Assembly: GCA_022614805.1 (NCBI GenBank)
Contig: JAKEHY010000020.1
Coordinates: 89,449 to 153,448, forward strand
Origin: Candidatus Zixiibacteriota bacterium
Lineage (GTDB): Bacteria; Zixibacteria; MSB-5A5; DSPP01
Direction: 5' to 3'
Length of the DNA: 64,000 bases
In this document: one piece after another, positions 1-64,000 of the stretch
Layout of the letters: each line of letters begins with the position of its first letter
Position numbering within the stretch: position 1 is the stretch's first letter
The notes under the pieces: generated by a model
Database searches by the model: none
The model's input: the letters and a program-made list of their open reading frames with translations, nothing else
Told to the model about the DNA's origin: nothing
Made by a program: the position numbers and the translations under genes

Positions 1-2982
1 ACCTTGTTCGGCTCAAAATACACGGTTGTGGCGGGTGTGACGGCCAAGGAAGGGACGGTTTTCCAACCGGCCATTCTGGGAAAGGCCCTGCGCATCACAA
101 AGAAGATTGTCAACTCCAAAGGCGTCATCAAAAACAACGTGGTGAGCATCGCCGCCCGAAAAGCCAAAAACATCGCCGGCAACGAGGAAGGCCTGGAAGT
201 CAGGCCCTTGATGGAACGCGTTCCTGAAACGCCGGAGGAGATGGAGCGTCTGCGCGCCGCCATCCGTGCCAACCCGGTCTATTCAAACCTGATTATCTCC
301 AAGGATGAAAAAACCCTGGTCATCGTGGCCGACTACACGACCGGCAGGGGCGGCTTCCGGTCGATTAATGAGACGGTGCGGGCGATTGCCGAGCCGGAGC
401 AGGACCCTTCCGTCGAGATTACCTTCGGCGGCCAGCCCATGTTCTTGACCATGCTCGAACGCTACTCGGACCGGATGCGCTTTCTCCTCCCGCTGGCCGT
501 TTTGCTCATCGGACTCATTCACTTCGAAGCGTTTCGAACCCTGCAGGGGCTGGTCCTTCCCCTTGTCACGGCGCTTTTGGCCGTTTTTTGGGGATTGGGG
601 CTGATGAGTTCGGCCGGCGTTCCCCTGGACGTCTTCAACGCCACCACCCCTATTCTCATTTTGGCCATCGCTGCCGGCCACGCCGTGCAGATTTTAAAAC
701 GCTACTACGAGGAGTTTCACCGCATCCGCGCGGAGGGCGTTCTTAGCCCGAAGGAGGCCAACCGGGCGGCGGTGGTCGATTCCCTGGCAAAAATCGGCCC
801 GGTGATGCTCGTCGCCGGACTGGTGGCGGCCTTGAGTTTCTTTTCGCTCGTGATTTTTGAAATAAAAACCATTCAGACCTTCGGAATCTTTACCGGCTTC
901 GGAATCTTGAGCGCCCTGGTATTGGAAATGACCTTCATTCCGGCCCTCCGGTCGCTTTTGAAACCCCCGGGAATTCGGGAGAGCGCCCGTGAGAAGGAAA
1001 CCACGGTTTGGGACCGCATCTCGGGGGCTTTTGGAAGCTGGGTCGCGGGCGGCCGCCGCAAGGCCATCTACGGGGCCACCGTCGTCGTTCTTGCCCTTTT
1101 GGGCTTGGGCATCGGAAACGTCGTCGTGGACAACCGGCTTAAGGGATATTTTTCCCCCAATTTAAGCGTAAATGTCGATGACGACAAGCTGAACGACCGT
1201 ATGGCCGGAACAAAATCCCTGTATGTTTTGGTCGAGGGCAGGCAAGAGGATGCCATCAAGGACCCAAAAGTACTCTCCGCGATGGAAGAAACGCAACAAT
1301 TTTTGGAAAAAGATTCACTGGTGGGAAAGACCGTCTCCATCGTCGATTTTCTCAAACGCATCAACCAGTCGATGCACGCCGACCGGCCCGAGTATTACCG
1401 GCTCCCGGAGACGAAAGAGCTCACCGCCCAATACCTTTTGCTCTATTCCACTTCGGGGGAGCCCGGGGATTTTGACACCTACGTGGACTACGGATACCAA
1501 AACGCCGCCATCCGGGCCTTTCTCAAGTCCACGGGAACGGCTTACGCGACTAACCTTGCGGAAAAGTTGCGTTCCTTTATGGCCAGGCGTTTCGGGGATG
1601 AAGTGGAAGTCAAAATCGGTGGACAGGCGATGAGCGAAGCCGCCTTGAACGAGGTTATGATTAAGGAGAAACTTTTGAACATCGTCCAGATTGCCGGCGT
1701 GGTTTTCCTCTTAAGCTCCCTTTTGTTCCGCTCGTTTTTGGCCGGGGCCCTGGTTTTGGTGCCCCTCGTGATGACGGTTTTGGCGAACTTCGGGATGATG
1801 GGCCTCTTGGGCATACCCCTGCAAATTTCGAACGCCGTCACCTCGGCTATGGCCATCGGCATCGGCGCCGACTACGCCATCTATCTGACCTACCGGATAC
1901 GGGAGGAAATAAAAAAGGGCGGAGAGGAGAGGCAGGCCGTGCTGCGGGCTTTCGGCTCGGCCGGCAAAGCCATTCTTTTTGTCGCTTCGGCCGTCGCCGG
2001 CGGCTATGCCGTGCTGATGCTCTCCTTCGGATTCAAACTTCACTTCTGGCTGGGACTCCTCATCTGTTTGTCCATGGTGACCAGCGCGCTCTCGGCCCTC
2101 ACGGTTTTTCCGAGTCTGCTTTTATCACTCCGGCCAAAGTTCATCTTTGGCAGCCAGGCGGCCCGCATCCCCAAAACGGTGGCCGAAGTAACCGCGGCGC
2201 TGCTTCTTTTCGCTTTCCTCCCCTTGCGGCAGGCGGGTGCCCAGACGGCCGCACCTTCCGCCGAGGAAATCATGCAGAAAAATTTCGTGGCCACCAAACT
2301 GGACGACTCCTTTTCCGACGGCACCTTCCGGCTGATTAACAGCAAAGGGCAGGAACGGGTGCGGAAGACCATCGGCGCCACCAAGCTGCAAGCCAACGGC
2401 ATCGACAATATGCGAATGACCCGGTTTATCTCCCCGCCCGACGTCAAGGGGACCGTCTCGCTTTTGGTCGAACACTCCGAAAAGGACGACGACATCTGGA
2501 TTTATCTTCCGGCCTTGAAGAAGGTGCGGCGGCTGGTCTCCTCCAACAAAAAAGACAGCTTCGTGGGGACCGATTTCTCCTACGGCGACGTCATCGGACA
2601 CAAGGTGCGCGAGTGGAACCATAAAATCATCAAGGAGGAAACGGTCGATGGCCAGCCCTGCTACGTGATTGAATCCACCCCGAAAAACGACGATGTTCGC
2701 TCGAACAGCGGCTATTCGAAAAGAATCGGCTGGATCGGCAAGGAGAGCTTCGTGACCTTGAAATTTGAGTACTTCGACGAATCGGGAGACCTCTTGAAAC
2801 AGGCCCGCTTCACCGACGTCCGGTTGATGGACCCGGTCAAAAAGCGTTACCAGCCGATGCGCCTCGAAGCCAAAAATGTCCAGACCGGCCACACCACCGT
2901 CATCCAGTTGGAGAACTTCAAACCGAATCAGGGAATCAAGGAGACCTATTTCACGACCCGTTATATGGAAAAAGACCAATGA
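1..2982 (+). CDS. MMPL/RND-family transporter fused to a C-terminal LolA-like (outer-membrane lipoprotein-sorting) domain; 5' partial
   Basis: Frame is open from base 1. Two TM bundles with MMPL motifs (GIGADYAIY, AIAAGHAVQI) are separated by periplasmic loops. The C-terminal ~250 aa has the LolA-like pattern (RFISPPDVKGT...DDIWIYLPALKKVRR...FVGTDFSYGD). Confidence 0.85.
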   Translation, partial: TLFGSKYTVVAGVTAKEGTVFQPAILGKALRITKKIVNSKGVIKNNVVSIAARKAKNIAGNEEGLEVRPLMERVPETPEEMERLRAAIRANPVYSNLIISKDEKTLVIVADYTTGRGGFRSINETVRAIAEPEQDPSVEITFGGQPMFLTMLERYSDRMRFLLPLAVLLIGLIHFEAFRTLQGLVLPLVTALLAVFWGLGLMSSAGVPLDVFNATTPILILAIAAGHAVQILKRYYEEFHRIRAEGVLSPKEANRAAVVDSLAKIGPVMLVAGLVAALSFFSLVIFEIKTIQTFGIFTGFGILSALVLEMTFIPALRSLLKPPGIRESAREKETTVWDRISGAFGSWVAGGRRKAIYGATVVVLALLGLGIGNVVVDNRLKGYFSPNLSVNVDDDKLNDRMAGTKSLYVLVEGRQEDAIKDPKVLSAMEETQQFLEKDSLVGKTVSIVDFLKRINQSMHADRPEYYRLPETKELTAQYLLLYSTSGEPGDFDTYVDYGYQNAAIRAFLKSTGTAYATNLAEKLRSFMARRFGDEVEVKIGGQAMSEAALNEVMIKEKLLNIVQIAGVVFLLSSLLFRSFLAGALVLVPLVMTVLANFGMMGLLGIPLQISNAVTSAMAIGIGADYAIYLTYRIREEIKKGGEERQAVLRAFGSAGKAILFVASAVAGGYAVLMLSFGFKLHFWLGLLICLSMVTSALSALTVFPSLLLSLRPKFIFGSQAARIPKTVAEVTAALLLFAFLPLRQAGAQTAAPSAEEIMQKNFVATKLDDSFSDGTFRLINSKGQERVRKTIGATKLQANGIDNMRMTRFISPPDVKGTVSLLVEHSEKDDDIWIYLPALKKVRRLVSSNKKDSFVGTDFSYGDVIGHKVREWNHKIIKEETVDGQPCYVIESTPKNDDVRSNSGYSKRIGWIGKESFVTLKFEYFDESGDLLKQARFTDVRLMDPVKKRYQPMRLEAKNVQTGHTTVIQLENFKPNQGIKETYFTTRYMEKDQ

Positions 2983-4294
2983 AAAAATTGGGGGCCTTCT
3001 TGATTGGGGTTTTTTTTTGGCCGGGGCCTCTTCGGCGCTTGCTCAAGAGCGTCCGATTGTCGATACGGACAGCTCCAAGCGCGACTCTTTGGGATTTGTC
3101 CGGCGCATGCTGAAAAACACGAGCGCCAACGCCTCCTTTCGCGGCGAGTTTTGGAGCTCCTCGAAGTCGCTGGACGACAAGGATGGTTTCGGCGTCGGCG
3201 CCGTCTGGTTGAAGGGGCAATCCACCTTCCCCGCCACCCCCCTTTCCCTTAAATGGGAAGGCTGGGTGCAAAACCAGTCCCTCATCCGTTCCGGAACTAT
3301 TGAAGCGGAGCTACGCGAAGGATACGTAAACCTGGATTTTGACAAGTTCAGCTACCGGGTGGGCCGACAAATAACGGTGTGGGGAAGGGCGGATGCCATC
3401 AACCCGACCGACAACGTCAGCAGCCGGGATTATTCGCTTATGGTGCCGGACGAAAACGACCAGCGCCGGGGAAATTTTTCCGCCAAGGCGGCCTATGCCT
3501 TCGGCGATTTTAATCTGATCGGTTTCTGGCTCCCCGAATTCAGGGAAAATGTGTTTCCCCTTCCGGCGCTGCCGGCTCCGATTGTTCTGACAAAACGGAA
3601 ACCAAAAACGGAATGGAGCCAATGGGCCTTCAAAATTGAGCGGACGGGAGGGGCGGCGGACTGGTCTTTATCCTATTTTGACGGGCTGGATCGAAATCCC
3701 GACCTCACCGTGGAAGGAATAAGCAACTCCGCCGTCAAGTTGGCCCTGACCCACCATCGAATCCGGGTAATAGGCGCGGATGCCGCCGCCCCGGCCGGCC
3801 GTTTTGGGCTGCGGGCGGAAGCGGCCTACGCGTTCACGGAGGATAACGAAGGCACGGACCCGCAAATCAAAAACCCATTCCTGTTTGTCGTTCTCGGGGG
3901 GGACCGAAGTTTTTTCCAATATCTCAACTTCAACCTTCAATACGTCTCCCGCATCGTGATGAAGTATCAAGACCCGCGCCAGATTTCGGACCCGGCTACA
4001 CGCGCGTTGGCGGTACAGGAAGCGCAGCTCACCCAGCAGCTGGACCAATTTCAGCACGGACTTTCAAACCGGGTGGGATACAAGTGGCTCCACGAGACTT
4101 TGGAAGCGGACCTATCCAGCCTGCTCTGGCTGGACGAAGGGGATTTCCTGCTTCGCCCCAAACTTATCTATGCCCTTACGGACCACTGGAAAGCGACCCT
4201 CGGCGCAGAACTGTACCGCGGGCCGGCGGAGGGTGTTTTCGGAAGACTGAAGCAAAACTCGACCGGCTTCGCCGCGCTCCGGTACGATTTGTGA
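2979..4294 (+). CDS. Outer-membrane beta-barrel protein (DUF1302-like), with an apparent frameshift in a T9 run at 3010-3018
   Basis: ATG at 2979 overlaps the upstream TGA and reads MKKLGAFLIGVFF. Adding one T joins it to the long frame FFLAGASSALAQERP, giving a clean signal peptide. The body has LREGYV/VGRQITVWGRAD motifs and ends in the aromatic RYDL. Confidence 0.75.
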
Positions 4295-4589
4295 CGGACA
4301 TCCCACAACCGCCGAAACAGGACGATTGGTTTAAGTTTTTTGTGAAAATTATTATTTTACAGCCGCTCCGTTCGCCATTGGAGCCGGGCCGCTGCTCGAC
4401 AAAGAATAAATGCCGGGGCGGCATCCACGAAAAGGCCCAATCCCTCCTCACCAATCCCTGTCTTAAAACGGGTCCCTCAGGGGTTAATAAATAGAACCTT
4501 TCACGTACACTTTTCAACGTAAGTATCCGGACAAGGATGGAAGCGTTGTCTCCAAGCGACAACTGAATAGTTCCACCCTCAATTTGCAC

Positions 4590-4806
4590 TCAGACCGACT
4601 CAACTCGCCTGCAAGGAATCCGCCGCCGGGCAGGAGCTCTTGCGGGCGGCGATGTCCTGCTTGTGGCTTTCGGCCCGGGCCTATGACCGTATTTTCAAAG
4701 TCGCCCGCACGATAGCCGATTTTGAAGGCAGCCCGAACATCAAAGATTCCCATCTCTCTGAAGCGATACAATTTACCTCATGCTGGATCGAAATATCTGG
4801 ATGTAA
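4590..4806 (+). pseudogene. comM: Degenerate 3' remnant of comM/yifB (Mg-chelatase-like AAA+)
   Basis: Translates as GQELLRAAMSCLWLSARAYDRIFKVARTIADFEGSPNIKDSHLSEAIQF, matching the ComM C-terminus (LSARAY.RILKVARTIADL). After a frameshift it reads MLDRNIWM*. No 5' portion is present. Confidence 0.8.
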
Positions 4807-4828
4807 GAAAAAGCTCATCCGGTCCGGT

Positions 4829-7222
4829 CTAACACGGAAAACTGCCTTGATTGAAAACGGCGGTTATCAAGATAACTATGTCGGCACCAGAGGCCGAACC
4901 GTTGCAATTCAAGTCGCAGGCGCCAAAGCCGGCCGGCGGTTCGGACTGCGAGAAGGTACAGCCGATCAGAAACACAATGTCCGCGGCGCTCAAGTTTCCG
5001 TCTAGGTTCAAGTCCCCCTTCCGGACGGTGGACGGATCTATGACAGCTATGGTTATCGGCTCACTGTCGGTAAGGGAGCCGTCCGAGGCGGTGAACGTGA
5101 CATCATGGTTGCCGACTTGGGATAACGTTGGCGTCCAACTGAAGCGACCCCGTCCGTTCAAACTATCGAAAAAGATGGCCCCACTGGGCAGTCCCGTGAT
5201 GGAAAAGCTTGGGGTAGTTCCATCCGGGTCGCTGGCAGAAACGTTGAAGGCTAACTCTCGACCCGCCAAAACAAATTTGTTTCCAATCGAAGCTAAAACC
5301 GGCGGGTGCGGACCAAAGCTAACCTCCACTACGGTGTCAATCCGCATGGTCACGCCGGAAAGCACCACCGAGTCGAGACCGGAAGAAAGAACATAGCGTA
5401 ACTGATAGGTTCCGGGCACGAGAATTCCCGCATACTGCCCCAAATCGTCGGTCATCCCTTTGGCCAGAGGCGCCTCCGGCGAGCCGAAGGCCCGCACCTT
5501 TACACCGGCCAGAGGATTTCCATCGGAACCGCGCACAGTGCCGGAAAGCTGAACTCCATGGCGCAGGGTCAGATTGATGGTCGTGTCCTTTGTTATCGAA
5601 GCTCCCGTAAAAGAGGCTCCCGTAAAGCGGGAAGCCAAAGGCGGGGTATAGGCCAAATCAAACGTTCTGGGCGGAATAACGGCCTCATAGTATCCGGCCG
5701 AATCGGTATTGTCCGAGGGCGTGAAGACCTCTGTCCCGGAAGGCGGGATAAATGCATCAAAATCAACTTCGAAGAGGGGATTATTAAGGGAGTCTTTGAT
5801 AAATCCCGAAACCGAACGCCCGGAATCGAGAGTGACATTCAAGGTCAAATTAGCATTTAGAGAGAAGTTCGGAAACTCTTTGGCCACGCGGCGAATGGCC
5901 TTGGGCGGTTCAAACTCGACCGTATAGCTGCCAGGAACAGCCACCACGGCATAATTCCCCAAAGCATTGGTAAAGTGGTTGGCCAGAGGTATCTTAGCTC
6001 CCGTAGCGGGATTTTCGAAGCGGATATCTACATTGGCCAATCCGCCCCCTCCGGTTCTTTGAGCCGTGCCGGACAGGGTGACACCGTTGGGCAGATTCGC
6101 ATCTAAAGTTCGGTCGGTGCTGACCGTTACGCGCAAGCTCTCCACGGAGGCCAGCCCTGTGGCGGCCGGGGGTTGAAAGACGACATTAAAGCCGCCGGCC
6201 GGAACCACGGTTTGATAGAAGCCGGCAGCATCGGTGGCATCTCCGGGAGTGGGGATTTTTAGGCCTGTTATAGTGTCTTCCACGTCGATGTCCACGCCGG
6301 CAACCACCGTCATATTGCTGGCGCGGCGAACCGTGCCGGAAAGAAAGAACCCGGGCTGAAGGGTAAAGTTCACGTTATTGATGTCGTTGCTCACCACAAA
6401 GGAAAATATTTTGCCAGCCACCAGCTTGTCGGATACCTGTGGCTCGACGGTTATGTTGTAGGTGCCGGCAGGAACCACCACCTGATAGTCGCCCCCCTCG
6501 TTAGTGTTGTCGTTAGGGGTGGGAACCCGCTCGCCGGTTGAAGAGATGTCAAAGTCTAAATCGGCATCCACCACCGGCTGGCCGTTATTATCCTGAACGC
6601 GGCCGGAAACAAAAAAGCCTGGCTGAAGGATAACATCGCGCGTCTGGGTGGAGTTGAAAACCACCCCTTTGAACTCCGCCGCTACCAGCTTTTCCCCGCT
6701 GACGGGACGGTAGGTTAAAGTATAAAGGCCGCTTTGGAGTACCAAAGAATAGAAGCCGGTGAAATCAGTTTTGTCGCCAGGCGTAAAGACCCGCTGCCCG
6801 GTCAATTCGTCATCCACGTTCAGGTCAATGTTTGCCAAGCCGTTACCGTTTATGTCCCGCACAAAACCAGAAAGGGTGAAACCGAAAGGCACCGTGTCGT
6901 TTAAGACCTGGTTGCCGGAAAACACGTAACCTCGGTTGATGACCGGTGCCAGCCCGCTGCCAGCCGGCGGTTTGAAGGCTATATCGTACGTCCCGGCTGG
7001 CAGGCCAAAAGGTGGGTCTAAATTGTAATTCCCCATCGAATCGGTGGAATCGGCCAAAAGCCCAATCGGGTCACCCGTGTTGCTGTCGAACATATCGATG
7101 TCCACGTTGAATACCCCCACCCCGTTCGGATTGCTGATTTTGCCGGAGAGGAAAAACTGGGCCGACACGCTTCCATAAAGCCCCATGCTTAGGAAAAGGA
7201 TTGCGATTAAGCGACTACGCAT
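4829..7222 (-). CDS. Secreted repeat protein: about six carboxypeptidase-regulatory-like beta-sandwich repeats, an Ig/cadherin-like domain and a C-terminal Cys-rich dockerin
   Basis: Signal peptide and GGAGG SD. Repeats of D.D.D...G...P.D.T...G.Y..VVP.G.Y...F.PP; ASDPDG Ig motif; C-terminal KGDLNLDG..SAADIV...CDLNCNG..SGADIV duplicated Ca loops. Confidence 0.75.
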   Translation of the reverse strand: MRSRLIAILFLSMGLYGSVSAQFFLSGKISNPNGVGVFNVDIDMFDSNTGDPIGLLADSTDSMGNYNLDPPFGLPAGTYDIAFKPPAGSGLAPVINRGYVFSGNQVLNDTVPFGFTLSGFVRDINGNGLANIDLNVDDELTGQRVFTPGDKTDFTGFYSLVLQSGLYTLTYRPVSGEKLVAAEFKGVVFNSTQTRDVILQPGFFVSGRVQDNNGQPVVDADLDFDISSTGERVPTPNDNTNEGGDYQVVVPAGTYNITVEPQVSDKLVAGKIFSFVVSNDINNVNFTLQPGFFLSGTVRRASNMTVVAGVDIDVEDTITGLKIPTPGDATDAAGFYQTVVPAGGFNVVFQPPAATGLASVESLRVTVSTDRTLDANLPNGVTLSGTAQRTGGGGLANVDIRFENPATGAKIPLANHFTNALGNYAVVAVPGSYTVEFEPPKAIRRVAKEFPNFSLNANLTLNVTLDSGRSVSGFIKDSLNNPLFEVDFDAFIPPSGTEVFTPSDNTDSAGYYEAVIPPRTFDLAYTPPLASRFTGASFTGASITKDTTINLTLRHGVQLSGTVRGSDGNPLAGVKVRAFGSPEAPLAKGMTDDLGQYAGILVPGTYQLRYVLSSGLDSVVLSGVTMRIDTVVEVSFGPHPPVLASIGNKFVLAGRELAFNVSASDPDGTTPSFSITGLPSGAIFFDSLNGRGRFSWTPTLSQVGNHDVTFTASDGSLTDSEPITIAVIDPSTVRKGDLNLDGNLSAADIVFLIGCTFSQSEPPAGFGACDLNCNGSASGADIVILITAVFNQGSFPC

Positions 7223-7304
7223 AGAACACCTCCAGACTGCTCAACGGCTTTCGGCCCGGTTAAACTCCCTTTTGGGCATCCCCTCGCCCCGAACTTTCTC
7301 CAAT

Positions 7305-8795
7305 TTAACGAATAACCGCCACTTTCAAAACTTTTTCCGTCTTTCTTGAATTTCCCGGTTTTTCCAAAACAATCTTGCAGAAATAGACCCCGGAGGCCAC
7401 CGGCTGGTCGCTTTGGTTTAAGCCGTCCCATTCCAGCACCTGCCGGCCTCCTCCTGAGAATTCGGTTCGACTTCGATAGATGATTTCCCCCACCGGTGAA
7501 AAGATGGTCAGCGATATTTTCCAAACGCCGGAGACAACATCCAGGTCGACCGGAAATTTTATCCGATTACCCCCTTCAGGGCGGAACGGGTTGGGGCGAG
7601 CTTCGAGGATTCGGGTTTCAACGGATACCGGCGTGTGCAAAGGTTCACCGGTGAGAACCACGGCGGTGTCGAAGTCGCTTAAAACCTTAACCCCCGTAAT
7701 CATCAAGGTGTCAAAGCCGGCGGTTCCTAAAGGAGGACTTATCACCAGGGTATAGCTGTCTGGCGGAACGGCTACTTTAATCACCCCAAGAGAATCGGCA
7801 TTGTCCGTAGGAGTGAAAAGCTCGTTCCGGCTGGGAAATTCCCGAATGACATCCAAATCGCAATTTTGAATTGGATTTCCCAGCGAGTCTTTCACCGTGA
7901 CGCTTAGCAAGACTCCCACCCGAAACGTTTCTAAAATGGAGGTATCCGCAAAAATGGAAAAGGGTTCGATTTCTTTTGGAATCAAGCGGTTGCCGCGGGG
8001 CGGAATCAAAAGCAAACTAAAAGTTCCGGGCGGTGTTATCACTCGGAAATTCCCTAAGCTGTCGCTGCGGTTATTGGAAAGGAAAATCTCTTTACCAGCT
8101 GTGTCCTCGAGGTCAACGGAGAGGCTGGGAACTCCCGTGTCCAATGAATCAACCGCCCGCCCAGAGAGAACCAAGCCGGTAACGAGAAGGGCATCCATGA
8201 CCGTGTCTTTGCTAACAGGGACGGTGTCTTTCTGCAAACCTCGAAAGCGGCTGCCGGGAGGAGAATCAAAGCGGACCCGAAATATACCCGGTGGCACCAC
8301 GACCCGATAAAAGCCAACTGAATCGGTGTTGTCCCTGGGGGTAAAAATCCTTTCCTTGTTCGGAAGCTGGGTGAAATCCAAATCCACCCCTAAAATGGGG
8401 GCACCCACGCTGTCGGTTACCGTGCCGGAAACGAAAAAACCAATTGGCAAAAACACGGTATCCATCAACCGGTGAGTGGATAAATCAACAAAAAATCGTT
8501 TTCCGACTAAGCGAGCACCGACAGGTGGTTTGAAGGATACGAAATAAATCCCGTCCGGAAGAATAACCTGATAGAAACCTCCTGTTATAGTCTTATCACC
8601 GGTGATAAGGGATTCTGGGACTTCCGTTCCGGTGGCCGTGTCCTCAAAATCTAAGTTGACTTCCACTACCGGTTGTCGGTTACCATCAAATACATATCCC
8701 CTCATAATGACTTGTGTTTGGGCTGAAAGCTTAAGGTAAGATGTTAATAAAAAAACAATAATGAATAATACAAAGCGGGTGAAAAAAGAATGCAT
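7305..8795 (-). CDS. Secreted repeat protein (same repeat family, about four copies) with a C-terminal FlgD-Ig/T9SS-like sorting domain
   Basis: Signal peptide. Repeats like VDLDF...FTP.DNTDSVGFYRVVVPPG. C-terminus RPNPF...WDGLNQSDQPVASGVYF...KVAVIR. Confidence 0.75.
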   Translation of the reverse strand: MHSFFTRFVLFIIVFLLTSYLKLSAQTQVIMRGYVFDGNRQPVVEVNLDFEDTATGTEVPESLITGDKTITGGFYQVILPDGIYFVSFKPPVGARLVGKRFFVDLSTHRLMDTVFLPIGFFVSGTVTDSVGAPILGVDLDFTQLPNKERIFTPRDNTDSVGFYRVVVPPGIFRVRFDSPPGSRFRGLQKDTVPVSKDTVMDALLVTGLVLSGRAVDSLDTGVPSLSVDLEDTAGKEIFLSNNRSDSLGNFRVITPPGTFSLLLIPPRGNRLIPKEIEPFSIFADTSILETFRVGVLLSVTVKDSLGNPIQNCDLDVIREFPSRNELFTPTDNADSLGVIKVAVPPDSYTLVISPPLGTAGFDTLMITGVKVLSDFDTAVVLTGEPLHTPVSVETRILEARPNPFRPEGGNRIKFPVDLDVVSGVWKISLTIFSPVGEIIYRSRTEFSGGGRQVLEWDGLNQSDQPVASGVYFCKIVLEKPGNSRKTEKVLKVAVIR

Positions 8796-8798
8796 AGC

Positions 8799-10598
8799 TT
8801 AAAATTCAATCCGTAAGTTAATCCGGTTCAAAATAGCGTTGTCGGGTGAAAAAGGCATAAAGGCCTCTCCGGGATTAAACAATCCAAAACTATAAGCCAG
8901 ATTAACACGCTGTAAGATTCTTTGAATGCCCAAAATGAAGTCCAGTTCCCATCCCAAATCTTTGGATAGTCCGGTGGGAATGGCGGGCGGCGCGATTAAC
9001 TCGGAACGCACATCGTTATCCAGCTGGTTTTGCCGGTAGGTGTGAAAGATGGCATCGAAGGAAACCTGCCGGTGCGGTCGAAAACCGGCACCTGCCGTTA
9101 GAATTTGAAGGTTGGCCAGCTCCGGGTCCAGCACCTCGCCGTAGTACTGGAAATTGGCAAAACCGCCAAACCGACCGGAGTTATCCTCGTAACCGGTCTG
9201 CCGAAACTCCTGCGAAATCGAATCTCCGCTTACCTTATCCCCAGAGCCGAGGGAATAGCCCAGGGTTAAGCTGGGCCGCAAGTGATGATCGGTAGCTGCA
9301 AAGGTTGCCCCAAAATCAAGTGCGTATGCCTCCTGGTCGCGCTGTTTGTCGGTACCCCGCAGCAAGCCGGCTTGCAGCCAGCCTGTTATAAACCTTTTTG
9401 GGCGGCCGTAATAGGAAAGGCCCCAGTACACTGGTTCGCGGTTGCGGGCATCGGAGTCCCGGCGTTTCAGCATATAAACGTTGGCTTCGTTTTTGCCATC
9501 CGGGATAAAGCGAACCCGGAAAAGGAAATCATCCCAGGTACGGTATTTCTCATCCTGAAAGGGGAAAAGGGAGGGAAGAAAAGAAGCCTCCAGCACCACC
9601 GGTTGGGTTTCATAGAAGTAAAGCCGGACGGCGTCGAGGTATTCGTCGAATAGCCACTCCCGTTGATCCCGCACCCGCTGTTTGCCGACCATTAAAGCCG
9701 CCTTTCGTCCCGCCGGGGCGCGCAAAAGCAAGTATGCCTGGATGGCCTGAAATTCAAAGCGGGTCGACTCCGCCGTGGAGGGGCGGTTCGGGAACGTGCC
9801 AAAGGTGTACTTTTTCCGCAGCCGCAGTTGCAAAAAGCTCTGCACCTCCGGCGCCCAGTTGCCAGCCGCCTCCAGCCTTAGGGCCGGCTCGGTATCCTGA
9901 TAGTCGTCCTTCTGAACTTCAGATAAAGTGTAGCGTTTCTCCAGACGAGTCGTCTGACGGTAGTCGCCGGAAAGAAGCAATTGGTCACCGACTCGGAGAT
10001 GGGGAAAGTTGATTCCGCCCTCGTCGGCGGTCAGGTTGCCGAAAAGCTCGTTTTCCAAATAGCGCGCCGAGCCGTACAAATCGGTCTCCTCCGTCACCAA
10101 AATCTTCAAGCCGGATATTTCAATGGTGTCCGGCGGCTTGCTGTCAAAGATCAGCCGGGTAATCGTTCCTTTGATTTTGTCCGACGCTTTGATTTCGTTC
10201 CAGTCGATTTTATCAGCCGTCCAAGTGCCTTGTTCACTCACATTACAGGTGATTTCCAGCCGCATTCCGTCTTTTAACGCTTGAATTCCTACGGTACCCT
10301 CCCCTCGGGCCGGGAAAAGGGTTCTGGCTTCCACTTTTATTTTGAGGCCGAAAAGGACGAAAGAAGAATCCTTGCGGTCCAGCTTATCGATTGTCCCCCG
10401 CAGCTTGGGCCGGCGGGCCTTCGCCAGTTTTTCTACCGAGCGGGCGATGAATATTCCTTCCCCGCTCCAGCTACCGGAGACCTCCACCCCGTCCCCTTCT
10501 TTCAGCTTGGTGTACGGCCCGGCCTCCGTGCTTTTGCTCAGCCCAAGCGTTAGGGCGAAAACGGAAAACCACAGTATCGTCCGGTTTCTGTTCAACAT
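8799..10598 (-). CDS. Two DUF5666 domains fused to an alginate-export (AlgE-like) outer-membrane beta-barrel
   Basis: ATG at 10598 with AAGGAGG SD, overlapping the upstream TGA. Signal peptide. N-terminal half is paralogous to the next gene. C-terminal barrel has VGKQR..D.REWLFDEYLDA, YGEVLDPELANL and DLGWELDF, ending in F. Confidence 0.7.
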   Translation of the reverse strand: MLNRNRTILWFSVFALTLGLSKSTEAGPYTKLKEGDGVEVSGSWSGEGIFIARSVEKLAKARRPKLRGTIDKLDRKDSSFVLFGLKIKVEARTLFPARGEGTVGIQALKDGMRLEITCNVSEQGTWTADKIDWNEIKASDKIKGTITRLIFDSKPPDTIEISGLKILVTEETDLYGSARYLENELFGNLTADEGGINFPHLRVGDQLLLSGDYRQTTRLEKRYTLSEVQKDDYQDTEPALRLEAAGNWAPEVQSFLQLRLRKKYTFGTFPNRPSTAESTRFEFQAIQAYLLLRAPAGRKAALMVGKQRVRDQREWLFDEYLDAVRLYFYETQPVVLEASFLPSLFPFQDEKYRTWDDFLFRVRFIPDGKNEANVYMLKRRDSDARNREPVYWGLSYYGRPKRFITGWLQAGLLRGTDKQRDQEAYALDFGATFAATDHHLRPSLTLGYSLGSGDKVSGDSISQEFRQTGYEDNSGRFGGFANFQYYGEVLDPELANLQILTAGAGFRPHRQVSFDAIFHTYRQNQLDNDVRSELIAPPAIPTGLSKDLGWELDFILGIQRILQRVNLAYSFGLFNPGEAFMPFSPDNAILNRINLRIEF

Positions 10599-11233
10599 CA
10601 ATCCCTCCTTGTGCTGGTTTTTGTAAGCCGCAGTTCCATTATAGGAGAAACAGCAGCGGCGCTTTGCTGTGACCCGGGCGTTAAGGCTGGTGTCTCCGTC
10701 CCCCACGGCCCAAAGAGGTCGGTGCCTTCCACCACCAGTATCTTGAGCCCGGAGATTTCAAAGGTATCCGGCGGGGTCCCGTCGAAGGCCAAGCGGGTGA
10801 CCGTCCCTTTGATTTTATCCGAGGGCTTCAGTTTGCCGGTTTCAATTTTCCTGGCTATCCAGTTTCCGAACTCATCCACGCGCGAAGTCACCTCCACACG
10901 CATTTTAGCTTTGAAGTTTTCAAAGCGCACGGCCTGCCCGCCGTTGTCCATAAATTCGGTTTTGTCGTCCACCTTGATTTTCACCCCGAACAGAACAAAG
11001 CTTTTCTCCGGCGTCAAAATTTTGACGATGGCCCCGCGCAGCTTGGGGCGGCGGGGGTCCGGCAGCTTTTCGATGTCGTCGGCCACAAAAACGCCGGCTT
11101 TTTTGTCCCATTCGCCGTCTACCTCCACGGCGTCGCCGATTTTCAGCTTCATATACTCCGGTTTAGGAGAGGCAGACGCCGGCACGCTTGAAAAAAGCAG
11201 GAACGGCAGTACAGAAAACAGCATTTTACGCAT
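10598..11233 (-). CDS. Periplasmic DUF5666 (OB-fold-like) repeat protein
   Basis: Signal peptide. LKIGDAVEVDG / LRGAI..I......FVLFGVKIKVD.KTEF / IKGTVTR...DTFEISGLKILV repeats. Confidence 0.7.
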   Translation of the reverse strand: MRKMLFSVLPFLLFSSVPASASPKPEYMKLKIGDAVEVDGEWDKKAGVFVADDIEKLPDPRRPKLRGAIVKILTPEKSFVLFGVKIKVDDKTEFMDNGGQAVRFENFKAKMRVEVTSRVDEFGNWIARKIETGKLKPSDKIKGTVTRLAFDGTPPDTFEISGLKILVVEGTDLFGPWGTETPALTPGSQQSAAAVSPIMELRLTKTSTRRD

Positions 11234-12533
11234 TAGATTCTCCTCTTGGGGTTTTCTTCGATTGTTCCAAAAGTGGAATGGCCAGCTTTTTCCAGCGCGG
11301 GCGGAGGGAATACAGACAGGCCAGCCGCAAAAGACTTGCGGCCTCCCACCAGGTGGTCCTTTTTTGAAAATTTTTTCCGGTCATCGGGCTTTTGCTTGGA
11401 TGATAAGCTTCAAGAAAATTCGTTCGAGCTTGCCCTACGATTTTTTCCGGAAGCGAATGCTGCTTGCCGCGCAAAATAAGGTGGGCCAAAAAATTCCCCA
11501 CATCCTGGGCCGGGTCCCCCCGCGACAGGGCGTCTGTGTCCAAAAGGGTCGTTCGATTTGAACCGGCCAAAAGCTGTTTGTCGTAAAAGTCGCGATGCAA
11601 CGGCGCAAATTCTTTTTCTTCCATGGCCGGACGGCTGCTTTCAAGTTTTTTCCAAACTTCGTGAACGTTTTCCTGCAACGCCGGATAAATTCGGGCGGTT
11701 TCAAAGGCAAGGTCTTTAAGCTCGGACAGGGCTTCCTCGATAGTGTAGAGCGAAAGGTTTTGGAGTTTTGCCGAATGGAGCTTTTGCAGCGCCAACCCGG
11801 CCGAGCGGCAGCCGGGAATGAAACGCTCCGTTTCAATTAAATCGTGCAGGGAGGAGTCGGCAATCGCTTCCAGCCACAAAACCCCTTCCGAAGTGGCGGT
11901 AACCGGATGGGGTACGCGGATATTCTCTTTACTTGAGGCGCCAAAGCCGTTTTCTTCGAGGGTTCGGAGCTGCTCAAAAAGCCCGGCGGCTTTTTCCGAC
12001 CGCACCAACTTGGCTACTAAAGAAAGGGTGCGTCCGTGTTCGCTTACGCTTATGTTCAAAATTCCCCGCCGTTCAAGCCGGTATCCCAAAACGTCCACTT
12101 TCACTACCTGCGCTGTGCCGTTTAAGCCAAGGGTTTGGGTCAGGGGCTGCAAAAGACCGGGGCCGGGCGCCGGATCGAAGAATTGCGCCAGCGTCTTGAT
12201 CTTCGGATCGAAGGGAAAAACCGGAACTACCAGCCGGATGTTGGCAACAAAAAAGGCGTTCGGCTCCTTGGCGTAGGCCGGAATCATTTCGGAAGGGGAT
12301 AGAAGCCGTCCGAAGAAAATCCGGGGTTGGTGGCCGTGCTCGTCCACCGTCGAAAAGCGGTACTGAATGAGAAATTTTCCTTCACCCTTGGGAATGACTC
12401 TTGGAATGTGAAAGTTTGCAATTTCCACCGTACGGCCCCAGAGACGGGAGAGCGGGGCCTGAAAAATCGGCGGCATTACGGCTTCGTCCGTAGCCGCCGC
12501 CAGGTGGGAATAGGCCGGGCTCGGTTTCAGCAT
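11226..12533 (-). CDS. Aminoglycoside-phosphotransferase/choline-kinase-like (APH) protein
   Basis: LVAKL lysine, HRDFYDKQLL catalytic loop, LLDTD and D+GNFLAHL. Start reassigned to ATG 12533. Confidence 0.75.
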   Translation of the reverse strand: MLKPSPAYSHLAAATDEAVMPPIFQAPLSRLWGRTVEIANFHIPRVIPKGEGKFLIQYRFSTVDEHGHQPRIFFGRLLSPSEMIPAYAKEPNAFFVANIRLVVPVFPFDPKIKTLAQFFDPAPGPGLLQPLTQTLGLNGTAQVVKVDVLGYRLERRGILNISVSEHGRTLSLVAKLVRSEKAAGLFEQLRTLEENGFGASSKENIRVPHPVTATSEGVLWLEAIADSSLHDLIETERFIPGCRSAGLALQKLHSAKLQNLSLYTIEEALSELKDLAFETARIYPALQENVHEVWKKLESSRPAMEEKEFAPLHRDFYDKQLLAGSNRTTLLDTDALSRGDPAQDVGNFLAHLILRGKQHSLPEKIVGQARTNFLEAYHPSKSPMTGKNFQKRTTWWEAASLLRLACLYSLRPRWKKLAIPLLEQSKKTPRGESNA

Positions 12534-13897
12534 AAGATTTCCTCGACGGCCTGCAAAATTTCTCTCGTCTTTTCCGGCCAGCCGGCATCCAAACGGCGAA
12601 AGGGGGAAACCGACAGAAAGAAAAGCGAAAGGGCCGTCCACCACTTGAGCTCTTCCATTTCGACTTCTACTTTCGCCCAGTCCGCGTACGCTTCCGCCCA
12701 GCGCTGGGCCAACTCTCCAGTTTTAGGTAGTCGGTTTTCAAGTTCGAGCAATCGGAGGTGGGCGGCAAAATTCCCCACGTCGGCCAACGAGTTTCCCGTG
12801 TGGCTGCGGTCGAAATCGAGAAAGCCGACTTTCTCCCCGTCGATGAGCACCTGCCCGTAGTAGAAATCTCCGTGTACAAAACTTAATTCAAGTTTGCTTT
12901 CCGGTATTTGATTTTCCAACCTTTCACGGACTTTTGTAATCTGGCCGGCGTCCTCCGGCAAAAGCGCGCCAAGCATTTTTTCGGTTTCGCTGGCTTCAAC
13001 CAAAAAATCCCGGGGACGCCAGACGGAGAGCTTTTCATCAAACTGCCTGTGCAAACCGGCCAAAGCCGCGGCCGTGCGCTCGATGACGGAAGCGGCCGCC
13101 TCTGTTGTAAGCAATTCCAAAAGGGGTTTGCCGGCCAGAGCTTCCATAAGTAATATCCGGCGTTCCGGCTCATAGCTGTAAGGTGTGGGAACGACCGGAA
13201 GGCCTTGGTTGGATACGTTTTTCTTCAAAACTTGCATTCGGCGGAACACCTCTTCTCCCTGATTTTCTCCATACACCCGCCAGTACACTTCCACGTTCCG
13301 TTTTTCTTCCGTTTGGTGATGAATGGCCTTCGTTTCCGAACGGAAAACCGCCCGACGCTCCGGCTTGTAGCGTATCAACTCTGTATTCAAACGCTTGTCC
13401 GACAGTCGCCATTGGTCAGACGGATAAGCAGAAAGATTTTCGTAGAGAAACCGCTGCAGTTTTTTCGGCTCCTCCAAAATACGCAGCACGTCCAAAACGG
13501 CGTCGTTGGGAAAGGCGAAAAGCAAAGCGCATGCTTCGTCCCAGCGTGCAACCGAAGGGCCAAACGGCACATCCACCCAGCGGTGGTTTTCGGCCTTGGT
13601 GGCCGATAAAAGATATCCGTTGGTGGTCGTCCCCTTGGCGTAAAAGATGACGGGCTCCCGCTCTCCTGTTTCGGAATTTTTCCTCGCGAACTCGTAGGCC
13701 ACAATACAGCTCGTTTTCGGCTTGTAACGCAAATAGAAGATGCGGCCCTCCTCCACTTCGGCGCCAGCGGCACAAAGCGCCTCCCGGGCTTTGGCCGCGT
13801 CCAAAAGCAGCGGCAGGCCGGTTAAAACTTCATCCGGCGGCAGGGGGATGCTACTCACCGGCGACGGAAGCGGACTCGAATAAATTTCGCTTTTCAT
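12527..13897 (-). CDS. APH-like phosphotransferase with a duplicated N-terminal RYKP module
   Basis: HGDFYYGQVL, FLDFD and DVGNFAAHL motifs. YLRYKP and IRYKP modules. Likely ATG at 13897. Confidence 0.75.
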   Translation of the reverse strand: MKSEIYSSPLPSPVSSIPLPPDEVLTGLPLLLDAAKAREALCAAGAEVEEGRIFYLRYKPKTSCIVAYEFARKNSETGEREPVIFYAKGTTTNGYLLSATKAENHRWVDVPFGPSVARWDEACALLFAFPNDAVLDVLRILEEPKKLQRFLYENLSAYPSDQWRLSDKRLNTELIRYKPERRAVFRSETKAIHHQTEEKRNVEVYWRVYGENQGEEVFRRMQVLKKNVSNQGLPVVPTPYSYEPERRILLMEALAGKPLLELLTTEAAASVIERTAAALAGLHRQFDEKLSVWRPRDFLVEASETEKMLGALLPEDAGQITKVRERLENQIPESKLELSFVHGDFYYGQVLIDGEKVGFLDFDRSHTGNSLADVGNFAAHLRLLELENRLPKTGELAQRWAEAYADWAKVEVEMEELKWWTALSLFFLSVSPFRRLDAGWPEKTREILQAVEEILC

Positions 13898-15716
13898 TCT
13901 GGGTAAGCCACTCCTCGTAGAAAACAAAAAATCTCCCCTTTTTATTCAACAATTCCTGCACCGTTCCTTTTTCCACTACCCGTCCCTCCTCCAGGTAAAC
14001 CACCCGGTCGGCCAGATTCAAAAAGTTCAGCCGGTGGGTTATCAAAAGCAGCGTCCGGCCTTCTTTTAACGCGGCCAAAGCATCCTCGGCCACTTTTTCG
14101 GCCTGGGGGTCGAGCCCCGTGGCCGGTTCGTCAAAAATCATGATTTTTGAATCGCGTAACGCGGCCCGGGCAAAGGTGATACGCTGGCGCTGGCCACCGG
14201 AGAGGGTCTGGCCCCCTTCTCCCACCAACGTGTTATACCCTTCCGGCAGATTGCGGATAAATTCGTCGGCTCCAACCTTGCGGGCGGCTGCGGCTATTTC
14301 CTCAAAACCCGCCATGGGATTGCCAAAAGCGATGTTTTCCAGAATCGACGTGCGGAATAGAAACGCCTCCTGTGAAAGGGAGGTGATCCGCTTGCGCAGC
14401 GATTTGATTCGGTAGTCTCCTATCGGTGTCCCATCGATGTAAATAGTTCCCGAAGCCGGTTCATAAAGCCGCAAAATCAGCTTGGCTATTGTCGATTTTC
14501 CTGCGCCGCTCGGGCCGATGATAGCGGTGGTTTTTCCGGCCGGCAAAGAGAAGCTCACCTCCTCGAGCGCTGGCTGTCCGGGCTGGTAGGCAAAGCGGAC
14601 CTTATCGAACCGAATTTCCCCTTTTATATCCCGGGCGGAAATCGCTTCCGGCTTGTCGGTGACCTCCGGCTGGATGTGCAAAATCTCCAGAATCCGCTCC
14701 CCGCAAACGGTGGCCTTGGCCGTGCGGGAGGAAAGCTGTGCCACGTCCCGCAGCGGTCTGTAGGCGGTACGCAGATAGGAAAGAAAAATCAAAAGATTGC
14801 CGGCGGTAAGCTGCCCCGCCAAAACCTCCTTTACGCCGAAAAATAAAACCAGAACCGTTCCCAGAGCGGTCAAAACATCCACCCAGCGGGAATAGGCGGC
14901 TTCCAAGCGAGTGGCTTTGAGACCGGCCTTGACATCGGAAGAAACTGATTTCCCCAAAAGTTTTTCGTGCCATTTTTCCCGGCCAAAGACCTTGGTCACG
15001 CTGATGCCGGAAACCCCTTCATAGGCGGCGGCAGAAAGCTGCCCCTCCTTTTTGCGCGCCCGGCGGGAGGCCTCCTTCAACTTGGTGGAAAAACGCAGGG
15101 TGGTCAAAAACAGAAAAGGCATTACAGCAAAAGCCAGCAAAGTCAGCTTCCAGTTCATATAGAACATCAAGCCGAGCATTCCAAAAACGATGAAAATCCG
15201 GCTCCCCAGAGTGATGAAAATCGAAGTTAAAAGTTCCTTCAGGAGGTTGATGTCTCCCGTCAGGCGCATCATCAGCTCGCCGGTCTGGCGGTAGTCGTGG
15301 TAGCTCTGGGGGAGGCGCTGAATGTGGGAAAAAAGCTCCAGCCGGATGGCGCCGGTCACCTTTTGACCGGCCGAGGCAAAAAGCACGTTCTGGGCGTAAG
15401 AAAATAAAGCTCCAAAAACTGCGAGCAGAATTACCCCTCCGGCGGCCAGAAGTAAAACGGTTATCGGGTCCCATTGGGTCAGGGGTACCAGAAAGTTCCA
15501 GTCCCGCTGGGCCCGGGATGGAATCAGGATGTAATCAAAGACAATCTTGAGAGGCCAGGGCCGAGCCAGCTCCACCAATGCCAGACCCAAAAGGGAGGCT
15601 CCGCCCAAAGCCAGGTTTTTTTTATGAGACCTTAAGTGTTTTCCAAAATGGTGGAAGATCCGGGACAAGCCGGCCCAATCAATACGGGCAAACGGAGATT
15701 TGAATTTTACGGCCAT
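13851..15716 (-). CDS. ABC exporter, fused permease and ATPase (MsbA-like type IV)
   Basis: TM domain, Walker A GPSGAGKST, signature LSGGQRQR, Walker B IFDE, H-loop ITHR. Confidence 0.9.
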   Translation of the reverse strand: MAVKFKSPFARIDWAGLSRIFHHFGKHLRSHKKNLALGGASLLGLALVELARPWPLKIVFDYILIPSRAQRDWNFLVPLTQWDPITVLLLAAGGVILLAVFGALFSYAQNVLFASAGQKVTGAIRLELFSHIQRLPQSYHDYRQTGELMMRLTGDINLLKELLTSIFITLGSRIFIVFGMLGLMFYMNWKLTLLAFAVMPFLFLTTLRFSTKLKEASRRARKKEGQLSAAAYEGVSGISVTKVFGREKWHEKLLGKSVSSDVKAGLKATRLEAAYSRWVDVLTALGTVLVLFFGVKEVLAGQLTAGNLLIFLSYLRTAYRPLRDVAQLSSRTAKATVCGERILEILHIQPEVTDKPEAISARDIKGEIRFDKVRFAYQPGQPALEEVSFSLPAGKTTAIIGPSGAGKSTIAKLILRLYEPASGTIYIDGTPIGDYRIKSLRKRITSLSQEAFLFRTSILENIAFGNPMAGFEEIAAAARKVGADEFIRNLPEGYNTLVGEGGQTLSGGQRQRITFARAALRDSKIMIFDEPATGLDPQAEKVAEDALAALKEGRTLLLITHRLNFLNLADRVVYLEEGRVVEKGTVQELLNKKGRFFVFYEEWLTQNEKRNLFESASVAGE

Positions 15717-15717
15717 A

Positions 15718-16911
15718 TTATTTTTTATCCATCAACGATTCGAAAATTTCCTGGATGGTGTGCAGACGGTTTTTCCAGGTATGTTTCACTTTGACCATCT
15801 TCTGCGCCTGCTTTCCCAACTTTTCGCCCAACGTACGGTCGGATTTTAATCGGAACAGGGCGGAGGCCAACGCCTCGGGGTCTTCCGGCGGAACCAAAAG
15901 GGCGTTCTTTTCATTTTCCAGAATTTCCGCCACCTGCCCGATTCGGGAAGCCACAATCGGGCGCCCGGCGGCCATATACTCAAAAATCTTAAGCGGCGAG
16001 AAGTAAAAGCCGTCCATATGGGGATAAGGGGCCACCAAAGCGTCCAAGGTTCTCAAAGTTCTTGGAATTTCCTCGAAATCGATGACGCCGGTAAAGGCGA
16101 CCCGGCTATGAATTCCCAGCTTATGGGCCAGTTTCTCCAAGGAAGGGCGCAGGGGCCCGTCCCCCACAATTTTCAGTTCGAAATTCTGGTCTTCCGGCAA
16201 GCGGCGAAACGCTTCCAGCAAGAATTCCAGCCCGTGCCAAGGTTTCAAGCTGCCTACAAACCCGACTGTAAATTTACCTTCTCCATGTTTTCCCGGCGCT
16301 CCATTGGCGGCGCGCACGGCAAGGAAAGGCCGAATGTCCACCCCGTTGGGTACTACCGTAACGGATGCGCTCGGCGCAACGGAGTGAATGTATTCCTTGA
16401 CCGCCTCAGAGACCGCCACGAGGTGACCGGCGTTGGAAAAAAGATATCCTTCCACGGCCTTCGCCAACGGCTCCAGCATCAACTGCCGGTGGGTCTTCGC
16501 CTCTTCCACCATCGGCGAGTTAACTTCCAAAACGAAGGGAAATTTGTTATCTTTCGCCCAGGAAAGTCCAGCTATCCCAAAAAGTGAATAGCGTTCATAA
16601 ATTAAGTCAAACTTTTTAGCCGGGATTTTCTTCAAAAGCTTTTTCAACCCAAAGTTTCGGGCAAACGCCCTGGTTTCAGCCAGAAGATGGAACTGTTCCG
16701 GAATCTCCTGATGGAAGAAGTCGATTCCCATTTTCGGCAGTTCATACACATCCTTTGTCTTACGGCGCGAATCCCCCAGCCGCGCCACCGCTGTCGTTAC
16801 TTTATGCCCGGCCTCTTTGAGCGCTTTGGTAAACTCCCGGATGTGGATGGAAGCTCCTTTCATTCCCCAAAAAGGAATACCGGAGTCAAACGATAGATAC
16901 AGAATTCTCAT
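15718..16911 (-). CDS. GT4 family glycosyltransferase
   Basis: YERYSLF, VVPNGVD, GFVGSLKPWHG, FSPLKIFEYMAAG. Confidence 0.9.
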   Translation of the reverse strand: MRILYLSFDSGIPFWGMKGASIHIREFTKALKEAGHKVTTAVARLGDSRRKTKDVYELPKMGIDFFHQEIPEQFHLLAETRAFARNFGLKKLLKKIPAKKFDLIYERYSLFGIAGLSWAKDNKFPFVLEVNSPMVEEAKTHRQLMLEPLAKAVEGYLFSNAGHLVAVSEAVKEYIHSVAPSASVTVVPNGVDIRPFLAVRAANGAPGKHGEGKFTVGFVGSLKPWHGLEFLLEAFRRLPEDQNFELKIVGDGPLRPSLEKLAHKLGIHSRVAFTGVIDFEEIPRTLRTLDALVAPYPHMDGFYFSPLKIFEYMAAGRPIVASRIGQVAEILENEKNALLVPPEDPEALASALFRLKSDRTLGEKLGKQAQKMVKVKHTWKNRLHTIQEIFESLMDKK

Positions 16912-18188
16912 ATCGTTTTTCCCGCCAGAGACGACGGTATGGTTGCTTCCGTCGGTTTGTTTCCCACTTCAACGGATTGCCGGTAAAAACTTTCCAAAGT
17001 TGCCACACTCTTTTTCAGATCAAACTTTTCTTCTACTTTTTTTCTTCCTTCCCGCGCAAAGCGGGCCGCCAATTCGGGAGAATCAAGAACTTTCTCAATG
17101 GCCTCGGCCAAAGCGGGCGGGTTATCCGGCGGAACTAGAAGGCCGTTTTTGCCTTCGTCAACTATTTCCGGTATCCCCGATACGGTGGTGGAAACTACCG
17201 GACAGCCGGTACCGAGAGCCTCCAGAAGCACGGTCGGCAGGGCATCCTGATTGCCGTCCGTATCCACCGTGCAGGGCAGGGCCAAAACGGAAGCCCGCTT
17301 GAGACAGGGCAGCACTTCGACCTGGGTTTTGGGACCCGCAAAGGTTACAATATCGGCAAGCCCCAACGCCTGCCTTCTGGCTTCCAGTACTTCCGCCTCT
17401 TCCCCCTGGCCGATGATGATGCAGCGGAAGGGGATTTTCTTTTCCTTCAAAATGGCGCAGGCCTTCAGCAAATCCGGAAACCCTTTTTTGGGAACCAATC
17501 TCCCAATGGATAAAATAAGATCCTGCTCACGCGGCAGTTGGGGTTCGAAGTTGAAAAAATCCAGACGGATGCCGTTGTATAAGACTTTAATTTTTTCCGC
17601 CGGAACCGTTGGATACGTGGAAGTCAGAAATCGGCGATTAAACTCCGTGACTGTGATCACAAAACGGGCGGCCAGCAATTTTTCTTGCAGCATTTTTTGA
17701 TTGACGGAATCCCGGAAAATATCTTTGGCGTGGGCGGTGAAGCTGAAGGGCAGCCCGGAAATCCGGCTGACAAAATAGGCCGCCGTGGAAGGAAGGCTGG
17801 CAAAGTGAGCGTGCAGGTGCATAACCCCGTGACTCAAGGCCAAGGCGGCCGCCCAGGCGGAGCCGAAAAAAAGTTCCATAAGCGAAGGTTCGTTCTGTGG
17901 CACCAGTTCTTCGAGAAGCTTCCAGAGCTCGGCCCGGCGGGGAGAAAGGGTGGGCCAGTTTTCGGCCAAAACGGCCCACCCTTTTTTGGGCTCAAGCTCG
18001 TCCAGGTAGTAAACTGGAGCCTTGATTTCGGCCACCTGCGGATGAAAACGCCCCTCGTTCGGCTTTTTCAGGGAAAAAATCGTGACCTCCAAACCCCGCC
18101 GTTCCAGTTCCAAAATCTCGTTCAGAATGAAAGTCTCCGAAAGCCGGGGATACATTTTGACGAAATAGCCGACTCTTAAGGGACTCAT
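16908..18188 (-). CDS. GT4 family glycosyltransferase (WcaL-like)
   Basis: YPRLSETFI, HLHAHFA, FTAHAKDI, IGRLVPKKG, LPTVLLEA. Confidence 0.9.
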   Translation of the reverse strand: MSPLRVGYFVKMYPRLSETFILNEILELERRGLEVTIFSLKKPNEGRFHPQVAEIKAPVYYLDELEPKKGWAVLAENWPTLSPRRAELWKLLEELVPQNEPSLMELFFGSAWAAALALSHGVMHLHAHFASLPSTAAYFVSRISGLPFSFTAHAKDIFRDSVNQKMLQEKLLAARFVITVTEFNRRFLTSTYPTVPAEKIKVLYNGIRLDFFNFEPQLPREQDLILSIGRLVPKKGFPDLLKACAILKEKKIPFRCIIIGQGEEAEVLEARRQALGLADIVTFAGPKTQVEVLPCLKRASVLALPCTVDTDGNQDALPTVLLEALGTGCPVVSTTVSGIPEIVDEGKNGLLVPPDNPPALAEAIEKVLDSPELAARFAREGRKKVEEKFDLKKSVATLESFYRQSVEVGNKPTEATIPSSLAGKTI

Positions 18189-19438
18189 TTCAACACCCCT
18201 CGGCTTGTTAAAAGCGGATGGCAGAGCTCGGCCAGCTTGGCGGCTCCATCCAAGGGCAGGGGATTTTTCTTACGTGCCTGAAAAAGCTTGTTGGTGGGGT
18301 CATTTATCATCGAATAGACCACGTCGAATAGTTTTCCGGGTGATAAATCCACGGGAGAAATATAATTCACCAGCCCCAACTCCGACAGCCGCTGGGCTCG
18401 AAGCAGTTGCTCCTTGCGAGGGTAAATCCTTGGAATAATTAAGGCCTTTCTTGCCGATGATAGAATTTCTACCACGGTATTATACCCTCCCATGGAAATG
18501 ACCAAATCCGCTTTTTCAAAATGGGGAGCAAGTTCCGGCAGAAATTCTTCAAATCGGACGGGTAATCCGATCGCTTCTGCAATCAACATTCTTCTCCATT
18601 TTTCCTGCATAAAGGGGCCGAGAACAATGGTTGTTGCGGCGTTGATTTCATCACCCAACTCTTTCAGCATAACCAAGTAGTTGTACACGATTTCCATCCC
18701 ATCTTCGCCACCTCCGATGGTCAAAAGAATTTTTTGCCGAGCGGAACGCCCGACTTTTTTAGCGGGCGAACTTGATGAGGGGTTACCGTCGCTAATAAAT
18801 CCTGTAAAGTCGGTTTTTTCCCGGGCCTTACAGCCAAAACGGTATTCACTGACCGGATCAAAGAACTTGGAAGTCCCGTATATGAAAATCCGGTCGTACA
18901 CTTCGTCCAGAACGGGATAAACCCCTTCCGTCTCCCAGGCCGCGCAAACCTTTTCCGGTTCGTCCAAAATGTCCCGCAGCCCCAAAACCAGCGCGGGAGA
19001 ACTGTTTTTGGCTTTCAGTTCCTGAAGGGTTTTCTTGATTTCCCCCTTCATTCCCAGCGGGGCGTGGTCCACTAGAAAAATGTGGGGCTGGAACGTGCGA
19101 ATCGCTTCGGAAATCAAGTTCTGACGCAATTCAAAAATCTTTTCAAAAGAGCTCCCCAGCGAACGGGGCTGGTAGCGGCTTTCTCCGACTTTCACCACCG
19201 CCGGCAGCTTGATGAAATCGGTCCCCTCCGGCAGGCGGTATCGCTCCGCCTGCTGCTGGCCGGTCACAATTAAAATGGCGCTTTGCGGATAGGCGGAGTT
19301 AAACGCTTTGGCAATTTTCAAACAGCGCCGGAAATGCCCCAATCCAAAAGTGTCGTGGGAATAGATTAAAAGTCGAGGGGGCTCGGCTGCCTTCTCGGTG
19401 ACCGCGCGTGGGACAACTGGTGCGGGCTCAAGCTTCAT
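18185..19438 (-). CDS. GT-B glycosyltransferase, GT28 C-terminal-like (COG4671 type)
   Basis: YSHDTFGLGH..R, LGLRDILD, GGGEDG, SMGGYNT, EQLLRA. Start reassigned to ATG 19438. Confidence 0.8.
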   Translation of the reverse strand: MKLEPAPVVPRAVTEKAAEPPRLLIYSHDTFGLGHFRRCLKIAKAFNSAYPQSAILIVTGQQQAERYRLPEGTDFIKLPAVVKVGESRYQPRSLGSSFEKIFELRQNLISEAIRTFQPHIFLVDHAPLGMKGEIKKTLQELKAKNSSPALVLGLRDILDEPEKVCAAWETEGVYPVLDEVYDRIFIYGTSKFFDPVSEYRFGCKAREKTDFTGFISDGNPSSSSPAKKVGRSARQKILLTIGGGEDGMEIVYNYLVMLKELGDEINAATTIVLGPFMQEKWRRMLIAEAIGLPVRFEEFLPELAPHFEKADLVISMGGYNTVVEILSSARKALIIPRIYPRKEQLLRAQRLSELGLVNYISPVDLSPGKLFDVVYSMINDPTNKLFQARKKNPLPLDGAAKLAELCHPLLTSRGVLK

Positions 19439-20841
19439 GCTTCTCCCGGTTTCTGACCCATTCCGAGATAATTGAAGCCGAGGCGAGCCAAGATTTCCGG
19501 CACCAGCAGGTTGCGGGCGTCCACAATGTTTTTGGATTTCATCTTTTGGCCGATTTCCTCCCAGTTCAGGGCCATAAACTCCGGCCATTCCGTCAGAACA
19601 ACCAAAGCATCCGCTTTTTCGGCAACCTCTTCCGGATTGGGGGCCAGCTTCAGCTCCGGCCAGAGTGCACGGGCCTCCCCCTCTGCTACCGGGTCGTAGG
19701 CCTGCAGCAAGGCCCCCTTTTCTTCAAGCCGTTTCATCACGGCCAAAGCCGGCGAACTGCGCAAGTCGTTGGTATGGGCTTTGAAGGTCAGCCCCAGAAC
19801 GCCGATGGTTTTTCCTTTCAATGTTCCGACCAGCTTCTCCAGTTTCCCCACCACCAGCCGGGGCTGGCGGGCGTTGGCCTCCTTTACCGCCTCGGCGATG
19901 GAGAGGCGCACCCCTTGTTTTCGGGCCAGGTTTAAGATGGCGTCCAAGTCCTTCGGCAAACAGGAGCCGCCGAAGCCGGGGCCGGGGTTTAGAAACTCCG
20001 GGCTGATGCGGGAATCCAGTCCCATTCCACGGGTCACCTCGGTGACGTTTAGGCCCGCCGCATCGCACAGGTTGGCCAGCTCGTTGACAAAGGCCACCTT
20101 GGTGGCCAGAAAAAGATTGGAGGCGTATTTAATCATTTCGGCCGTTTCGTTGTTGGTGACCACGATGGGGCAGGCATCCATCATCCCGACTCGGTAGAGC
20201 TGGGCAATCGTTTCAATTGCCTCCGGCTGGTCGCCGCCGATGACAATCCGCTGGGGCCGAAAGAAGTCCATCACCGCGGTCCCTTCGCGCAAAAACTCCG
20301 GATTGGAAACGACTGCCACCTGTTTTTTGGCGGCGCCGTTTTTGGACAACCGATTTCGCACCTGCAAAGCGGTGCCCACCGGCACGGTCGATTTCAAAAC
20401 GAGAATCTGTTTCGGTGTCAAAAGCGGCCCCAAGGTTTCCACCACTTCAAAAACGGCGGAAAGGTCCGCCTCGCCGGAGGGGAGGGAAGGGGTGCCCACA
20501 GCTAAAAAAATCGCATGCGCGCCTTTTATCGCTTCGGCCAGTTCGGAAAAAACACCCAGTCGGTGGCGGCGGAGGTTGGCTCCAAACAGTTCGGGCAAGC
20601 CGCGCTCGTGTATTCGAATTCGTCCGGCACGCAGTTCTTTCGATTTATCGGGGTCTTTTTCCACCAACGCGACCGTGTGGCCAAACTGGGCAAATCCGGC
20701 GGCCGCCACCAGCCCCACAAACCCGCCCCCCAGAACGGCCACCCGAAGCCCGGTGGAAGGATAGACCGGAAGCCCGGCTTCGGTGGCCAGCCCGTGCGAC
20801 AGTTCCCTCTTCTTTAGCTTGTTGTCGGTATCAGTCCGCAA
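19435..20841 (-). CDS. ugd: UDP-glucose/GDP-mannose dehydrogenase
   Basis: GGGFVG Rossmann motif, SNPEFLREG, IKYASN, GFGGSCLPKD catalytic Cys. The start codon (TTG 20841) is uncertain. Confidence 0.9.
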   Translation of the reverse strand: MRTDTDNKLKKRELSHGLATEAGLPVYPSTGLRVAVLGGGFVGLVAAAGFAQFGHTVALVEKDPDKSKELRAGRIRIHERGLPELFGANLRRHRLGVFSELAEAIKGAHAIFLAVGTPSLPSGEADLSAVFEVVETLGPLLTPKQILVLKSTVPVGTALQVRNRLSKNGAAKKQVAVVSNPEFLREGTAVMDFFRPQRIVIGGDQPEAIETIAQLYRVGMMDACPIVVTNNETAEMIKYASNLFLATKVAFVNELANLCDAAGLNVTEVTRGMGLDSRISPEFLNPGPGFGGSCLPKDLDAILNLARKQGVRLSIAEAVKEANARQPRLVVGKLEKLVGTLKGKTIGVLGLTFKAHTNDLRSSPALAVMKRLEEKGALLQAYDPVAEGEARALWPELKLAPNPEEVAEKADALVVLTEWPEFMALNWEEIGQKMKSKNIVDARNLLVPEILARLGFNYLGMGQKPGEA

Positions 20842-21032
20842 GAGTCGGTCTCATTTCTTGCTTAATAACAAATGCAATAATCCCTCCCCCAAAACTACAT
20901 CAATATATATGCCGAAAGCAGTGGTTGTGACTAACTGATTGCCGTGCGGGATGTTACGGTTTTGCGAAGGCGTCAATTAGGCAAGGTGGATTGGTTGATT
21001 TCAACCAAACGGTTTCTTTCAACCAGCTAATA

Positions 21033-22424
21033 CTATAGCCCAAATTTCTGAACCCGATAGCGCAACGCTTCCCGGCTCAACTTCAATTTTCGAGCGGCTT
21101 CGGAAACGTTACCCTCTGACTCTTCAAGGGCGCGGACAATCAATTGCTTTTCCACTTCTACTATATCTATGCCGTCCGGGCCGAATTCCACCTTTACGGC
21201 CGTGTTCGGGCCAACTGCCACCAAGGGGGGCTTTCCGGCCTGCAACCGCAAATCGGCCGGCTCGATTTCCCCGCCGGATGAAAACAGGAGGGCCCGCTCC
21301 AAAAGCTGCCGCAGCTCCCGCACGTTGCCGGGCCAAGCGTAGTCCTGAAGCATCTTTTTCGACGGTTCGCTTAGTTTTTTGAAGCCCGGCCCGCCGGGCC
21401 TTTTGTTGGCCGCTTTTTGCAAAAAATGCTCGGCCAGAAGCAGAATGTCCTTTTTTCTTTCCCGCAGGGGGGGCAGAGTGAGGGTGACGTGATTCAACCG
21501 GAAAAAAAGGTCCTGTCGGAACTGGCCGGTCTTTACGGCCTGGCCCAAATCCCGGTTGGTGGCGGCGATGATGCGCACGTCTATGGATAAATCCCGCAAG
21601 CCGCCCACGTGGCGCAGCTTTTTCTGTTCAATCAGGCGCAAGAGTTTGGCCTGGGATTCCGATGACAGATCGCCGATTTCATTTAAAAACAAAGTCCCCC
21701 CTTCGGCCACCTCCGCCAGCCCCCGCTTGGATTGACGGGCATCGGTGAAAGCCCCCTTTTCATAGCCGAACAACTCCCCTTCCTCCAGCCCGCGCGGCAG
21801 GGTGGGACAGTTTACTTCGATGAAAGGGGCGGCGGAAAAAGCGCTTTTGAAGTGCAAAAGCCGGGCAACCAGGTCCTTCCCCGTCCCGGTTTCCCCCAAA
21901 ACCAAAACCGGCGGCAGTTCTGAAACTTTCACCATGACCAACTCGGAAAGTTTCTTGATGAAAGCCCGTACCTCGCGCGCTCTTGAGCTTTCTCCCAAGA
22001 ATTCCTCTTCCGCAAGCCGCTCGGCCTCCCGCTTTTGATAAAAGGAAACCGTGCGCGCCAGCCGGGCGTGCGCAAGGGCCCGCTCGATGGCGATCGCCAC
22101 CTCGTCGGTGTCCAGGGGCTTGCGCAAAAAATCGATTGCCCCCAGCTTCATCGCCTCCACGGCCGAGGCGATGGTGCCGTAAGCGGTCACGATGATGACT
22201 AGGATGTTGGGGTCGGTTTCCCGGATTTTTTTCAGGGCCTCCAGCCCGGAAAGCCCGGGCAGCTGCATATCCAAAAGCACTATATCGGGCAAAAGTTTGT
22301 CCAGAAGCGAAAGCCCCTCCTCCGCCGTCCCCACCGCCGAGGCCTCATGGCTCTTTTGGGAAAGCGCCCGGGAAAGGGAACGCCCCAAAAGAATTTCGTC
22401 GTCGATGATTAAAATCTGCGCCAT
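21033..22424 (-). CDS. Sigma54-dependent response regulator (NtrC family)
   Basis: Receiver domain (IIDDE, LLDMQLP), GETGTGK, GAFTDA, WPGNVREL, Fis-type HTH. Confidence 0.92.
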   Translation of the reverse strand: MAQILIIDDEILLGRSLSRALSQKSHEASAVGTAEEGLSLLDKLLPDIVLLDMQLPGLSGLEALKKIRETDPNILVIIVTAYGTIASAVEAMKLGAIDFLRKPLDTDEVAIAIERALAHARLARTVSFYQKREAERLAEEEFLGESSRAREVRAFIKKLSELVMVKVSELPPVLVLGETGTGKDLVARLLHFKSAFSAAPFIEVNCPTLPRGLEEGELFGYEKGAFTDARQSKRGLAEVAEGGTLFLNEIGDLSSESQAKLLRLIEQKKLRHVGGLRDLSIDVRIIAATNRDLGQAVKTGQFRQDLFFRLNHVTLTLPPLRERKKDILLLAEHFLQKAANKRPGGPGFKKLSEPSKKMLQDYAWPGNVRELRQLLERALLFSSGGEIEPADLRLQAGKPPLVAVGPNTAVKVEFGPDGIDIVEVEKQLIVRALEESEGNVSEAARKLKLSREALRYRVQKFGL

Positions 22425-23861
22425 TTAACTTTCCTCCCGCCAGAGGGGTAAGGTGAGGGTCATCGTCGTGCCCGCTCCCGGACGGCTTTCCACTTTAATG
22501 GAGCCGCCGTGCAAATCGACGATTTTTTTGGCCTGCGCTAACCCCAAGCCGGTGCCGCCCGGCTTGTCGGTCACAAACGGCTTGAAGACCCGCTCGATAA
22601 AAACCGGGGGGATTCCCTTGCCGGTGTCGCTAACGCGCAGGACCGCTTCTTTGCTGTCAGCGGCGGCTTCGATAGTAAGGGATCCTCCTTTGTCCATTGC
22701 TTCGACGGCGTTTACGATTAAGGCCGAAAGCACCTGCTCCATCAAAACCAGGTCGACCAAAACGGGAGGCAACGCAGCCAGATGGGTGGTCACGCCGATT
22801 TTCTTGGACTCCAGTAACGCTTCGTTCAATCCGAGGGTCTCGTAAACCAGTTGCGGCAACTCGGTTTTGGTTGGCTGGAGATCCAAGGGCTTGGCAAATC
22901 CGAGAAGCCTTTGTATCCAGACATCCAGCTTGTCCACGGACTGAATGATGTCCGCCAGCGACTCTTTAATGGCCGGCTGGCTTTGGCACTCCGCCAGCAT
23001 CACCTGCGAAGCGGCCCGAATCCCAGCCAAGGGATTGCGGATGTTGTGGGTGGCAAAGGCGGCCAGCTCCCCCAAAGCTGCCAACCGTTCCTGCGCGCGC
23101 ATCTTTTGCTCGTACTCTTTCAGCGCTTTGGCCATCCGGTTGATGGCTCCAGCAAGTGCACCCCATTCGTCCTGACTTTGCACGACCACTTTGGCTTCGA
23201 AGTCCCCCCGGCTGATTTTGGCGGTCACACGCCCCACTTCTGCTATTGGGCCGGCCAGCCAGCGCTGCAGAAGAAAAACGGTAGCGAGTAGTTGGGCCAA
23301 AGCGAGAAGGGCTGCTCCGCCCACCAGATAGGTAATGAGATTGCCGGAGCTGGCCGCCGCCGAAAGGGCGGCTTTTTCCAGCCCCTGATAGTACTGGTTC
23401 AAAACCGCCACGTCGGAGGTCACCTCGTTGCCGATTTCGTCCAATCTTTCAGCCCGCCGCTCCTTCGGGTTTCGTGCCCCAGCAGCGGAGGGCTTGAATA
23501 TGTTTTGCGCAACATAAACCAATTCCCGCTGGGTCTCCTCCAGGGCTTCCAGATGGTCAGTCTCCTCCTCCGTTTCGGCGGCCGACTTCAGTTGTCCCAT
23601 CTGCTGGACGACCCGTTCCTGAATGCTCCAGAAATCGGGCTCGGCACTCCGGTCACCGGAAAGAAAATCGCTGCCGGCCGAAATCTGGCGGTATATGTCG
23701 GCCCGCAACCGCTCGGCGGCTACTCCCTGATTGTAGGCCCGGGAAAGGTCTGCGGCCGAACGCCGCCAGCGCCTCGAAGCCCAGAGAGCAGCTGTGCCGA
23801 TGGCCAGTACGACCAAGAACAAAAGCACATAACTTAAAGTCAGCCGGGAGCGGATACTCAT
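22425..23861 (-). CDS. Sensor histidine kinase (two TM helices, periplasmic helical domain, HAMP, HisKA, HATPase)
   Basis: HNIRNPL H-box, DTGKGI, GTGLGL. Adjacent to the response regulator. Confidence 0.92.
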   Translation of the reverse strand: MSIRSRLTLSYVLLFLVVLAIGTAALWASRRWRRSAADLSRAYNQGVAAERLRADIYRQISAGSDFLSGDRSAEPDFWSIQERVVQQMGQLKSAAETEEETDHLEALEETQRELVYVAQNIFKPSAAGARNPKERRAERLDEIGNEVTSDVAVLNQYYQGLEKAALSAAASSGNLITYLVGGAALLALAQLLATVFLLQRWLAGPIAEVGRVTAKISRGDFEAKVVVQSQDEWGALAGAINRMAKALKEYEQKMRAQERLAALGELAAFATHNIRNPLAGIRAASQVMLAECQSQPAIKESLADIIQSVDKLDVWIQRLLGFAKPLDLQPTKTELPQLVYETLGLNEALLESKKIGVTTHLAALPPVLVDLVLMEQVLSALIVNAVEAMDKGGSLTIEAAADSKEAVLRVSDTGKGIPPVFIERVFKPFVTDKPGGTGLGLAQAKKIVDLHGGSIKVESRPGAGTTMTLTLPLWREES

Positions 23862-24799
23862 TGGGAAAAGATGCCGGAGTTTTTAAACCAGAGCACGGTT
23901 TTCCGCAGGGAGCGGGCAAAGTTGGCCTTTGGCAAAAAGCCCAAAACTTTCCGGGCCAGCTTGATATCCGCCCAGGTATGCAGAACGTCCCCCTGTTTGC
24001 GGGGAGAAAACTCCGGCTGGGAATTAGTTTGCAAAATCTTCTGCAATCCAGAAAAAAGCTTGTTGACCGAAATCCGCTTTCCGGAGCCGACGTTAAAAAC
24101 TCCTCCCACTGCTTTTTTCGACCGGGCTGCCAGTTCCGCCGCGTGGACCACATCCTCGACATAAACGAAATCGCGGGTCTGATTGCCGTCCCCGTAAATA
24201 GTGGGGGGATGCCCGGTCGAAAGCTTTCGGGTGAAGTTGGGAATGGCGTTGGCATACTGGGAAAAAGGATTTTGCCGTGGGCCGTACACGTTGAAAAGCC
24301 GCAGGGCCACCGTTTCCAGCCCGTACAGCCGCCAATACAGAGAACAGAGTTGCTCTCCCGCCAGTTTGGATAGGGCATACGGGGATTCCGGGTGGGGAGG
24401 AAAACTCTCCTTGAACGGCAGTTTGGGATACTCCCCGTAAACAGCGGAAGAGGAAGTGTACACCACCCGTTTTACTTTGGCCCGCCGCGCCGCCTCCAGC
24501 ACGTTATACGTCCCCTTTAAATTCACCTCCCAGGTGGTTAGCGGGTCTTCAAGTGAGGTTAAAACGGACACCACGGCCGCCAAATGAAAAACCGCATCCG
24601 CCCCTTCCGTCAAACGGCAAAGCAAATCAAAATCCCGCACATCCCCTTCCACCAACTCCGCGCGTTCAAGCCCGGACAGATTCTCTTTGCGCCCAGAGGA
24701 AAAGTTGTCCAGAATGACGACCAAATGCCTCTTTTTAAGGAGAGAGACAGCCAGATGGGAGCCGATGAAACCCGCTCCGCCGGTCACTAATGCGCGGAT
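23858..24799 (-). CDS. NAD-dependent epimerase/dehydratase (extended SDR), probably starting at a non-canonical ATC
   Basis: (I)RALVTGGAGFIGSHL, YALSK, RLFNVYGPRQ. GAGGAG SD lies 9 nt upstream of ATC at 24799. Confidence 0.88.
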   Translation of the reverse strand: MRALVTGGAGFIGSHLAVSLLKKRHLVVILDNFSSGRKENLSGLERAELVEGDVRDFDLLCRLTEGADAVFHLAAVVSVLTSLEDPLTTWEVNLKGTYNVLEAARRAKVKRVVYTSSSAVYGEYPKLPFKESFPPHPESPYALSKLAGEQLCSLYWRLYGLETVALRLFNVYGPRQNPFSQYANAIPNFTRKLSTGHPPTIYGDGNQTRDFVYVEDVVHAAELAARSKKAVGGVFNVGSGKRISVNKLFSGLQKILQTNSQPEFSPRKQGDVLHTWADIKLARKVLGFLPKANFARSLRKTVLWFKNSGIFSQ

Positions 24800-24851
24800 T
24801 GTTTAATTCTCCTCAAAAAATTCTCAAACTCATTCGTGGCCCGCAAAAAAT

Positions 24852-24871
24852 GGCATATCTAAAAATATGCC
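24852..24871. promoter_or_regulatory. Perfect inverted repeat GGCATAT-N6-ATATGCC, candidate operator or sigma54-like element
   Basis: Exact palindrome 53 nt upstream of the epimerase start. A half site also occurs at 20907-20913 upstream of ugd. Confidence 0.35.
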
Positions 24872-25125
24872 TCTCTAAAGCAATAAGCAAATGTTTTGAC
24901 TCGATTGGGGTGTAGCTACTACAAGTTGTATTAAAATACTTTGGAGGGCGGGTTCTTATCCGAGATGGGAGAATAAGCCGTAACGTGCCATATACTAAGA
25001 AGTTGCGACCCCTGTTTGAAGTGACCAATTAGGTTTTCTTTAGAAAGATTTCTATTTATGAAGAAGTGTATGTCCCCATCTCTTTCCGTAGATAGAACCT
25101 CTGTTGTGCGAAGTTCTTAAATTAG

Positions 25126-25200
25126 GGTGGGCAATGGGATTTGAACCCACGACCCCCAGGGCCACAACCTGGTGCTCTAACCAGCTGAGCTATGCCCACC
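25126..25200 (-). tRNA. tRNA-His (GUG), G-1 encoded, CCA not encoded
   Basis: Minus strand reads GGTGGGCATAGCTCAGCTGGTTAGAGCACCAGGTTGTGGCCCTGGGGGTCGTGGGTTCAAATCCCATTGCCCACC. Full cloverleaf with C73 discriminator, followed by CTA. Confidence 0.97.
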
Positions 25201-25236
25201 GTAATGAATGGGGGCTTACGAGAAGCCCTTGCCATT

Positions 25237-25265
25237 AGGATAATAGGAAAAAACCTTCCGCGCAA
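25237..25265 (-). promoter_or_regulatory. Sigma70-type promoter for tRNA-His
   Basis: TTGCGC-N17-TATCCT. Confidence 0.5.
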
Positions 25266-25297
25266 ATGGACGGCGTGAACGGCCCGGCCTTCTTTGC

Positions 25298-25388
25298 GTA
25301 GCGGAGAACTTCAGTCCTCCATGTAGGGGTTTGATTAATCAAACCCCCACGAGAGAATTTGTAGGCGCGGGTTTAAACTTGCGGTTAC
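25298..25388. repeat. Cluster of three GTAG-type REP palindromes (BIME-like) at the end of the cox operon
   Basis: GTAGCGGAGAACTTCAGTCCTCC, GTAGGGGTTTGATTAATCAAACCCCCAC and GTAGGCGCGGGTTTAAACTTGCGGTTAC. The last overlaps the coxC stop codon. Confidence 0.75.
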
Positions 25389-26167
25389 AACAAATATATC
25401 GTCGTGAACAAAAACACCCAGACGATATCGACGAAATGCCAGTACCAAAGGGAAGCCAGAAAGCCGAAATGCCTTCCGGCCGAAAAATGACCGAGCGCAA
25501 GCCGCACCCACACGGAGGCCAGCAAAACCAGCCCGACGGAGACGTGCAGCCCGTGGAAGCCGGTCATCGAGTAAAACTGGCTGCCGAAAACCCCTTTGTT
25601 GTGGACGAATTTGTCGAACTCGTGCAAATGCCCCCACTCGTAACCCTGGATGGAAAGAAAGACGGCCCCTAAAAGTATCGAAAACAAGACCCAGCGCTGG
25701 GAAGCCAGCCGCTTCCCTTTGACCAGGGCCTTGTGCCCCCATTCCATCGTAAAGGAGGAAAAAACTAAAAGCAACGTGGCCATCGCCGGCAGCCGGGTGT
25801 CCAAATGCGGGGCGCCGGTGGGCGGCCAGACGTCAAAGTGGACCCGGGTGTAAAAATGGTGGGCAAAAAAGGCTCCGAAAATCATCGCCTCCGAAATCAA
25901 AAAAAGCTTCATCCCGTTTTTCAACCAGTCGTATTCGCCGACGTCGTAGGCGATGGCATACTTTTCCCGGATGACCGAATGCACCCAGCCGCTCATCGCA
26001 AAAAGACAAATCAACGAGCCGGTGGCCAGAAGGATGATGCCGGCTTCCTTCGAACCCCAGGTCAAAACGACAAATCCGAACGGCAAAAATCCGGCGCCCA
26101 AACCCAGAATCGGCGGCCACCAGCTGCCGTGCCCGGCGTGGGCCGCTTCCGAATATGCTTGTTGCAT
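25385..26167 (-). CDS. coxC: Cytochrome c oxidase subunit III
   Basis: LFLISEAMIFGAFF, FYSMTGFHGLHV, YWHFVDIVW. Confidence 0.95.
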   Translation of the reverse strand: MQQAYSEAAHAGHGSWWPPILGLGAGFLPFGFVVLTWGSKEAGIILLATGSLICLFAMSGWVHSVIREKYAIAYDVGEYDWLKNGMKLFLISEAMIFGAFFAHHFYTRVHFDVWPPTGAPHLDTRLPAMATLLLVFSSFTMEWGHKALVKGKRLASQRWVLFSILLGAVFLSIQGYEWGHLHEFDKFVHNKGVFGSQFYSMTGFHGLHVSVGLVLLASVWVRLALGHFSAGRHFGFLASLWYWHFVDIVWVFLFTTIYLL

Positions 26168-26200
26168 ACGCTCCTTCTCCGTTGTGCCCGGCCGGTTCGC

Positions 26201-26353
26201 CTATTTCGGCGGCGTCGGGATGAAATGGAAAATCTTCATCAAAACAAAACTAACCGTCATCAAAGCCAAAGCGAAAAGCATCAAAACCACACCCAGCCGG
26301 CGGTTCTTCCGCTCGATTTTAAGTTCCCGTTCTTCCATGGCGGCGGTTCTCAT
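26201..26353 (-). CDS. Small 50-aa single-TM protein in the cox operon (not in the ORF track)
   Basis: MRTAAMEERELKIERKNRRLGVVLMLFALALMTVSFVLMKIFHFIPTPPK*. ATGA overlap with the ctaG stop; fills the gap before coxC. Confidence 0.65.
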   Translation of the reverse strand: MRTAAMEERELKIERKNRRLGVVLMLFALALMTVSFVLMKIFHFIPTPPK

Positions 26354-26877
26354 TTCTCCTCATGCAGGGGCTTCTGGAAAAGCGTGTAGTTCAACGTCAC
26401 CCGCTCCACATTCGAGTCCAAATCCGGGGCGATGGAAAAAACCACCGGCATCGCCACCTCCTGCCTGGGCAAAAGGGTCTGGTCCTCGAAGCAAAAGCAT
26501 TTTTTAAGCGAAAAGCGGGTCGCCGCCCCTTCCGGCAGAATGGAATGCACCGGGCGGAAGCGGATGGTATCCTTGGACAAATTCACGAACCGGTAAGCCG
26601 TCTCGGTCTGCTGCCCAAGCCGGACTTCCTTGGTGGCCTCGACCGCCTCGAAGACAATCGGCGCCCCGCCCGCGACCACTCCCATAAAGAGGACCTCCAC
26701 CTCGCGGTTGCTCGCAAGGGCGGCGCCGGACACTTTCGCCTCGGTATTGTTGGGGGAAAGCCCGAACCCCAACTTCCGGCAAAACATTTTGAAAGCCGGC
26801 ACGTTGGCAAAGGCAAAACCGAACATCAAAATTCCGAAAGCACCGAATGCCAGCCCCAGCTTTTTATTTTTGCTCAT
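26350..26877 (-). CDS. ctaG: Cytochrome c oxidase Cu-assembly protein CtaG/Cox11
   Basis: FANVPAFKMFC and KKCFCFEDQTL Cu-binding CFCF motif. Confidence 0.9.
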   Translation of the reverse strand: MSKNKKLGLAFGAFGILMFGFAFANVPAFKMFCRKLGFGLSPNNTEAKVSGAALASNREVEVLFMGVVAGGAPIVFEAVEATKEVRLGQQTETAYRFVNLSKDTIRFRPVHSILPEGAATRFSLKKCFCFEDQTLLPRQEVAMPVVFSIAPDLDSNVERVTLNYTLFQKPLHEEK

Positions 26878-26901
26878 CTCGAAAAGCTCCTTAACCGCCC
26901 C

Positions 26902-27774
26902 CTACAAATTCTTATGCCAGACCGCATCCGCCATTATTCCCAGAAACAGAATCAAAAGATAAACGATGGAATATCCGAAAAGTCCCCGCGCCTCGCCAAA
27001 GGCCCCCCGCCGCCAGATGCGGTAGGCCTTGTAAAGAAAAACCCCGTTCAAAATCAAGGCCAAAAGCAAATAAACCAGCCCGGCCCGCACGAAAAGCAAA
27101 GCCAGACTGAAGGCCACCATCCAGAGGGTATAAACCAGAATCTGCCGGGCCGTCTCCCTATCCCCCTTCACCACCGGCAGCATCGGGATTTTTGCTTTCT
27201 CATAATCCTTCTTGATGCACAAGGCCAAAGCCCAGAAATGAGGCGGCGTCCAGAAAAAGATGATGAGGAACAAAATCCAGGGAGTCAGGTTCAAGCTTCC
27301 GGTAGCCGCCCCCCAGGCAATCACCGGCGCCATCGAGCCGGCCGCCCCGCCGATGACGATGTTTTGATAAATCCGCGGTTTCAAATAGAGGGTGTAGAAA
27401 AAAGCATAATAGAGAATGGTTCCCAAAGCCAGAACGGCCGAGAAAACATTGAAAAGGACGGCGAAAAGCAAAACCGCGGCGGCGCCAAGCGAGCAGGCGA
27501 AACCCAGGGCCGCTTTCGGAGAAAGATTCCCCAAAGGCAGGGGGCGCTTTCTTTTGGTCCGCTCCATTACGGCGTCCAAGTCCCGCTCAAAATACTGGTT
27601 CAAAGCGTTGGCCGCCCCGCCGGTTAAAGTCAGGCCGAAAAGCACCGCCCCGAAGCGAATCGGGTCGGCCAAAAGCGAACCTTCCATCACCAAAGCCGCC
27701 GCACCCGTCAAAACCACCAAAAGCAGGATGGTCGGCTTGGTCAATTGGACGAAATTACGGAACCGGGGCTTCAC
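26902..27774 (-). CDS. ctaB: Protoheme IX farnesyltransferase (heme O synthase)
   Basis: ERDLDAVMERTKRKRPLP, NIVIGGAAG, FFWTPPHFWAL. Confidence 0.95.
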   Translation of the reverse strand: MKPRFRNFVQLTKPTILLLVVLTGAAALVMEGSLLADPIRFGAVLFGLTLTGGAANALNQYFERDLDAVMERTKRKRPLPLGNLSPKAALGFACSLGAAAVLLFAVLFNVFSAVLALGTILYYAFFYTLYLKPRIYQNIVIGGAAGSMAPVIAWGAATGSLNLTPWILFLIIFFWTPPHFWALALCIKKDYEKAKIPMLPVVKGDRETARQILVYTLWMVAFSLALLFVRAGLVYLLLALILNGVFLYKAYRIWRRGAFGEARGLFGYSIVYLLILFLGIMADAVWHKNL

Positions 27775-28855
27775 GCGGAAGGGTCTGGGTTTCGTAGCGG
27801 AAACGAAGCTCGTAGGTCAAAATAACCAGAAGCGCAAACAGGCTTAAACCGGTCACCAGATGGGCCAGACTCATCCCCAAGGGGGCTTTCATCATCAGAT
27901 TGCCGATTCCCAGAATAATCTGCAAGAAGACGAAAACCGCCGCCCCTCGCGCCGCCAATCGGGCCCGCGGCGTGGTGGAAACTTTGAGCGCCATAATGTG
28001 GGCCCAGATGACGAAACCGGCGGCGATAAAGGCCCACCAGCGGTGAAAAAACTGAATCAAAATCTGGTTCTGAAAAAGATTGTTCCAGCCCGGCTGATAA
28101 ACGGGCGACCACAAAACGTTCCCCGGCGGAATCCAGAAATCCCCCATTTTTGGAAAGGTGTTGAAAACCAGCCCGGCCCGGCTTCCCGCCGCCAGTCCGC
28201 CGGAGACGACCTGGACGAAAACGAGAAAAGTCGCCGCCCAAGCCAAAAGTATCAGCCACCGGCGGCCGGAGCGCTCGATAATAGCCCCTGCCATCCGCGA
28301 AAGCTTCAAGGTCGTCCACAAAAGCACGCCGAAAAACCAGAAGGCCGTCCCCAGATGGGCCGCCACCAGCTCCCCTTTCAATTCCTGCTTGACGACCAAG
28401 CCCCCCAACAGTGCCTGCCCGATTAAAAGCATCGCGGCGAAAATGAGGTGTGCCCCCACCTGCCGGCGCAGGAAAATGTTTTTGAAACCCCGCACGAAAA
28501 CGGCCAGAAAAACGATTCCCACCAGGGCCGCCAAAAACCGGTGCGCGTATTCAATCCAGAAAAGCGTTTTGAACTCCTCCAGGGAAAGGGGCACCAGTCC
28601 GAGCTCCGAGCTGGCTTGAAATTTCGTAAAAACCGCCTGCCATTCCGCGTCCGACATCGGCGGAAGCAGGCTGCCGTTGATTAAGGGCCAGTCCGGAATG
28701 GAAAGCCCCGAGCCGGAAAGCCGCACCACCCCGCCCCAGAGGATTAAGACGAAAACCAAAAGGGTCAAAAACAAAAGCCAGCCGGCGATGCGGACTTCCC
28801 CTTTCGGGGCCGCCTCCGAAGCTCGGATGGTCTCCGTCTTTTCGAACGTTGGCAT
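27755..28855 (-). CDS. ctaA: Heme A synthase (COX15/CtaA, type 2)
   Basis: GGVVRLSGSGLSIPDW, FWIEYAHR, QFFHRWWA, LAHL. Start reassigned to ATG 28855. Confidence 0.92.
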   Translation of the reverse strand: MPTFEKTETIRASEAAPKGEVRIAGWLLFLTLLVFVLILWGGVVRLSGSGLSIPDWPLINGSLLPPMSDAEWQAVFTKFQASSELGLVPLSLEEFKTLFWIEYAHRFLAALVGIVFLAVFVRGFKNIFLRRQVGAHLIFAAMLLIGQALLGGLVVKQELKGELVAAHLGTAFWFFGVLLWTTLKLSRMAGAIIERSGRRWLILLAWAATFLVFVQVVSGGLAAGSRAGLVFNTFPKMGDFWIPPGNVLWSPVYQPGWNNLFQNQILIQFFHRWWAFIAAGFVIWAHIMALKVSTTPRARLAARGAAVFVFLQIILGIGNLMMKAPLGMSLAHLVTGLSLFALLVILTYELRFRYETQTLPREAPVP

Positions 28856-28859
28856 CTCC

Positions 28860-30422
28860 TTATACAATTTCGGGTATTTTGGCGAAATTCTCCACCGGGG
28901 GCGGGCTGGAAACCGACCAGTCCAGAGTCCGCTGCAGAGGATAGACACCCCAGGGGTCTTCGGCGGCCCGTTCCCCTTTGCGCACGGCTTTGAACATATT
29001 GTAGAGCAACAGCATCCCGCCGGCAAAAAGCAGGATGTAGCCGAAGGAGGCCACCTGGTTCCAGAACTCAAACTCCGGCCGGTAGGTGTAGACCCGCCGG
29101 GCCATCCCCACGATTCCGAGCCAGTGCATCGGCAAAAAGGTGATGTTCATCCCCAGAAAAACGAGCCAGAAAATGACGTTCCCCAGTTTTTCGTCCAGAA
29201 TCCGCCCGGACATCTTCGGAAACCAGAAGAAAGTCCCGGCTAAAAGCGCCATTACCGACCCGCCGAACAAAACGTAGTGCAGGTGCGCCACCACGTAATA
29301 GCTGTCGTGCACCTGCACGTCGAAGGGGACCACGGCCAAAGTCAAACCGGAAATCCCCCCCATCACGAAAAGGGCGATAAACCCGAGGGCGAATTTCATC
29401 GCCGTGCTGAAGCGGATTTGTCCCCCCCAGATGGTGGCGAGCCAGGAGAAGATTTTTACCCCCGTCGGCACGGCGATGACCATCGTCATAAAGGCGAAAA
29501 AGGCCCGCAGGGCCGGGCTGATTCCGGAGGTGAACATATGGTGGGCCCAGACCATAAAGCCGATGATGCCGATGGCCGCCGTCGCCACTGCAATCCCCTT
29601 ATACCCGAATATTTTTTTGTTCGAAAACGCGGGCAAAACGTGAGAGACGATTCCCATTCCGGGCAAAACCATGATGTACACCGCCGGGTGGGAGTAAAAC
29701 CAGAACAAATGCTGCCACAGAAGCGGGTCTCCTCCCTCGGATGGGCGGAAAAAGCCGGTGCCGAAGGCCCGGTCGGTCAAAGCCATCGTCAAGGCCCCCG
29801 CCAGAACCGGCGTGGCGAACAAAATCAAGGTGGCGTTGACGAACCAGGTCCAAACAAATAGCGGCATTTTGAAATACCCCATCCCCGGGGCGCGCATATT
29901 GATGATGGTGACCAGAAAGTTGATGGCCCCCAAAATGCTGGAAAGCCCCACCAGATGCAGCCCCAGAATCCACATATCCACCCCCGGGGTACCGGAAAAC
30001 TGGCGCGAGGCCAGAGGGACGTAACCGGTCCAGCCCGTCTGGGCCGTGCCTCCCTGAACGAAAAAGCTACCGAACATCAAACCGGCGGCCGGAATGACCA
30101 GCCAATAGGACAAAGCGTTCAATTTCGGGAAGGCCATATCCCGAGCCCCGATTAAAAGCGGCACGAAGTAGTTGCCGAACCCCGCCATCGCCGGGATGAT
30201 GACGAAGAAAATCATCAAGGTCCCGTGCATCGACAGAAACTGGTTGTACAGGTCGGGGTTTAAAAGCTTCAAATCGGCGGCCGAAAGCTGGGCCCGCAAA
30301 AGCCCGGCAAAAGCCCCGCCGAAGACCGCCATAAAAAGGGAGGTGACCAGGTACAGGATGCCGATGTCCTTGTGGTCGGTGGTGGTCAGCCAGCGTTTGA
30401 GTCCGGCGGCCCGTTCGCTCAT
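28860..30422 (-). CDS. coxA: Heme-copper oxidase subunit I, type A2
   Basis: TTTDHKDIG, HGTLMIFF, WFYSHPAVY (YS motif of A2), VWAHHMF, VAHLHYV. Confidence 0.97.
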   Translation of the reverse strand: MSERAAGLKRWLTTTDHKDIGILYLVTSLFMAVFGGAFAGLLRAQLSAADLKLLNPDLYNQFLSMHGTLMIFFVIIPAMAGFGNYFVPLLIGARDMAFPKLNALSYWLVIPAAGLMFGSFFVQGGTAQTGWTGYVPLASRQFSGTPGVDMWILGLHLVGLSSILGAINFLVTIINMRAPGMGYFKMPLFVWTWFVNATLILFATPVLAGALTMALTDRAFGTGFFRPSEGGDPLLWQHLFWFYSHPAVYIMVLPGMGIVSHVLPAFSNKKIFGYKGIAVATAAIGIIGFMVWAHHMFTSGISPALRAFFAFMTMVIAVPTGVKIFSWLATIWGGQIRFSTAMKFALGFIALFVMGGISGLTLAVVPFDVQVHDSYYVVAHLHYVLFGGSVMALLAGTFFWFPKMSGRILDEKLGNVIFWLVFLGMNITFLPMHWLGIVGMARRVYTYRPEFEFWNQVASFGYILLFAGGMLLLYNMFKAVRKGERAAEDPWGVYPLQRTLDWSVSSPPPVENFAKIPEIV

Positions 30423-30423
30423 T

Positions 30424-31164
30424 TCAGCTTTTCCTCGTGGTATCGGGCGGAAGCGAAACGCCCTTCTTCTTCAAAATCCACTGCTCGAATTCCTCCGGCG
30501 TAACCACTTGCACATCGATAAACATCTTGGCGTGCAGCTTGCCGCACAGCTCGGCGCACTGCCCTTTGTAATGTCCCGGCCGCTCCGCCTGGAACCAGGC
30601 GTGCGTGATGCGCCCCGGGTTGGCATCCTGTTTCACACCGAAGGCCGGCACCCACCAGGAGTGCACCACATCCACGCTCGAGAGGTTCAAGGTGACGACC
30701 TTGCCGGCCGGAACCACCAGCGCCTCCTCGGCAAACTGAACACCCTGTTTCGGGTAGCGGTACTCCCAGAAGAATTGGTGCCCGATGACTCCCACCACCA
30801 AATCGCTTTTGGGGGGCACCTCCATCGCCCGCATGGTCTGGTAGGTGGGGACGGCGGTGATGGCCAAGGTCAAAGCCGGAATCACGGTCCACAAAACTTC
30901 CAACCGTAAATTTTCATGGAAGGCAGCCGCCCGCCCCCCCGGTTTGGCTTTGAAGCGGATGATGGCGTACAAAAGAAGCCCTTCAGCCAGAAACAAAAAG
31001 GGCATAATCATGACCATGGCAAAGAAAAAATTGGAGCGGACCTGCCGGGCCAGGGGCCCTTCCGGGTTGACCAGCCAGTTGGTAATCGGCTCGTCGGCCC
31101 AGCCCAGTGAGGCCAGACCAACCAATGTCAGCCCGGTCATAAGAAAAACTCGGATTTTCTTCAT
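30424..31164 (-). CDS. coxB: Cytochrome c oxidase subunit II (CuA), with no fused heme c
   Basis: GHQFFWEY, DVVHSWWVP, CAELCGKLHAKM. Start at ATG 31164. Confidence 0.95.
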   Translation of the reverse strand: MKKIRVFLMTGLTLVGLASLGWADEPITNWLVNPEGPLARQVRSNFFFAMVMIMPFLFLAEGLLLYAIIRFKAKPGGRAAAFHENLRLEVLWTVIPALTLAITAVPTYQTMRAMEVPPKSDLVVGVIGHQFFWEYRYPKQGVQFAEEALVVPAGKVVTLNLSSVDVVHSWWVPAFGVKQDANPGRITHAWFQAERPGHYKGQCAELCGKLHAKMFIDVQVVTPEEFEQWILKKKGVSLPPDTTRKS

Positions 31165-31165
31165 A

Positions 31166-32113
31166 CTACCTTTCCTTGGCCAGTTCGACAACGAAACGAT
31201 ATAAAGCATCCAGTTCGGGCTCTGTCAAGAGCTCCCCCGGCATCAGCTTTCCCGGCAGCCCCCCTACGACAATCTTTTCGAACTCCTTTTTGTTCCTCAC
31301 CCAGACGGCGTTCGGATTTTGAAGCGTCGGGGCTTTGGCGTAACGGTAGGGAAAAACCGCCAGCTTTTGCACCGGCTCCCCTCCTTCGCCCGAGGCACCG
31401 TGGCAGGAGGCGCAGCGTTGGACATAAGTCTCTCTGCCAAGGCCGGGTGGCAGGCGGGACAGCTTCCTTCCGACCGGCCCTTCGGGACGGGCCGAGGCCC
31501 GCAGGGCCAAAACAATCGGAATTCTGGGCCCTGCCTTGGCCGTGTCGGCGGCCGTCGCCGTTGCGCCGCCCGAAGTCGGGGCGGCCCCGCCGCCGGTCAG
31601 TTGGGCCGCCACTTCCTTCGTATCGTTGGCCGGATTGGGAATCAAGGTGCGGATGTAATGAATAATGGCGATGCGGTCTTTGGCGGGCAAAAGCTCAAAC
31701 GGGGCCATCGCCGTTCCCGGTGAGCCGACTCTCAAAGTGTTCCAGAGCTGACTGGGGGAGTTGCCGAACTTGAACTTTTCCGTCGCGTAGTTGCGCGGCC
31801 GGGGATTCAATTCCGGCGCCCTATCCCCGTCCCCCTTGCCCGTCGGCCCGTGGCAGGAGGCGCAGTTGACCGCGTACAACATTTTCCCTTCCGCAGCGAG
31901 TTCCGGCGTCGGGTTATACAAGAGCGATAAATCGACGGCCTGCGCCCCGGCTTGCTCGCCGGCCGGCTTGGGCGGCTCTTTTTTCGCTTCCTCCCTTCCC
32001 AGCTTAAAAAAGCTGACGAACGCCCAGAAAACCAGAGCGGCCGAAAGGGCAAAAAGCGGCAGGTATATGAACGGATTCGATTTTTCTATTTTCTCTTCCA
32101 TTCTTGTTTCCAC
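31166..32113 (-). CDS. Membrane-anchored diheme cytochrome c
   Basis: N-terminal TM helix and two CASCH motifs with distal Met candidates (GTAM, GKLM). Confidence 0.85.
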   Translation of the reverse strand: METRMEEKIEKSNPFIYLPLFALSAALVFWAFVSFFKLGREEAKKEPPKPAGEQAGAQAVDLSLLYNPTPELAAEGKMLYAVNCASCHGPTGKGDGDRAPELNPRPRNYATEKFKFGNSPSQLWNTLRVGSPGTAMAPFELLPAKDRIAIIHYIRTLIPNPANDTKEVAAQLTGGGAAPTSGGATATAADTAKAGPRIPIVLALRASARPEGPVGRKLSRLPPGLGRETYVQRCASCHGASGEGGEPVQKLAVFPYRYAKAPTLQNPNAVWVRNKKEFEKIVVGGLPGKLMPGELLTEPELDALYRFVVELAKER

Positions 32114-32124
32114 TCTTTTTTCCT

Positions 32125-32178
32125 GTCCCCCTTACCAAGGGGGACGCCGGCCCCAATTCATCGGGGCAGGCAGGGGGT
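32125..32178. repeat. Composite palindrome (GTCCCCC-N7-GGGGGAC followed by GCCCC-N8-GGGGC)
   Basis: Two adjacent hairpins in the actF to cytochrome c intergenic region. Confidence 0.45.
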
Positions 32179-32216
32179 GCTTTTCACAATCCCGTTATGT
32201 GTGCGGCTCGGCCTCA

Positions 32217-33416
32217 TCATTGTTTCCAGTTCACGCTGGCCAAAAGATGGGGGTCCCGGTGGGCCAGCACCGAATGCTTTCCCAAAAAGCGGAAGACGGT
32301 CCAACCGAAGACTCCGGCAAACCCCAAAAAAGTCCCCAGTTCCATCCAGCCGAAAACCGGCTTCTGCGGGCTTATTACCGGACCGATTAACAAATACAAA
32401 TCCAGAAACTCGCCGAGGATGATGATGGCCGCCGCCGTCAGCATCACTTTTTCGCTCCGCTTTCCGTCCCGTCCCATCAGCATAAAGAAGGGAATGAAAA
32501 AGCGCAGGAAAACCACGGAAAGGAAAATATATCCCCACGGCCAGACCTTCCGCTTAATCAAATAAAACGTCTCTTCCGGCATATTCCCGTACCAGATGAG
32601 CATATACTGCGAAAAACCGATGTAGGCCGAAAAGACGGCAAAGGCGAACATAAAGTTGCCGATGTCCTGCAGGTGGTTGGCGTTGAAGATTCCTTCCAGC
32701 GCCCCCCGGCGCTTGAGCCAGATGGCCAGAATTGCGAGAAAGGCCATCCCGCTCTGGAAAAGCCCGGCGAAGCAGTACACGCCGAAGATGGTGGAATACC
32801 AGTGCGGCTCCAGGGACATAATCGTATCGAACACCGCCAAGGTAAACGTGATGCCAAAAACCGGGAAAAAGACCACGGAAAGTTTGGCCGACTTTTGCGA
32901 AAGCCGGGCGTCGCCGGTTTCGTCCTGCTTCAACGAATTTTTAATTAAAATCAGGGCGAAAAGCACCCAAATGCCCAGAAGGATGAGATTCCGAACCGAA
33001 AAGAAAACGATATTCAAATATCCCAGCTTGCCCGTTCCCAGAGGCGGCTCGATATGCGCCGTCTCCGGATGCGCCCAGGCGTACAATTTTCCCGACCCCA
33101 TTAGCAGTACCAGAAACAAAACGGCGGCAACGGGAAGATAGGAGGCCATCCCTTCCGAGATTCTCCGGACAACCGTTGACCACATCGCCCCGGTGGCGTG
33201 GTGCAGGGCGGTGAAAAAAAGCCCGCACAAACCCCAGAAAAGAAAAAAGGCATACCCCAAAAGCCAGGCCGACCAGGCCCGGGGGGCGTCCACTCTCAAC
33301 CCGGCGAGGAAGGCGATTATCCCGACGGCCCCCAATCCGAAAAGAATCTGATTGGTTCGGGCCGGAACTTTCAAAGGCCCCGGATTTTTGACCGACGTAA
33401 TATGAATTTCGCTCAT
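32217..33416 (-). CDS. actF: Alternative complex III subunit ActF
   Basis: Polytopic NrfD-like protein with SLEPHWYSTIFG, SQYMLIWYGNMPEE. Operon position fits. Confidence 0.9.
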   Translation of the reverse strand: MSEIHITSVKNPGPLKVPARTNQILFGLGAVGIIAFLAGLRVDAPRAWSAWLLGYAFFLFWGLCGLFFTALHHATGAMWSTVVRRISEGMASYLPVAAVLFLVLLMGSGKLYAWAHPETAHIEPPLGTGKLGYLNIVFFSVRNLILLGIWVLFALILIKNSLKQDETGDARLSQKSAKLSVVFFPVFGITFTLAVFDTIMSLEPHWYSTIFGVYCFAGLFQSGMAFLAILAIWLKRRGALEGIFNANHLQDIGNFMFAFAVFSAYIGFSQYMLIWYGNMPEETFYLIKRKVWPWGYIFLSVVFLRFFIPFFMLMGRDGKRSEKVMLTAAAIIILGEFLDLYLLIGPVISPQKPVFGWMELGTFLGFAGVFGWTVFRFLGKHSVLAHRDPHLLASVNWKQ

Positions 33417-33417
33417 A

Positions 33418-34038
33418 CTATCTTTCCGGCCAGAGTTTAGGCGTCGAGGTGTCCGGCTCGTCTTCGGAGAAATCGATTCCCAGTCTCTTCATCAAGGCCA
33501 AATCCGCCGCCGTCGGTCGGGCCGCCCGCTGCAGAACCCGGACGTAGTTCACCACGGCCCAACGCTGGGCCGGGTCCAATTGAAAGGCATAATCGGGCAT
33601 CGTCTGCTGCCCGCGGGAAATGTTGTGGAAGATTCTCCCGTCCGGCCAGTTCCGCACCCGGTCGGTCAAAAGGGACGGCGGCTGCGGAAACTTCGGAATG
33701 ATGTAGCCCCGGCCGTCGCCTTTGGGCCCATGGCAAACGATGCAGAAGGTGTTGAACGACTTCCGGCCGGCCTCCAAAACTTCCAGGGTGGGAGGCAGCG
33801 GGTTGACCAGCTCCGCCGCCGCTTTCAGCGTGTCGCCGGGCCCGTACGGATACGCCTCCCAGTCCCGCGGCACGGTGCCCGTGGCCGGCAGAAACATCGG
33901 CCGCTCCTGGGCTTTCACCGCCGGCGAGTGGGCCATATTCGGCATATACTCCAACATCGGCTTCGACTTTTGCCGCGAGCAGCCCGCCGTCAGAAGCAAA
34001 AGTCCGAAAAGAACGGCTGCCCTAAACTTTTTTGACAT
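33418..34038 (-). CDS. actE: ACIII monoheme cytochrome c lipoprotein ActE
   Basis: Lipobox LTAGC, YMPNM..S, CIVCH, GQQTMP, RWAVVNYVR. Confidence 0.9.
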   Translation of the reverse strand: MSKKFRAAVLFGLLLLTAGCSRQKSKPMLEYMPNMAHSPAVKAQERPMFLPATGTVPRDWEAYPYGPGDTLKAAAELVNPLPPTLEVLEAGRKSFNTFCIVCHGPKGDGRGYIIPKFPQPPSLLTDRVRNWPDGRIFHNISRGQQTMPDYAFQLDPAQRWAVVNYVRVLQRAARPTAADLALMKRLGIDFSEDEPDTSTPKLWPER

Positions 34039-34531
34039 CCAAAGCTCCCGCGTCCTTCAAAAATCGTTCTTCTTCGGCTCCCGTTCCGGTGATGGGAACG
34101 ACCAGGGCGAAATGGTCGTCCGTAACCCGTGAGTCCAAAATTTTCGGATTCCGCTGGGGCAGCCGGCAGGCGGCAAAAAGGGCCAGCAAAGTTGTAACGC
34201 CGGCAAAAAGTACGGTGGTCTCGAAGGTAATCGGAATAAAAGCCGGCCAGGAGACAAACGGCTTTCCCCCCACGTTCAAGGGCCAGTCCACCGCCGAAGT
34301 CCAGGCTTGGAACAAAAATCCGAGACTGCCTCCGGTCACCCCGGCCAGCAGGGTGGCCCACGGCACCCAGGAACGCTTGAGGCCCAAAGCCTCGTTTATC
34401 CCGTGCACGAAATACGGCATATAGGCGTCCAGATTTTTGAAGCCCCGCTCGCGAGCGGCCTTCCCGGCTTTAAGCAGGGTCTGCGGGTCGTCAAAGATTC
34501 CGACCACCGCGCCCGTTACCGCCTTAGCCAT
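34022..34531 (-). CDS. actD: ACIII subunit ActD (DUF3341)
   Basis: [27 protein letters not shown]. Confidence 0.92.
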
Positions 34532-35908
34532 GCACGGCCTCGGCTGGTTGATGGGCTTTCTTGCCGGAAGGATTGACCAGAACTCCCTTCACTTCCGCCA
34601 ACGAAAGTGAAGGCAGAAACCGGGCGAATAAAAAGAAGAAAGTCATAAAAAACCCGAACGAGCCCACGGTCATCCCGATTTCGTAAATCGTCGGGGCGTA
34701 GGTATCCCAGCTGGCGGGCAGAAAATCCCGGTGCAGCGAGGTGACGATGATGGTGAAGCGCTCGAACCACATCCCGATGTTGACGAAAATCGAGACGATA
34801 AACATCGTCAAAATGTGCCGCCGCGCCCGTTGGAACCAGAAAAGCTGCGGGATGAAAAAGTTGCAGGTGACCATAATCCAGTAAGCCCAGGCAAACGGTC
34901 CGAAGGCCCGGTTCCAGAAAGTGAAGCGCTCGTACGGGTTTTCCGAATACCAGGCCGTGAAGGCCTCGGTCATATAGGCGTACCCCACCATCCAGGAGGT
35001 AACTAAAATGATTTTGTTCATCATCTCCAAGTGGTAGATGCCGATGTATTCCTCCAGCCGGAACACACGGCGCAAAACCACGAGCAAAGTCATCGCCATC
35101 GCAAAGCCGGAAAAAATCGCCCCCGCCACGAAGTACGGCGGGAAAATGGTGGTGTGCCAGCCCGGCAAAAGCGAAACGGCGAAATCGAACGAGACGATGG
35201 AGTGAACGGAAAGCACGAGCGGGGTGGACAAGGCCGCCAGAAGCAGATACGCCTTTTCGTAATGGTTCCAATCCCGGGCCGAGCCGGTCCAGCCCAGCGA
35301 AAAGATTCCAAAAATCAATTTCTTAAGCTTGGAGGTGGTCCTATCCCGCACGCTGGCCAGGTCCGGAACCAGCCCCTGATACCAGAAGCAAAGGGAGATG
35401 GTCAAATAGGTGGAAACGGCGAAAACGTCCCAGAGCAAAGGGGAGCGGAAATTCACCCACAAAAGCCGCTCATTCGGGTATGGAATGAGCCAGTAGGCGT
35501 ACCAGGTGCGCCCCAGATGGATGAGCGGGAAAAGCCCGGCGGTCATCACGGCAAAAATGGTCATCGCTTCCGCCGACCGGTTGATGGAAGTCCGCCAGCG
35601 CTGGCGCAAAAGAAACAAAATGGCCGAAATCAAAGTCCCGGCGTGGCCGATGCCGATCCAGAAAACGAAATTGGTGATGTCAAAAGCCCACATCACCGGG
35701 TTGCGCAGCCCCCAGACGCCGACACCGTGTATCTGTTGCATCGCCACTGCCCAGACGCCAAATAGCAGGGCCGCCAAGGAAATGCTCATCCCCAGATACC
35801 AGAGCTTTCCCGGCTTCTCGATGGGGCGCAAAACGTCGGCGGTCACGTCCGCCATCGTGATGCGGGGCGGAATCAGGGGGGGGTTGGAAAGGACGTCCGC
35901 TTCCACGC

Positions 35909-35912
<4 letters not shown>
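34524..35912 (-). CDS. actC: ACIII quinol-binding subunit ActC (NrfD/PsrC family)
   Basis: [41 protein letters not shown]. Confidence 0.95.
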
Positions 35913-39004
<3,092 letters not shown>

Positions 39005-39005
39005 C

Positions 39006-39512
39006 TTAATTATGACAGGTTATGCACTCGATGGAAGCCTTGTTCTGCCGGTGGCAGTCCACGCACCACCCCATATTCAGCTTTTGCACTTGAACGATTT
39101 TATCCATTGTCTCCACCGGCCCGTGGCAGGTCTGGCAGGCTACCCCCTTGGCCAAGTGCCAGCGGTGGGAAAAGTAGGTGAAATCCGGCAGGGCGTGCAC
39201 CCGCACCCAGGCGATGGCCGAATCCGCTTTGTAGGCGGCGGCTAATTTGATGACGTTCTCCTTGGTGACCGCCACCGATTTGTGGCAGCCCATGCAGACG
39301 TTCATCGGCGGCACCGTGGCGTGGCGCCCCTTTTCGGCGGGAGCATGGCAGTACAGACAGGGAATTTTGTTGTCTCCAGCGTGAATTTTGTGGGAGAAAG
39401 GGAGCGGCTGTTCGGGGGCGTAGCCGACATTGGTGTTCAGCTCGGCAATCACCCAACCGCCATACCCCAAAACCGCCAAAACGATGAGGGTCACCTGCCA
39501 CTTTCGACCCAT
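39006..39512 (-). CDS. actA: ACIII pentaheme cytochrome c ActA
   Basis: Five CxxCH motifs (CLYCH, CMGCH, CQTCH, CVDCH, CITCH), N-terminal TM helix, QPLPFSHKIH. Confidence 0.93.
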   Translation of the reverse strand: MGRKWQVTLIVLAVLGYGGWVIAELNTNVGYAPEQPLPFSHKIHAGDNKIPCLYCHAPAEKGRHATVPPMNVCMGCHKSVAVTKENVIKLAAAYKADSAIAWVRVHALPDFTYFSHRWHLAKGVACQTCHGPVETMDKIVQVQKLNMGWCVDCHRQNKASIECITCHN

Positions 39513-39630
39513 TTTTTACTGGGCTCTCCTCTCCATTTCGCTCAATACGGCATCAACCGCTTGTGAAATTTGTAACGAGCGTTCTTAAAAAAAATATTTG
39601 TACCCTGCTACTTACTCCACCAAAAAGTCG

Positions 39631-39659
39631 ATATTACAAAGCCCCCTTTTCCCTGTCAA
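39631..39659 (-). promoter_or_regulatory. Sigma70-type promoter of the act-cox operon
   Basis: TTGACA-N17-TAATAT on the minus strand. Confidence 0.55.
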
Positions 39660-39688
39660 GCCCAAACAAGGGTTTCGGGTGAAAATCT

Positions 39689-39736
39689 TTGACTTTCACG
39701 CCCCGTGAACTATCTTTTTCCTCGTAGGGTGGGATA
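39689..39736 (+). promoter_or_regulatory. Sigma70-type promoter of the fibre operon, with a palindromic spacer and a downstream AGGGTGGGATA motif
   Basis: TTGACT-N16-TATCTT. The spacer contains TTCACG-CCC-CGTGAA. Confidence 0.5.
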
Positions 39737-39760
39737 GCTCGTAAGCGAAAAAGCCTTTCT

Positions 39761-39820
39761 CCCCTCTCCTCGCAGGAGAGGGTCAGGCTTGTCCCGAGCG
39801 AAGTCGAGGGGGAGAGGTCA
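39761..39820. repeat. CCCTCTCC..GGAGAGGG-type palindromic repeat with an inserted CTTGTCCCGAGCGAAGTCGAGG module
   Basis: Hairpin in the 5' leader of fibre gene 1. A related element is at 50588-50622. Confidence 0.5.
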
Positions 39821-39835
39821 AAAAAGGAGGTTCAA

Positions 39836-41494
39836 ATGAAACGCACCACAATGCTTTCGGCAGCGGGGATTCTGTTGCTCTGCTCGATGGTATGGGCACT
39901 TGTCCCGAGCGTAGTCAAAGGAGCCGTCCCCCAGCTCATCAACTTTCAGGGTATCTTGAGAGACGGCTCCGGCAATCCGGTGGCGAACGGCCCGTATCCC
40001 GTCATCTTCACGATTTACGATGCCTCTGCCGGAGGTAATGTTCATTGGGCGGAAACAACTTCTGTAATTACAACCAGCGGGCTTTTTTCGGTTCTTTTGG
40101 GTTCTGCGAATCCCGTTCCCGATTCCGCTTTTAACAACCCGAACCGCTGGTTGGGGATTAAAGTCGGCGGCGACCCGGAGATGACACCGAGGCAAAAACT
40201 GGTTTCGGTTGGTTATGGCTATCGTGTCAGCTCGGTGGATGGTGCCTTGGGCGGCAATATTCTTACCAAAGTTTCCATTGGTTCGGGGCATAGCAACACA
40301 GGGATATCCGCTTTCGTCGCAGGGGACAGCAACTCGGCTTTCGGGGATTATTCTACAATCGGCGGCGGCAGGTTTAACCAAGTGTATGGAGATTTTGCGA
40401 CGGTCAGCGGCGGCGATTCAAACCAAGCAGTAAACGACGGCAGCACTGTTGGCGGCGGCCGCAAAAATTTTGGGGTGGGTAATTTTACAACAATTGGCGG
40501 TGGCTCCCAAAATTTCGCGAGCGGACAAAACGGCACGGTCGGCGGTGGTCGAGGCAACCTTGCCAACGCTCTTGAGGCTACGGTCGGCGGCGGCGGGAAC
40601 AATGGGGCCAGTGCTATTGGAGCCACGGTCGGTGGCGGCAGAGGGAACACCGCTGGCGGGGATTACGCCACGGTCGGCGGCGGCACAGGTAATGTCACAA
40701 GCGGCGGCTTTTCCACTATTCCCGGTGGTGTCAACAACTACGCCTTTGGCGGCTCCTTTGCCGCCGGTGTGGGGGCAAAGGCCAATCACTCCCACGCCTT
40801 TGTTTGGTCTGATAACAGCGGTGGCGATTTTGCATCCACTGGCAGCAACCAGTTCCTCATCCGCGCTTCGGGAGGGGTGGGTATCGGAACGAACAGCCCC
40901 AACCAAATGCTGGATGTCGCCGACAATATTAGCATTCGAGGAACCCATCTTATTTACAACTCAGCGAATGGCGTCATCGATTGGGGACCGGGCGGCGACC
41001 TTATCTTTCGGCGGCTTGCTACGCAGGGAGACATCAGCGTCTATACGGAGCACATGATAATTAAGGGCGGCGGCAACGTCGGCATCGGAACCTTTGCTCC
41101 CGTCTACAAGCTGGACGTGGCCGGTTCGGCCCACGCCACCAGCTTTCCCACTTCTTCGGATAACCGGCTGAAGAAAAACATCGAACCCTTGACCAAAGTT
41201 TTGGAGAAGATAGAAAAGATTCGCGGCGTTTCCTTCGACTGGAACGAAACCTACGAGAAGATGGGGCGTTCTTCCGGCCACCGGGAAATTGGGGTCATCG
41301 CCCAGGATGTTGAGAAGGTTTTCCCCGAACTCATTTCAAAATGGGGAGACGAGCATTATCGCGGAGTGGACTACGGCCGGATGACGGCGGTTTTGATTGA
41401 AGCGGTCAAAGAACTAAAAGCTGAAAATGAGGAATTGAGAAACAGAATTTTGAAATTGGAGAAAGGCAAACCCCAAGCGCAGGTAGAACATTAA
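39836..41494 (+). CDS. Secreted tail-fibre-like trimeric protein 1 (conserved N-module, Gly-rich beta-roll repeats, peptidase S74 chaperone, coiled coil)
   Basis: Signal peptide, VPQLINFQGILRD module, about 14-aa ATVGGG..N repeats, SDNRLKKNI...GVIAQDVEKVFPEL. Confidence 0.8.
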   Translation: MKRTTMLSAAGILLLCSMVWALVPSVVKGAVPQLINFQGILRDGSGNPVANGPYPVIFTIYDASAGGNVHWAETTSVITTSGLFSVLLGSANPVPDSAFNNPNRWLGIKVGGDPEMTPRQKLVSVGYGYRVSSVDGALGGNILTKVSIGSGHSNTGISAFVAGDSNSAFGDYSTIGGGRFNQVYGDFATVSGGDSNQAVNDGSTVGGGRKNFGVGNFTTIGGGSQNFASGQNGTVGGGRGNLANALEATVGGGGNNGASAIGATVGGGRGNTAGGDYATVGGGTGNVTSGGFSTIPGGVNNYAFGGSFAAGVGAKANHSHAFVWSDNSGGDFASTGSNQFLIRASGGVGIGTNSPNQMLDVADNISIRGTHLIYNSANGVIDWGPGGDLIFRRLATQGDISVYTEHMIIKGGGNVGIGTFAPVYKLDVAGSAHATSFPTSSDNRLKKNIEPLTKVLEKIEKIRGVSFDWNETYEKMGRSSGHREIGVIAQDVEKVFPELISKWGDEHYRGVDYGRMTAVLIEAVKELKAENEELRNRILKLEKGKPQAQVEH

Positions 41495-41512
41495 CCCAAA
41501 GAGGAGGAGCGT

Positions 41513-43435
41513 ATGAAACGCATCCCGGTTTTAACAAAGCTGACAGCGCTTTTGGCGCTGTGGACGGTAGCAGTCTGGGCAGCAGTCCCCCAACTCATCA
41601 ACTTTCAGGGCGTTTTGCGGGACGGCTCCGGCAATCCGGTGGCTAACGGCTCCTATTCCGTCATCTTCACCATTTACGATGACCCAGCCGCTGGAAACGT
41701 GCTCTGGGCGGAAACGACTTCCGTTTCAACCACCAGCGGCCTTTTCACGGTTCTTTTGGGTTCGACAAATCCGGTTCCCGATTCCGCTTTCCGGGACACC
41801 ACTCGCTATCTTGGAATTAAAGTCGGCGCCGACCCGGAGATGACGCCGCGGCAACGGTTGGTTTCGGTCGGTTATGGCTATCGAGTTAGTTCAGTGGATG
41901 GCGCCCTGGGTGGAAATATCCTTACGAAGGTCTCCATCGGCCCGGGGCACACCAATACCGGCACCAACGCCTTTGTGGCTGGTGAAAATAACAAAGCTCG
42001 CGGGAATTATTCGGTAGTCAGCGGCGGCGGGGGGGCAAATGTTGCCGACTCAAACTCTGCAAATGGAGCCTTGTCCACCGTCTCTGGAGGCTCATATAAC
42101 GCAGCAGGCGGTGTTGGGGCAACGGTTGACGGAGGGGTCAATAACCGCGCAAGCGGCGATTATTCAACCGTCGGCGGCGGGGGGGGTAACTCGGCAAATG
42201 CTGACAATGCAACAGTCAGCGGCGGCTACAACAACAATTCAAGTGGCGGCCAAGCCTTTATAGGTGGCGGAGCGAGCAATACTGCAAGCGGGGGCGCTGC
42301 TGTGGTTGGTGGCGGACAGTTAAATACGGCGAACGGCTTAAATACCGCCACAGTTGGAGGTGGGTACGACAATTCCGCCAGCGGCTCTTATTCCACAGTC
42401 GGCGGCGGCCAGGTCAATGTCGCCAGCGTCAGTTGGGCCACGGTCGGTGGCGGCAACGCCAACACGTCGAGCGGCTCTTATGCCACGGTCGGCGGCGGCT
42501 TCAGCGACACGGCCAGCGGCTTTATTTCCACAGTCCCCGGAGGTTTGGCAAACAAAGCATCCGGCGGTTATTCCTTCGCCGCCGGTCGCCGGGCCAAAGC
42601 GCTTCATGATGGGTCCTTTGTATGGGGTGATCGAGGCGACTTTACTTTTGGAACCGATTTTGCTTCTACGAATATCAATCAGTTCCTAATCCGCGCCTCC
42701 AACGGGGTGGGGATCAACACCAATAGTCCCAACAAAGCGCTCACCGTCGCCGGCTCAATGGAAATCGGGACGGGCGCGGGGGATTACCAGCACCTTCGCC
42801 TCGGAGGCGGCAACTCCTCCGGCTTTCTTTTCGGCAGCTATCCAAGTCTTGGCGATGGAATCCATATGTCGTACAATTATTATTCCAACGGACCCAACTT
42901 TGTAATAAATCCGGGCGGGGGGACCAGCCGTATTTCGGTGGGATATGGAGAAATTAGGATGACTGTGGGCGATATAGGTTCGCCACCCACCCAGCTTGGT
43001 ATTTTTATTGGTTATCCGGGCAATGTCGGCATCGGGACTTTGGCCCCGGCGGCCAAGTTGCACGTTAACGGTACGGCGGGGAACAACACCGGGGTTTGGT
43101 CCAACCTTTCGGACCGACGACTGAAGCGGGATATTGAGCCGATTCAAAATGCCTTGGAAACAGTGGAACAACTTAACCCGGTGAGCTTCCGGTGGAAGGA
43201 TGCAGAAAAAGATGCCCAATTTGGGCGGGTTCGGGGATTGATTGCCCAAGACGTGGAAAAAGTCATTCCGGAATGGATAAAAACCGACCCGGATGGTTAC
43301 AAACGTCTTGAACCGATTGGGATAGATGCTTTACTCATTGAAGCCCTCAAAGAACAACAGAAGCAAATAGAGGTGTTAAAAGAGGAGATTGCGAAACTGA
43401 AAGACCAATCGTCTCAAGCACAGGCGAAAAATTAA
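41513..43435 (+). CDS. Secreted tail-fibre-like protein 2 (same architecture, more repeats, different tip)
   Basis: N-module nearly identical to gene 1 at DNA level. SDRRLKRDI...GLIAQDVEKVIPEW S74 domain. Confidence 0.8.
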   Translation: MKRIPVLTKLTALLALWTVAVWAAVPQLINFQGVLRDGSGNPVANGSYSVIFTIYDDPAAGNVLWAETTSVSTTSGLFTVLLGSTNPVPDSAFRDTTRYLGIKVGADPEMTPRQRLVSVGYGYRVSSVDGALGGNILTKVSIGPGHTNTGTNAFVAGENNKARGNYSVVSGGGGANVADSNSANGALSTVSGGSYNAAGGVGATVDGGVNNRASGDYSTVGGGGGNSANADNATVSGGYNNNSSGGQAFIGGGASNTASGGAAVVGGGQLNTANGLNTATVGGGYDNSASGSYSTVGGGQVNVASVSWATVGGGNANTSSGSYATVGGGFSDTASGFISTVPGGLANKASGGYSFAAGRRAKALHDGSFVWGDRGDFTFGTDFASTNINQFLIRASNGVGINTNSPNKALTVAGSMEIGTGAGDYQHLRLGGGNSSGFLFGSYPSLGDGIHMSYNYYSNGPNFVINPGGGTSRISVGYGEIRMTVGDIGSPPTQLGIFIGYPGNVGIGTLAPAAKLHVNGTAGNNTGVWSNLSDRRLKRDIEPIQNALETVEQLNPVSFRWKDAEKDAQFGRVRGLIAQDVEKVIPEWIKTDPDGYKRLEPIGIDALLIEALKEQQKQIEVLKEEIAKLKDQSSQAQAKN

Positions 43436-43453
43436 TTTAAAAGGAGGCGTCAA

Positions 43454-45004
43454 ATGAAACGTTTTACCATACTATCTGGACTCGGAATGGCGCTTTTCCT
43501 CGTGTCCGTTGCTTATGCCGCCATCCCCCAGCTTATCAACTTTCAGGGCATTTTGAAAGACGGCTCCGGCAACCCGGTGGCCAACGGGAGCTATTCCGTC
43601 ATTTTCACGATTTACGATGCCCCCTCCGCCGGGAACGTGCTCTGGGCGGAGACGACTTCCGTTTCCACTACCAGCGGCCTTTTTTCGGTTCTTTTGGGTT
43701 CGGCAAATCCGGTTCCCGATTCCGCTTTCCAAGACACTGCTCGCTATCTCGGCGTTAAAGTCGGGGCCGACCCGGAGATGACGCCGAGGCAAAAACTGGT
43801 TTCGGTTGGGTATGCCTATGAATCGGCACAGTGGACTTCCGCCGCTCAAAATTTATTCCGCTTGAGTGGAAACGTCGGCATCGGCACGAACATTCCGCTG
43901 GGACTCCTGCATCTCAAAGGCAGCAATTACAAATTGCTTTTGGAAAGTTCCGGCAACGCAGACGTGGTCATCGGCCGTGCGGATGCCACCCGGTACGGCA
44001 ACTACATTCTGGCGGACGGCGACCCGAGCGTCGGGGCCAACAACCGCTGGGCAATTGGGCTGCGGAACGGCGACTCCAAACTGCACCTGTATGACGAAGT
44101 GAACAGTTCGAACGTGATGGTCTTGCAGCCGGGCGGCAATGTCGGCATCGGAACGGCCTCGCCCGCGGCGCAGCTCCACGTACATGACCCGATCAATTCC
44201 ATCCTGGGCAGTCGGCTGATGTTGACGCAGGCTGCGGGCGGCTCAACTATTTTTGACGGGTTGGCAGTAATTGGTACGCCCCCAAAAGGGTATTTGTGGA
44301 ACTATGAGAACGGACCTTTAATCTTCGGAACCAATGACGCGGAGCGGCTGCGCATCGATTCGGCCGGCAACGTCGGCGTCGGTATCGATGCGCCGGCCGC
44401 CCGGCTGCAGGTGGGCCTCGCGGGCATCGAAGGGACACCACCATTCATCGCCGGGACCCAGATTGTCGCCCAAGCGACAAACGGGGGCAACTGGGCGCAT
44501 ATGGCTATCATCTCCAGCAGTTCGGGCCAGTCGCGCTTGAACTTCGGTGATGCCAGCAACGACGACCAGGGGTCGGTGGCCTACAACAACTTCAACGATG
44601 CGATGTTTTTCATCACCGCGGCTGCCGAACGGATGCGCATTACGAACACCGGCAATGTCGGTATCGGAACAAGCGCCCCGAACAGTCGCTTGCAGGTCAA
44701 TGGCGCCCTTGCCACGGCGGTTACCGCGATTACCGTGAACTCTACGTTGAACGAGTCCCACAGCATTGTTTTGGCAAGCACGCCCGGTGTAAGTGATGTC
44801 GTCATTACCCTTCCGACAGCGGTTGGAATCGCGGGCCGGCAGTACACCATAAAGAAAGCGGACGCTGCGGCGCATACTGTAGTGGTGGATGCCAATGGCG
44901 CCGAAACCATCGACGGGGCTTTTTTGTACAATCTGACCGCACAAAACAAATATGTAACATTGGTCAGCAACGGCGCAAATTGGTTTGTCATAGCCAATAA
45001 TTGA
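43454..45004 (+). CDS. Secreted tail-fibre-like protein 3 (N-module, GNVGIGT repeats, phage-type C-terminal beta domain, no S74)
   Basis: Shared N-module. C-terminus ITLPTA...GRQYTIKK.D...AETIDG...LVSNGANWFVI. Confidence 0.75.
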   Translation: MKRFTILSGLGMALFLVSVAYAAIPQLINFQGILKDGSGNPVANGSYSVIFTIYDAPSAGNVLWAETTSVSTTSGLFSVLLGSANPVPDSAFQDTARYLGVKVGADPEMTPRQKLVSVGYAYESAQWTSAAQNLFRLSGNVGIGTNIPLGLLHLKGSNYKLLLESSGNADVVIGRADATRYGNYILADGDPSVGANNRWAIGLRNGDSKLHLYDEVNSSNVMVLQPGGNVGIGTASPAAQLHVHDPINSILGSRLMLTQAAGGSTIFDGLAVIGTPPKGYLWNYENGPLIFGTNDAERLRIDSAGNVGVGIDAPAARLQVGLAGIEGTPPFIAGTQIVAQATNGGNWAHMAIISSSSGQSRLNFGDASNDDQGSVAYNNFNDAMFFITAAAERMRITNTGNVGIGTSAPNSRLQVNGALATAVTAITVNSTLNESHSIVLASTPGVSDVVITLPTAVGIAGRQYTIKKADAAAHTVVVDANGAETIDGAFLYNLTAQNKYVTLVSNGANWFVIANN

Positions 45005-45024
45005 CGTCCATTTTCGATTTTCTA

Positions 45025-45051
45025 AGGGGCACGGCGATGCCGTGCCCCTAC
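45025..45051 (-). repeat. GTAG-type REP palindrome, possibly acting as a terminator for the fibre operon
   Basis: Minus strand GTAGGGGCACGGCATCGCCGTGCCCCT, followed on the plus strand by TTTTT. Confidence 0.7.
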
Positions 45052-45101
45052 TTTTTCAGCCGTTGACACTTTCGGGAGCTCCCTCTAATTTCCGTCGCTC
45101 T

Positions 45102-46202
45102 ATGAAAGTCGTCGGCTTTAACCAGACCGGCTCCGTCTCCAACATTGAAGTGCTGGAATCTCCAGCGCCTGGGAAATTGAAAGAGGGCGAAGTCCGTCTT
45201 AAATTTCTCTCCGGCAGTTTGAACCATCTTGATTTGTGGGTTATAAAAGGGCTGCCCCATATTAAATACCAATTTCCCCACATTGCCGGCTCGGATTTCT
45301 GCGGAAAAGTGGTCGAGTCCCGCTCGGAAAAGTTCAAAATTGGCGATAGAGTTTTGGTTTATCCCGGCGGCAGCTCCGGCACAGACGCCAGAGAATACCT
45401 GCCGGAAAACCTGCGGGACGATTTTTTGATACGCGGGGAAAATTCCCCAGGCGTTTTGCGGGAGGAGCTGGTGGAGCCAGAAAAATATTTGACAAAAGCT
45501 CCCGAACATCTGACGGACGAGCGGGCCGGCGCCATTCCCCTTGCCTTTTTGACCGCTTGGCAGATGGTGGTTGAGAAGGGATTTTCACAGCCAAACTATG
45601 ACCTTTCAGGCAGGGGTTTGATTAATCAAACCCCTACTGGAGGTCTGAAGACCTCCGCTACCATTTTGGAAAGAATCGAGCCCGTTTTGGTTCACGCCGC
45701 CGTTAGCGGCGTTTCGCAAGCAATTTTGGAGCTTTTGCTGTCTTTCGGTTTCAAAAAAATTGCCGCCACGTCACGCTCGGAGGAAAAATTGGAGATTTGG
45801 AAGAAGCGCGGCGTGCAAGGATTCATCTCCGGCCCTAATCTGGAAACCGAACTGAAAACCTGGGCGGGCAAAACCCGTTTTGGCCTGATTTTCGACCATG
45901 TGGGAGAAGTTTATTTCGAGATGAACATCCGTTTGTTAAGAAAGGGCGGCAAGTTCATCACCTGCGGTTCAACGTCGGGCTTCAAAGCCGCGCTGGATTT
46001 GCGCCACGTATTCTTCCGTCAACTGCAACTCTTGGGTTCGACGATGGGGAGCGTGCAACAGTTCAAGACGATGGTCAACTGGGTCGCCGAAAGAAAAATT
46101 GTTCCCTTGGTTTCGCATACCTTCCCCTTCGACAACCCCAAACCGGCCTACGAGCTTATGGAAGCCGGCCGCCAAAACGGGAAAATTGTTCTGACCGCGT
46201 AA
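45102..46202 (+). CDS. MDR-superfamily (zinc-binding ADH-like/quinone) oxidoreductase carrying an in-frame REP insertion
   Basis: LNHLDLW, PHIAGSDFCG, FLTAWQM, LRKGGKFITCG, LGSTMGS, GKIVL. Start at ATG 45102. Confidence 0.85.
   Translation: MKVVGFNQTGSVSNIEVLESPAPGKLKEGEVRLKFLSGSLNHLDLWVIKGLPHIKYQFPHIAGSDFCGKVVESRSEKFKIGDRVLVYPGGSSGTDAREYLPENLRDDFLIRGENSPGVLREELVEPEKYLTKAPEHLTDERAGAIPLAFLTAWQMVVEKGFSQPNYDLSGRGLINQTPTGGLKTSATILERIEPVLVHAAVSGVSQAILELLLSFGFKKIAATSRSEEKLEIWKKRGVQGFISGPNLETELKTWAGKTRFGLIFDHVGEVYFEMNIRLLRKGGKFITCGSTSGFKAALDLRHVFFRQLQLLGSTMGSVQQFKTMVNWVAERKIVPLVSHTFPFDNPKPAYELMEAGRQNGKIVLTA
45610..45661 (-). repeat. Intragenic REP doublet
   Basis: Minus strand GTAGCGGAGGTCTTCAGACCTCC-A-GTAGGGGTTTGATTAATCAAACCCCTGC, nearly identical to 25298-25350. 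Confidence 0.85.
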
Positions 46203-46209
46203 AAAGGGC

Positions 46210-46258
46210 TTGACATCCTTCGCAGCCCCAAGCTATCTTCTCCCCACAGGGTGGGATA
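46210..46258 (+). promoter_or_regulatory. Sigma70-type promoter of fibre gene 4, with a downstream AGGGTGGGATA motif
   Basis: TTGACA-N18-TATCTT, then AGGGTGGGATA at 46248. Confidence 0.5.
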
Positions 46259-46419
46259 AGCCAATAGGCGTTTTTAACTTCTGAAAGCAGCCGTTGGCGC
46301 TCCGGCTGGAACGTCAACGAGAAAATAACAGAAACAAAAAACCAAAGGGCGGGGTGTTTTTGCGCCTATTGGATGACCCAATACGCCGGACGCCTCACCC
46401 AAACCAAGGGGAGGTCCAA

Positions 46420-48813
46420 ATGAAGCGCTTTACAATGTTTTTGGGCTTGGGGTCGCTGGTGCTCTCGCTGGCGTGGGTTCTTGCCCCGGGCGTGGCCGAG
46501 GGTATTGTCCCCGAACGCATCAACATTCAGGGCATCCTGCGGGATGTAGGGGGAAATCCGGTGGCGGACGGTTCCTACTCGGTCATCTTTACCATCTACA
46601 ATGCCGACATCGGCGGCTCCGTTTTCTGGGCCGAAACCACTTCGATAGGCACCACGGACGGTTTGTTCAACTATCGTATGGGGGCGGCCAATCCGATTCC
46701 GGATACGGCCATCCGGCTCAATACTTGGCTGGGGATTACAGTTGGCGCCGACCCGGAAATGACCCCCCGCACGCGGCTGACTTCTGTAAGCCACGCCTTC
46801 AAGGTCAGCACCGTACAGGGCGCACAGGGGGGAGTTATTTCGGGGGATGTGGCGATAGACACGGGGAACATCCTATTAGCCGGGTCCGGGCCAGATGACA
46901 TCTTATCCCTATCGGTCTCCGACCCAAATATCGCTTTGGAGTTACGGTCGGGAACCTTTGGCGGAGATCCATATATCGACTTCTCAAACGATGCCGCCAG
47001 CGACTACGACGCACGCATTCAGTTGTTGGGAGACGCCGGTTTGAAAATCGACGTTCCCTCGACTCTCGCCATCCCCACCGGCAAAGTCGGCATCGGGACG
47101 ACCACACCCGGCTCGTTACCGGGTATCTTGCAAAATTCCCGCCTGGAAGTAGCCGATGCCAATGGGCTCAATAGCGATGTTTCATTACGTGTTTCGGGAG
47201 GGGGGGCAACCGGTTCCGCATCTTTGAATTTTGCCAAGTCGAGAGGCACCTTGCCCTCCCCAACCAGTGTCCAGTCCGGCGACTTTTTGGGGAATATCAC
47301 CTTCGTCGGTCATGATGGATCGGACTTTGGAAGTATCGCTGCCTGGATCAGGGGATCTGTCGATGGCACGCCGGGCGTGGACGATATGCCCGGTCGTCTC
47401 GAGTTTTTGACCACACCAGATGGTTCCGCCACACCGTCAACACAGATGACGATAAACAATGCAGGCAAAGTCGGCATCGGAACGACCACGCCCGGCTCGT
47501 TACCGGGTATCTTGCAAAATTCCCGCATAGAAGTAGCCGATGCCAATGGACTCAATAGCGATGTTTCATTACGCGTTTCGGGAGGGGGGGCAACGGGTTC
47601 GGCATCTTTGAATTTTGCCAAGTCGAGAGGCACCTTGTCCTCTCCAACAATCGTCCAGTCCGGCGACCTTTTGGGGAATATGACTTTCGTCGGTCATGAT
47701 GGATCAGACTTTGGAAGTATCGCTGCCTGGATCAGGGGTGTAGTGGATGGCACCCCGGGTGTAGACGATATGCCCGGCCGCCTCGAGTTTCTGACTACAC
47801 CAGACGGCTCGGCCACAGCGGCAACGCGGATGACGATAGATAACGCCGGCAACGTCGGCATCGGGACGAACACACCGTCGCAGAAATTGAGCGTAAATGG
47901 TAACATTAGTGGTGGTAGTCTTATCGTGGGGTCCACCGGTTGCATTGACCCGAGCAGTGGTTTGCAGCTTTCGACCTCGGGAGATCTCATAACCCGTACC
48001 GGTTCACAATGCGGCGGCACGCTACGTTTACATCTCGATGGAACCACTGGCAACTTCGGCATCGCGACGCAAGGCTTCGCCCCGGTTGCTCCTTTGGAAG
48101 TCCGCAGCTTGGATGCTACTCATGTTGCGGTTGCCGAAATCAATCGGGTAGCCAACGATGGAATTTTGATAAGATTTTCTCGAAGCGGTAGTACTAACGT
48201 TGGGAACATCTCCGTTGCGGCCGGTGCCGTCTCCTACAACGCCTTCACCGGCTCGCACTACGGCTGGACGGATGAAGCGATTGAGCGGGGAGAGCTGGTT
48301 ACCTTATCGGGCGTAAATTGTAACTCACACGACAACCTCGAATCGGAAATTATTTACGGAATCAAGCGGTCAAGTGTTCCCAACGACCCGGCTTGCTTGG
48401 GGTCCTTTCTGGCGCTTGCGGAGCCGTCCAAACCGGCCAGCACAGACAATCCGCATTTGGTTATGGCCGTGGGCAACGGCGTTATGTGGGTGGTGGATGA
48501 AGGGCAAAACATCCAGCCCGGCGATTATCTGATTTCCTCCTCCACTCCCGGCCATGCGATGAAGGATGATGAGACGAAATATCCCATCGGCCATATCGTC
48601 GCCCGGGCGGCGGAAGGAGTTGACTGGTCAACCGTGAGCGAAATGGCCGGTGGCCACAAGCACAAAAAAATCTCGGTTTTGTTCGGGAATTTCGTGCGCT
48701 CCAGTGTCGCTTCCGTAAACCGGATGCTTCAGCAGCAACAGATGGAAATAGAGCAGTTGAAAGAAACGCTCAAACAAATGCAGGCCGAAAAGCCGCAAGC
48801 GAAAGTGGAGTAG
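46420..48813 (+). CDS. Secreted tail-fibre-like protein 4 (diverged N-module, 128-aa tandem duplication, chaperone-like C-terminal domain, coiled coil)
   Basis: GGAGG SD and ATG 46420. VPERINIQGILRD module, VGIGT repeats, SYNAFTGSH...GDYLISSSTPGHAMK. Confidence 0.75.
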   Translation: MKRFTMFLGLGSLVLSLAWVLAPGVAEGIVPERINIQGILRDVGGNPVADGSYSVIFTIYNADIGGSVFWAETTSIGTTDGLFNYRMGAANPIPDTAIRLNTWLGITVGADPEMTPRTRLTSVSHAFKVSTVQGAQGGVISGDVAIDTGNILLAGSGPDDILSLSVSDPNIALELRSGTFGGDPYIDFSNDAASDYDARIQLLGDAGLKIDVPSTLAIPTGKVGIGTTTPGSLPGILQNSRLEVADANGLNSDVSLRVSGGGATGSASLNFAKSRGTLPSPTSVQSGDFLGNITFVGHDGSDFGSIAAWIRGSVDGTPGVDDMPGRLEFLTTPDGSATPSTQMTINNAGKVGIGTTTPGSLPGILQNSRIEVADANGLNSDVSLRVSGGGATGSASLNFAKSRGTLSSPTIVQSGDLLGNMTFVGHDGSDFGSIAAWIRGVVDGTPGVDDMPGRLEFLTTPDGSATAATRMTIDNAGNVGIGTNTPSQKLSVNGNISGGSLIVGSTGCIDPSSGLQLSTSGDLITRTGSQCGGTLRLHLDGTTGNFGIATQGFAPVAPLEVRSLDATHVAVAEINRVANDGILIRFSRSGSTNVGNISVAAGAVSYNAFTGSHYGWTDEAIERGELVTLSGVNCNSHDNLESEIIYGIKRSSVPNDPACLGSFLALAEPSKPASTDNPHLVMAVGNGVMWVVDEGQNIQPGDYLISSSTPGHAMKDDETKYPIGHIVARAAEGVDWSTVSEMAGGHKHKKISVLFGNFVRSSVASVNRMLQQQQMEIEQLKETLKQMQAEKPQAKVE
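47080..47847 (+). repeat. Two tandem 384-bp direct repeats inside fibre gene 4
   Basis: GGCAAAGTCGGCATCGG starts at 47080 and 47464, with very high DNA identity between units. Confidence 0.9.
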
Positions 48814-48822
48814 GATGAAGAA

Positions 48823-48894
48823 TGGGGACACTATGCCCTTTCCGGATTTCCCCGACCCTCAAATCTGGAGACGGAACGGAAACCGGTGTCCCCA
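48823..48894. repeat. Short element bounded by a 9-bp inverted repeat TGGGGACAC/GTGTCCCCA
   Basis: Inverted repeats in the convergent intergenic region; MITE/REP-like. Confidence 0.4.
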
Positions 48895-48957
48895 CCTTTT
48901 TTGAAAGTAGGAAGGGATGGAGCGTGTTGGCCTTGAACATGGTCGAAGGTTGAGGTG

Positions 48958-49683
48958 TTACTCCATCTTCTTCAATTCGAGTTCTTTCCCCCGCAAAACC
49001 CCATAGGTGAAATGGGTCATAAAATCCCCGATGTTCACCAGCGTCTTCCCTTCCACGACTTTCAATTCGGGCCAATGCGAATGGGCCAGCACGAGGGCGT
49101 CGAACCCCTCCGCAAACTTGCCCCGGGCGAACTCCTCGTATTCGGAGAGCAGCTCTTTCCCTCTCGCCTCCGTCCAGCGGCGGGAAGAGCCGGAAACGAG
49201 GCGCGCCAGGGGAAAGGCGAGGTCCACCGGCAGCTGCCGGTAGAGCCAGACGTTCAAAGGAAAGCGGAAAAGGCCCCGGAGGAGACGATACCCCCAATCC
49301 GAGCGGGCCTTGCCGTCCCCATGGGTGATAAAAATCTTTTGGCCGCCCCGATTCAAAACCACGTCTCCTTTTTCAAATTGGATTCCCAGATATTTCGGGA
49401 AAAAATCCCGCTGCCAGAAATCGTGGTTGCCGGCCAGATACACCACCGGCAGCTTCATCAAGACGAGATTTTTCAAGGCGGCCAGAATTTCCACCTCCGT
49501 CTTGGGAATGGCGTTTTTGTATTCGAACCAGAAATCGAACAAATCCCCGACGATGTACAACGTCTTTCCGTTCTGGCGCACGAGCTGGAGGAACTGGATG
49601 AATTTTTCCTTTTTTCGTTCCTCTTCCGAAGGGGTTCCCGCTCCCAGATGCAGGTCGGATACGAAGTAGATGGTGTCCCGCAT
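48958..49683 (-). CDS. lpxH: UDP-2,3-diacylglucosamine diphosphatase-like metallophosphoesterase
   Basis: SDLHLG, GDLFD, GNHD, HGD and HSH motifs. Confidence 0.75.
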   Translation of the reverse strand: MRDTIYFVSDLHLGAGTPSEEERKKEKFIQFLQLVRQNGKTLYIVGDLFDFWFEYKNAIPKTEVEILAALKNLVLMKLPVVYLAGNHDFWQRDFFPKYLGIQFEKGDVVLNRGGQKIFITHGDGKARSDWGYRLLRGLFRFPLNVWLYRQLPVDLAFPLARLVSGSSRRWTEARGKELLSEYEEFARGKFAEGFDALVLAHSHWPELKVVEGKTLVNIGDFMTHFTYGVLRGKELELKKME

Positions 49684-49777
49684 AACTTCCCGATAATAAA
49701 CGGCGCTTCGAGCTAAAGCAAGACAATCTCATTTCGCTTTCCAATGATTCAATCAATGAAGGCCGGATTATTCCCGC

Positions 49778-50548
49778 TCAAAACAGAAGCAAACCCAAAA
49801 CCGCGCCCAAAAACGTCGAGAGAAAATTCACCCCGTCGTTGTCCAGAGTCCGCAGGCCGGAAAGCCGCTGGGCCGCCCTTCCGCAGTGTTTGGGCACCTC
49901 GATGGCCGACCGGCAGACGGCGCAGCGATATTTTGCCTGCACCAAAGCCCCCAAAAAGGAGTCAAAAAGCATGCCTAAAAATCCTATGGCCGAAATCAAG
50001 AGGATGGTTTTAAAGGAAAGAAAAAAATCCCACCCTTTCGGCCCCACCCCCACCAGCGCAACGAGCAGCGCTCCGGCCAAGCCGGATAGTGTGCCAATCC
50101 AACTTACCCCTCCAGAAAAGCCGGGCGGAATGAGGCTAAAGTTCACAATCGAAACTGTCTTTTTCCCCCAACGCACCCCGATTTCGCCGCTCGCCGTATC
50201 GGCGCAGGCCGCCGCGAGGGTTGCCACATAGGCCAGATAGTACGCTTCATCCTGGCGAACTCCGTAACCCAAAGCCAAAAGCCCCGGCCAAAGGCCGTTG
50301 GCCAAAACCTGCCGGTAATCCCTTCTGGACTTTTGCTCCGGTGAGTGAGTTTCCGACGGCAGCCGGGACAAAGCCGAACCCAGAATAAAAAAGAAAATCA
50401 AAACCGCCGCCCCGGGAAAGCCGCTCCCCCAGAAAACCGCCGCCCCCACCAGCGTGGCCGCTGCAAACCCGGAAAAATCGAGCGCGCGGAGCCAAAATCC
50501 CGCTCCGGAAACAATGAGAGCAAGCAGTATCGATATGAGAATTTTCAA
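49778..50548 (-). CDS. DUF92 (TMEM19-like) membrane protein with a C-terminal Cys/His motif
   Basis: RDYRQVLANG, ADTASGEIG, SGGVSWIGT, FDSFLGALVQ..Y.C..C...HC, DNDGVN. Confidence 0.88.
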   Translation of the reverse strand: MKILISILLALIVSGAGFWLRALDFSGFAAATLVGAAVFWGSGFPGAAVLIFFFILGSALSRLPSETHSPEQKSRRDYRQVLANGLWPGLLALGYGVRQDEAYYLAYVATLAAACADTASGEIGVRWGKKTVSIVNFSLIPPGFSGGVSWIGTLSGLAGALLVALVGVGPKGWDFFLSFKTILLISAIGFLGMLFDSFLGALVQAKYRCAVCRSAIEVPKHCGRAAQRLSGLRTLDNDGVNFLSTFLGAVLGLLLF

Positions 50549-50560
50549 AATTTCTTAATT

Positions 50561-50622
50561 GTAGGGGCACAACACTGTTGTGCCCTCCCTCTTCTTTCCA
50601 AGGAGAGGGACAAAAGGTGAGG
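50561..50622. repeat. GTAG-type REP followed by a CCCTCT..AGAGGG-type palindrome
   Basis: GTAGGGGCACAACACTGTTGTGCCCTC followed by CCCTCTTCTTTCCAAGGAGAGGGACAAAAGGTGAGG. Confidence 0.65.
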
Positions 50623-50627
50623 TTTTT

Positions 50628-52772
50628 TTACAAAAGCTGCCACCGCCGCCGCAAATACCACTCCGCTCCTAAAAACAAAATCATCCCGACCAAAAAAACC
50701 GGCTGGTGGGCCAGCTCCCATTCCCGTTTTTCCGGGCGCTCCTCTTTTTGTGGGTTAAAATCCCGGGCAAACCGCTCCACCTCCTCCGGGCGGTAAAACG
50801 TCCCGCCGGAGGCGGCCGCCATCTTTTCCAGAAGGGTCGGATTGAACGAGACCGTCTGGTCCTCCAGCGAAAGCTCTTCCACCATGAACTTTGATTTGGC
50901 CTCCCCCACTTTTTTTTTGTCTTGGAAAAAATTTGCAACCGCCTGGTAACTCCCCGGCGCCGCCATTCTTTTTCTTCCCGCATATCGGCCGCCTCCCTGT
51001 TCGTACAGGAGCAATTCCCCGCCAAGCTGAAGGGTAACATCCAGCCCTTCGTACGGCTTCCCCCCTTCCTCAAAAGCGGCCGCCGAAAAGCTCACCTCCT
51101 CCCCCGACCGGTAAACCAGCTTGTCCGTGGAGAGGTTGAAACGGTCCTCCTCCTCCGCTCCCGCCAGCCAGCCCGCGCTCTGGTTCACAAACCAGGCAAA
51201 AGTCGTGTCCTCGGAAGAAGTACCCAAAGGCAGAAAATACCATTTCCAAACCGGAAAGACCGCCGCCGCCAAAACCCGCCCGGCTCCGAAGTTTTTGGCC
51301 GCCAAAGCCGGATAGTGCCTCCCTTCCTCCGTGGCCGGAACGGACGCCAAAATCGTTCCCTCGGTCGAAGGAGTCGCGGAAGCGACAACCCCCTCCAACG
51401 GCGGCAGGTTTTTCCAAATCCGTCCCAATTCCCCCGGGTCGGATAAAAGCCGGGTGGCCGGATGGCCCCCCCCTTCCGCCGTCAAATCGAGTTCCCCAAT
51501 GGGGCCCGTGAGGGTGGCCCGCCGTTTTTTGAAATCGAAAGGGAAAAGTTCGGCCAACTGCGGCGGCAGCGGGGAAGCTAAAAAATCCGGCCCCAAAAGA
51601 AAAAACACCCCCTTCCCTTTATCCCGGACGGCGGATGCCAGCCGCGCCTCGACGCCGGCAAACAAAGCCGGTGAAAAATCGGTGAAAATCAAAAGGTCGT
51701 AACGCTCCAGGTTCCGGTTCGAAAGGGGTGCGGCTGAAAAAAGGGGTCTTCCGCCGGGGCCGTACACAACTCCTTCCACTTCCAGGCGGTGGTTCTCCTC
51801 CAGCACCTGCGCCAAAAAACGGTAATTCCAGCCGGGCGTCCCGGAGACCAAAAGGAGGGAAAGCTTCGATTTCAAAACCCGCATCGAAAAAACCCGCCGG
51901 TTGTTTTTGGTCTGCTCCTCTTTGGCCAGAACCGGCAGGCTGGCGGAAAAGGTCAAAGTCCCGACCGAATCGGGCGTCAGCTCCGCCATCACCACCCGTT
52001 CCCCGTCGCCGGAGAAATCGACCAGGGGCGAAACCATCCTTCGGCTCCCGCGCGAAACCGTAAGCGGCAGCTTCATTTTTCCGGCCCCCCGCGCCGAGAC
52101 CACCAACTCAATTTTCACCGGCGTTCCCTGGAAAGCCACCGGCGGGTAGTCGATTTTTTCAATCCCCAAATCGAGTGTCCGCTCCTCCTCCCCCACGGCC
52201 ACGGTGTAGACCGGAACCCCTAACTTTTCCGCCCCCCTCACCGGGTCCTTCCCGCTGTTGTTGCCGCCGTCGCTTATCACCACCACCCCCACGAGATGGG
52301 GAGTTTCCGAAACGTACTGCAGGGCCGACCCCATCGCCGTGGCGGTCGCTTTTTCGGGAGAGAGTGCGCGGTAATCCGCCAGGCTGTCCCCAAAATCCCA
52401 AATTCGGTATTCCCAGTCCCCTTTTTGAGAAGCAAGCTTTTCGATCGCCTCTCCGGCCTGCCGGGCCCGGCTCTGTTTGCTCATACTGGTAGAGCGGTCC
52501 GCCAGAACCGCCACCACCGGAGCCTCTTTGCTCACTAAAAAGAGGGCTACAATCGGCTCGGCCAGAACGAGAAAAAGGCAGATAAACCCCAAAAGCCGAA
52601 GCCCCAAAAGCAGCCGCCTTTGTTTTTTTTCCAGCGGGGGAAGGGTTTGGGCGTAGTACCAGAAAAGCGCGCCGATAAAAAGGAGGGCTAAAATTAAAAC
52701 CACCCACCGGTCGGCGGAGGGGAAATCGACTCCCAGCGAGCGGATTCCCGGAAGGAACGAAAGCAAAGCCAC
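50628..52772 (-). CDS. Membrane-anchored vWA plus GATase-like/Ig domain protein
   Basis: N-terminal TM pair, MIDAS DRSTSM, ISDGGNN, C-terminal TM EWYLRRRW. Confidence 0.7.
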   Translation of the reverse strand: MALLSFLPGIRSLGVDFPSADRWVVLILALLFIGALFWYYAQTLPPLEKKQRRLLLGLRLLGFICLFLVLAEPIVALFLVSKEAPVVAVLADRSTSMSKQSRARQAGEAIEKLASQKGDWEYRIWDFGDSLADYRALSPEKATATAMGSALQYVSETPHLVGVVVISDGGNNSGKDPVRGAEKLGVPVYTVAVGEEERTLDLGIEKIDYPPVAFQGTPVKIELVVSARGAGKMKLPLTVSRGSRRMVSPLVDFSGDGERVVMAELTPDSVGTLTFSASLPVLAKEEQTKNNRRVFSMRVLKSKLSLLLVSGTPGWNYRFLAQVLEENHRLEVEGVVYGPGGRPLFSAAPLSNRNLERYDLLIFTDFSPALFAGVEARLASAVRDKGKGVFFLLGPDFLASPLPPQLAELFPFDFKKRRATLTGPIGELDLTAEGGGHPATRLLSDPGELGRIWKNLPPLEGVVASATPSTEGTILASVPATEEGRHYPALAAKNFGAGRVLAAAVFPVWKWYFLPLGTSSEDTTFAWFVNQSAGWLAGAEEEDRFNLSTDKLVYRSGEEVSFSAAAFEEGGKPYEGLDVTLQLGGELLLYEQGGGRYAGRKRMAAPGSYQAVANFFQDKKKVGEAKSKFMVEELSLEDQTVSFNPTLLEKMAAASGGTFYRPEEVERFARDFNPQKEERPEKREWELAHQPVFLVGMILFLGAEWYLRRRWQLL

Positions 52773-52825
52773 GTTAAATTTTACCCGTTCCGAGGCCGTC
52801 CGAGCGAACCGGCGGGCAAACGGTT

Positions 52826-53803
52826 TTACTGTTCCCGGCAGGCGGCAAAGCGGGCCACCTCTTCGAGCGACTTTTTAAACTCGGTGGCCGGGAAATCCCG
52901 GAGCAAATCAAATGCTTCCTGCCCGTAGAGCAAAGCTTTTTTCTGGGCGTACTCCACCCCGCCCGATTCCCGAATGATTTGGGCCACCTTTTCGACCTCT
53001 CCGTTCTCCGACCCTTTGGATAAAAGCGAAACAATCTCGCTTTTTTGCGGCGGGCCGCCGTTTTTCAGGGTGTAAATCAAAGGCAAAGTCACCTTCCCCT
53101 CCCGCAGGTCGTTGCCGACGGTTTTTCCGGTCACTGCTTCGCTGCCGACGATGTCCAGCAAATCGTCCGAAATCTGGAACGCCACCCCCACCTTTTCGCC
53201 GAAGTCCCGGATTTTTTCCCGCTCCCCCTGCGGCCGCCCGGCCAAAATCCCCCCCGCCTCGCAGGAGACGGCAAAAAGGGAGGCGGTCTTGTCCGCAATC
53301 AAAGAAAAATAGTCCGCTTCGCCGATGTCGAAGTTATGGACGTGCTGGATTTCCACCAGCTGGCCCAGCGATACCCGCTCGGTCGCCCGGGAAAAAGCAT
53401 CCAAAAGCTCCACGCTTTCGGCCTGAACCAAAAGCCTGAATGCCTTGGAGAAAAGGTAATCCCCCATCAAAACGGAGACCAGGTTGTTCCATTTGGAGTT
53501 GACCGTCGGCTGCCCCCGGCGCGTGGAGGAGAAGTCGATGACGTCGTCGTGCAGAAGGGTGGCCGTGTGGATAAGCTCGACTGCTAAAGCCGCCAGCATC
53601 GCCCGGGCCGGGTCGGCCGCCATCTGCCCGGCGGAAAGAAAGACGAAGGCCGGGCGCAGCCGCTTCCCCCGCCGGGTTAGAATATGCTCGGTGACCTGAT
53701 AGACGAAAGGGGAACGGGCCGAAAGGAACGATTTCAACCGCTCTTCAAAATCGGAAAGCTGCGGCCCAATCGGCCGCAATATCTCTTCCAGCCGCCCGTC
53801 CAT
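52826..53803 (-). CDS. Long-chain polyprenyl diphosphate synthase (IspB/HepT-like)
   Basis: GKRLRP, HDDVID, RRG, FQISDDLLD, DLREGK.TLP. Confidence 0.92.
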   Translation of the reverse strand: MDGRLEEILRPIGPQLSDFEERLKSFLSARSPFVYQVTEHILTRRGKRLRPAFVFLSAGQMAADPARAMLAALAVELIHTATLLHDDVIDFSSTRRGQPTVNSKWNNLVSVLMGDYLFSKAFRLLVQAESVELLDAFSRATERVSLGQLVEIQHVHNFDIGEADYFSLIADKTASLFAVSCEAGGILAGRPQGEREKIRDFGEKVGVAFQISDDLLDIVGSEAVTGKTVGNDLREGKVTLPLIYTLKNGGPPQKSEIVSLLSKGSENGEVEKVAQIIRESGGVEYAQKKALLYGQEAFDLLRDFPATEFKKSLEEVARFAACREQ

Positions 53804-53937
53804 CAGGGCGGAAAATATAAAAGTTTATTCTCGGAAAAGCCAACCGAAAAGTGACCCGAGTGCTCGTTTTCTCGGCCCTTGCGAGTCGAAGACCCCGAGT
53901 CCTACCGAGGGGCGGCTTTTCTGTATTAAGTGAATCT

Positions 53938-56217
53938 CTATTTCACCAACTGCATCTTTTTTGTTTCCACATAACTTCCCGCCCGAATCTGGTAGAGATA
54001 AATGCCGGAAGAGACCGCTGCTCCGTTTTCGTCCCGCCCGTCCCAGAACACCTCATACAGTCCTGACGGCTTTTCATCGACGAAAGTTCTGACCGCTTGC
54101 CCCAAGATGTTGTAAATCCTCAACTCCACCCTCGTAGCTTGCGGGAGGGCAAAACGGATAACCGTTGCGGCGTTGAACGGATTGGGATAATTCTGGGCCA
54201 GTTCGAATTTCGAGGGGCGGGAGTCATCCACAACCGTGATTTTGGCGCAAGGGCCGTTCCCCGGCCCGCCGCAGCCTCCGCCCCCTCCACCGGTCGGACA
54301 GGTGGAAATGGGGGTTGCCGGCAGGGAGAGATAGGGGTCAATATCTATGTCGCCTGTAAACCAAGCGGCTGGAGGTGGCACCGAGTCCCAATAGTTCCCT
54401 TCCGCTTTCATAAATGAAAGGGTATCCAGCCAGACCGCTTTGGCGGTGGGAAGCTCGGCGGTTTTCATCAAGACATTGTTTTTCCCGCAGTCGGTGGGAG
54501 CCACTCCCAAGTTGACGTTTTTGCTTTTGGTATAGATGGCCAGGTTCCTAAAGTCGCTGAATTTGGAATTGCGCACCTTTACGGTGCATGTGTCTCGAAC
54601 GTAAAGAATGGTATCAGCGTGGCTGAATTGGGTAAAGGCGAAGTTCCCCCGTGCCGGATGAGAGAAAAACAAACCGCCCCAGTCCATTTTGGTCGGGGAC
54701 GATGAGGAAGAGAGAAATTTTATTGAATCAGTTTGGGTTCCAAGGGCAGTCAAAGTCCCTTTGACTATAAATTCTGTTTTGGTGGTATCGCGCCCGCTTC
54801 TCATTACGTCCTGATTTGCAGCGGCCAAAACCTGGACGCCGGGATTAAGCGTTAAAGTAACCGGGGTGGCACAGGAATCGAGGGTAAAATCCCCTATCAG
54901 CGTGTCATTGCCTGCAGCCCAGGTGGACGTGCGCCCCAGCTTGCCCAAAAAAGGAATGCGCGGCAAGGTATCGTATGGTCGGAAGTTGACCTTATCAACC
55001 GGATAAAACAACGTGTTGCTGTCTGGGTTAGAAGTACCATACCAGTTACCAATGGCATTTACAGTGCTGGAAGGAGTTCGGATAATCGCCTTTGCGGTGG
55101 GTTTACAAGGTAGCAGAAAAACGTTTTTACCGCTGTCGTTCGATGTGCCAAAATCGTCATGGGCACTACGAGATAAAATTGCGGCCGAATCGAATCCGCT
55201 AAAAACATTTCTTCGTACTAGAAATTTATGAGAAGCAAGAACATAAGTAATTAAACCGAACGGTGAGCGCAGGGTCGTATTTCCGGTAATTAGTTTGTTT
55301 TTTATTATACGCCAACCGCTGTCGGGGCCAGGAAATGGCCAAGTCACGATATGCCCAACTGCAAAATACCCCTCAATGGTATTTTCTTCAACTATGATGG
55401 AGTTGGGGTCAAAACCCGATTGTGCGCTAACTTGAACAGCCACTGAACAACTGTTTGCGAAAAAGTAGTTCCGGGTTATCTTCCCGACGTAATCATCAAA
55501 GAAAACGGCTAAGCTTTTCTGATTCAAGAACTTGTTACTGTCTATCTCTATGCCGAAATCGTGGGTAACGTCAATGGCGGTATCTCTACCCAAGAAAATG
55601 TTCCCCCGAATTACAAAACTGTCTCGTGTTACCTGCACCGTCGAAATGCGCGGTGGAGTGCCACCAGCACGGTGATGGAAAGAATTTCCGATAGCGTGCG
55701 TTCTCCAGTTTTCAAATCTGCTGTTTGCAACTGAATCAATGCTGGTATACACGAAATGGTCGTCTGCTGACCATGTAAAAATCGTTATGTCCCCATCCAG
55801 CAACTCAGCATAATTCACTCTGATTAGGGCGGACGAAGCTACGCGCCGGATTCCAAACCAATCACCAGCTATCCCCGAATCTGGGCGATTTGAGCGAAAG
55901 ACAATTTTACCAGTTGCACTGCTGTTTCCCGCTATTCGGAGAGTTCCCGCCACCAGAATTTCGATGCGTTGAGAATCACTGCCTAAGTTTATCGAATCAA
56001 AAAGTGCTCTCATATAAAGGGTACAGGGTGGGGTGATTGTCAAAGTTACCCCTGGATTGATGAAGAGGTCTTTAACAAGGGTACAGGTTCCCGTTATCGT
56101 GGTATCCGTTTTTATGGTGTCCGGCAGGGAACAGGTGGAACAAGTTACAGCCGGTGAAAAAAGCATGACAAAAATGACTAATCCGGCCCGAAACAGATTC
56201 CCTTTGCTAAGGGCCAT
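53938..56217 (-). CDS. Secreted right-handed beta-helix protein with a C-terminal FlgD/T9SS-type sorting domain
   Basis: ATG 56217 lies 2 nt after the upstream stop. Two VTLT..PG/P...GTL...G...I.F.S...DW.G modules. C-terminus LAQNYPNPFN...WDGRD...SSGIYLY...KKMQLVK. Confidence 0.8.
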   Translation of the reverse strand: MALSKGNLFRAGLVIFVMLFSPAVTCSTCSLPDTIKTDTTITGTCTLVKDLFINPGVTLTITPPCTLYMRALFDSINLGSDSQRIEILVAGTLRIAGNSSATGKIVFRSNRPDSGIAGDWFGIRRVASSALIRVNYAELLDGDITIFTWSADDHFVYTSIDSVANSRFENWRTHAIGNSFHHRAGGTPPRISTVQVTRDSFVIRGNIFLGRDTAIDVTHDFGIEIDSNKFLNQKSLAVFFDDYVGKITRNYFFANSCSVAVQVSAQSGFDPNSIIVEENTIEGYFAVGHIVTWPFPGPDSGWRIIKNKLITGNTTLRSPFGLITYVLASHKFLVRRNVFSGFDSAAILSRSAHDDFGTSNDSGKNVFLLPCKPTAKAIIRTPSSTVNAIGNWYGTSNPDSNTLFYPVDKVNFRPYDTLPRIPFLGKLGRTSTWAAGNDTLIGDFTLDSCATPVTLTLNPGVQVLAAANQDVMRSGRDTTKTEFIVKGTLTALGTQTDSIKFLSSSSSPTKMDWGGLFFSHPARGNFAFTQFSHADTILYVRDTCTVKVRNSKFSDFRNLAIYTKSKNVNLGVAPTDCGKNNVLMKTAELPTAKAVWLDTLSFMKAEGNYWDSVPPPAAWFTGDIDIDPYLSLPATPISTCPTGGGGGGCGGPGNGPCAKITVVDDSRPSKFELAQNYPNPFNAATVIRFALPQATRVELRIYNILGQAVRTFVDEKPSGLYEVFWDGRDENGAAVSSGIYLYQIRAGSYVETKKMQLVK

Positions 56218-56219
56218 CG

Positions 56220-57020
56220 TCAACACGGAAAAGGTCTGAATAAGAAGACTGCATATATTTCCAGCACGATGTCTGCCGCAGAGCGAGTCCCATCGCAATT
56301 CAGGTCGCAAGCGGCTACCCCGGTGAGGGGAGGGGAGCAGGTGTCGCAAAAGGTGCAGTTTATAAGCAAAACTATATCGGCGGCAGTTAAGGAAAAGTCC
56401 AAATTCAAATCCCCTTTAGGAGCCTGCACTACGGTAATGACGCTTTTTAGGAAGTTGACCCTTACATCCTGTGGTACAGTGTTGGTAAAATACACATACC
56501 AATTTGCTGATGAATCAAGGTCAAATGTTCCCGTCGCCGCTCGCACAGTGTCGAACTTTAGCTCCCAAACTGCTTTCCGGGTAGCGTTGGGGGGCTCTAT
56601 GGTGGACGGGTCGACCCCGTCAGCGCCAGCAGCGACAGAAAAAAAATCTGGACTGTTGTTGTCGTAGTTGGGAAAGCCGACCGCTGTAAAGTAACGAAAT
56701 GTATTGGTTAGGGGGTTCACGACGCCAAAAAAGTTTCGGGGACAAGGACAAGCAACGATGGCATAGGCCCCGCCGGAAGTGGAGGTCACTTCCACCGGCA
56801 AAACCATATAGATGAGCGAATCCTTATTGGTTATGAAAACTTTCACGTACAAATAAGAGGCGGTGTCGGTCACTGCCCCCGGGTGGGCGCCGGGAGCGAC
56901 CGTTTTGGACTCCAAAATGACGGAATCCCGCGGGTCGGGGGGCTGGGAAAAGGCAGAAGACGCTCCCAAAAGAAACAGCACCACCCTTGCGGCAATTGCG
57001 GCTGGTCTTTTTATCATCAT
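56220..57020 (-). CDS. Secreted cohesin-like plus dockerin protein, copy A
   Basis: Signal peptide, beta-rich ~170-aa domain, C-terminal KGDLNLD..TAADIV...CDLNCDG..SAADIV dockerin. Confidence 0.7.
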   Translation of the reverse strand: MMIKRPAAIAARVVLFLLGASSAFSQPPDPRDSVILESKTVAPGAHPGAVTDTASYLYVKVFITNKDSLIYMVLPVEVTSTSGGAYAIVACPCPRNFFGVVNPLTNTFRYFTAVGFPNYDNNSPDFFSVAAGADGVDPSTIEPPNATRKAVWELKFDTVRAATGTFDLDSSANWYVYFTNTVPQDVRVNFLKSVITVVQAPKGDLNLDFSLTAADIVLLINCTFCDTCSPPLTGVAACDLNCDGTRSAADIVLEIYAVFLFRPFPC

Positions 57021-57076
57021 AAGCTTAACCTTACGTCAAATATCGAAGTCAAATCTCAAGAAAGCAAGCTCGATTT

Positions 57077-57889
57077 TCACGCATTGCATGGAAAAGGACT
57101 GAATAAGAAGACCGCATATATTTCCAGCACAATGTCCGCGGCGGAACGCCTTCCGTCGCAGTTCAGGTCGCAGGCGGCCGCACCTGGGAGCGGGGGTGGA
57201 CAGGTGTCGCAAAAGGTGCAGTTTATAAGCAAAACTATATCAGTGGCAGTTAAGGCAAAATCTAAATTTAAATCCCCTTTGGGAGCAGGCGCTACCGTGA
57301 CGGTACTTTTGAGGAAGTTGACGTTTACATCCAGTGATACGTTGTTTGTGAATCGTACACGCAGACCACCCAGTCTTGTTGAATCAAACTTAAAGGTTCC
57401 GGTTTCAGATCGCACAGTGTCGAACTTTAGCTCCCAAACTGCTTTCCGGGTAGCGTTGGGGGGCTCAATGGTGGACAGGTCGACCCCGTCAAAGCCTGCA
57501 GCTACTGAAAAAATATCCGGGCTATTGTTATCGTAGTTGGAGAAGCTGACCGCTTGGAAGTAACGCAAAGTGTTGGTCAGGGGGTTCACGACACCCAAAA
57601 AGCTCCGCGGACAAGGACAAGCAACGATGGCATAGGCCCCGCCGGAAGTGGAGGTCACTTCCAGAGGCAAAGTCAAATAGGTGAGCGAATCTTTATTGGT
57701 TATGAAAACTTTCACGTGCAAATAAGAAGCAGTGTCGTTCAGTGCACCCGGGTGGGCGCCGGGAGCAACCGTTTTGGATTCCAAAATGACGGAATCGCGG
57801 GGGTCAGGGGGCTGGGAAAAAGCAGGAGATACCCCCAAAAGAAACAGCACTACCCCGGCGGCAATTGCAGCTGGTCTTTTAAGCGGCAT
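57077..57889 (-). CDS. Secreted cohesin-like plus dockerin protein, copy B
   Basis: Tandem paralog of copies A and C with a shared intergenic sequence. Confidence 0.7.
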   Translation of the reverse strand: MPLKRPAAIAAGVVLFLLGVSPAFSQPPDPRDSVILESKTVAPGAHPGALNDTASYLHVKVFITNKDSLTYLTLPLEVTSTSGGAYAIVACPCPRSFLGVVNPLTNTLRYFQAVSFSNYDNNSPDIFSVAAGFDGVDLSTIEPPNATRKAVWELKFDTVRSETGTFKFDSTRLGGLRVRFTNNVSLDVNVNFLKSTVTVAPAPKGDLNLDFALTATDIVLLINCTFCDTCPPPLPGAAACDLNCDGRRSAADIVLEIYAVFLFSPFPCNA

Positions 57890-57945
57890 ATGGTTACCCT
57901 TACATCAAATATCGAAGGCAAATCTCAAAAAAGCAAGCTCGATTT

Positions 57946-58758
57946 TCAGGCATTGCAGGGAAAAGGTCGGAATAAGAAGACCGCATATATTTCCAGCACA
58001 ATGTCCGCGGCAGAACGCACCCCATCACAATTCAGGTCGCATGCGGCCATCCCGGGGAGCGGGGGAGGACAGGTGTCACAAAAGGTGCAGTTTAAAAGCA
58101 AAACTATGTCGGCACCAGTTAAAGCGAAGTCGAGATTCAAGTCCCCCTTGGGAGCGGGCGCTACGGTGATGACACTTTTGAGAAAGTTGACCTTAACATC
58201 CTGCCCCGCGATGGTCGTAAATACTAATTGCGCGCCTCCAAGCCGCGATGAATCAAGCTCAAATGTTCCGGTTGCCGTTCGGACGGTGTCGAACTTTAGC
58301 TCCCAAACTGCTTTCCGGGTAGCGTTGGGTGGCTCAATGGTGGTCGGGTCGATCCCGTCATTGCCTGCCGCGACAGCAAATTTATCCGGACTGATATTGT
58401 CGTAGTTTGTGAAGCTGACCACTTCGAAGTAACGCAAAGTGCTGGTCAGGGGGTTCACGACCCCGAAAAAGCTCCGCGGACAAGGACAAGCAACGATGGC
58501 ATAGGCCCCACCGGAAGTGGAGGTCACCTCCACCGGCAAAACCATAAAGCTGAGCGAATCTTTGTTGGTTATGAATACTTTCACGTACAAATAGGAGGCG
58601 GTGTCGTTCAGTGCACCCGGGTGGGCGCCGGGAGCGACCGTTTTGGACTCCAGAATGATGGAATCCCGGGGGTCAGGGGGCTGGGAAAAAGCAGATGACG
58701 CTCCTAAAAGAAACAGCACCACCCCTGCGGCAATTGCGGCGGGTTTATTAACTGACAT
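57946..58758 (-). CDS. Secreted cohesin-like plus dockerin protein, copy C
   Basis: Tandem paralog with an 869-bp repeat period relative to copy B. Confidence 0.7.
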   Translation of the reverse strand: MSVNKPAAIAAGVVLFLLGASSAFSQPPDPRDSIILESKTVAPGAHPGALNDTASYLYVKVFITNKDSLSFMVLPVEVTSTSGGAYAIVACPCPRSFFGVVNPLTSTLRYFEVVSFTNYDNISPDKFAVAAGNDGIDPTTIEPPNATRKAVWELKFDTVRTATGTFELDSSRLGGAQLVFTTIAGQDVKVNFLKSVITVAPAPKGDLNLDFALTGADIVLLLNCTFCDTCPPPLPGMAACDLNCDGVRSAADIVLEIYAVFLFRPFPCNA

Positions 58759-58869
58759 AGTAGCTAACTTCCTTTATGGTAGTAAAATTGACGCAAAAAC
58801 TTAGGAAGTCAAGCCATTTTTTACCATCTATTTTTTTGGAATACGATTTCCTGCCCGCCGAAAAACCTG

Positions 58870-58916
58870 TTGTCAACCGGCAACCGGATACCGTATAATA
58901 AAGAGAAGGGTGGGAT
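58870..58916 (+). promoter_or_regulatory. Sigma70-type promoter of the GWxTD genes, with a downstream AGGGTGGGAT motif
   Basis: TTGTCA-N18-TATAAT, then AGGGTGGGAT at 58907. Confidence 0.5.
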
Positions 58917-58921
58917 GACGA

Positions 58922-60295
58922 ATGGGCCCCATCCCGACGACAATGAGAGCAGTATCCGCTTCGGCCATACTTTTCCTGACGGCAACCACCCTCTTTGGGC
59001 AGAACCCTCTCTCCAAGGACAGCCGGGTGGGGGTGCCGCCGTTCGAAGTCGATTTTGCCGCCTTTGCCGATACCGCCAAAGGTACAAGCCGGCTGGAGGT
59101 GTACTATAAACTGCGCAACGCCGGCTTCACCTTCGTAAAAAAGGGAAACGAATACCAGGCCGCCTACGATGTGGAGGTCAGCCTGGAAGCGGAAAACGGA
59201 CGGGAGATTGCGTCCCGGCGCAGCTCCGAGGAATTCACCGTGCCGAGCTACGACCAGACCCAAAGCTTGGAGAGCTACCGGTTGAACGCCGCCCATTTTT
59301 CCGTCAAACCGGGGAAATACAAAATCAAAATCCACCTGACCGATAACAACTCCAACGAAATCTCCTCCGCTTCCCGCAAGGCCGTTGTGCCCGATTTCAC
59401 GCGCGGTGTTCTGGCGGCCAGCGACCTTTTGCTCATCGGCGCCTTTGCCGACTCGGCCGACCTGCCGCTTTTTAAAAAGGAGGGGCGTACCGCGATTCCC
59501 TCCGTTTCCCGCGCCTTCGGCGACCCCGATTCCTCGCTCGCTTTCTACTTCGAAGTTTATTCCCACCGCCCGGAGTTGAAAAACTGTCGGGTGGAGTACG
59601 AAATCTCCCAGCGCCAGCACGGCGCCTGGTCGAAGGATACCGCCACCCTCGCGTTGGCCGGGGAAAAAACGGTTGTTTTTGAACGCCTCCCCATCCGCAA
59701 ATTTCCCCCGGGCGACTACCGCCTGAAAGCGACTTTGCGCGAAGGGAAAAAGGAACTGGCCGGCCGCGAAACCGAGTTCAAGATGAACTGGAACTGGGAG
59801 GCCGCGCTCGTTTACAACTTCCGGGACGTGGTCGACCTCCTGCGCTATTTTGCGCGCGAAGTGGATGTGAAACCGCTGGAAAAAGCGCCGGCGGAAAAGC
59901 GGCTGGAGGAATGGGAAAAATTCTGGAAGGAGCGCGACCCGACCCCCCCGACCAGGGAAAACGAGGCCAAGGATGAATTTGGCCGCCGGGTTCGTTTCGT
60001 CGACGCCTACTTCGCCCATATGGGGCTGCCCGGCTGGAAGTCCGATATGGGGAAAATTTACATCCGCTACGGCGAACCGGACCAGGTGGATGAAGACCAG
60101 AGCGGGATGCGCAACACCAACCCCTTTGCGGAGGAGACCGACCGCTACACCACCAATGTCACCCGCATCCGCCAAACCGGCCATGCTACCCAGACCTGGT
60201 ACTACTACAGCTTCCGGCGGGCCTTTTCCTTCGAGGATGTGACCGGCAACGGCAGTTGGGTCCTGCGCCCCCCCTTTGACGGGCGGAGATTTTGA
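58922..60295 (+). CDS. GWxTD-domain protein 1
   Basis: Signal peptide (possible start at 58943), FWKERDPTP, GWKSDMGKIYIRYGEPD. Confidence 0.85.
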   Translation: MGPIPTTMRAVSASAILFLTATTLFGQNPLSKDSRVGVPPFEVDFAAFADTAKGTSRLEVYYKLRNAGFTFVKKGNEYQAAYDVEVSLEAENGREIASRRSSEEFTVPSYDQTQSLESYRLNAAHFSVKPGKYKIKIHLTDNNSNEISSASRKAVVPDFTRGVLAASDLLLIGAFADSADLPLFKKEGRTAIPSVSRAFGDPDSSLAFYFEVYSHRPELKNCRVEYEISQRQHGAWSKDTATLALAGEKTVVFERLPIRKFPPGDYRLKATLREGKKELAGRETEFKMNWNWEAALVYNFRDVVDLLRYFAREVDVKPLEKAPAEKRLEEWEKFWKERDPTPPTRENEAKDEFGRRVRFVDAYFAHMGLPGWKSDMGKIYIRYGEPDQVDEDQSGMRNTNPFAEETDRYTTNVTRIRQTGHATQTWYYYSFRRAFSFEDVTGNGSWVLRPPFDGRRF

Positions 60296-60299
60296 CCGT

Positions 60300-61661
60300 A
60301 TGCGAAAACTCGTGCTGTTTTTTTGCCTGTTTTCAACAACGGTTTTTTCCCAGACCCCCGTTCCGGAGAAACCCCTCGATGTCGCCGCCGACTACGCCTG
60401 CTTTCGCGAAAATTCCGCGACCCGGTTGGAAATTTACTACTCCCTCTCGTCGGACGAACTGGCCCTAAGCCCGAGCGACAGTTCCACGGGCGGTCCCGGG
60501 AAAAACCTGGCTTATGTGCTGGCCTTCGCCGATTTGTTCGCCGCCGACGGCCGCCCGGTCGATTCCCTTTCCAAGACCACCGCCTTCCGGGTCTCCCGCA
60601 CGGACACCACCAACGAACTCTCCGATATTCTGGACTTTCTGGCCCCCCCGGGGGACTACCAGGTCCGCTTGACCCTCCGGGATTTGCAAAGCGGAAGGGT
60701 GGGGCACGCTTCCTTGAAGCTGACCGTGCCGGATTTGGGCCCGCCCGGCCTGCAGTTCAGTTCCCTGCAGCTGGCCCGCTTGATTGCGGACAAAAAACAA
60801 AAGCCGGAGGCCAGCCTGTACAAAAAAGGGGGCCGGCTCATCGTGCCGAATCCCCCCGCCACTTACAGTTTGGACGACCCCCGTTTGTATTTCTATGCCG
60901 AAATTTACGGGCTGTCACCGGCCCGGCCGGAACTGAAAAACTTTGACTTCGAATACGCCATCCTGAACACCCAGGGAGACACCGTAAAAATTTCCGGCTT
61001 TCACAAACAGCCGAACGAGAACCCCGCCGCCGTCACCGGCTCGGTGGACCTTTCGATTTTGCCGCCGGGGGAATATTCCCTTTTGCTTTCGGCGCGTGAC
61101 CCGGCCACCGGGGAGGGGGCTTCGCAAAGCAAGCCATTCTGGCTTTTCGAGCCTTCCACCCGCCCGCCCGTGGCCGAAGAGGAACTGGACTATTTCCCCA
61201 AAGTCACCTTTTACCTCTTGACCAACCAAGAAAAAGCGATTTACCGGGCCTCCAACCGGACCGGGCGGCTGAATTTCATCAACGAATGGTGGGGCAAACA
61301 CGACCCCAGCCCGCCAACGCCGGAAAACGAGTACAAACTGGAAGCCTATCGCCGCTTCTCGGTGGCGGTCGCCCGCTTTTCCCGCACCCCCTCCTCCCGG
61401 GACGGCTGGCAGACCGACCGGGGGCGTGTTTTGATGCTCTACGGGGAACCGAACAACGTCGAACAGTCTCCCGCCTCCCCCGACAACCTCCCCTGGCAGA
61501 AATGGGAGTACACGCGCATAGCCGCCGGACGGCAGGGCCTTTTCGTCTTTGCCGATTTAAGGGGGCTGGGGAACTACGAGCTGGTGCACTCCACGGTTCC
61601 GGGGGAAAAACGGAATCCGGAATGGGAAGATATGCTGAATCAGAATGTCCTCCGGCGTTAG
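60300..61661 (+). CDS. GWxTD-domain protein 2
   Basis: Start at ATG 60300. WWGKHDPSP, GWQTDRGRVLMLYGEP. Confidence 0.85.
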   Translation: MRKLVLFFCLFSTTVFSQTPVPEKPLDVAADYACFRENSATRLEIYYSLSSDELALSPSDSSTGGPGKNLAYVLAFADLFAADGRPVDSLSKTTAFRVSRTDTTNELSDILDFLAPPGDYQVRLTLRDLQSGRVGHASLKLTVPDLGPPGLQFSSLQLARLIADKKQKPEASLYKKGGRLIVPNPPATYSLDDPRLYFYAEIYGLSPARPELKNFDFEYAILNTQGDTVKISGFHKQPNENPAAVTGSVDLSILPPGEYSLLLSARDPATGEGASQSKPFWLFEPSTRPPVAEEELDYFPKVTFYLLTNQEKAIYRASNRTGRLNFINEWWGKHDPSPPTPENEYKLEAYRRFSVAVARFSRTPSSRDGWQTDRGRVLMLYGEPNNVEQSPASPDNLPWQKWEYTRIAAGRQGLFVFADLRGLGNYELVHSTVPGEKRNPEWEDMLNQNVLRR

Positions 61662-62455
61662 GTGCTGCTCTCCGAACCCGCCCCCGCCCCACACAGAAGT
61701 TTGAGAAACCGAATCACCTCGTCGGAGTTGCGGCAAAAATAGCGCGCCGCCGTTTTTTTGCTTCGCCCCACGGCCACGGAAATATCCTGGTGACGCATCT
61801 GCCGGAACGCTTCCTCATCCGCACGGTCGTCGCCGAAAAAAATAACCAATGGCCTTTTTCGGAAACCGAGCAGCGCTTGAATTTTAGAAAGCGCCTTTCC
61901 TTTGTCCCAGGCAACCGCCGGATAAACCTCGAAAATTTTCTTGCCGGGTGCAAGCCGGAACCGGCCCCCGTACACCTTCAGAAACCGCATCATCTTTTGA
62001 CGCAGGGGCTCCACTGCTTCCCGGTACCGGCGATAGTGGACGGCAACGGTCAAGGCTTTATCTTCGACGCGAACGCCCGGGTAGCCGGACAGGATTCTTC
62101 GCAACGAGGGAAGCATTCTTTTGAGGATACTGGCCCGCTTTTGCGCCCCCGGATGCACCCACTTTTCCTTGGCTGTGGCGATAACCAGTCCGTAATTGGC
62201 GGCGTAAAATAACCCGGGAATTTTTACCGCCTTTTGAATGTCCTTCAAACTCCGGCCGGTAAGGATGCCGACGTCAAACGCCGGCTTCAGGGCCAGCCCG
62301 GCCAGGATTTTTTTCCGTTCGGAAGAAAGCCGCGCCAGTTCCGGCGTGGGGCGGATGGGAACCAGCGTGCCGTCGTAATCCGGAAGCAGAAGAACCTGCG
62401 GCGCCGCCCAAACCCGCTCCAGAACTTCCCGCCGGGCCTTCCAAAGGTTTTTCAC
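61658..62455 (-). CDS. otsB: Trehalose-6-phosphate phosphatase (HAD family)
   Basis: DYDGTL, TGRS, VEDK, WDKG, GDDRADEEAF. Confidence 0.9.
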   Translation of the reverse strand: MKNLWKARREVLERVWAAPQVLLLPDYDGTLVPIRPTPELARLSSERKKILAGLALKPAFDVGILTGRSLKDIQKAVKIPGLFYAANYGLVIATAKEKWVHPGAQKRASILKRMLPSLRRILSGYPGVRVEDKALTVAVHYRRYREAVEPLRQKMMRFLKVYGGRFRLAPGKKIFEVYPAVAWDKGKALSKIQALLGFRKRPLVIFFGDDRADEEAFRQMRHQDISVAVGRSKKTAARYFCRNSDEVIRFLKLLCGAGAGSESST

Positions 62456-63675
62456 AAACGGATGCGGTCCTGGCCCGGGAAAGACAAAGAAAAAATCACC
62501 GCCAGGTAATCGCGCAGGTGCCGGGTTATCAAAAAATGCTGCTTGACGTGCTGATGGCCGTTCTCTCCCAGTTTTTGGGCCGCCTCCGGTTGGGTCAAAA
62601 GATATTTGATTTTCAAAGCCGCCCCCTCTACCGAATGGACCAAAAGCCCGGTGTGGTTGTGGACGATTTGCAGGGGGATGCCGCCGACGGCGGAGGCCAC
62701 CACCGGTTTTTTCTTCCAGAGTGCCTCGGCCACGGTCAGGGCGAACCCCTCCTTCAGCGATTTCTGGAGGACGACGGTCGAGCCCCGCTGCAGCTTGTTG
62801 ATTTCGAGATCGGAAAAAGGGGGGAGTTCAAGAATATGAATGTCGGAGTCCCCCTCCGCCCGTTCTTTTATCTCCGCCAGCACCTGGGAACCCTCCGGGT
62901 CGTCCGAGGCGCCGCCGCCGGCCAAAATCAACTGGCAGTCGGTGCGGCGCTTCACCAGCCGGTAGGCGGCGATTACCCCCAGCGGGTCTTTCAGCCGGTC
63001 GAAGCGGGAGATTTGGGTAACAATGGGGCGGTCCGGGTCCACGCCAATCTGTTCAAGATAAGCCCGCACCTCCTCCTCCGGGACGTCCCGGTTCTTCACC
63101 GCCAAGGGGTCGATGGAGGGGGGAATCTGGTACTGGGGAATGGGCAGCTCCTGGGCAAAGCTCGGCGCGGAAAAAATGGAGGCGTCGTATTTTTCCACGA
63201 ACGGACGCAAAAAATCCCAGACCGGCGGGTGGGGAGAGGAAATGTCGATGTGGCAGCGCCAAACCCAGCCGGAGCTTTTGCTTTTCTTTTCGATAAAACT
63301 TACCGGCTGCGGGTCGTGGATGAAGATGAAATCCTCGCCAAAGGAAAACGTTTCGGCCTGCGCCCGGGTGTGGGAAAGAAAATGCTCCTGCACCTCCGCC
63401 GAAAGCTCCACCGGCGACCCGTGCAGGGCGTTGTGTATGGCCTTGGTGATGCCGAAAAACTCCGAGCCCCCCTTCAGAACCTCCCAGGAGGTTCGCACGC
63501 CGAGGTCGTTGAAAAGCGGCACGAGCCTTTGCAGAATCTCCGCCACCCCGCCGCCGACGGCCGTGGAGTTGACCATCTTCACCTTCTTTTTGCGCAAATG
63601 CTCTCCCAGCCGCCGCATAAGTTCGATCGGCTGCGGCCCGATGATGGGGGCGTAATCGGATAGGCGAACGTCCAT
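62452..63675 (-). CDS. treT: Trehalose synthase-like GT4 glycosyltransferase
   Basis: NSTAVGGGVAEIL, HDPQP, WRCHID, SRFDRLKDP, EGFALTVAEA. Confidence 0.88.
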   Translation of the reverse strand: MDVRLSDYAPIIGPQPIELMRRLGEHLRKKKVKMVNSTAVGGGVAEILQRLVPLFNDLGVRTSWEVLKGGSEFFGITKAIHNALHGSPVELSAEVQEHFLSHTRAQAETFSFGEDFIFIHDPQPVSFIEKKSKSSGWVWRCHIDISSPHPPVWDFLRPFVEKYDASIFSAPSFAQELPIPQYQIPPSIDPLAVKNRDVPEEEVRAYLEQIGVDPDRPIVTQISRFDRLKDPLGVIAAYRLVKRRTDCQLILAGGGASDDPEGSQVLAEIKERAEGDSDIHILELPPFSDLEINKLQRGSTVVLQKSLKEGFALTVAEALWKKKPVVASAVGGIPLQIVHNHTGLLVHSVEGAALKIKYLLTQPEAAQKLGENGHQHVKQHFLITRHLRDYLAVIFSLSFPGQDRIRL

Positions 63676-63677
63676 GG

Positions 63678-64000
63678 CTACGATTTGCCGGGCGCTTTCT
63701 TTTCGAAAATATTCCGCAGCTTCTTAAAAAGTTCGCTCTCCTGCAACAGCCGGCCCACTCCGGTGGTCTGCGGGTAGCTCCCCAGCTTCGCCACCACCCG
63801 CTCTTTGGCCAGTTCCCGGTCCGTCAGGCTCAAAAGTTTCTGCCGGGTCTGTTCGAGCGTGTTGAGGTACGGGTCGATTTGGGCAATCTGCCCGGCCAGC
63901 TTCTCTTTTCCCAAACATTCCGCCACCCAATTGGAAAAATCATTTCCCGGTTTTTCGTCCCGCAGGTGGGCTTCCACCAAATGATAGTACAAACTGTTGT
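63678..64000 (-). CDS. DUF5752-family protein (5' end outside the window)
   Basis: SLYYHLVEAHLR...NDFSNWV...LAGQIAQIDPY. Usual neighbour of treT. Confidence 0.75.
   Translation of the reverse strand, partial: NSLYYHLVEAHLRDEKPGNDFSNWVAECLGKEKLAGQIAQIDPYLNTLEQTRQKLLSLTDRELAKERVVAKLGSYPQTTGVGRLLQESELFKKLRNIFEKKAPGKS

Follow-up and report, generated by a model that had tools for sequence, protein, structure and literature searches.

The genes on the minus strand between positions 4829 and 24799 of the window, i.e. the whole analysed stretch of 64,000 nucleotides from a member of the Zixibacteria, most likely represent a cassette whose products assemble an acidic sugar chain, phosphorylate it and secrete it. 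We put the probability that they are a signal-induced operon making and secreting an anionic glycan at about 0.55. The locus is one copy of a mobile cassette which spans phyla and is also present on E. coli plasmids. This had been missed by the earlier note, whose overall reading, a phosphorylated and uronic acid-containing glycan secreted across both membranes, is plausible.

Organization of the locus

Every gene named in the earlier note was recovered on the minus strand (Table 1). As it had claimed, the genes are overlapping or near-contiguous, most junctions being overlaps or gaps of 0–3 nt. Read from the sequence, ATGA overlaps join the epimerase gene to the histidine kinase gene, ugd to the GT28-like gene, the latter to GT4b and GT4b to GT4a. 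The junction between histidine kinase and regulator is TAAATG, GT4a and the ABC gene are 1 nt apart, and overlaps of 7, 8 and 1 nt connect kinase A with kinase B, kinase B with the DUF5666 gene and the DUF5666 gene with the porin gene. The single real spacer of the gene run, about 190 nt long, separates the regulator from ugd.

The extent previously given, 8799–24799, is right as to the genes but not at its lower end. After a gap of 3 nt the operon continues past the porin gene with two more conserved genes for secreted surface proteins with CarboxypepD_reg repeats; the unit is thus larger and reaches 4829, after which convergent genes follow. The upper end corresponds to a non-canonical start, a probable ATC codon of the epimerase gene located 7–8 nt past a Shine-Dalgarno sequence, which the three genomes of the genus have in common.

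Table 1 Features of the glycan locus with their positions in the window
Feature	Position	Strand	Basis
NAD-dependent sugar-nucleotide 4-epimerase, SDR, WbpP/WbgU-like	23858..24799	-	Pfam Epimerase E 1e-68
Sensor histidine kinase	22425..23861	-	Pfam HAMP, HisKA, HATPase; 2 TM segments flank ~145-aa outside domain
NtrC-type sigma54 activator (REC, AAA+ with GAFTDA, HTH_8)	21033..22424	-	Pfam Sigma54_activat E 9e-57, Response_reg, HTH_8
Probable enhancer, 2 tandem GGTT-N6-AACC inverted repeats, 4 nt between	20993..21024	-	sequence
Sigma54-type -24/-12 promoter-like box CGGCATATATATTGAT	20899..20914	-	consensus comparison
UDP-glucose/NDP-sugar 6-dehydrogenase (ugd; start codon uncertain)	19435..20841	-	3 UDPG_MGDP_dh domains; TIGR03026 441 bits
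GT-B glycosyltransferase, GT1/GT28 superfamily (GT28-like)	18185..19438	-	Glyco_tran_28_C E 1e-10, sole Pfam match
GT4 glycosyltransferase b	16908..18188	-	Glycos_transf_1 E 7e-41
GT4 glycosyltransferase a	15718..16911	-	Glyco_trans_1_4 E 4e-34
MsbA-type ABC half-transporter (TMD-NBD)	13851..15716	-	ABC_membrane + ABC_tran
Kinase A, APH-fold small-molecule kinase	12527..13927	-	APH E 9e-18
Kinase B, paralogue of kinase A	11226..12533	-	APH E 5e-7
Small periplasmic DUF5666 protein, signal peptide	10598..11233	-	DUF5666 E 4e-15
Outer-membrane AlgE-type beta-barrel, signal peptide, N-terminal periplasmic DUF5666 region	8799..10598	-	Alginate_exp E 8e-27
Secreted CarboxypepD_reg-repeat protein, T9SS-type C-terminal domain	7305..8795	-	Pfam
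Secreted CarboxypepD_reg-repeat protein, He_PIG, C-terminal dockerin	4829..7222	-	Pfam

Distribution of the cassette

A block of 13 genes is syntenic in many Zixibacteria, with a patchy occurrence in 34 of the 285 genomes of the phylum, and its order is retained in other families of Zixibacteria at 35–55 % protein identity, which is far beyond chance. The core, comprising the GT28-like enzyme, two GT4 enzymes, the MsbA-type ABC protein and kinases A and B, together with the AlgE-type porin in diderms, recurs in Krumholzibacteriota, Planctomycetota, Actinomycetota and Proteobacteria as well as on IncF plasmids of E. coli and on Paracoccus plasmids. At least six phyla share its order of 6–7 genes, and so do plasmids. 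Among diderms, nearly all copies have the barrel gene after the kinases, and the copies of monoderm Actinomycetota are devoid of a porin. The minimal form is found on the E. coli plasmids with eight genes, none of which could make an aglycone; no copy of the cassette contains a primer enzyme. In the kinase tree vertical clades are mixed with transfers. The genes therefore do occur together in other genomes, on which the earlier note had let its proposal depend. It had also stated that no characterised product is known for this combination, and literature searches retrieved neither a paper on the core cassette nor a characterised pathway matching it.

Sugar nucleotides, glycosyltransferases and kinases

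Among solved structures, the best relatives of the epimerase belong to the UDP-hexose/HexNAc 4-epimerases, for example WbpP and WbgU; UDP-GlcA 4-epimerase scores lower. Linkage of ugd to the cassette is limited to some lineages (22 loci). Many copies lack ugd and the epimerase gene, so that uronic acid is perhaps not common to the cassette as a whole. The GT28-like enzyme is a candidate for the first or priming transferase. Matches of its family profile to YjiC, MurG and OleD are confined to the C-terminal half, and the N-terminal part carries the invariant motif YSHDTxGLGHxRR. In two Krumholzibacteria contigs GT4b and GT4a are fused in frame. Scans of the locus with Pfam and other family models agree with the earlier note in finding no Wzx, Wzy or synthase-type polymerase. 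An initiating phosphoglycosyltransferase is absent from the locus as well, a point against the proposed synthesis; primers of the WecA/MraY and Bac_transf types are encoded elsewhere in the genome.

The designation of the two kinases as small-molecule kinases is now backed by a model of kinase A (AF2, pLDDT 94), whose predicted fold is closest to PsiK, choline kinase, APH and steroid kinase in Foldseek. Kinase A, for which an alternative ATG start exists at 13897, has the invariant motifs HGD...Q and DFD and an extra N-terminal domain which repeats the RYKP strand motif. The catalytic loops of both paralogues are intact; that of kinase B (HRDFYDKQ) is kept in 51 of 53 B-type sequences. Fusions of kinases A and B exist in many lineages and are the dominant form in the wider family. 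A further new observation is a sulfotransferase fused to the double kinase behind GT28-GT4-GT4-ABC on four metagenome contigs of one lineage, and stand-alone sulfotransferases adjoin the kinase and ABC genes in two loci (L035 and L037). We infer the substrate of the kinases from gene context: the fusion of a sulfotransferase to the double kinase inside the same cassette suggests that they add anionic groups to the glycan.

Export and surface proteins

The ABC half-transporter reaches about 400 bits with TIGR02204 and TIGR02203, under their cut-offs, and has three other paralogues in the genome. The usual substrates of MsbA-type pumps are lipid-linked or amphipathic, which counts against a secreted hydrophilic glycan.

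The porin, previously described as AlgE-like, is by profile and model a true AlgE homologue. Its profile finds AlgE in the PDB with an E-value of 1e-25 and the common motifs GRQ, GYA-GSG, FRQTG, ELSNL, YHK and ELDLV, and the AF2 model (pLDDT 84), new in this analysis, is far closer to AlgE (Foldseek E 1e-23, TM 0.80) than to the next fold (4e-11). A rough count of lumen-facing charges gave 19 basic versus 17 acidic residues, i.e. no clear positive bias, which speaks against an anionic cargo. Polyuronate-type accessory genes adjoin the porin gene elsewhere: Enterobacter has a PL5 alginate lyase gene there, and Planctomycetota have genes for beta-helix proteins. The small DUF5666 protein is a genus-specific duplicate of the N-terminal region of the porin and forms a separate gene only within the genus. 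The locus encodes neither a periplasmic adaptor nor a PCP/OPX protein nor an AlgK-like partner that could hand a hydrophilic chain from the MsbA-type pump to the barrel, which counts against the proposed secretion.

The first of the two surface proteins is kept after the porin in 27 loci. Below threshold, its C-terminus resembles the tails of PorU, PorZ and Por_Secre_tail, and the orthologues from Krumholzibacteria exceed the threshold; a SprA-like gene is present in the genome. The position of the second, dockerin-bearing one is conserved in Zixibacteria.

Regulation

The embedded two-component system is most likely the driver of the operon, as judged from a conserved tandem enhancer and a sigma54 box between regulator and ugd, both new in this analysis. 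The predicted enhancer with its GGTT-N6-AACC repeats lies about 95 nt upstream of the box, and its core TGGTTnAnnTnAA is present in 14 of the 17 regulator-ugd spacers of Zixibacteria (0.1 expected from shuffles). By eye, each of the 17 spacers has a TGGCAC-N5-TTGC-like box 126–176 nt past the stop codon of the regulator gene; it is the best consensus match of its spacer in 16 of them and perfect in several loci. The box in the window is weak, with three mismatches (TTGA versus the consensus TTGC), and counts against sigma54 control. The AAA+ loop of the regulator orthologues reads GAFTGA or GAFTDA, and rpoN was found in the genome. Control by a sensor system, as proposed earlier, is thus likely. 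In Planctomycetota, Acidimicrobiia, Mixta and Paracoccus the cassette is also bordered by sensor systems, which differ in type.

Proposed mechanism

The genes for epimerase, histidine kinase and regulator would form an upstream unit. The membrane-bound histidine kinase probably senses something outside the cytoplasm and would phosphorylate the NtrC-type regulator, which may then bind the two conserved inverted repeats and activate the sigma54 promoter. From there, ugd through both surface-protein genes, which are translationally coupled, would be transcribed, presumably as a single transcript. UDP-uronic acid and a 4-epimerised sugar would come from Ugd and the epimerase in the cytoplasm, where the GT28-like enzyme would form the first linkage on an acceptor and the GT4 pair would extend it. 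The kinases, acting as a pair, would put phosphate esters on the glycan, as suggested by the small-molecule-kinase fold, the frequent A-B fusions and the sulfotransferase-kinase-kinase fusion found elsewhere. By homology, the half-transporter would carry the product over the inner membrane, and the AlgE-type barrel would offer it a way across the outer one. The T9SS-tailed and the dockerin-bearing surface protein, presumably transcribed together with these genes, may bind or organise the product at the surface in Zixibacteria.

Comparison with known systems

With alginate secretion in Pseudomonas aeruginosa the locus shares the AlgE-homologous barrel, a linked gene for uronic acid supply and, in some lineages, a PL5 alginate lyase or beta-helix gene next to the porin gene. 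However, it lacks the Alg8/Alg44 synthase, AlgK, AlgX, AlgG and AlgL and has instead an MsbA-type ABC pump, two kinases and a DUF5666 region on the porin N-terminus. The O9a antigen of E. coli (WbdA/B/C, WbdD, Wzm/Wzt) is an ABC-transporter-dependent O-antigen with a kinase terminator. Cytoplasmic GT4 synthesis, modification by a kinase fold before export, ABC export and a primer enzyme outside the cluster are common to both, but the pump of the locus is a TMD-NBD half-transporter and not Wzm/Wzt, its two kinases carry no methyltransferase or coiled-coil domain, and an outer-membrane barrel takes the place of ligation to lipid A-core. The LPS inner core pathway (WaaG, WaaP, WaaY, MsbA) employs GT-B transferases and sugar kinases at the cytoplasmic face and then a pump of the MsbA type. 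The locus combines the same kinds of protein, whereas its kinases do not match the Kdo/WaaP family, heptosyl and Kdo transferases are missing and the cassette exists in monoderm Actinomycetota too.

A 6-dehydrogenase, a 4-epimerase (TviC model 180 bits) and a GT4 enzyme recall TviB/TviC/TviE of the Vi antigen and point to an acidic glycan, with all scores of the locus far under the family cut-offs; the Vi system exports via VexABCDE (ABC-2 and OPX) and has no kinases. NdvA/ChvA (cyclic beta-glucan) and HepA (heterocyst) are MsbA-like half-transporters that export hydrophilic glycans. Their models match at 250–360 bits, under the cut-offs, and unlike these systems the locus contains kinases and a porin but no cyclic glucan synthase. 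In Porphyromonas, T9SS cargo is attached to an anionic LPS bearing phosphorylated mannan (PMC8545088). The A-LPS of P. gingivalis pairs T9SS-tailed proteins with an anionic, phosphate-bearing glycan, and its linking sugar comes from a uronic acid pathway (PMC8545088). This is an analogy only: A-LPS is lipid A-linked and made by the Wzx/Wzy route, and the locus has no PorU or PorZ gene.

Alternative explanations

A lipid-anchored glycoconjugate of the cell surface, assembled like the LPS core, is a rather unlikely product. The GT28-like enzyme, as a relative of MurG and MGDG synthase, would glycosylate a membrane lipid, e.g. diacylglycerol or a housekeeping polyprenyl-PP-sugar, the GT4 enzymes would extend it, the kinases would phosphorylate it on the inner face like WaaP/WaaY and the MsbA-like pump would flip it, with the barrel in a secondary role or releasing the glycan. 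The MsbA-related best models of the ABC protein, the porin-less cassette of monoderms and the primers elsewhere in the genome are consistent with this, as are matches of the GT28-like profile to MurG, MGD1 and a diacylglycerol glucosyltransferase; but this profile matches the soluble-acceptor GT1 enzymes YjiC and OleD equally well, the kinases match only APH, not the Kdo/WaaP family, and the barrel of nearly all diderm copies would be needless for a membrane lipid. A long acidic polysaccharide from an ABC-transporter-dependent route is unlikely. The GT4 pair would then be an alternating polymerase, for which the in-frame fusion in Krumholzibacteria, comparable to two-domain polymerases, could speak, and the kinases would cap the growing end and so control both chain length and export, like WbdD. 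A barrel homologous to a polymer channel and the neighbouring lyase and beta-helix proteins of other lineages would suit such a product; however, the pump is not of the Wzm/Wzt or KpsMT ABC-2 type, a PCP/OPX or AlgK-like scaffold and a methyltransferase or coiled-coil ruler on the kinases are missing, and two kinases, in some copies with a sulfotransferase, are more in keeping with decoration than with a single end cap.

By analogy with the T9SS, the glycan of Zixibacteria and Krumholzibacteria might serve the two co-encoded surface proteins as anchor or O-glycan, which we regard as quite unlikely. These proteins always follow the porin in both groups, and the T9SS-type tail, the SprA-like gene and the Porphyromonas precedent (PMC8545088) favour this idea. 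The motif D-(S/T)-(A/I/L/V/M/T) occurs 13 times in the 496-aa protein versus 2.1 expected in a shuffle test, an enrichment which such a test overstates, since the motif is part of the TDxxG turn conserved in the repeat. The locus has no oligosaccharyltransferase or sortase, and since the core exists without such proteins on E. coli plasmids, in Actinomycetota and in others, their role would be at most lineage-specific. Assembly from a sugar phosphate, independent of a lipid carrier, is very unlikely: the kinases would make the sugar phosphate, the GT4 enzymes would lengthen it in the manner of GlgM and sucrose-phosphate synthase, and a small phosphorylated oligosaccharide would be pumped out. 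The lack of a primer enzyme in all copies, the equal numbers of kinases and GT4 enzymes, a weak match of the kinase profile, near the catalytic loop, to maltokinase and glucosamine kinase, and the conserved Gln of this loop, which both of these enzymes share, point in this direction. Against it, the Foldseek ranking is led by generic APH and choline kinases and has no maltokinase in its top 50, Pfam finds no Mak_N_cap domain in the kinases, and the sulfotransferase fusion indicates late decoration and not priming. Extremely improbable is an island for modification and efflux of xenobiotics or antibiotics with a macrolide-type GT, APH-type kinases and an efflux pump. The GT28-like protein weakly matches the MGT and OleI models and the kinases belong to the APH superfamily, but the matches to resistance models are far under the cut-offs, and the fixed, conserved order in which a sugar dehydrogenase and an epimerase accompany two GT4 enzymes and an AlgE-type barrel argues otherwise.

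The secretion of a phosphorylated, anionic glycan thus remains our preferred reading of a cassette that is widespread yet unstudied.

Organization of the locus

The locus belongs to an uncultured member of the Zixibacteria whose genome comprises 2.56 Mb on 38 contigs. All long open reading frames between 4829 and 24799 are located on the minus strand. The genes are joined by ATGA overlaps, TAAATG abutment or gaps of 1–3 nt. Wider intervals occur at two places only, about 190 nt of spacer separating the regulator and dehydrogenase (ugd) genes and 82 nt ahead of the last gene. Open reading frames and matches to Pfam and NCBIfam confirmed the gene content listed in an earlier note on this DNA. 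The genes reported there for 8799-24799 are real, but the unit extends to 4829 and is about 4 kb longer. It is a sensor-controlled operon, the lineage-specifically extended form of a cassette that is widespread, mobile and apparently unpublished, with a core that consists of a GT28-like enzyme, two GT4 enzymes (GT4b and GT4a), an ABC protein and the kinases A and B.

No Wzx, Wzy or initiating phosphoglycosyltransferase was found at the locus with Pfam, and primer enzymes of the polyprenyl-phosphate type are encoded only elsewhere in the genome. Convergent genes lie past 4829, and a tRNA-His gene and the cox operon are found ahead of 24799.

Features of the locus and its flank, the operon genes in order of transcription (domains from Pfam and NCBIfam)
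Feature	Position	Strand	Assignment
Epimerase	starts at 24799	-	SDR sugar-nucleotide epimerase
Sensor kinase		-	HAMP/HisKA/HATPase
Regulator		-	REC-AAA+(sigma54)-HTH_8
Inverted repeats	20993-21024		GGTT-N6-AACC, two in tandem
Promoter box	20899-20914		sigma54-like
ugd		-	UDP-glucose-type 6-dehydrogenase
GT28-like		-	GT-B enzyme, Glyco_tran_28_C half only
GT4b, GT4a		-	two GT4 enzymes
ABC pump		-	MsbA-like ABC half-transporter
Kinase A	12527-13927	-	APH superfamily
Kinase B	11226-12533	-	APH superfamily
Small DUF5666 protein	10598-11233	-	DUF5666
Porin	8799-10598	-	DUF5666 + Alginate_exp
First surface protein (496 aa)	7305-8795	-	secreted, CarboxypepD_reg repeats
Second surface protein	4829-7222	-	secreted, CarboxypepD_reg repeats
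Large flanking protein	4-2979	+	MMPL/RND-like membrane domain fused to LolA-like domain, convergent with operon end
Gene after the large flanking protein	2876-4294		weak DUF1302-like match

Distribution and mobility of the cassette

The same gene order is present in five other genomes of the class, which belong to different families and show 35–55 % identity. A search of species-representative genomes with a kinase A profile yielded 79 loci, each covering ±10 kb around the kinase match. The entire block was present in the Zixibacteria loci among them, and the core from the GT28-like gene to kinase B was found in Krumholzibacteriota, Planctomycetota, Verrucomicrobiota, Acidimicrobiia, Micrococcaceae, Enterobacter, Mixta and Lampropedia. 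Thus, the co-occurrence in other genomes on which the earlier note had made its proposal depend does exist. The porin gene comes next after the core in diderms and is missing in Actinomycetota. Within the phylum, 34 of 285 genomes carry the cassette. A 590-aa protein which replaces the GT28-like gene in some Planctomycetota is not GT28-like according to profile comparison.

The kinase family, with 4,873 representatives at E ≤ 1e-30 in public data clustered at 50 % identity, is spread over at least six phyla and is mobile. The kinase tree has clades at the level of phyla and, among them, several misplaced lineages, a pattern consistent with vertical inheritance combined with transfer. On ten plasmids of E. 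coli/Escherichia, predicted to be conjugative, the cassette adjoins an IS630 element and is accompanied by porin and sugar-dehydrogenase genes. The one plasmid examined, of type IncFIA/FIB (NZ_CP012501.1, 159889-170067), carries an eight-gene cassette flanked by the IS630 transposase gene on one side and by formate dehydrogenase-N genes on the other; a gene for a heat-stable enterotoxin is about 3 kb away. Further carriers, by plasmid or chromosome, are the culturable Paracoccus, Mixta, Lampropedia and Pseudarthrobacter; the copy on the Paracoccus plasmid adjoins a divergent sensor kinase/regulator pair. Literature searches yielded no paper on the cassette.

Regulation

The sigma54 two-component system which the earlier note saw embedded in the locus is borne out by the domains of the regulator and by conserved promoter elements. 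With REC, a sigma54-interaction AAA+ domain and HTH_8, a −24/−12 box, an upstream enhancer and rpoN (E 3e-58) in the genome, the system is of the NtrC type. The phospho-acceptor aspartate of the regulator is present, and its loop reads GAFTDA versus GAFTGA in most orthologues. The tandem inverted repeats are situated in the spacer after the regulator gene, and the sigma54-like box CGGCATATATATTGAT follows about 95 nt downstream of them. Among 17 regulator-ugd spacers from Zixibacteria the core of the repeat occurs in 14, compared to 0.1 expected from shuffled sequences. By eye, a box resembling TGGCAC-N5-TTGC was recognized 126–176 nt past the regulator stop in all 17, and in 16 it is the best consensus match of the spacer. 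The box is perfect at some loci, and the weak copy of the window has three mismatches. In Planctomycetota, Acidimicrobiia, Mixta and Paracoccus, too, the cassette is bordered by sigma54 activators or other sensor pairs. Because of the conserved enhancer and box, rpoN and these flanking pairs, the two-component system is read as the switch of the operon from ugd to the surface proteins, in which the regulator would bind the repeats and activate transcription. A second candidate sigma54 promoter, TGGCAC upstream of the epimerase gene, was rejected since it is not conserved within the genus.

The epimerase gene apparently starts with ATC, 8 nt past GAGGAG (window 24785-24820); two codons ahead of this ATC is a TAA stop in the same frame. 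With GTG at 24787, the nearest canonical start codon, the protein would lose the initial strand of its Rossmann fold. The arrangement of Shine-Dalgarno sequence and ATC recurs in the other two genomes of the genus, and remoter relatives have ATG or TTG.

Sugar supply, glycosyltransferases and the ABC pump

The nearest relatives of the epimerase are 4-epimerases of the WbpP/WbgU type. The GT28-like family is a member of the GT1/GT28 superfamily, and in Krumholzibacteria GT4b and GT4a form one fused protein. The pump combines ABC_membrane and ABC_tran in a single MsbA-like chain, and three further paralogues of this kind are encoded in the genome; the conserved residues of its membrane domain gave nothing informative.

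The kinase pair

An AlphaFold2 (AF2) model of kinase A (pLDDT 94) has the bilobal fold of small-molecule kinases, compact and with an extra N-terminal beta/alpha domain, and its nearest solved structures in Foldseek are PsiK, choline kinases, APH(3') and a steroid kinase (probability 1.0). The invariant residues are H342, G343, D344, Q349 and D361. The bilobal fold, the catalytic HxD...N/Q loop and the DxD metal site place the enzyme in the APH/choline-kinase superfamily, and both paralogues keep the catalytic loop H-(G/R)-D...Q/N across lineages. An RYKP strand motif occurs in the extra N-terminal domain and, as an invariant copy, in the true N-lobe. In the 456-aa form the copies are located at residues 51-64 (invariant R57 and K59) and 171-184 (invariant RYKPExR), and each ends a strand ahead of a hairpin in the model. 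The two copies, alike in their modelled position, suggest an internal duplication of the N-lobe.

Matches in Pfam and NCBIfam were restricted to APH, LxmK, APH(3') and Bud32, all of them weak, and included neither the Kdo/WaaP family of lipopolysaccharide kinases nor Mak_N_cap. In a large protein database the names are only generic (APH family, Bud32, RdoA, thiamine-kinase-like). An identity as maltokinase (Mak/Pep2) or actinobacterial glucosamine kinase was rejected since only the catalytic-loop region aligns (E 0.002–0.05), and maltokinase is absent from the top 50 folds found for kinase A with Foldseek.

In Enterobacter, Mixta, Paracoccus, Ardenticatenales, Planctomycetota and the majority of database relatives, kinases A and B form a single fused protein, and the best representatives of the family are mostly such double kinases of about 780 aa; the two enzymes therefore should act together. 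In a 1,128-aa representative the double kinase is fused with a PAPS-type sulfotransferase, and on four metagenome contigs its gene directly follows those for GT28-like, GT4, GT4 and ABC. In the compared locus L102 (10001-13387), as in L103 and L104, this chain consists of a Sulfotransfer_3 domain and the double kinase; no porin gene follows it on its contigs. Sulfotransferases also occur as separate proteins beside kinase and ABC genes in two further loci, L035 and L037, from metagenome-assembled genomes labelled Rubrobacteraceae. This variant of the locus combines a single ABC exporter with four to five kinase paralogues, two to three sulfotransferases and a histidine phosphatase, and its kinases nest within the Zixibacteria clade of the tree. 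Apparent ABC-kinase fusions of 1,000 aa in GC-rich loci were discarded as long out-of-frame reading frames whose N-terminal parts lack ABC similarity, and none was seen among the best 150 of the 4,873 representatives.

The outer-membrane porin

The porin matches Pfam Alginate_exp above the cut-off (E 8e-27), and its family profile finds AlgE in the PDB (E 1e-25) with several motifs in common. Structure prediction, which had been proposed as a check of the AlgE-like assignment, gave an AF2 model (pLDDT 84) with about 18 strands beyond residue 200. AlgE is its nearest structure in Foldseek (TM 0.80, E 1e-23), and the next fold, at 4e-11, is 12 orders of magnitude weaker. The predicted fold is that of the AlgE/Alginate_exp outer-membrane barrel. 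Residues facing the lumen, roughly counted, include 19 basic and 17 acidic ones, an uninformative balance as to an electropositive pore lining; conserved Arg/Lys are found at 241, 306, 325, 379 and 507. Residues 304-314 of the 599-aa form (window 9676-9690) read GKQRVRDQREW in this genus and parallel GRQRLRED of AlgE, both R-x-R arginines included; at the second arginine most other family members (74 % of the aligned sequences) have an acidic residue.

The small DUF5666 protein duplicates, in this genus only, the N-terminal periplasmic region of the porin (about 40–50 % identity), and its gene is translationally coupled to the porin gene by a TGATG overlap. Other Zixibacteria possess only the porin-borne copy.

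Elsewhere, the porin is accompanied by a PL5 alginate lyase (Enterobacter) or by beta-helix and CarboxypepD_reg proteins (Planctomycetota), a hint at an acidic chain processed outside the cytoplasm. In locus L078 of Enterobacter sp. BIGb0383 the PL5-family gene (13438-14529) comes right after the porin gene on the opposite strand, as in L080, with type VI secretion genes and a gene for a Sel1-repeat protein upstream.

Surface proteins

The two downstream proteins are repeat-rich and non-enzymatic. At the end of the first is a candidate T9SS-type tail, which reaches 18.7 bits with Por_Secre_tail, below the cut-off of 23, and also matches the tails of PorU and PorZ; in its Krumholzibacteria orthologues the T9SS-type tail reaches 30.9 bits, above a cut-off of 27. 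The second carries a C-terminal dockerin, and a gene for an SprA-like translocon is present in the genome. The first and second protein contain 13 and 10 copies of D-(S/T)-(A/I/L/V/M/T), an O-glycosylation motif of the Bacteroidetes type, with 2.1 and 3.8 copies expected from shuffles; 13 other proteins tested have 0–2 copies. The enrichment may merely reflect the repeat, since most copies are in the conserved TDxxG turn of CarboxypepD_reg. In Porphyromonas, T9SS cargo is anchored to anionic LPS (PMC8545088). By analogy, which is a lead only, the surface proteins of the Zixibacteria might be functionally tied to the glycan.

Proposed pathway and comparison with known systems

We consider it slightly better than an even chance (about 0.55) that an acidic glycan is assembled in the cytoplasm, phosphorylated by the kinase pair, exported by the ABC pump and let through the outer membrane by the AlgE-type barrel. 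One main rival is a lipid-anchored product; the GT28-like family matches the soluble-acceptor enzymes YjiC and OleD and the lipid-acceptor enzymes MurG and MGD1 about equally, which favours neither kind of acceptor. Another is sugar-phosphate priming, with the kinases as makers of sugar-phosphate primers. The sulfotransferase and kinases in one chain would most simply put sulfate and phosphate on the same acceptor, which favours the kinases as decorators of the glycan.

The third main rival, a long polymer capped by the kinases, recalls O-polysaccharides with a WbdD-type terminator. However, export there depends on Wzm/Wzt (ABC-2) and here on a single-chain MsbA-like pump, and WbdD combines a kinase with a methyltransferase and a coiled-coil ruler, whereas the kinases of the locus match APH only. 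The synthase-dependent secretion of alginate requires a synthase of the Alg8/Alg44 type and a TPR lipoprotein of the AlgK type; neither family occurs at 4.8–24.8 kb or among the conserved neighbours in the 79 loci. Lipopolysaccharide core kinases belong to the Kdo/WaaP family, which the kinases described here did not match in Pfam or NCBIfam, and the flippase, polymerase and initiating enzyme of Wzx/Wzy loci are all missing from the locus. All components are of known families, and their combination fits none of the alginate, O9a-type, LPS core, Wzx/Wzy and GlgE pathways tested; nor did literature searches bring up the characterised pathway that would have contradicted the earlier note.

Beyond cytoplasmic assembly, phosphorylation and two-step export, a wider and rather doubtful proposal is an undescribed secretion route. 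Three GT-B enzymes would build a glycan in the cytoplasm, and a dedicated double kinase, in some lineages together with a fused sulfotransferase, would add anionic groups to it. An ABCB-type half-transporter would export the product without Wzx/Wzy, synthase or ABC-2, and in diderms an AlgE-type barrel would be its exit. Where T9SS is present, as in Zixibacteria, the two co-transcribed surface proteins would also find in the product an inducible matrix or anchor. Should the reading hold, a whole class of envelope glycans, acidic, phosphorylated and in some cases sulfated, would have escaped notice. As the cassette is mobile, occurs in at least six phyla and on IncF plasmids of E. coli, and resides in culturable hosts, it can be tested directly in ordinary laboratory hosts. 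For secretion biology, the reading, if it holds, would mean that an ABC exporter works together with an AlgE-type channel, a pairing which to our knowledge is absent from textbook pathways. For the uncultured Zixibacteria, the locus would then represent a sensor-controlled surface-coat module tied to T9SS- and dockerin-displayed proteins.

Follow-up and report, generated by a model that had tools for sequence, protein, structure and literature searches.

Organization of the fibre genes

The window, a 64,000-nucleotide stretch of a Candidatus Zixiibacteriota contig, contains four neighbouring fibre genes, g1–g4 (Table 1), which are 4 of the 19 family members that the genome carries on 8 contigs. 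All four genes have the strong ribosome-binding sites that were originally predicted, located 5–8 nt upstream of the starts (AGGAGG for g1 and g3, GAGGAGG for g2 and GGGAGG for g4), and the stop of g1 is separated from the start of g2 by 18 nt. The open reading frame of g4 spans 46294–48813, and its likely start is the ATG of MKR, at 46417. The locus had been described as an array of four; the four fibre genes were confirmed, but between g3 and g4 lie a strong hairpin of the terminator type and a Zn-dehydrogenase gene. Promoter-like sites upstream of g1 and g4 are tentative, and the number of such sites in the consensus scan is no higher than in shuffled sequences. As predicted there are no phage genes nearby, and the flanks instead carry an alternative-complex-III operon and genes for a metallophosphoesterase, a DUF92 protein and a polyprenyl synthetase.

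Table 1. Features of the fibre locus, in window positions, and the mini-protein gene elsewhere in the genome.
Feature	Position	Strand	Basis or remark
Promoter-like site 5' of g1 (tentative)	39689..39716	+	consensus scan, 9/12 match
g1, MAT-type fibre, S74 subtype, 552 aa	39836..41494	+	ORF, SD, PF13884, NF053851, PDB matches
g1 signal peptide, 29 aa	39836..39922	+	predicted cut between VKG and AVPQ; n/h/c regions, small -3/-1; AF2 helix 2-22
g1 constant N-module (beta-sandwich)	39923..40228	+	alignment, AF2, NF053851 match to residues 24-92
g1 Gly-rich UspA1/YadA-head-like repeat stalk, aa 160-348	40313..40879	+	phmmer vs PDB 3pr7
g1 S74 intramolecular chaperone/protease	41156..41332	+	PF13884 residues 441-499; SDxxxK, putative catalytic S441-D-N-R-L-K446
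g2, MAT-type fibre, S74 subtype, 640 aa	41513..43435	+	ORF, PF13884, NF053851, SDxxxK, repeats
g2 N-module	41582-41887	+	
g2 45-bp Gly-rich repeats	42376-42525	+	
g2 S74, S533	43109-43279	+	PF13884 aa 533-589, SDxxxK
g3, MAT-type fibre without S74, 516 aa	43454..45004	+	ORF, NF053851, 8ond
g3 N-module	43520-43825	+	
g3 Bd2133-like stalk	44309-44725	+	8ond (Bd2133), E 2.1e-11
g3 '...NWFVIANN' tip	44726-45001	+	also present in three paralogs (contigs C13 and C25)
Terminator-like hairpin closing g1–g3 unit	45025..45049	+	11-bp stem, 9 GC pairs, T-run
Zn-dehydrogenase gene between g3 and g4	45042-46202		
Promoter-like site 5' of g4 (tentative)	46210..46239	+	TTGACA-18-TATCTT, 10/12 match
g4, MAT-type fibre without S74, 798 aa	46417..48813	+	ORF, NF053851, 8ol4, 8oml
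g4 N-module	46501-46800	+	
g4 tandem duplication in stalk, 384-bp (128-aa)	47080..47876	+	Tandem Repeats Finder; 2.1 copies, 89% identical
g4 Bdellovibrio-MAT-like stalk	47386-47919	+	8ol4 E 4.3e-10; 8oml E 9.3e-10
g4 unique tip	48091-48810	+	
Mini-protein, 201 aa, exported, single copy in genome	contig C1:282853-283458		49-aa conserved core, dockerin-like surface-sorting tail

Signal peptides and the N-terminal module

The expected MKR-starting signal peptides are canonical in g1–g4, and in these as in all 18 N-module paralogs of the genome a heuristic check of the n-, h- and c-regions finds an MKR or MRR n-region, a hydrophobic core and small residues at -3 and -1, with the predicted cleavage immediately upstream of the motif (A/I)(V/I)PxLINxQG. 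As had been proposed, one N-terminal module is common to the four genes; it is about 100 aa long, with an amino acid identity of 83–88% among g1–g3 and 60–64% to g4. The DNA of this module had been called near-identical in g1–g3, which was overstated (measured identity 81–86%; 80.7–86.0% over 300 nt and 70–95% per 60-nt window).

The AF2 model of the g1 module is a beta-sandwich with a pLDDT of 93–98 over residues 31–125, and no homologue of the module was found in the PDB. The NF053851 profile (Bdello_MAT_N) matches all four modules with E-values from 1e-8 (g3) to 5e-3 (8.6e-4 for g1), as well as 62 of the 63 N-terminal pieces taken from many phyla, with a best E-value of 5.8e-12, where the scores are 17–35 bits, all under the curated cut-off of 60 bits, and the alignments cover only about the first half of the 162 profile positions. 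Related modules are also found in Omnitrophota and Myxococcota and are common in Chloroflexota and Gemmatimonadota, and no match was found in 50,697 phage genomes and IMG/VR.

Stalks, S74 domains and tips

The Gly-rich repeats of g1 match the head of UspA1 (PDB 3pr7, E 2.2e-24), in agreement with the YadA-like repeats of the original prediction, and the PDB matches of g1 also include Bd2133. In line with the GNVGIGT repeats that had been noted, VGIGTxxPxxxL motifs number one to four per protein. The S74 chaperones assigned to g1 and g2 are borne out by PF13884 scores of 69.2 and 66.1 bits (cut-off 22), with the catalytic SDxxxK motif intact at S441 and S533 respectively, and the g1 domain has PDB matches to MyRF (7dc3) and a phage long-tail-fibre (6f45). 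PF13884 was not found in g3 and g4, and the genome contains exactly seven S74 domains, every one within genes of this family. No Pfam family was found for the tip of g4, and the only part that g4 has in common with the S74 types is a C-terminal 'KPQAKVE' helix.

Paralogs and mosaicism

The genome of this uncultured bacterium (2.56 Mb, 93% complete) contains 18 N-modules and one fragment, making 19 genes of the family. At fourfold-degenerate sites the pairs among g1–g3 are 62–69% identical in the N-module but 31–41% in the rest of the genes (p 8e-5 to 4e-3), and these silent sites show that the 5' module has a more recent shared ancestry than the remainder of the same genes. The same tips, of which at least six types occur in this genome, are found on different stalks among the 19 paralogs, and the silent-site data for g1–g3 show that the repertoire diversifies by recombination that holds the 5' module constant.

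Relation to phage fibres, autotransporters and Bdellovibrio fibres

The S74 types share with phage S74 fibres and tailspikes (K1F endosialidase, T5 L-shaped fibre; PF13884) the C-terminal S74 domain, the SDxxxK dyad and a VGIGT motif preceding S74, and the stalk and S74 parts match more than 30 PHROG tail-fibre families with E-values down to 1e-33, as would be expected if g1–g4 were tail fibres of a prophage, tailocin or eCIS whose genes lie in another part of the genome. Residues 1–160 are, however, never covered by the PHROG matches, the N-module is not of phage type, every copy has a Sec signal peptide, and the genes are dispersed on 8 contigs amid housekeeping genes. Genes for Phage_sheath_1, Baseplate_J and the HK97 capsid are absent from the whole genome (93% complete), though the same searches were positive in control genomes. 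A known baseplate-binding domain and a tailocin or eCIS locus elsewhere, either of which would have spoken against the original prediction, were both looked for and not found, and the tail-fibre origin is largely refuted and extremely unlikely.

A trimeric autotransporter adhesin (type Vc) of the YadA/UspA1 kind has next to no chance of being correct. Matches to the UspA1 head are seen in the Gly-rich beta-roll repeats of g1 (residues 160–348) and g2, but the conserved module is N-terminal and the C-termini consist of S74 domains or small tips, so that the constant and variable ends differ in polarity from those of UspA1 and YadA. The YadA-type C-terminal beta-barrel translocator was not found in any of g1–g4 with Pfam models, which refutes this assignment at its defining membrane anchor.

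[quoted passage not shown] (2024, Nat Microbiol; PMC10769870). The stalks match the solved Bdellovibrio MAT structures 8ond, 8ol4, 8oml, 8on4 and 8ojn directly (E 2e-11 to 1e-7), in addition to the matches to NF053851. In both groups a conserved beta-rich N-domain, for which Caulton et al. did not find a PDB homologue either, comes straight after the signal peptide, ahead of trimer-type beta-helix stalks with VG-x-x-x-x-P-x-x-x-L loops and exchangeable tips in S74 and non-S74 subtypes. Each genome has about 20 paralogs, with 21 MATs in strain HD100, 13 with S74 and 8 without (PMC10769870). The Zixibacteria proteins differ in being shorter (516–798 vs about 1,000 aa), in an N-module of about 100 vs about 130 aa that scores below the NCBIfam cut-off, in a loop motif (VGIGTxxPxxxL) with one residue more, and in belonging to another phylum with no known predatory lifestyle.

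The four genes thus most probably belong to the MAT superfamily of chromosomal, phage-tail-fibre-like proteins, and we consider this, together with the mechanism below, the best explanation of the data as a whole. The original reading, secreted non-phage trimer-type fibres with a constant docking base, exchangeable tips and an unknown anchor, fits the evidence, namely the absence of the N-module from phages, the lack of tail, sheath and capsid genes, the silent sites and the recurring tips. It is in essence the published MAT model, and is right but not new. Caulton et al. list members in Omnitrophica, Myxococcales, the FCB group and others, and Zixibacteria are missing from their Table S3 (PMC10769870); the novelty is therefore a known kind of fibre in a phylum earlier unlisted.

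Judging from the sequences, each protein should be exported by Sec with the signal peptide cut just before the N-module, whose predicted beta-sandwich would form the cell-proximal base by analogy with Bdellovibrio. The Gly-rich beta-roll or beta-helix stalk probably trimerises, as do the homologous UspA1 and Bdellovibrio MAT structures. Folding aid and subsequent self-cleavage are established for the S74 family, and in g1 and g2 the domain should assist trimer folding, after which a predicted self-cut at S441 and S533 would expose the tip. The g3 and g4 fibres would bear different tips without a chaperone, and the tips may bind differing ligands on other cells or particles. No outer-membrane export route was found for the MATs, which bear no T9SS CTD and no dockerin-like tail although the genome encodes SprA and 35 CTD proteins.

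That the fibres recognise prey or host, with the Zixibacterium living as a predator or epibiont like Bdellovibrio, is a question of role and not of protein family, and appears unlikely. With 19 copies in 2.56 Mb the genome matches or exceeds B. bacteriovorus (21 in HD100) in copy number, related N-modules are present in Omnitrophota and Myxococcota, and Table S3 of Caulton et al. emphasises predator-associated lineages, but the same authors write 'predatory and otherwise' (PMC10769870). Chloroflexota and Gemmatimonadota, not known as predators, commonly have the module as well, a respiratory operon (alternative complex III) adjoins the array, and no link between Zixibacteria and predation was found in the literature searched.

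A candidate partner of the base

The original prediction proposed that gene neighbourhood and co-occurrence of the N-module might reveal its anchor, and a co-occurring downstream mini-protein was found that is a candidate for this role. Its core is present in 26 of 78 MAT-centred loci, and in 24 of these it is located on the same strand 100–510 nt downstream of the MAT ORF. Both genes occur together in 33 of 41 genomes of the Zixibacteria class (MAT only in 1, mini-protein only in 0, neither in 7) and in 33 of 61 Chloroflexota genomes (3, 0 and 25 respectively; Fisher p 4e-14), where the copy numbers are correlated (rho 0.80). In other phyla (Myxococcota, Omnitrophota, Planctomycetota, Verrucomicrobiota), 8 of the 20 genomes with MATs yielded no match to the mini-protein. 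Across genomes the mini-protein ends in a T9SS CTD or a dockerin-like tag. In this genome 55 frames have the dockerin-like tag, 48 of them at their end, and the mini-protein gene adjoins no MAT gene. This conserved small protein is the main new lead on the MAT anchor; the single-copy 201-aa product is the most likely partner of the base and may be the attachment piece of the fibres rather than a chaperone.

The alternative, an assembly chaperone, is rather unlikely. Phage Tfa/gp38-type genes are situated directly downstream of fibre genes, and the mini-protein gene has the same position and strand relative to MAT genes; copy numbers in Chloroflexota are near 1:1 (87 against 103), and the AF2 monomer of the core has no fold (pLDDT 41–51). 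However, a periplasmic chaperone would have no use for the signal peptide of the mini-protein and the T9SS CTD or dockerin-like export tag that it bears in FCB-type lineages. Its gene is also found behind MATs in which an S74 intramolecular chaperone is already present, and in this genome a single copy stands against 19 fibres with at least six tip types.

The co-occurrence with a partner bearing surface-sorting tags also argues against the fibres being released as soluble tailspike-like lectins or depolymerases instead of cell-attached adhesins, which is very unlikely. A membrane anchor, lipobox, CTD and dockerin-like tail are absent from every MAT, and the g3 tip has a faint, non-significant similarity (E 0.098) to a phage depolymerase C-terminal domain, but the Bdellovibrio homologues are surface-located (PMC10769870), and the strong conservation of the N-module, by purifying selection or homogenisation, suggests a common binding partner.

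The 49-aa core of the mini-protein matches positions 25–78 of the profile of PamT (NF058579), which is predicted to be the tip pilin of the Pam pilus in CPR bacteria (bioRxiv 2026, PMC13278184), with E-values of 1.9e-9 to 1.7e-5 and scores of 24–37 bits that are far under the 240-bit cut-off. The match covers only about a quarter of PamT, and the T9SS CTD or dockerin-like tails set the mini-protein apart, but the neighbourhoods of Pam operons too hold a 'tail fibre-like protein' (PMC13278184).

Organization of the fibre gene array

Four neighbouring fibre genes, g1–g4, are located in the window between respiratory and housekeeping genes, and all are preceded by a strong Shine-Dalgarno sequence 5–8 nt before the start. 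The spacing between g1, g2 and g3 is 18 nt, and g3 is followed by a strong terminator-like hairpin and a dehydrogenase gene, so that g1–g3 resemble a single operon and g4 a unit of its own. The hairpin covers the listed GTG start of the dehydrogenase ORF (45042), and this gene probably begins at the MKVVGF... codon further downstream, near 45102. An alternative-complex-III operon, encoding a cytochrome c7-like protein, a 1,031-aa Mo/FeS subunit, NrfD and c-type cytochromes, lies directly upstream, and genes for a metallophosphoesterase, a DUF92 protein and a polyprenyl synthetase also flank the array.

Features of the window, with the gene of the small exported protein (mini-protein) on contig C1 of the same genome
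Feature	Position	Strand	Remark
Frame with dockerin-like tag	4829–7222	-	
Alternative-complex-III-type operon	28860–39512	-	directly upstream of the array
g1	39836–41494	+	ORF, 552 aa
g2	41513–43435	+	ORF, 640 aa
g3	43454–45004	+	ORF, 516 aa
Strong terminator-like hairpin	45025–45049		downstream of g3
Zn-dependent dehydrogenase gene	45042–46202		between g3 and g4
g4	46294–48813	+	ORF; likely start is the MKR ATG at 46417, 798 aa
Tandem duplication in the g4 stalk	47080–47876	+	
Frame with dockerin-like tag	56220–57020	-	
Frame with dockerin-like tag	57077–57889	-	
Frame with dockerin-like tag	57946–58758	-	
Mini-protein gene	C1:282853–283458		201 aa

Canonical signal peptides are found in all four products, with predicted cleavage immediately before (A/I)(V/I)PxLINxQG, the beginning of a constant N-terminal piece of about 100 aa (the N-module). 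The N-modules of g1–g3 are 83–88% identical to each other in amino acids and 60–64% identical to that of g4. The original prediction of a shared module was right, but this stretch is not near-identical at the DNA level in g1–g3, only similar (81–86%). A Pfam S74 domain is located C-terminally in g1 (69 bits) and g2 (66 bits; cut-off 22), with the catalytic SDxxxK intact at S441 in g1 (SDNRLK) and S533 in g2 (SDRRLK). The Gly-rich repeats of g1 match the head of UspA1 (3pr7, E 2.2e-24), and VGIGTxxPxxxL motifs are repeated in all four proteins. The strong ribosomal binding sites, the signal peptides, the S74 chaperones of g1 and g2, the YadA-like Gly-rich repeats and the GNVGIGT-type repeats, all first read from the sequence alone, are thus borne out. 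No S74 domain was detected in g3 and g4 by Pfam scan, and their tips (the exchangeable distal ends) match no Pfam family even at a relaxed threshold. In the g4 stalk a module starting with GKVGIGTTTPG is duplicated in tandem (384 bp, 2.1 copies, 89% identical), which suggests a recent change in fibre length. The products of g1–g4 are presumably exported, trimeric, displayed on the surface and able to bind ligands, and those of g1 and g2 would in addition cleave themselves.

Probable membership in the mosaic adhesive trimer family

The profile NF053851 ('Bdello_MAT_N, mosaic adhesive trimer family chimeric fiber protein') matches the N-modules of g1–g4 with E 1e-8 to 5e-3. Of 63 N-terminal pieces taken from paralogs and from relatives across many phyla it matches 62, the best E being 5.8e-12. 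All scores stay under the cut-off of this Bdellovibrio-specific model, which is 60 bits, and the alignments cover profile positions of about 2–82 of 162. Homology to the N-domain of the mosaic adhesive trimer (MAT) fibres of Bdellovibrio is likely, but the matches fall short of placing the N-modules in the Bdellovibrio subfamily. Independently of this, the g1, g3 and g4 stalks match the Bdellovibrio MAT crystal structures 8ond (Bd2133), 8ol4/8onf, 8oml, 8on4 and 8ojn, with E-values from 2e-11 to 1e-7.

Bdellovibrio HD100 has 21 MATs, 13 with S74 and 8 without, which have a conserved beta-rich domain directly after the signal peptide, varying tips and a surface location (PMC10769870). The architecture of g1–g4 and their paralogs is alike, with a Sec signal peptide followed by a shared conserved beta-rich N-domain, stalk sequences that match solved trimeric beta-helix and beta-prism modules (Bd2133, Bd1334, Bd2439 and others), and a C-terminus that is either S74 with SDxxxK (g1, g2) or an alternative tip (g3, g4). 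The capping-loop motif V-G-G/N-pi-x-x-P-x-x-x-L of the Bdellovibrio MATs may have its counterpart here in the sequence variant VG[IV]G-x-x-x-P-x-x-x-L, which is one residue longer and found one to four times per gene. The array probably belongs to the MAT superfamily, which is already known as widespread, and is not a new family; hosts listed in Supplementary Table S3 of the Bdellovibrio study are Omnitrophica, Myxococcales, Bradymonadaceae, Uabimicrobium, Micavibrio and FCB-group bacteria (PMC10769870). Zixibacteria is a new host phylum, and what is new here is its MAT repertoire together with a lead to a partner protein, the fibre family itself having been published in 2024.

The reading of the array as a constant base with swappable tips on an unknown anchor was correct and coincides with the published MAT model, where the mounting of the fibres on the cell is left open in the Discussion (PMC10769870). 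The products are not trimeric autotransporter adhesins (type Vc), since a YadA-type C-terminal beta-barrel anchor is missing from all four in Pfam searches. None of the 35 TIGR04183 matches of the genome, which identify T9SS C-terminal sorting domains, is on a MAT gene. Lipoprotein anchoring through the Cys present in some signal peptides was rejected, as this Cys is unconserved and the -1 residue is Leu.

Fibre repertoire of the genome and absence of phage machinery

The genome is 2.56 Mb in size and 93% complete. Among named relatives the closest are MAGs of Zixibacteria, with RBG-1 of the same order among them. A MAG labelled 'uncultured Ignavibacteria bacterium SRP119689_co1_142' (CAZSIT01..., loci L019–L021, L025 and L053) belongs to the same genus, and its public label is probably wrong. 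The N-module is present in 18 copies over 8 contigs, all 18 preceded by a canonical signal peptide, and there is in addition one C-terminal fragment at a contig end. The resulting number of 19 is a lower bound because two N-module copies are cut by contig ends. Three MAT genes are truncated at contig ends, on C4 (start), C15 (start) and C25 (end); the repeated N-module probably breaks the assembly, and the true copy number may be above 19. Seven of the genes encode S74, these being the only S74 domains in the genome, and at least 10 are of the non-S74 type. The '...NWFVIANN' tip of g3 is found in four copies and a 'TAQR...VYNT' tip in three, the others being unique. A small-genome Zixibacterium that does not look predatory thus devotes 19 genes to MAT-type fibres.

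An origin from a prophage, tailocin or eCIS was rejected. The flanks of the array hold no detected phage genes, and the genome contains no detectable phage sheath, Baseplate_J or HK97 capsid, all of which were found by the same searches in control genomes; the claim of no phage nearby therefore holds, and no tailocin, eCIS or prophage locus was found elsewhere in the genome. The fibres have signal peptides, unlike the tail fibres of phages, tailocins and eCIS. The N-module is absent from phage collections, with no tblastn match among 50,697 phage genomes or in IMG/VR, and matches to PHROG tail fibres never extend into the first 160 residues.

Distribution, fold and mosaic evolution of the N-module

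Of 41 genomes of the Zixibacteria class, 34 have 1–30 copies according to an N-module profile. When species-representative genomes were scanned for the pattern with a single-sequence query, the module was also found in Calditrichota, Omnitrophota, Planctomycetota, Chloroflexota, Myxococcota (including a cultured Polyangium), Gemmatimonadota, WOR-3, GN15 and Verrucomicrobiota, always preceded by a signal peptide. In 2024 it was proposed that Bdellovibrio uses MAT fibres to recognize many prey surfaces (PMC10769870); a module that is class-wide in Zixibacteria and found in several phyla argues for a general bacterial surface-recognition system over a predator speciality.

The Omnitrophota proteins with the N-module are giant, above 2,000 aa. 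MAT-type proteins of 1,700 to more than 2,800 aa are encoded in Omnitrophota and in loci labelled 'Planctomycetia' (L069, L074, L081, L084–L088, L091 and L093), in conserved synteny behind genes for a wHTH-plus-TM protein (about 200–270 aa) and an RluD-like protein. The presence of these two conserved neighbours in Omnitrophota is lineage synteny, and no neighbour gene conserved in all phyla was found around the MAT loci.

The AF2 model of the N-module is a confident beta-sandwich (pLDDT 93–98). Fold searches returned generic Ig/MG-like sandwiches alone, with nothing in PDB at E <= 0.001 and three weak matches at this threshold in BFVD, to small phage Ig-like domains (best 4.1e-4).

When the comparison is restricted to fourfold-degenerate sites whose residues are identical, the g1–g3 N-modules show 62–69% identity versus 31–41% for the rest of the same gene pairs, the latter being near saturation (p 8e-5 to 4e-3). 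This contrast indicates that the 5' module of the tandem genes is younger in common ancestry than the distal parts, as would result either from gene conversion acting on the base or from recombination that joins one base to different distal parts. The corresponding sites of the g4 N-module are saturated relative to g1–g3. Paralogs with different stalks have tips in common, which points in the same direction.

A small exported protein associated with the MAT genes

Clustering of all ORFs in 78 MAT-centred loci identified a mini-protein in which a signal peptide is followed by a core of 49 aa (alignment A3) and a variable tail. The core, with the pattern xxLxWxSINxGGxxxxSSTNYxxGxSxGQxVxGxxxSxNYxxxxGFW, is present in 26 of the loci, and in 24 of these 26 it starts 100–510 nt past the end of a MAT ORF on the same strand. 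The window's genome encodes exactly one such protein, with an MKR start and its own Shine-Dalgarno sequence, adjoining tig, clpP and clpX; a relative with the same synteny has a MAT gene and a second core protein between the mini-protein gene and tig.

Among 41 genomes of the Zixibacteria class, 33 contain both MAT and mini-protein, one MAT only, none the mini-protein only and seven neither, with the absences confined to two families and thus reflecting few independent events. For the 61 genomes of one Chloroflexota class the corresponding numbers are 33, 3, 0 and 25 (Fisher p 4e-14); 87 mini-proteins are present per 103 MATs in this class (rho 0.80), many as tandem MAT–mini-protein pairs. The mini-protein is thus associated with MAT genes both in position and in phyletic distribution, which gives a testable base-partner candidate in two unrelated phyla. 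The candidate partner is not universal, since the core profile found nothing in the MAT-bearing genomes of Polyangium, a Myxococcales MAG, three Omnitrophota, two Planctomycetota and one Verrucomicrobiota, and the core was likewise not detected in the genomes of the giant MAT-type loci.

At E <= 1e-3, a set of 1.84 billion proteins contains at least 3,539 cluster representatives of the core family, and all named homologues are annotated as 'hypothetical'. In three mini-proteins scanned with Pfam the core region matched no family at E <= 0.05, the matches being in the tails only. That the core is a decayed copy of the MAT N-module was rejected (hhalign probability 0.1). The AF2 model of the mini-protein has a confidently folded dockerin-like tail and an unstructured conserved core (pLDDT 41–51), which as a prediction would fit a segment that folds on a partner or on oligomerization.

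Possible role of the mini-protein

It is possible, although rather doubtful as a complete proposal, that the mini-protein is the missing base partner of the MATs, which would bind the N-module, fold on binding and fix the fibre to the surface by its lineage-specific tail. Any physical contact between the N-module and the mini-protein is inferred. As a single mini-protein copy is present beside 19 fibres of six or more tip types, any binding to the fibres should be to their constant part, and one gene would then serve all 19. The mature N-terminal strand of the N-module is not supported as a free donor strand for the mini-protein, as residues 35–40 are an integral strand of the sandwich in the AF2 monomer.

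The main alternative is a chaperone of the tail-fibre-assembly type, in favour of which are the location of the mini-protein gene downstream of MAT genes and the near 1:1 ratio of the two in Chloroflexota. We prefer an adaptor that would hold the constant N-module while its tail fixes the fibre to the surface; as a base partner, its sorting tail could perhaps also carry the fibre across the outer membrane.

The core also matches NF058579, the profile of the predicted tip pilin PamT from the CPR Pam pilus, with E 1.9e-9 to 1.7e-5, at 24–37 bits where the full-family cut-off is 240 and over positions 25–78 of 241, so that it shares a module with PamT and does not belong to the PamT family. The gene context differs as well, being tig, clpP and clpX here with no pam operon. 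The neighbourhoods of Pam operons also hold a tail-fibre-like gene (PMC13278184), and if the adaptor reading is true, this weak match would imply that tail-fibre-like adhesins are mounted on CPR pili by this docking module too.

Tails of the mini-proteins

The tail is a T9SS type-A CTD in many Zixibacteria-like genomes and FCB relatives, and a dockerin-like domain ending in Cys in others, including the window's genome. The latter domain is about 65 aa long and ends in ...PFPC. Of the 55 frames of this genome that contain it, 48 have it at their extreme C-terminus, the proteins being secreted and unrelated to one another (beta-helix, FG-GAP/VCBS and BNR-like). Its matches to Pfam Dockerin_1 are weak (E 2e-4 to 1e-2), and it has the behaviour of a sorting or anchoring tag specific to the lineage. 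SprA of the T9SS and 35 proteins with a type-A CTD are encoded as well, and neither tag was found on the MATs of the genome. Three neighbours of 266–270 aa (56220–58758) were considered as cohesins and rejected, Pfam giving a weak dockerin tail and no cohesin.

In Chloroflexota the core is followed by a short (Y/F)LP(L/V)VxK tail or heads proteins of about 850 aa. The core-bearing proteins of L055, L062, L065, L071, L054 and L090 have a common C-terminal motif (V/L)(Y/F)LP(L/V)(V/A)xK, with examples such as ...GLYLPLVMKHRVP, ...RVYLPLVTRH, ...VYLPLALKEYGD and ...LFLPLVEK, and this motif, located on mini-proteins of 95–120 aa as well as on proteins of 840–870 aa, may be an undescribed sorting or strand-donor signal.

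Follow-up and report, generated by a model that had tools for sequence, protein, structure and literature searches.

Among non-cellulolytic bacteria and archaea, many have far more dockerins than recognisable cohesins, and the receptors of these dockerins are a long-standing loose end. The DNA analysed here (the window, a 64,000-nt stretch of the genome of a Candidatus Zixiibacteriota bacterium) contains three tandem genes, named A, B and C, which a preliminary description of the sequence took to code for proteins carrying both a cohesin-like domain and a dockerin. This raises the question of whether such proteins might act as adaptors that hold dockerin-tagged proteins at the cell surface.

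A triplicated gene followed by a gene for a beta-helix protein

The three genes lie on the minus strand: copy A at 58758..57946 (270 aa), copy B at 57889..57077 (270 aa) and copy C at 57020..56220 (266 aa, lacking two residues of the beta8-beta9 patch). The DNA repeat units are of ∼869 nt, the A-B and B-C spacers are near-identical, and protein alignment gave pairwise identities of 82–83%. Every shared stretch and variable patch quoted in the preliminary description was found in this alignment, showing the tandem triplet to be real. In copy A, a signal peptide (residues 1–25, 58684-58758) is followed by a domain with a predicted cohesin fold (AF2 model and Foldseek; residues 26–200, 58159-58683), a short linker (APAPKG) and a Cys-rich dockerin recognised by a family profile match to PDB dockerins (residues 204–268, 57955-58149). 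Copies B and C have the same architecture, the cohesin-fold domain and the dockerin being located at 57290-57814 and 57086-57280 in B, and at 56430-56945 and 56223-56417 in C (all on the minus strand). On these predictions the mature products are Sec-exported proteins of ∼245 aa, in which a linker of six residues connects a highly divergent cohesin-fold beta-sandwich with the dockerin at the C-terminus.

Downstream of copy C, on the same strand, lies the gene for a beta-helix protein (53938..56217; 759 aa from MALSKG). Its ATG is found 2 nt past the stop codon of copy C; the ORF listing extends the gene to an upstream TTG at 56349. In the protein, a signal peptide precedes a right-handed beta-helix region that is duplicated internally (Beta_helix/NosD matches in Pfam); this is followed by a linker rich in Gly and Cys and, at the C-terminus, by a T9SS type A sorting domain (CTD; residues 677–755, 53953-54189, minus strand). 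The latter scored 38.4 bits with TIGR04183 (cut-off 23) and 27.2 bits with Pfam Por_Secre_tail (cut-off 27), and the T9SS machinery is present in the genome (PorU, 702.8 bits; SprA, 592 bits). The protein is thus T9SS type A cargo, in agreement with the earlier proposal of a T9SS-type surface protein as operon partner. According to Pfam it carries neither a cohesin nor a dockerin, and a sequence search of the PDB gave no match. The operon had also been described as free of CAZymes, which holds at the Pfam level only; the beta-helix could be a CASH-type carbohydrate-active module. A promoter and terminator scan of the 53.7–59.0 kb region gave counts no better than those of shuffled sequence.

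The gene pair recurs, with only one adaptor copy, in two related genomes. In L004, the cohesin-dockerin gene is immediately followed by that of a 59%-identical ortholog of the beta-helix protein, and the pair is also present in G004/L065. A, B and C are a species-specific triplication of this conserved pair, which is made up of one adaptor gene and then the gene for the beta-helix T9SS cargo. Two GWxTD-domain proteins (Pfam) are encoded by divergently transcribed genes next to the adaptors (58922..61661, plus strand); in the closest relative (L003), too, synteny analysis placed these genes beside the adaptor locus.

A predicted cohesin fold

Two independent AF2 models were obtained, for full-length copy A (46-sequence MSA; pLDDT 89.4, pTM 0.79) and for the domain only (16 paralogs; pLDDT 88.7, pTM 0.86). 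In the predicted structure, nine strands form a jelly-roll beta-sandwich whose two sheets have the orders 8-3-6-5 and 9-1-2-7-4. For the two models, the best PDB matches found by Foldseek (top 42 and top 34, respectively) were all cohesins, with E-values down to 1.3e-8; the TM scores of these predicted models were 0.52–0.59 when normalised to the query domain and 0.62–0.72 when normalised to the target. Analysis of 182 family domains by mfDCA gave the pairings b3-b6, b3-b8, b5-b6 and b2-b7 plus a parallel b1-b9 pair, i.e. the canonical cohesin strand order (8-3-6-5 / 9-1-2-7-4). The nine-strand jelly-roll, the strand order and the parallel b1-b9 pair are shared with the type I cohesins of Clostridium and Acetivibrio (PDB 6kge, 1ohz, 1aoh, 4dh2 and 3ul4), which show TM scores of 0.62–0.72 to the target and a sequence identity of 8–16% in the structural alignments. 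However, the domain studied here is ∼30 residues longer owing to two insertions, one in the b1-b2 loop and the other, which contains a short helix, between b4 and b5; in A, B and C the latter also carries a CPC motif.

Matches to the Pfam cohesin profile PF00963 were absent from A, B and C, from all 46 family members even at E≤10, and from the remote relatives of the family. Comparison with the CipA cohesins by hhalign gave a probability of 0.5%, and no sequence homology to cohesins was detected with Pfam, NCBIfam, or profile and sequence searches of the PDB. A profile search for transitive homology among 1.84 billion representative proteins returned 150 hits, the distant ones lacking PF00963. 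The initial assignment of the N-terminal domain as a cohesin therefore stands at the level of fold (AF2/Foldseek and DCA) but not at that of sequence, and it is likewise at the fold level that the union of a cohesin-like module and a dockerin in one protein was borne out. That this fold would bind dockerins, which ones it would choose and where the complex would be located are inferences.

A cysteine-rich dockerin of a separate subtype

The C-terminus of A, B and C is a Cys-rich, type-I-like dockerin. Pfam Dockerin_1 (PF00404) matched 41 of the 46 family members. Using hmmscan, B and C scored 21.4 and 21.8 bits (cut-off 22.9) and A gave no match; in a six-frame search of the genome, B (23.9 bits) and C (24.7 bits) were both above the cut-off. 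The family profile matched PDB dockerins over residues ∼191–247 (E=1.4e-5). Residues D206-N208-D210-D217 and D241-N243-D245-D252 are invariant across the three copies, the sequence thus retaining two intact, tandem EF-hand-like Ca loops (D-x-N-x-D-x6-D), which in the AF2 model are followed by helices 215–227 and 250–262. The three dockerins are ∼90% identical and end in ...PFPC; each is probably a two-loop, disulfide-stapled module with predicted Ca binding. Among the few sites at which they differ in the alignment are positions 10, 11 and 17 of the first repeat, the classical recognition positions of type I dockerins.

In a dockerin tree, the modules borne by cohesin-like proteins formed their own subtype (5 label changes versus 10.2 in shuffles; 0/500). 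It is common to few cargo proteins, two within the 11-member core clade and a third identified by its linker motif. In the window, a 797-aa CarboxypepD_reg/Ig-repeat protein (Pfam; 4829..7222, minus strand) ends in a dockerin (4859-5020, minus strand) of the 'PPxG..ACD' subtype seen in the adaptors. It scored 23.2 bits with Pfam and was 58% identical to the dockerin of copy A (tblastn); the dockerin alignment and tree agree with the previous suggestion that this protein shares the adaptor-type module. It is a candidate co-docking protein or partner of the adaptors.

The copies differ on one face of the cohesin-like domain

The variable columns of A, B and C were more clustered than expected by chance, the observed window variance being reached in none of 5000 shuffles. 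With sites placed on strands by DSSP assignment and DCA pairings, variable residues made up 15 of the 41 strand residues of sheet 8-3-6-5 versus 4 of the 48 of sheet 9-1-2-7-4 (Fisher p=0.0016). The 8-3-6-5 sheet is the dockerin-binding face in known cohesins. The variable patches had been expected to map to one face, and they do so on the sheet equivalent to this one. The same columns are the variable, least constrained ones across the whole family, and the invariant charged residues E37, K39, K149, E153 and K155 are on the conserved face, not the variable one; the conserved face could be the real functional surface.

Pairwise and regional dN/dS estimates (NG86) gave an overall omega of 0.21 among the copies. 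A, B and C are under purifying selection, and this value indicates that all three are maintained by it. The dN was 0.05–0.07 for the dockerin versus 0.35–0.41 for residues 161–190, and dN/dS was about 0.4–0.5 in the main variable patch. The patches had been called hypervariable; the differences are indeed clustered and less constrained, but not positively selected. Only an 8-codon b3 patch showed a ratio >1, on 5–6 substitutions, which is not robust; positive selection is not supported.

Cohesin-like modules and dockerins in the genome and the phylum

The genome codes for 16 cohesin-like modules and about 55 proteins with a C-terminal dockerin. Two of the cohesin-like modules are fused directly to T9SS sorting domains (contigs 26 and 11), and one protein has two such modules plus a dockerin. 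A canonical cohesin-CTD protein, with the CTD as T9SS anchor, is encoded on contig 15 and may be the main dockerin receptor. The T9SS CTD is found above the cut-off in 34 proteins; a secretin search, bearing on the export of dockerin proteins without a CTD, returned only secretins below the GspD cut-off. The dockerin-tagged proteins include propellers, Ig-repeat proteins, peptidases and a phosphatase. No glycoside hydrolase family is among their 25 commonest Pfam families; this non-cellulolytic cargo fits the non-cellulolytic surface scaffold proposed beforehand.

Of the 201 genomes of the phylum, 197 contain dockerins and 175 contain canonical cohesins, suggesting an undescribed general feature of Zixibacteria; a literature search found no paper linking the phylum to cohesins or dockerins. 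The cohesin-like family, at 12–18 copies per 2.5–2.7 Mb genome, is strong in one genus only. Since dockerins are near-universal, the idea that this family serves as dockerin receptor throughout the phylum was considered and rejected. In its remote relatives in other Zixibacteria families, the domain is again paired with a dockerin or a T9SS CTD.

Possible functions of A, B and C

At the fold level, A, B and C have the architecture of adaptor scaffoldins, i.e. a signal peptide, a cohesin-fold domain and a dockerin, with no catalytic domain. The explanation we lean towards is that each of them is an adaptor with a single cohesin, and that they have the anchor plug in common but diversified sockets. 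Their near-identical dockerins would plug all three into the same receptor, the T9SS-anchored candidates being the canonical cohesin-CTD protein (contig 15) and the cohesin-like-CTD proteins (contigs 26 and 11). The diversified 8-3-6-5 sheet of each cohesin-like module would form a different socket; with one shared plug and three different sockets, the copies may therefore widen the range of dockerin-tagged secreted proteins held at the surface. So read, they point to a putative cellulosome-like, non-cellulolytic assembly kit on a Gram-negative surface.

It is possible, though on balance doubtful, that A, B and C are instead ordinary dockerin-tagged cargo with a re-purposed cohesin fold, the canonical cohesin-T9SS proteins being the sole true dockerin receptors. 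The canonical cohesin-CTD protein of this genome, conserved across the phylum, would suit this explanation, but it is itself of the X-CTD form, one of the scaffoldin-typical architectures that recur in the family (X-CTD, X-dockerin and X-X-dockerin, X being the cohesin-like domain). The lack of any sequence signal of cohesin ancestry also speaks for it, yet all of the best matches by structure are cohesins, with no CBMs or lectins among them. While a genus-restricted family set against phylum-wide dockerins, and a tight, conserved operon link that would fit a dedicated beta-helix partner, argue in its favour, the variable sheet coincides with the dockerin-binding one. Conceivable ligands of a re-purposed fold include glycans, the surface of a mineral or substrate, and the beta-helix protein of the same operon.

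Self-assembly into head-to-tail chains or a surface lattice, instead of recruitment of cargo, appears unlikely; in this scheme the dockerin would bind the cohesin-like module of its own copy or of a sister copy. In its favour, a rigid linker of six residues connects the two modules within one small polypeptide, the pTM of the full-length model (0.79) suggests a fixed domain orientation, the separate dockerin subtype is shared by few cargo proteins, and multi-copy tandem arrays resemble structural subunit families. The dockerin differences do include recognition positions 10, 11 and 17 of repeat 1, but with dockerins ∼90% identical and a strongly different putative binding sheet, matched co-variation is weak. 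The inter-domain covariation, weak and tentative at Neff 79, comprised one strong pair (T158-F226, rank 4) with the rest scattered, and points to contact at the pole of the sandwich, not at the binding face. Finally, although repeats are readily mis-assembled in metagenome-assembled genomes such as this one, and blocks of low dS (0.07–0.33 in residues 141–160) could reflect collapse or gene conversion, it is highly improbable that the triplet is an assembly artefact or a set of decaying duplicates without separate function, given that the copies are equidistant (dS ∼0.5, omega 0.21), each has an open frame and two intact dockerin loops, and the protein collection records A, B and C on two contigs.

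Returning to the adaptor explanation, a fold-level cohesin missed by every sequence profile is here fused to dockerins themselves, and is present as anchoring (with a T9SS CTD), adaptor and double-module variants. If the family binds dockerins, cohesin-dockerin assembly would make use of T9SS to operate on the surface of a diderm, its cargo comprising proteases, phosphatases and adhesin-like propellers, and A, B and C, with one plug and three sockets, would provide a specificity series for structural work and orthogonal protein-assembly parts. A broader proposal, advanced only tentatively, is that a second cohesin family, cryptic at the sequence level and diversifying in its binding sheet, acts as a combinatorial layer of adaptors that links T9SS-anchored cohesins to >50 dockerin-tagged proteins; the genus would then build a programmable non-cellulolytic 'cellulosome' on its outer membrane, and the cryptic family would account, at least in part, for the missing receptor of cysteine-stapled dockerins.

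Comparison with known systems

Cellulosomes contain adaptor scaffoldins (reviewed in PMC4959524), such as ScaC of Ruminococcus flavefaciens. Like these single-cohesin proteins, A, B and C are secreted, have one cohesin-type module and one dockerin, the latter of a subtype unlike that of most cargo, and would presumably serve to change or broaden the specificity with which dockerin-tagged proteins are linked to an anchored scaffoldin. They differ in having no sequence similarity to PF00963, a non-cellulolytic cargo, a tandem paralog arrangement and a Cys-rich dockerin ending in ...PFPC. Further, adaptor scaffoldins belong to Gram-positive hosts with SLH or sortase anchoring, whereas the host here is a diderm of the Zixibacteria type with T9SS anchoring.

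The FCB-group diderm 'Ca. Stygibacter' (Cloacimonadota) has a cellulosome-like system with a T9SS CTD-bearing scaffoldin, and its dockerin-tagged peptidases and other enzymes are proposed to bind the T9SS-CTD-anchored cohesin protein (PMC8542988). Stygibacter relies on a single giant scaffoldin that contains CBMs and a tandem series of canonical cohesins; in contrast, the cryptic-cohesin proteins found here are small, with one or two modules, and the canonical cohesin-CTD protein, also small, is separate from them. Cohesin and dockerin modules are also known from organisms that have no cellulases (Peer et al. 2009, as cited in PMC8542988). Unlike those modules, which are recognisable by sequence, the A/B/C family can be recognised by its fold only, and it is expanded, with the 12–18 copies per genome given above. 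The cohesin of Archaeoglobus fulgidus (PDB 2xdh) ranked 7–8 among the structural matches, with a TM score to the target of 0.63.

Organization of the tandem array and its downstream gene

The three paralogs A (58758..57946, 270 aa), B (57889..57077, 270 aa) and C (57020..56220, 266 aa) lie head-to-tail on the minus strand and code for proteins that are 82–83% identical in alignments. The repeat unit of the array spans ~869 nt of DNA, and the 56-nt spacers 3′ of A and of B are near-identical. The ATG of the next minus-strand gene (56217..53938) is found 2 nt past the stop codon of copy C. Its 759-aa product, the beta-helix protein, matched Beta_helix/NosD and carries a T9SS sorting domain of type A (TIGR04183, 38.4 bits). 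It lacks both cohesin and dockerin modules, and a sequence search of the PDB gave no relative. A, B and C share a Sec-type signal peptide (...AFS|QPPDP) followed by a domain of ~175 aa (the N-domain), for which no match was found in Pfam or NCBIfam, and a C-terminal dockerin module.

The dockerin modules scored just under or over the threshold of Pfam Dockerin_1 (21.4 bits for B and 21.8 for C with hmmscan; 23.9 and 24.7 bits, respectively, in a six-frame search of the genome). A profile of the 46-sequence family retrieved only solved dockerins from the PDB (best match 2y3n_B, E=1.4e-5), and in the alignment A, B and C each retain both Ca loops (D206/N208/D210/D217 and D241/N243/D245/D252). 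The ORFs, dockerin scores, Ca loops and T9SS domain therefore confirm, as it was written, the preliminary description of three tandem adaptors coupled to a T9SS-type beta-helix protein.

In a related Zixibacteria MAG (L004), a single cohesin-like/dockerin gene directly precedes a beta-helix gene with 59% identity to that of the window. A genome of the same genus (G004) likewise has a one-copy adaptor and beta-helix pair, located beside an aquaporin-type gene. The A/B/C triplet is thus a species-level expansion of a conserved gene pair. L003, the closest relative (72% identity), has the upstream GWxTD pair in common with the window and at the same place, but its contig ends past the first copy; in the window, this pair corresponds to two tandem GWxTD-domain proteins of 457 and 461 aa (58922-61661, plus strand), divergent from the array. 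The beta-helix ortholog on contig 55 of G004 (L065, 846-3591) is broken into two ORFs of 180 and 774 aa, by either a frameshift or a misassembly.

The N-domain is predicted to adopt a cohesin fold

The N-domain had been proposed to be a cohesin; the proposal held for the fold of predicted models and failed at the sequence level. An AF2 model of full-length A, obtained from a 46-sequence alignment, had a mean pLDDT of 89.4 and a pTM of 0.79. Its best 42 Foldseek matches in the PDB were all cohesins (TM to target ≤0.72); matches included CaCohA2 (6kge, E=1.3e-8), OlpC (4dh2), R. flavefaciens CohG, A. cellulolyticus ScaC and 2xdh, a cohesin of A. fulgidus that is not part of a cellulosome. Another model, independent of the first, covered the N-domain only and was based on an alignment of just the 16 paralogs of this genome (pLDDT 88.7, pTM 0.86); its 34 top matches were again all cohesins, with TM >0.5 under both normalizations (0.59/0.71 for 1ohz_A). 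These models assign the N-domain to the cohesin fold. However, a search of 46 family members for PF00963 (Pfam Cohesin) gave no match at E≤10, remote relatives of the family also lacked PF00963, and hhalign against three CipA cohesins returned a probability of 0.5%; sequence searches therefore place the domain outside the Pfam family.

Strands were assigned from the DSSP string of the model: b1 (residues 33-41), b2 (57-65), b3 (69-82), b4 (85-90), b5 (110-117), b6 (125-132), b7 (145-159), b8 (164-170 plus 179-182) and b9 (191-199). Sheet membership was checked by mean-field DCA on 182 family domains. The top couplings joined b3 to b6 (71-132, 75-131, 75-128) and to b8 (77-171, 81-165, 75-178, 73-179), b5 to b6 (110-132, 113-130), b2 to b7 (60-153, 63-149, 62-150) and, in parallel, b1 to b9 (36-195, 40-198). 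This is the canonical cohesin arrangement, with sheets 8-3-6-5 and 9-1-2-7-4, although AF2 also uses covariation, which limits the independence of the pairings from the models.

The b4-b5 loop of the window copies contains a Cys-Pro-Cys insertion (residues 90-95, ACPCPR) that is specific to them, relatives having A-RPR; extra cysteines also occur in the linker of their dockerins (FCDTC). Together, they could provide additional disulfides or bind metal. In each of the three proteins (56220-58758), the tripeptides at residues 32-34 (D-S-I/V), 52-54 (D-T-A) and 67-69 (D-S-L) fit the sequon for O-glycosylation in Bacteroidota, D(S/T)(A/I/L/V/M/T). Little or no variation was seen at D32-S33 and D67-S68 throughout the cohesin-like family.

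The copies differ mainly on one sheet

A total of 46 N-domain columns differ among A, B and C, and they are clustered (0/5000 shuffles). The same columns are variable across the family (entropy 2.27 versus 1.16 bits, p=5e-11). The preliminary description had expected the variable patches to occupy one face, and this was borne out: variable residues made up 15 of the 41 strand residues of sheet 8-3-6-5 and 4 of the 48 of sheet 9-1-2-7-4 (Fisher p=0.0016), and the four patches it listed all lie on or adjoin b3, b5, b6 and b8. Sheet 8-3-6-5 is the dockerin-binding one in type I complexes of known structure, such as 1OHZ. Strands b1, b7 and b9 are almost invariant across the family and carry the conserved charged residues E37, K39, K149, E153 and K155.

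The copies are equidistant (pairwise dS 0.49-0.51, dN 0.10, omega 0.21) and are old, maintained paralogs; pairwise and regional dN/dS did not demonstrate positive selection among them. Divergence was greatest in the b8-b9 patch (residues 161-190; dN 0.35-0.41, dS 0.8-1.0), while dN was 0.05-0.07 in the dockerin and 0 in residues 141-160. Synonymous divergence in the invariant blocks (codons 77-110 and 141-160) was 0.07-0.33, versus ~0.5 overall, which may reflect local gene conversion or constraint at the nucleotide level. The few dockerin differences are conservative and include positions 10 and 11 (GA/AT/AA) and 17 (L/I/I) of repeat 1, the classical recognition positions. The overall pattern would be that of the same plug with a different socket face. 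Covariation over the full-length proteins yielded a single strong coupling between the two domains (T158-F226, rank 4), with weaker signals at loops 49, 91, 108 and 163; taken together with the pTM of the full-length model, these tentatively suggest that the dockerin packs on the sandwich at its pole, close to where b9 ends, leaving the 8-3-6-5 face free.

Cohesin-like modules, dockerins and T9SS in the genome

The window is contig 18 of the host genome (2.56 Mb, 93% complete), whose homologs bear names that point to Zixibacteria. The genome contains 16 cohesin-like modules, including those of A, B and C. Eight are encoded by seven consecutive genes on contig 25 (11308-17708), one of the proteins having two. 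Further copies have Ig/He_PIG or FN3-like spacers ahead of the dockerin, and in two proteins (contigs 26 and 11) a T9SS sorting domain is fused directly to the cohesin-like module. Next after the contig 25 array come genes for a GSDH propeller bearing an adaptor-type dockerin, for an M6 peptidase joined to a dockerin and for a T9SS cargo protein of 1001 aa. The T9SS machinery is present (PorU, 702.8 bits; SprA, 592 bits), with 34 CTD proteins above the cut-off.

Some 55 ORFs end in a dockerin, almost all finishing in ...PFPC or a close variant, with P-x-P-C at or near the C-terminus. The 40 dockerin-bearing cargo proteins scanned included propellers (FG-GAP, SBBP, BNR, LVIVD), CarboxypepD_reg/Ig repeats, peptidases (S8, M4, M6, C11), PhoD and GSDH; no glycoside hydrolase family was among their 25 commonest families. 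At least three dockerin linker subtypes were distinguished: ‘PPxG..ACD’, ‘GxCxLC’, which has an additional pair of cysteines, and a Cys-poor ‘VPKC’. In the dockerin tree, whose branch support is modest because the alignment is short, the ‘PPxG..ACD’ clade holds 9 of the 11 dockerins of cohesin-like proteins and only two cargo proteins. One is the GSDH propeller adjoining the contig 25 array; the other is the 797-aa protein of the window, in agreement with the earlier suggestion that it carries an adaptor-like Cys-rich dockerin. An SBBP propeller of contig 23 has the ‘PPxG..ACD’ motif, yet branches just outside the clade. The 22-member ‘GxCxLC’ cargo clade includes no dockerin from a cohesin-like protein. 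Label changes on the tree numbered 5, versus 10.2 in shuffles (0/500).

A canonical cohesin is also present. A 297-aa protein (contig 15, 45061-45960, outside the window) combines a signal peptide with a weak match to PF00963 (19.8 bits) and the best T9SS CTD of the genome; its homologs, with 51-61% identity, carry both PF00963 and PF18962. It looks like a conserved T9SS-anchored cohesin, apparently undescribed. A 1747-aa protein with HYR repeats is encoded on the same contig (39644-44884); its C-terminal part comprises a weak match to cohesin, a double loop resembling that of a dockerin (GDLNLNG...DINGDS) and a T9SS CTD.

In a sample of 201 genomes of the phylum, canonical cohesins above the cut-off were detected in 175 (1-9 each, often in ORFs of ~285 aa) and dockerins in 197, usually with at least 30 matches per genome. 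The family of the A/B/C N-domain was strong in the genus of the window only (16, 12 and 18 copies), with a weak presence in ten genomes from two further families; its profile gave only 150 matches among 1.84 billion representative proteins. Being strong in one genus only while dockerins are nearly universal, it therefore cannot be the general dockerin receptor of the phylum, but is a lineage-specific extra layer.

Possible function of the A/B/C proteins

The reading we favor, with slightly better than even confidence, is that A, B and C are single-cohesin adaptors. The dockerin that they have in common would dock on a cohesin or cohesin-like protein anchored through T9SS, and the 8-3-6-5 sheets, diversified among the copies, would capture different dockerin-tagged proteins. 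This is tempered by the canonical cohesin of the genome, which speaks for A, B and C being mere cargo of that protein; this alternative, taken with re-use of the fold to bind the beta-helix partner or a ligand other than a dockerin, is possible but rather unlikely. Head-to-tail self-assembly, for which each protein has both a cohesin fold and a dockerin, seems improbable. That the triplet is an artefact or consists of decaying duplicates is hardly credible, with omega at 0.21 and both Ca loops intact.

In the literature that could be searched, no paper connects Zixibacteria with cohesins, dockerins or cellulosomes. The closest analogues of the proposed adaptors include ScaC-type single-cohesin adaptor scaffoldins, the non-cellulosomal cohesin/dockerin proteins of the A. 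fulgidus type, and the scaffoldin inferred in Cloacimonadota, which pairs cohesin with a T9SS CTD (PMC8542988). A, B and C differ in having no cohesin sequence similarity, in being encoded by small, tandemly amplified genes, and in the Cys-rich dockerin, the T9SS setting and the non-cellulolytic cargo.
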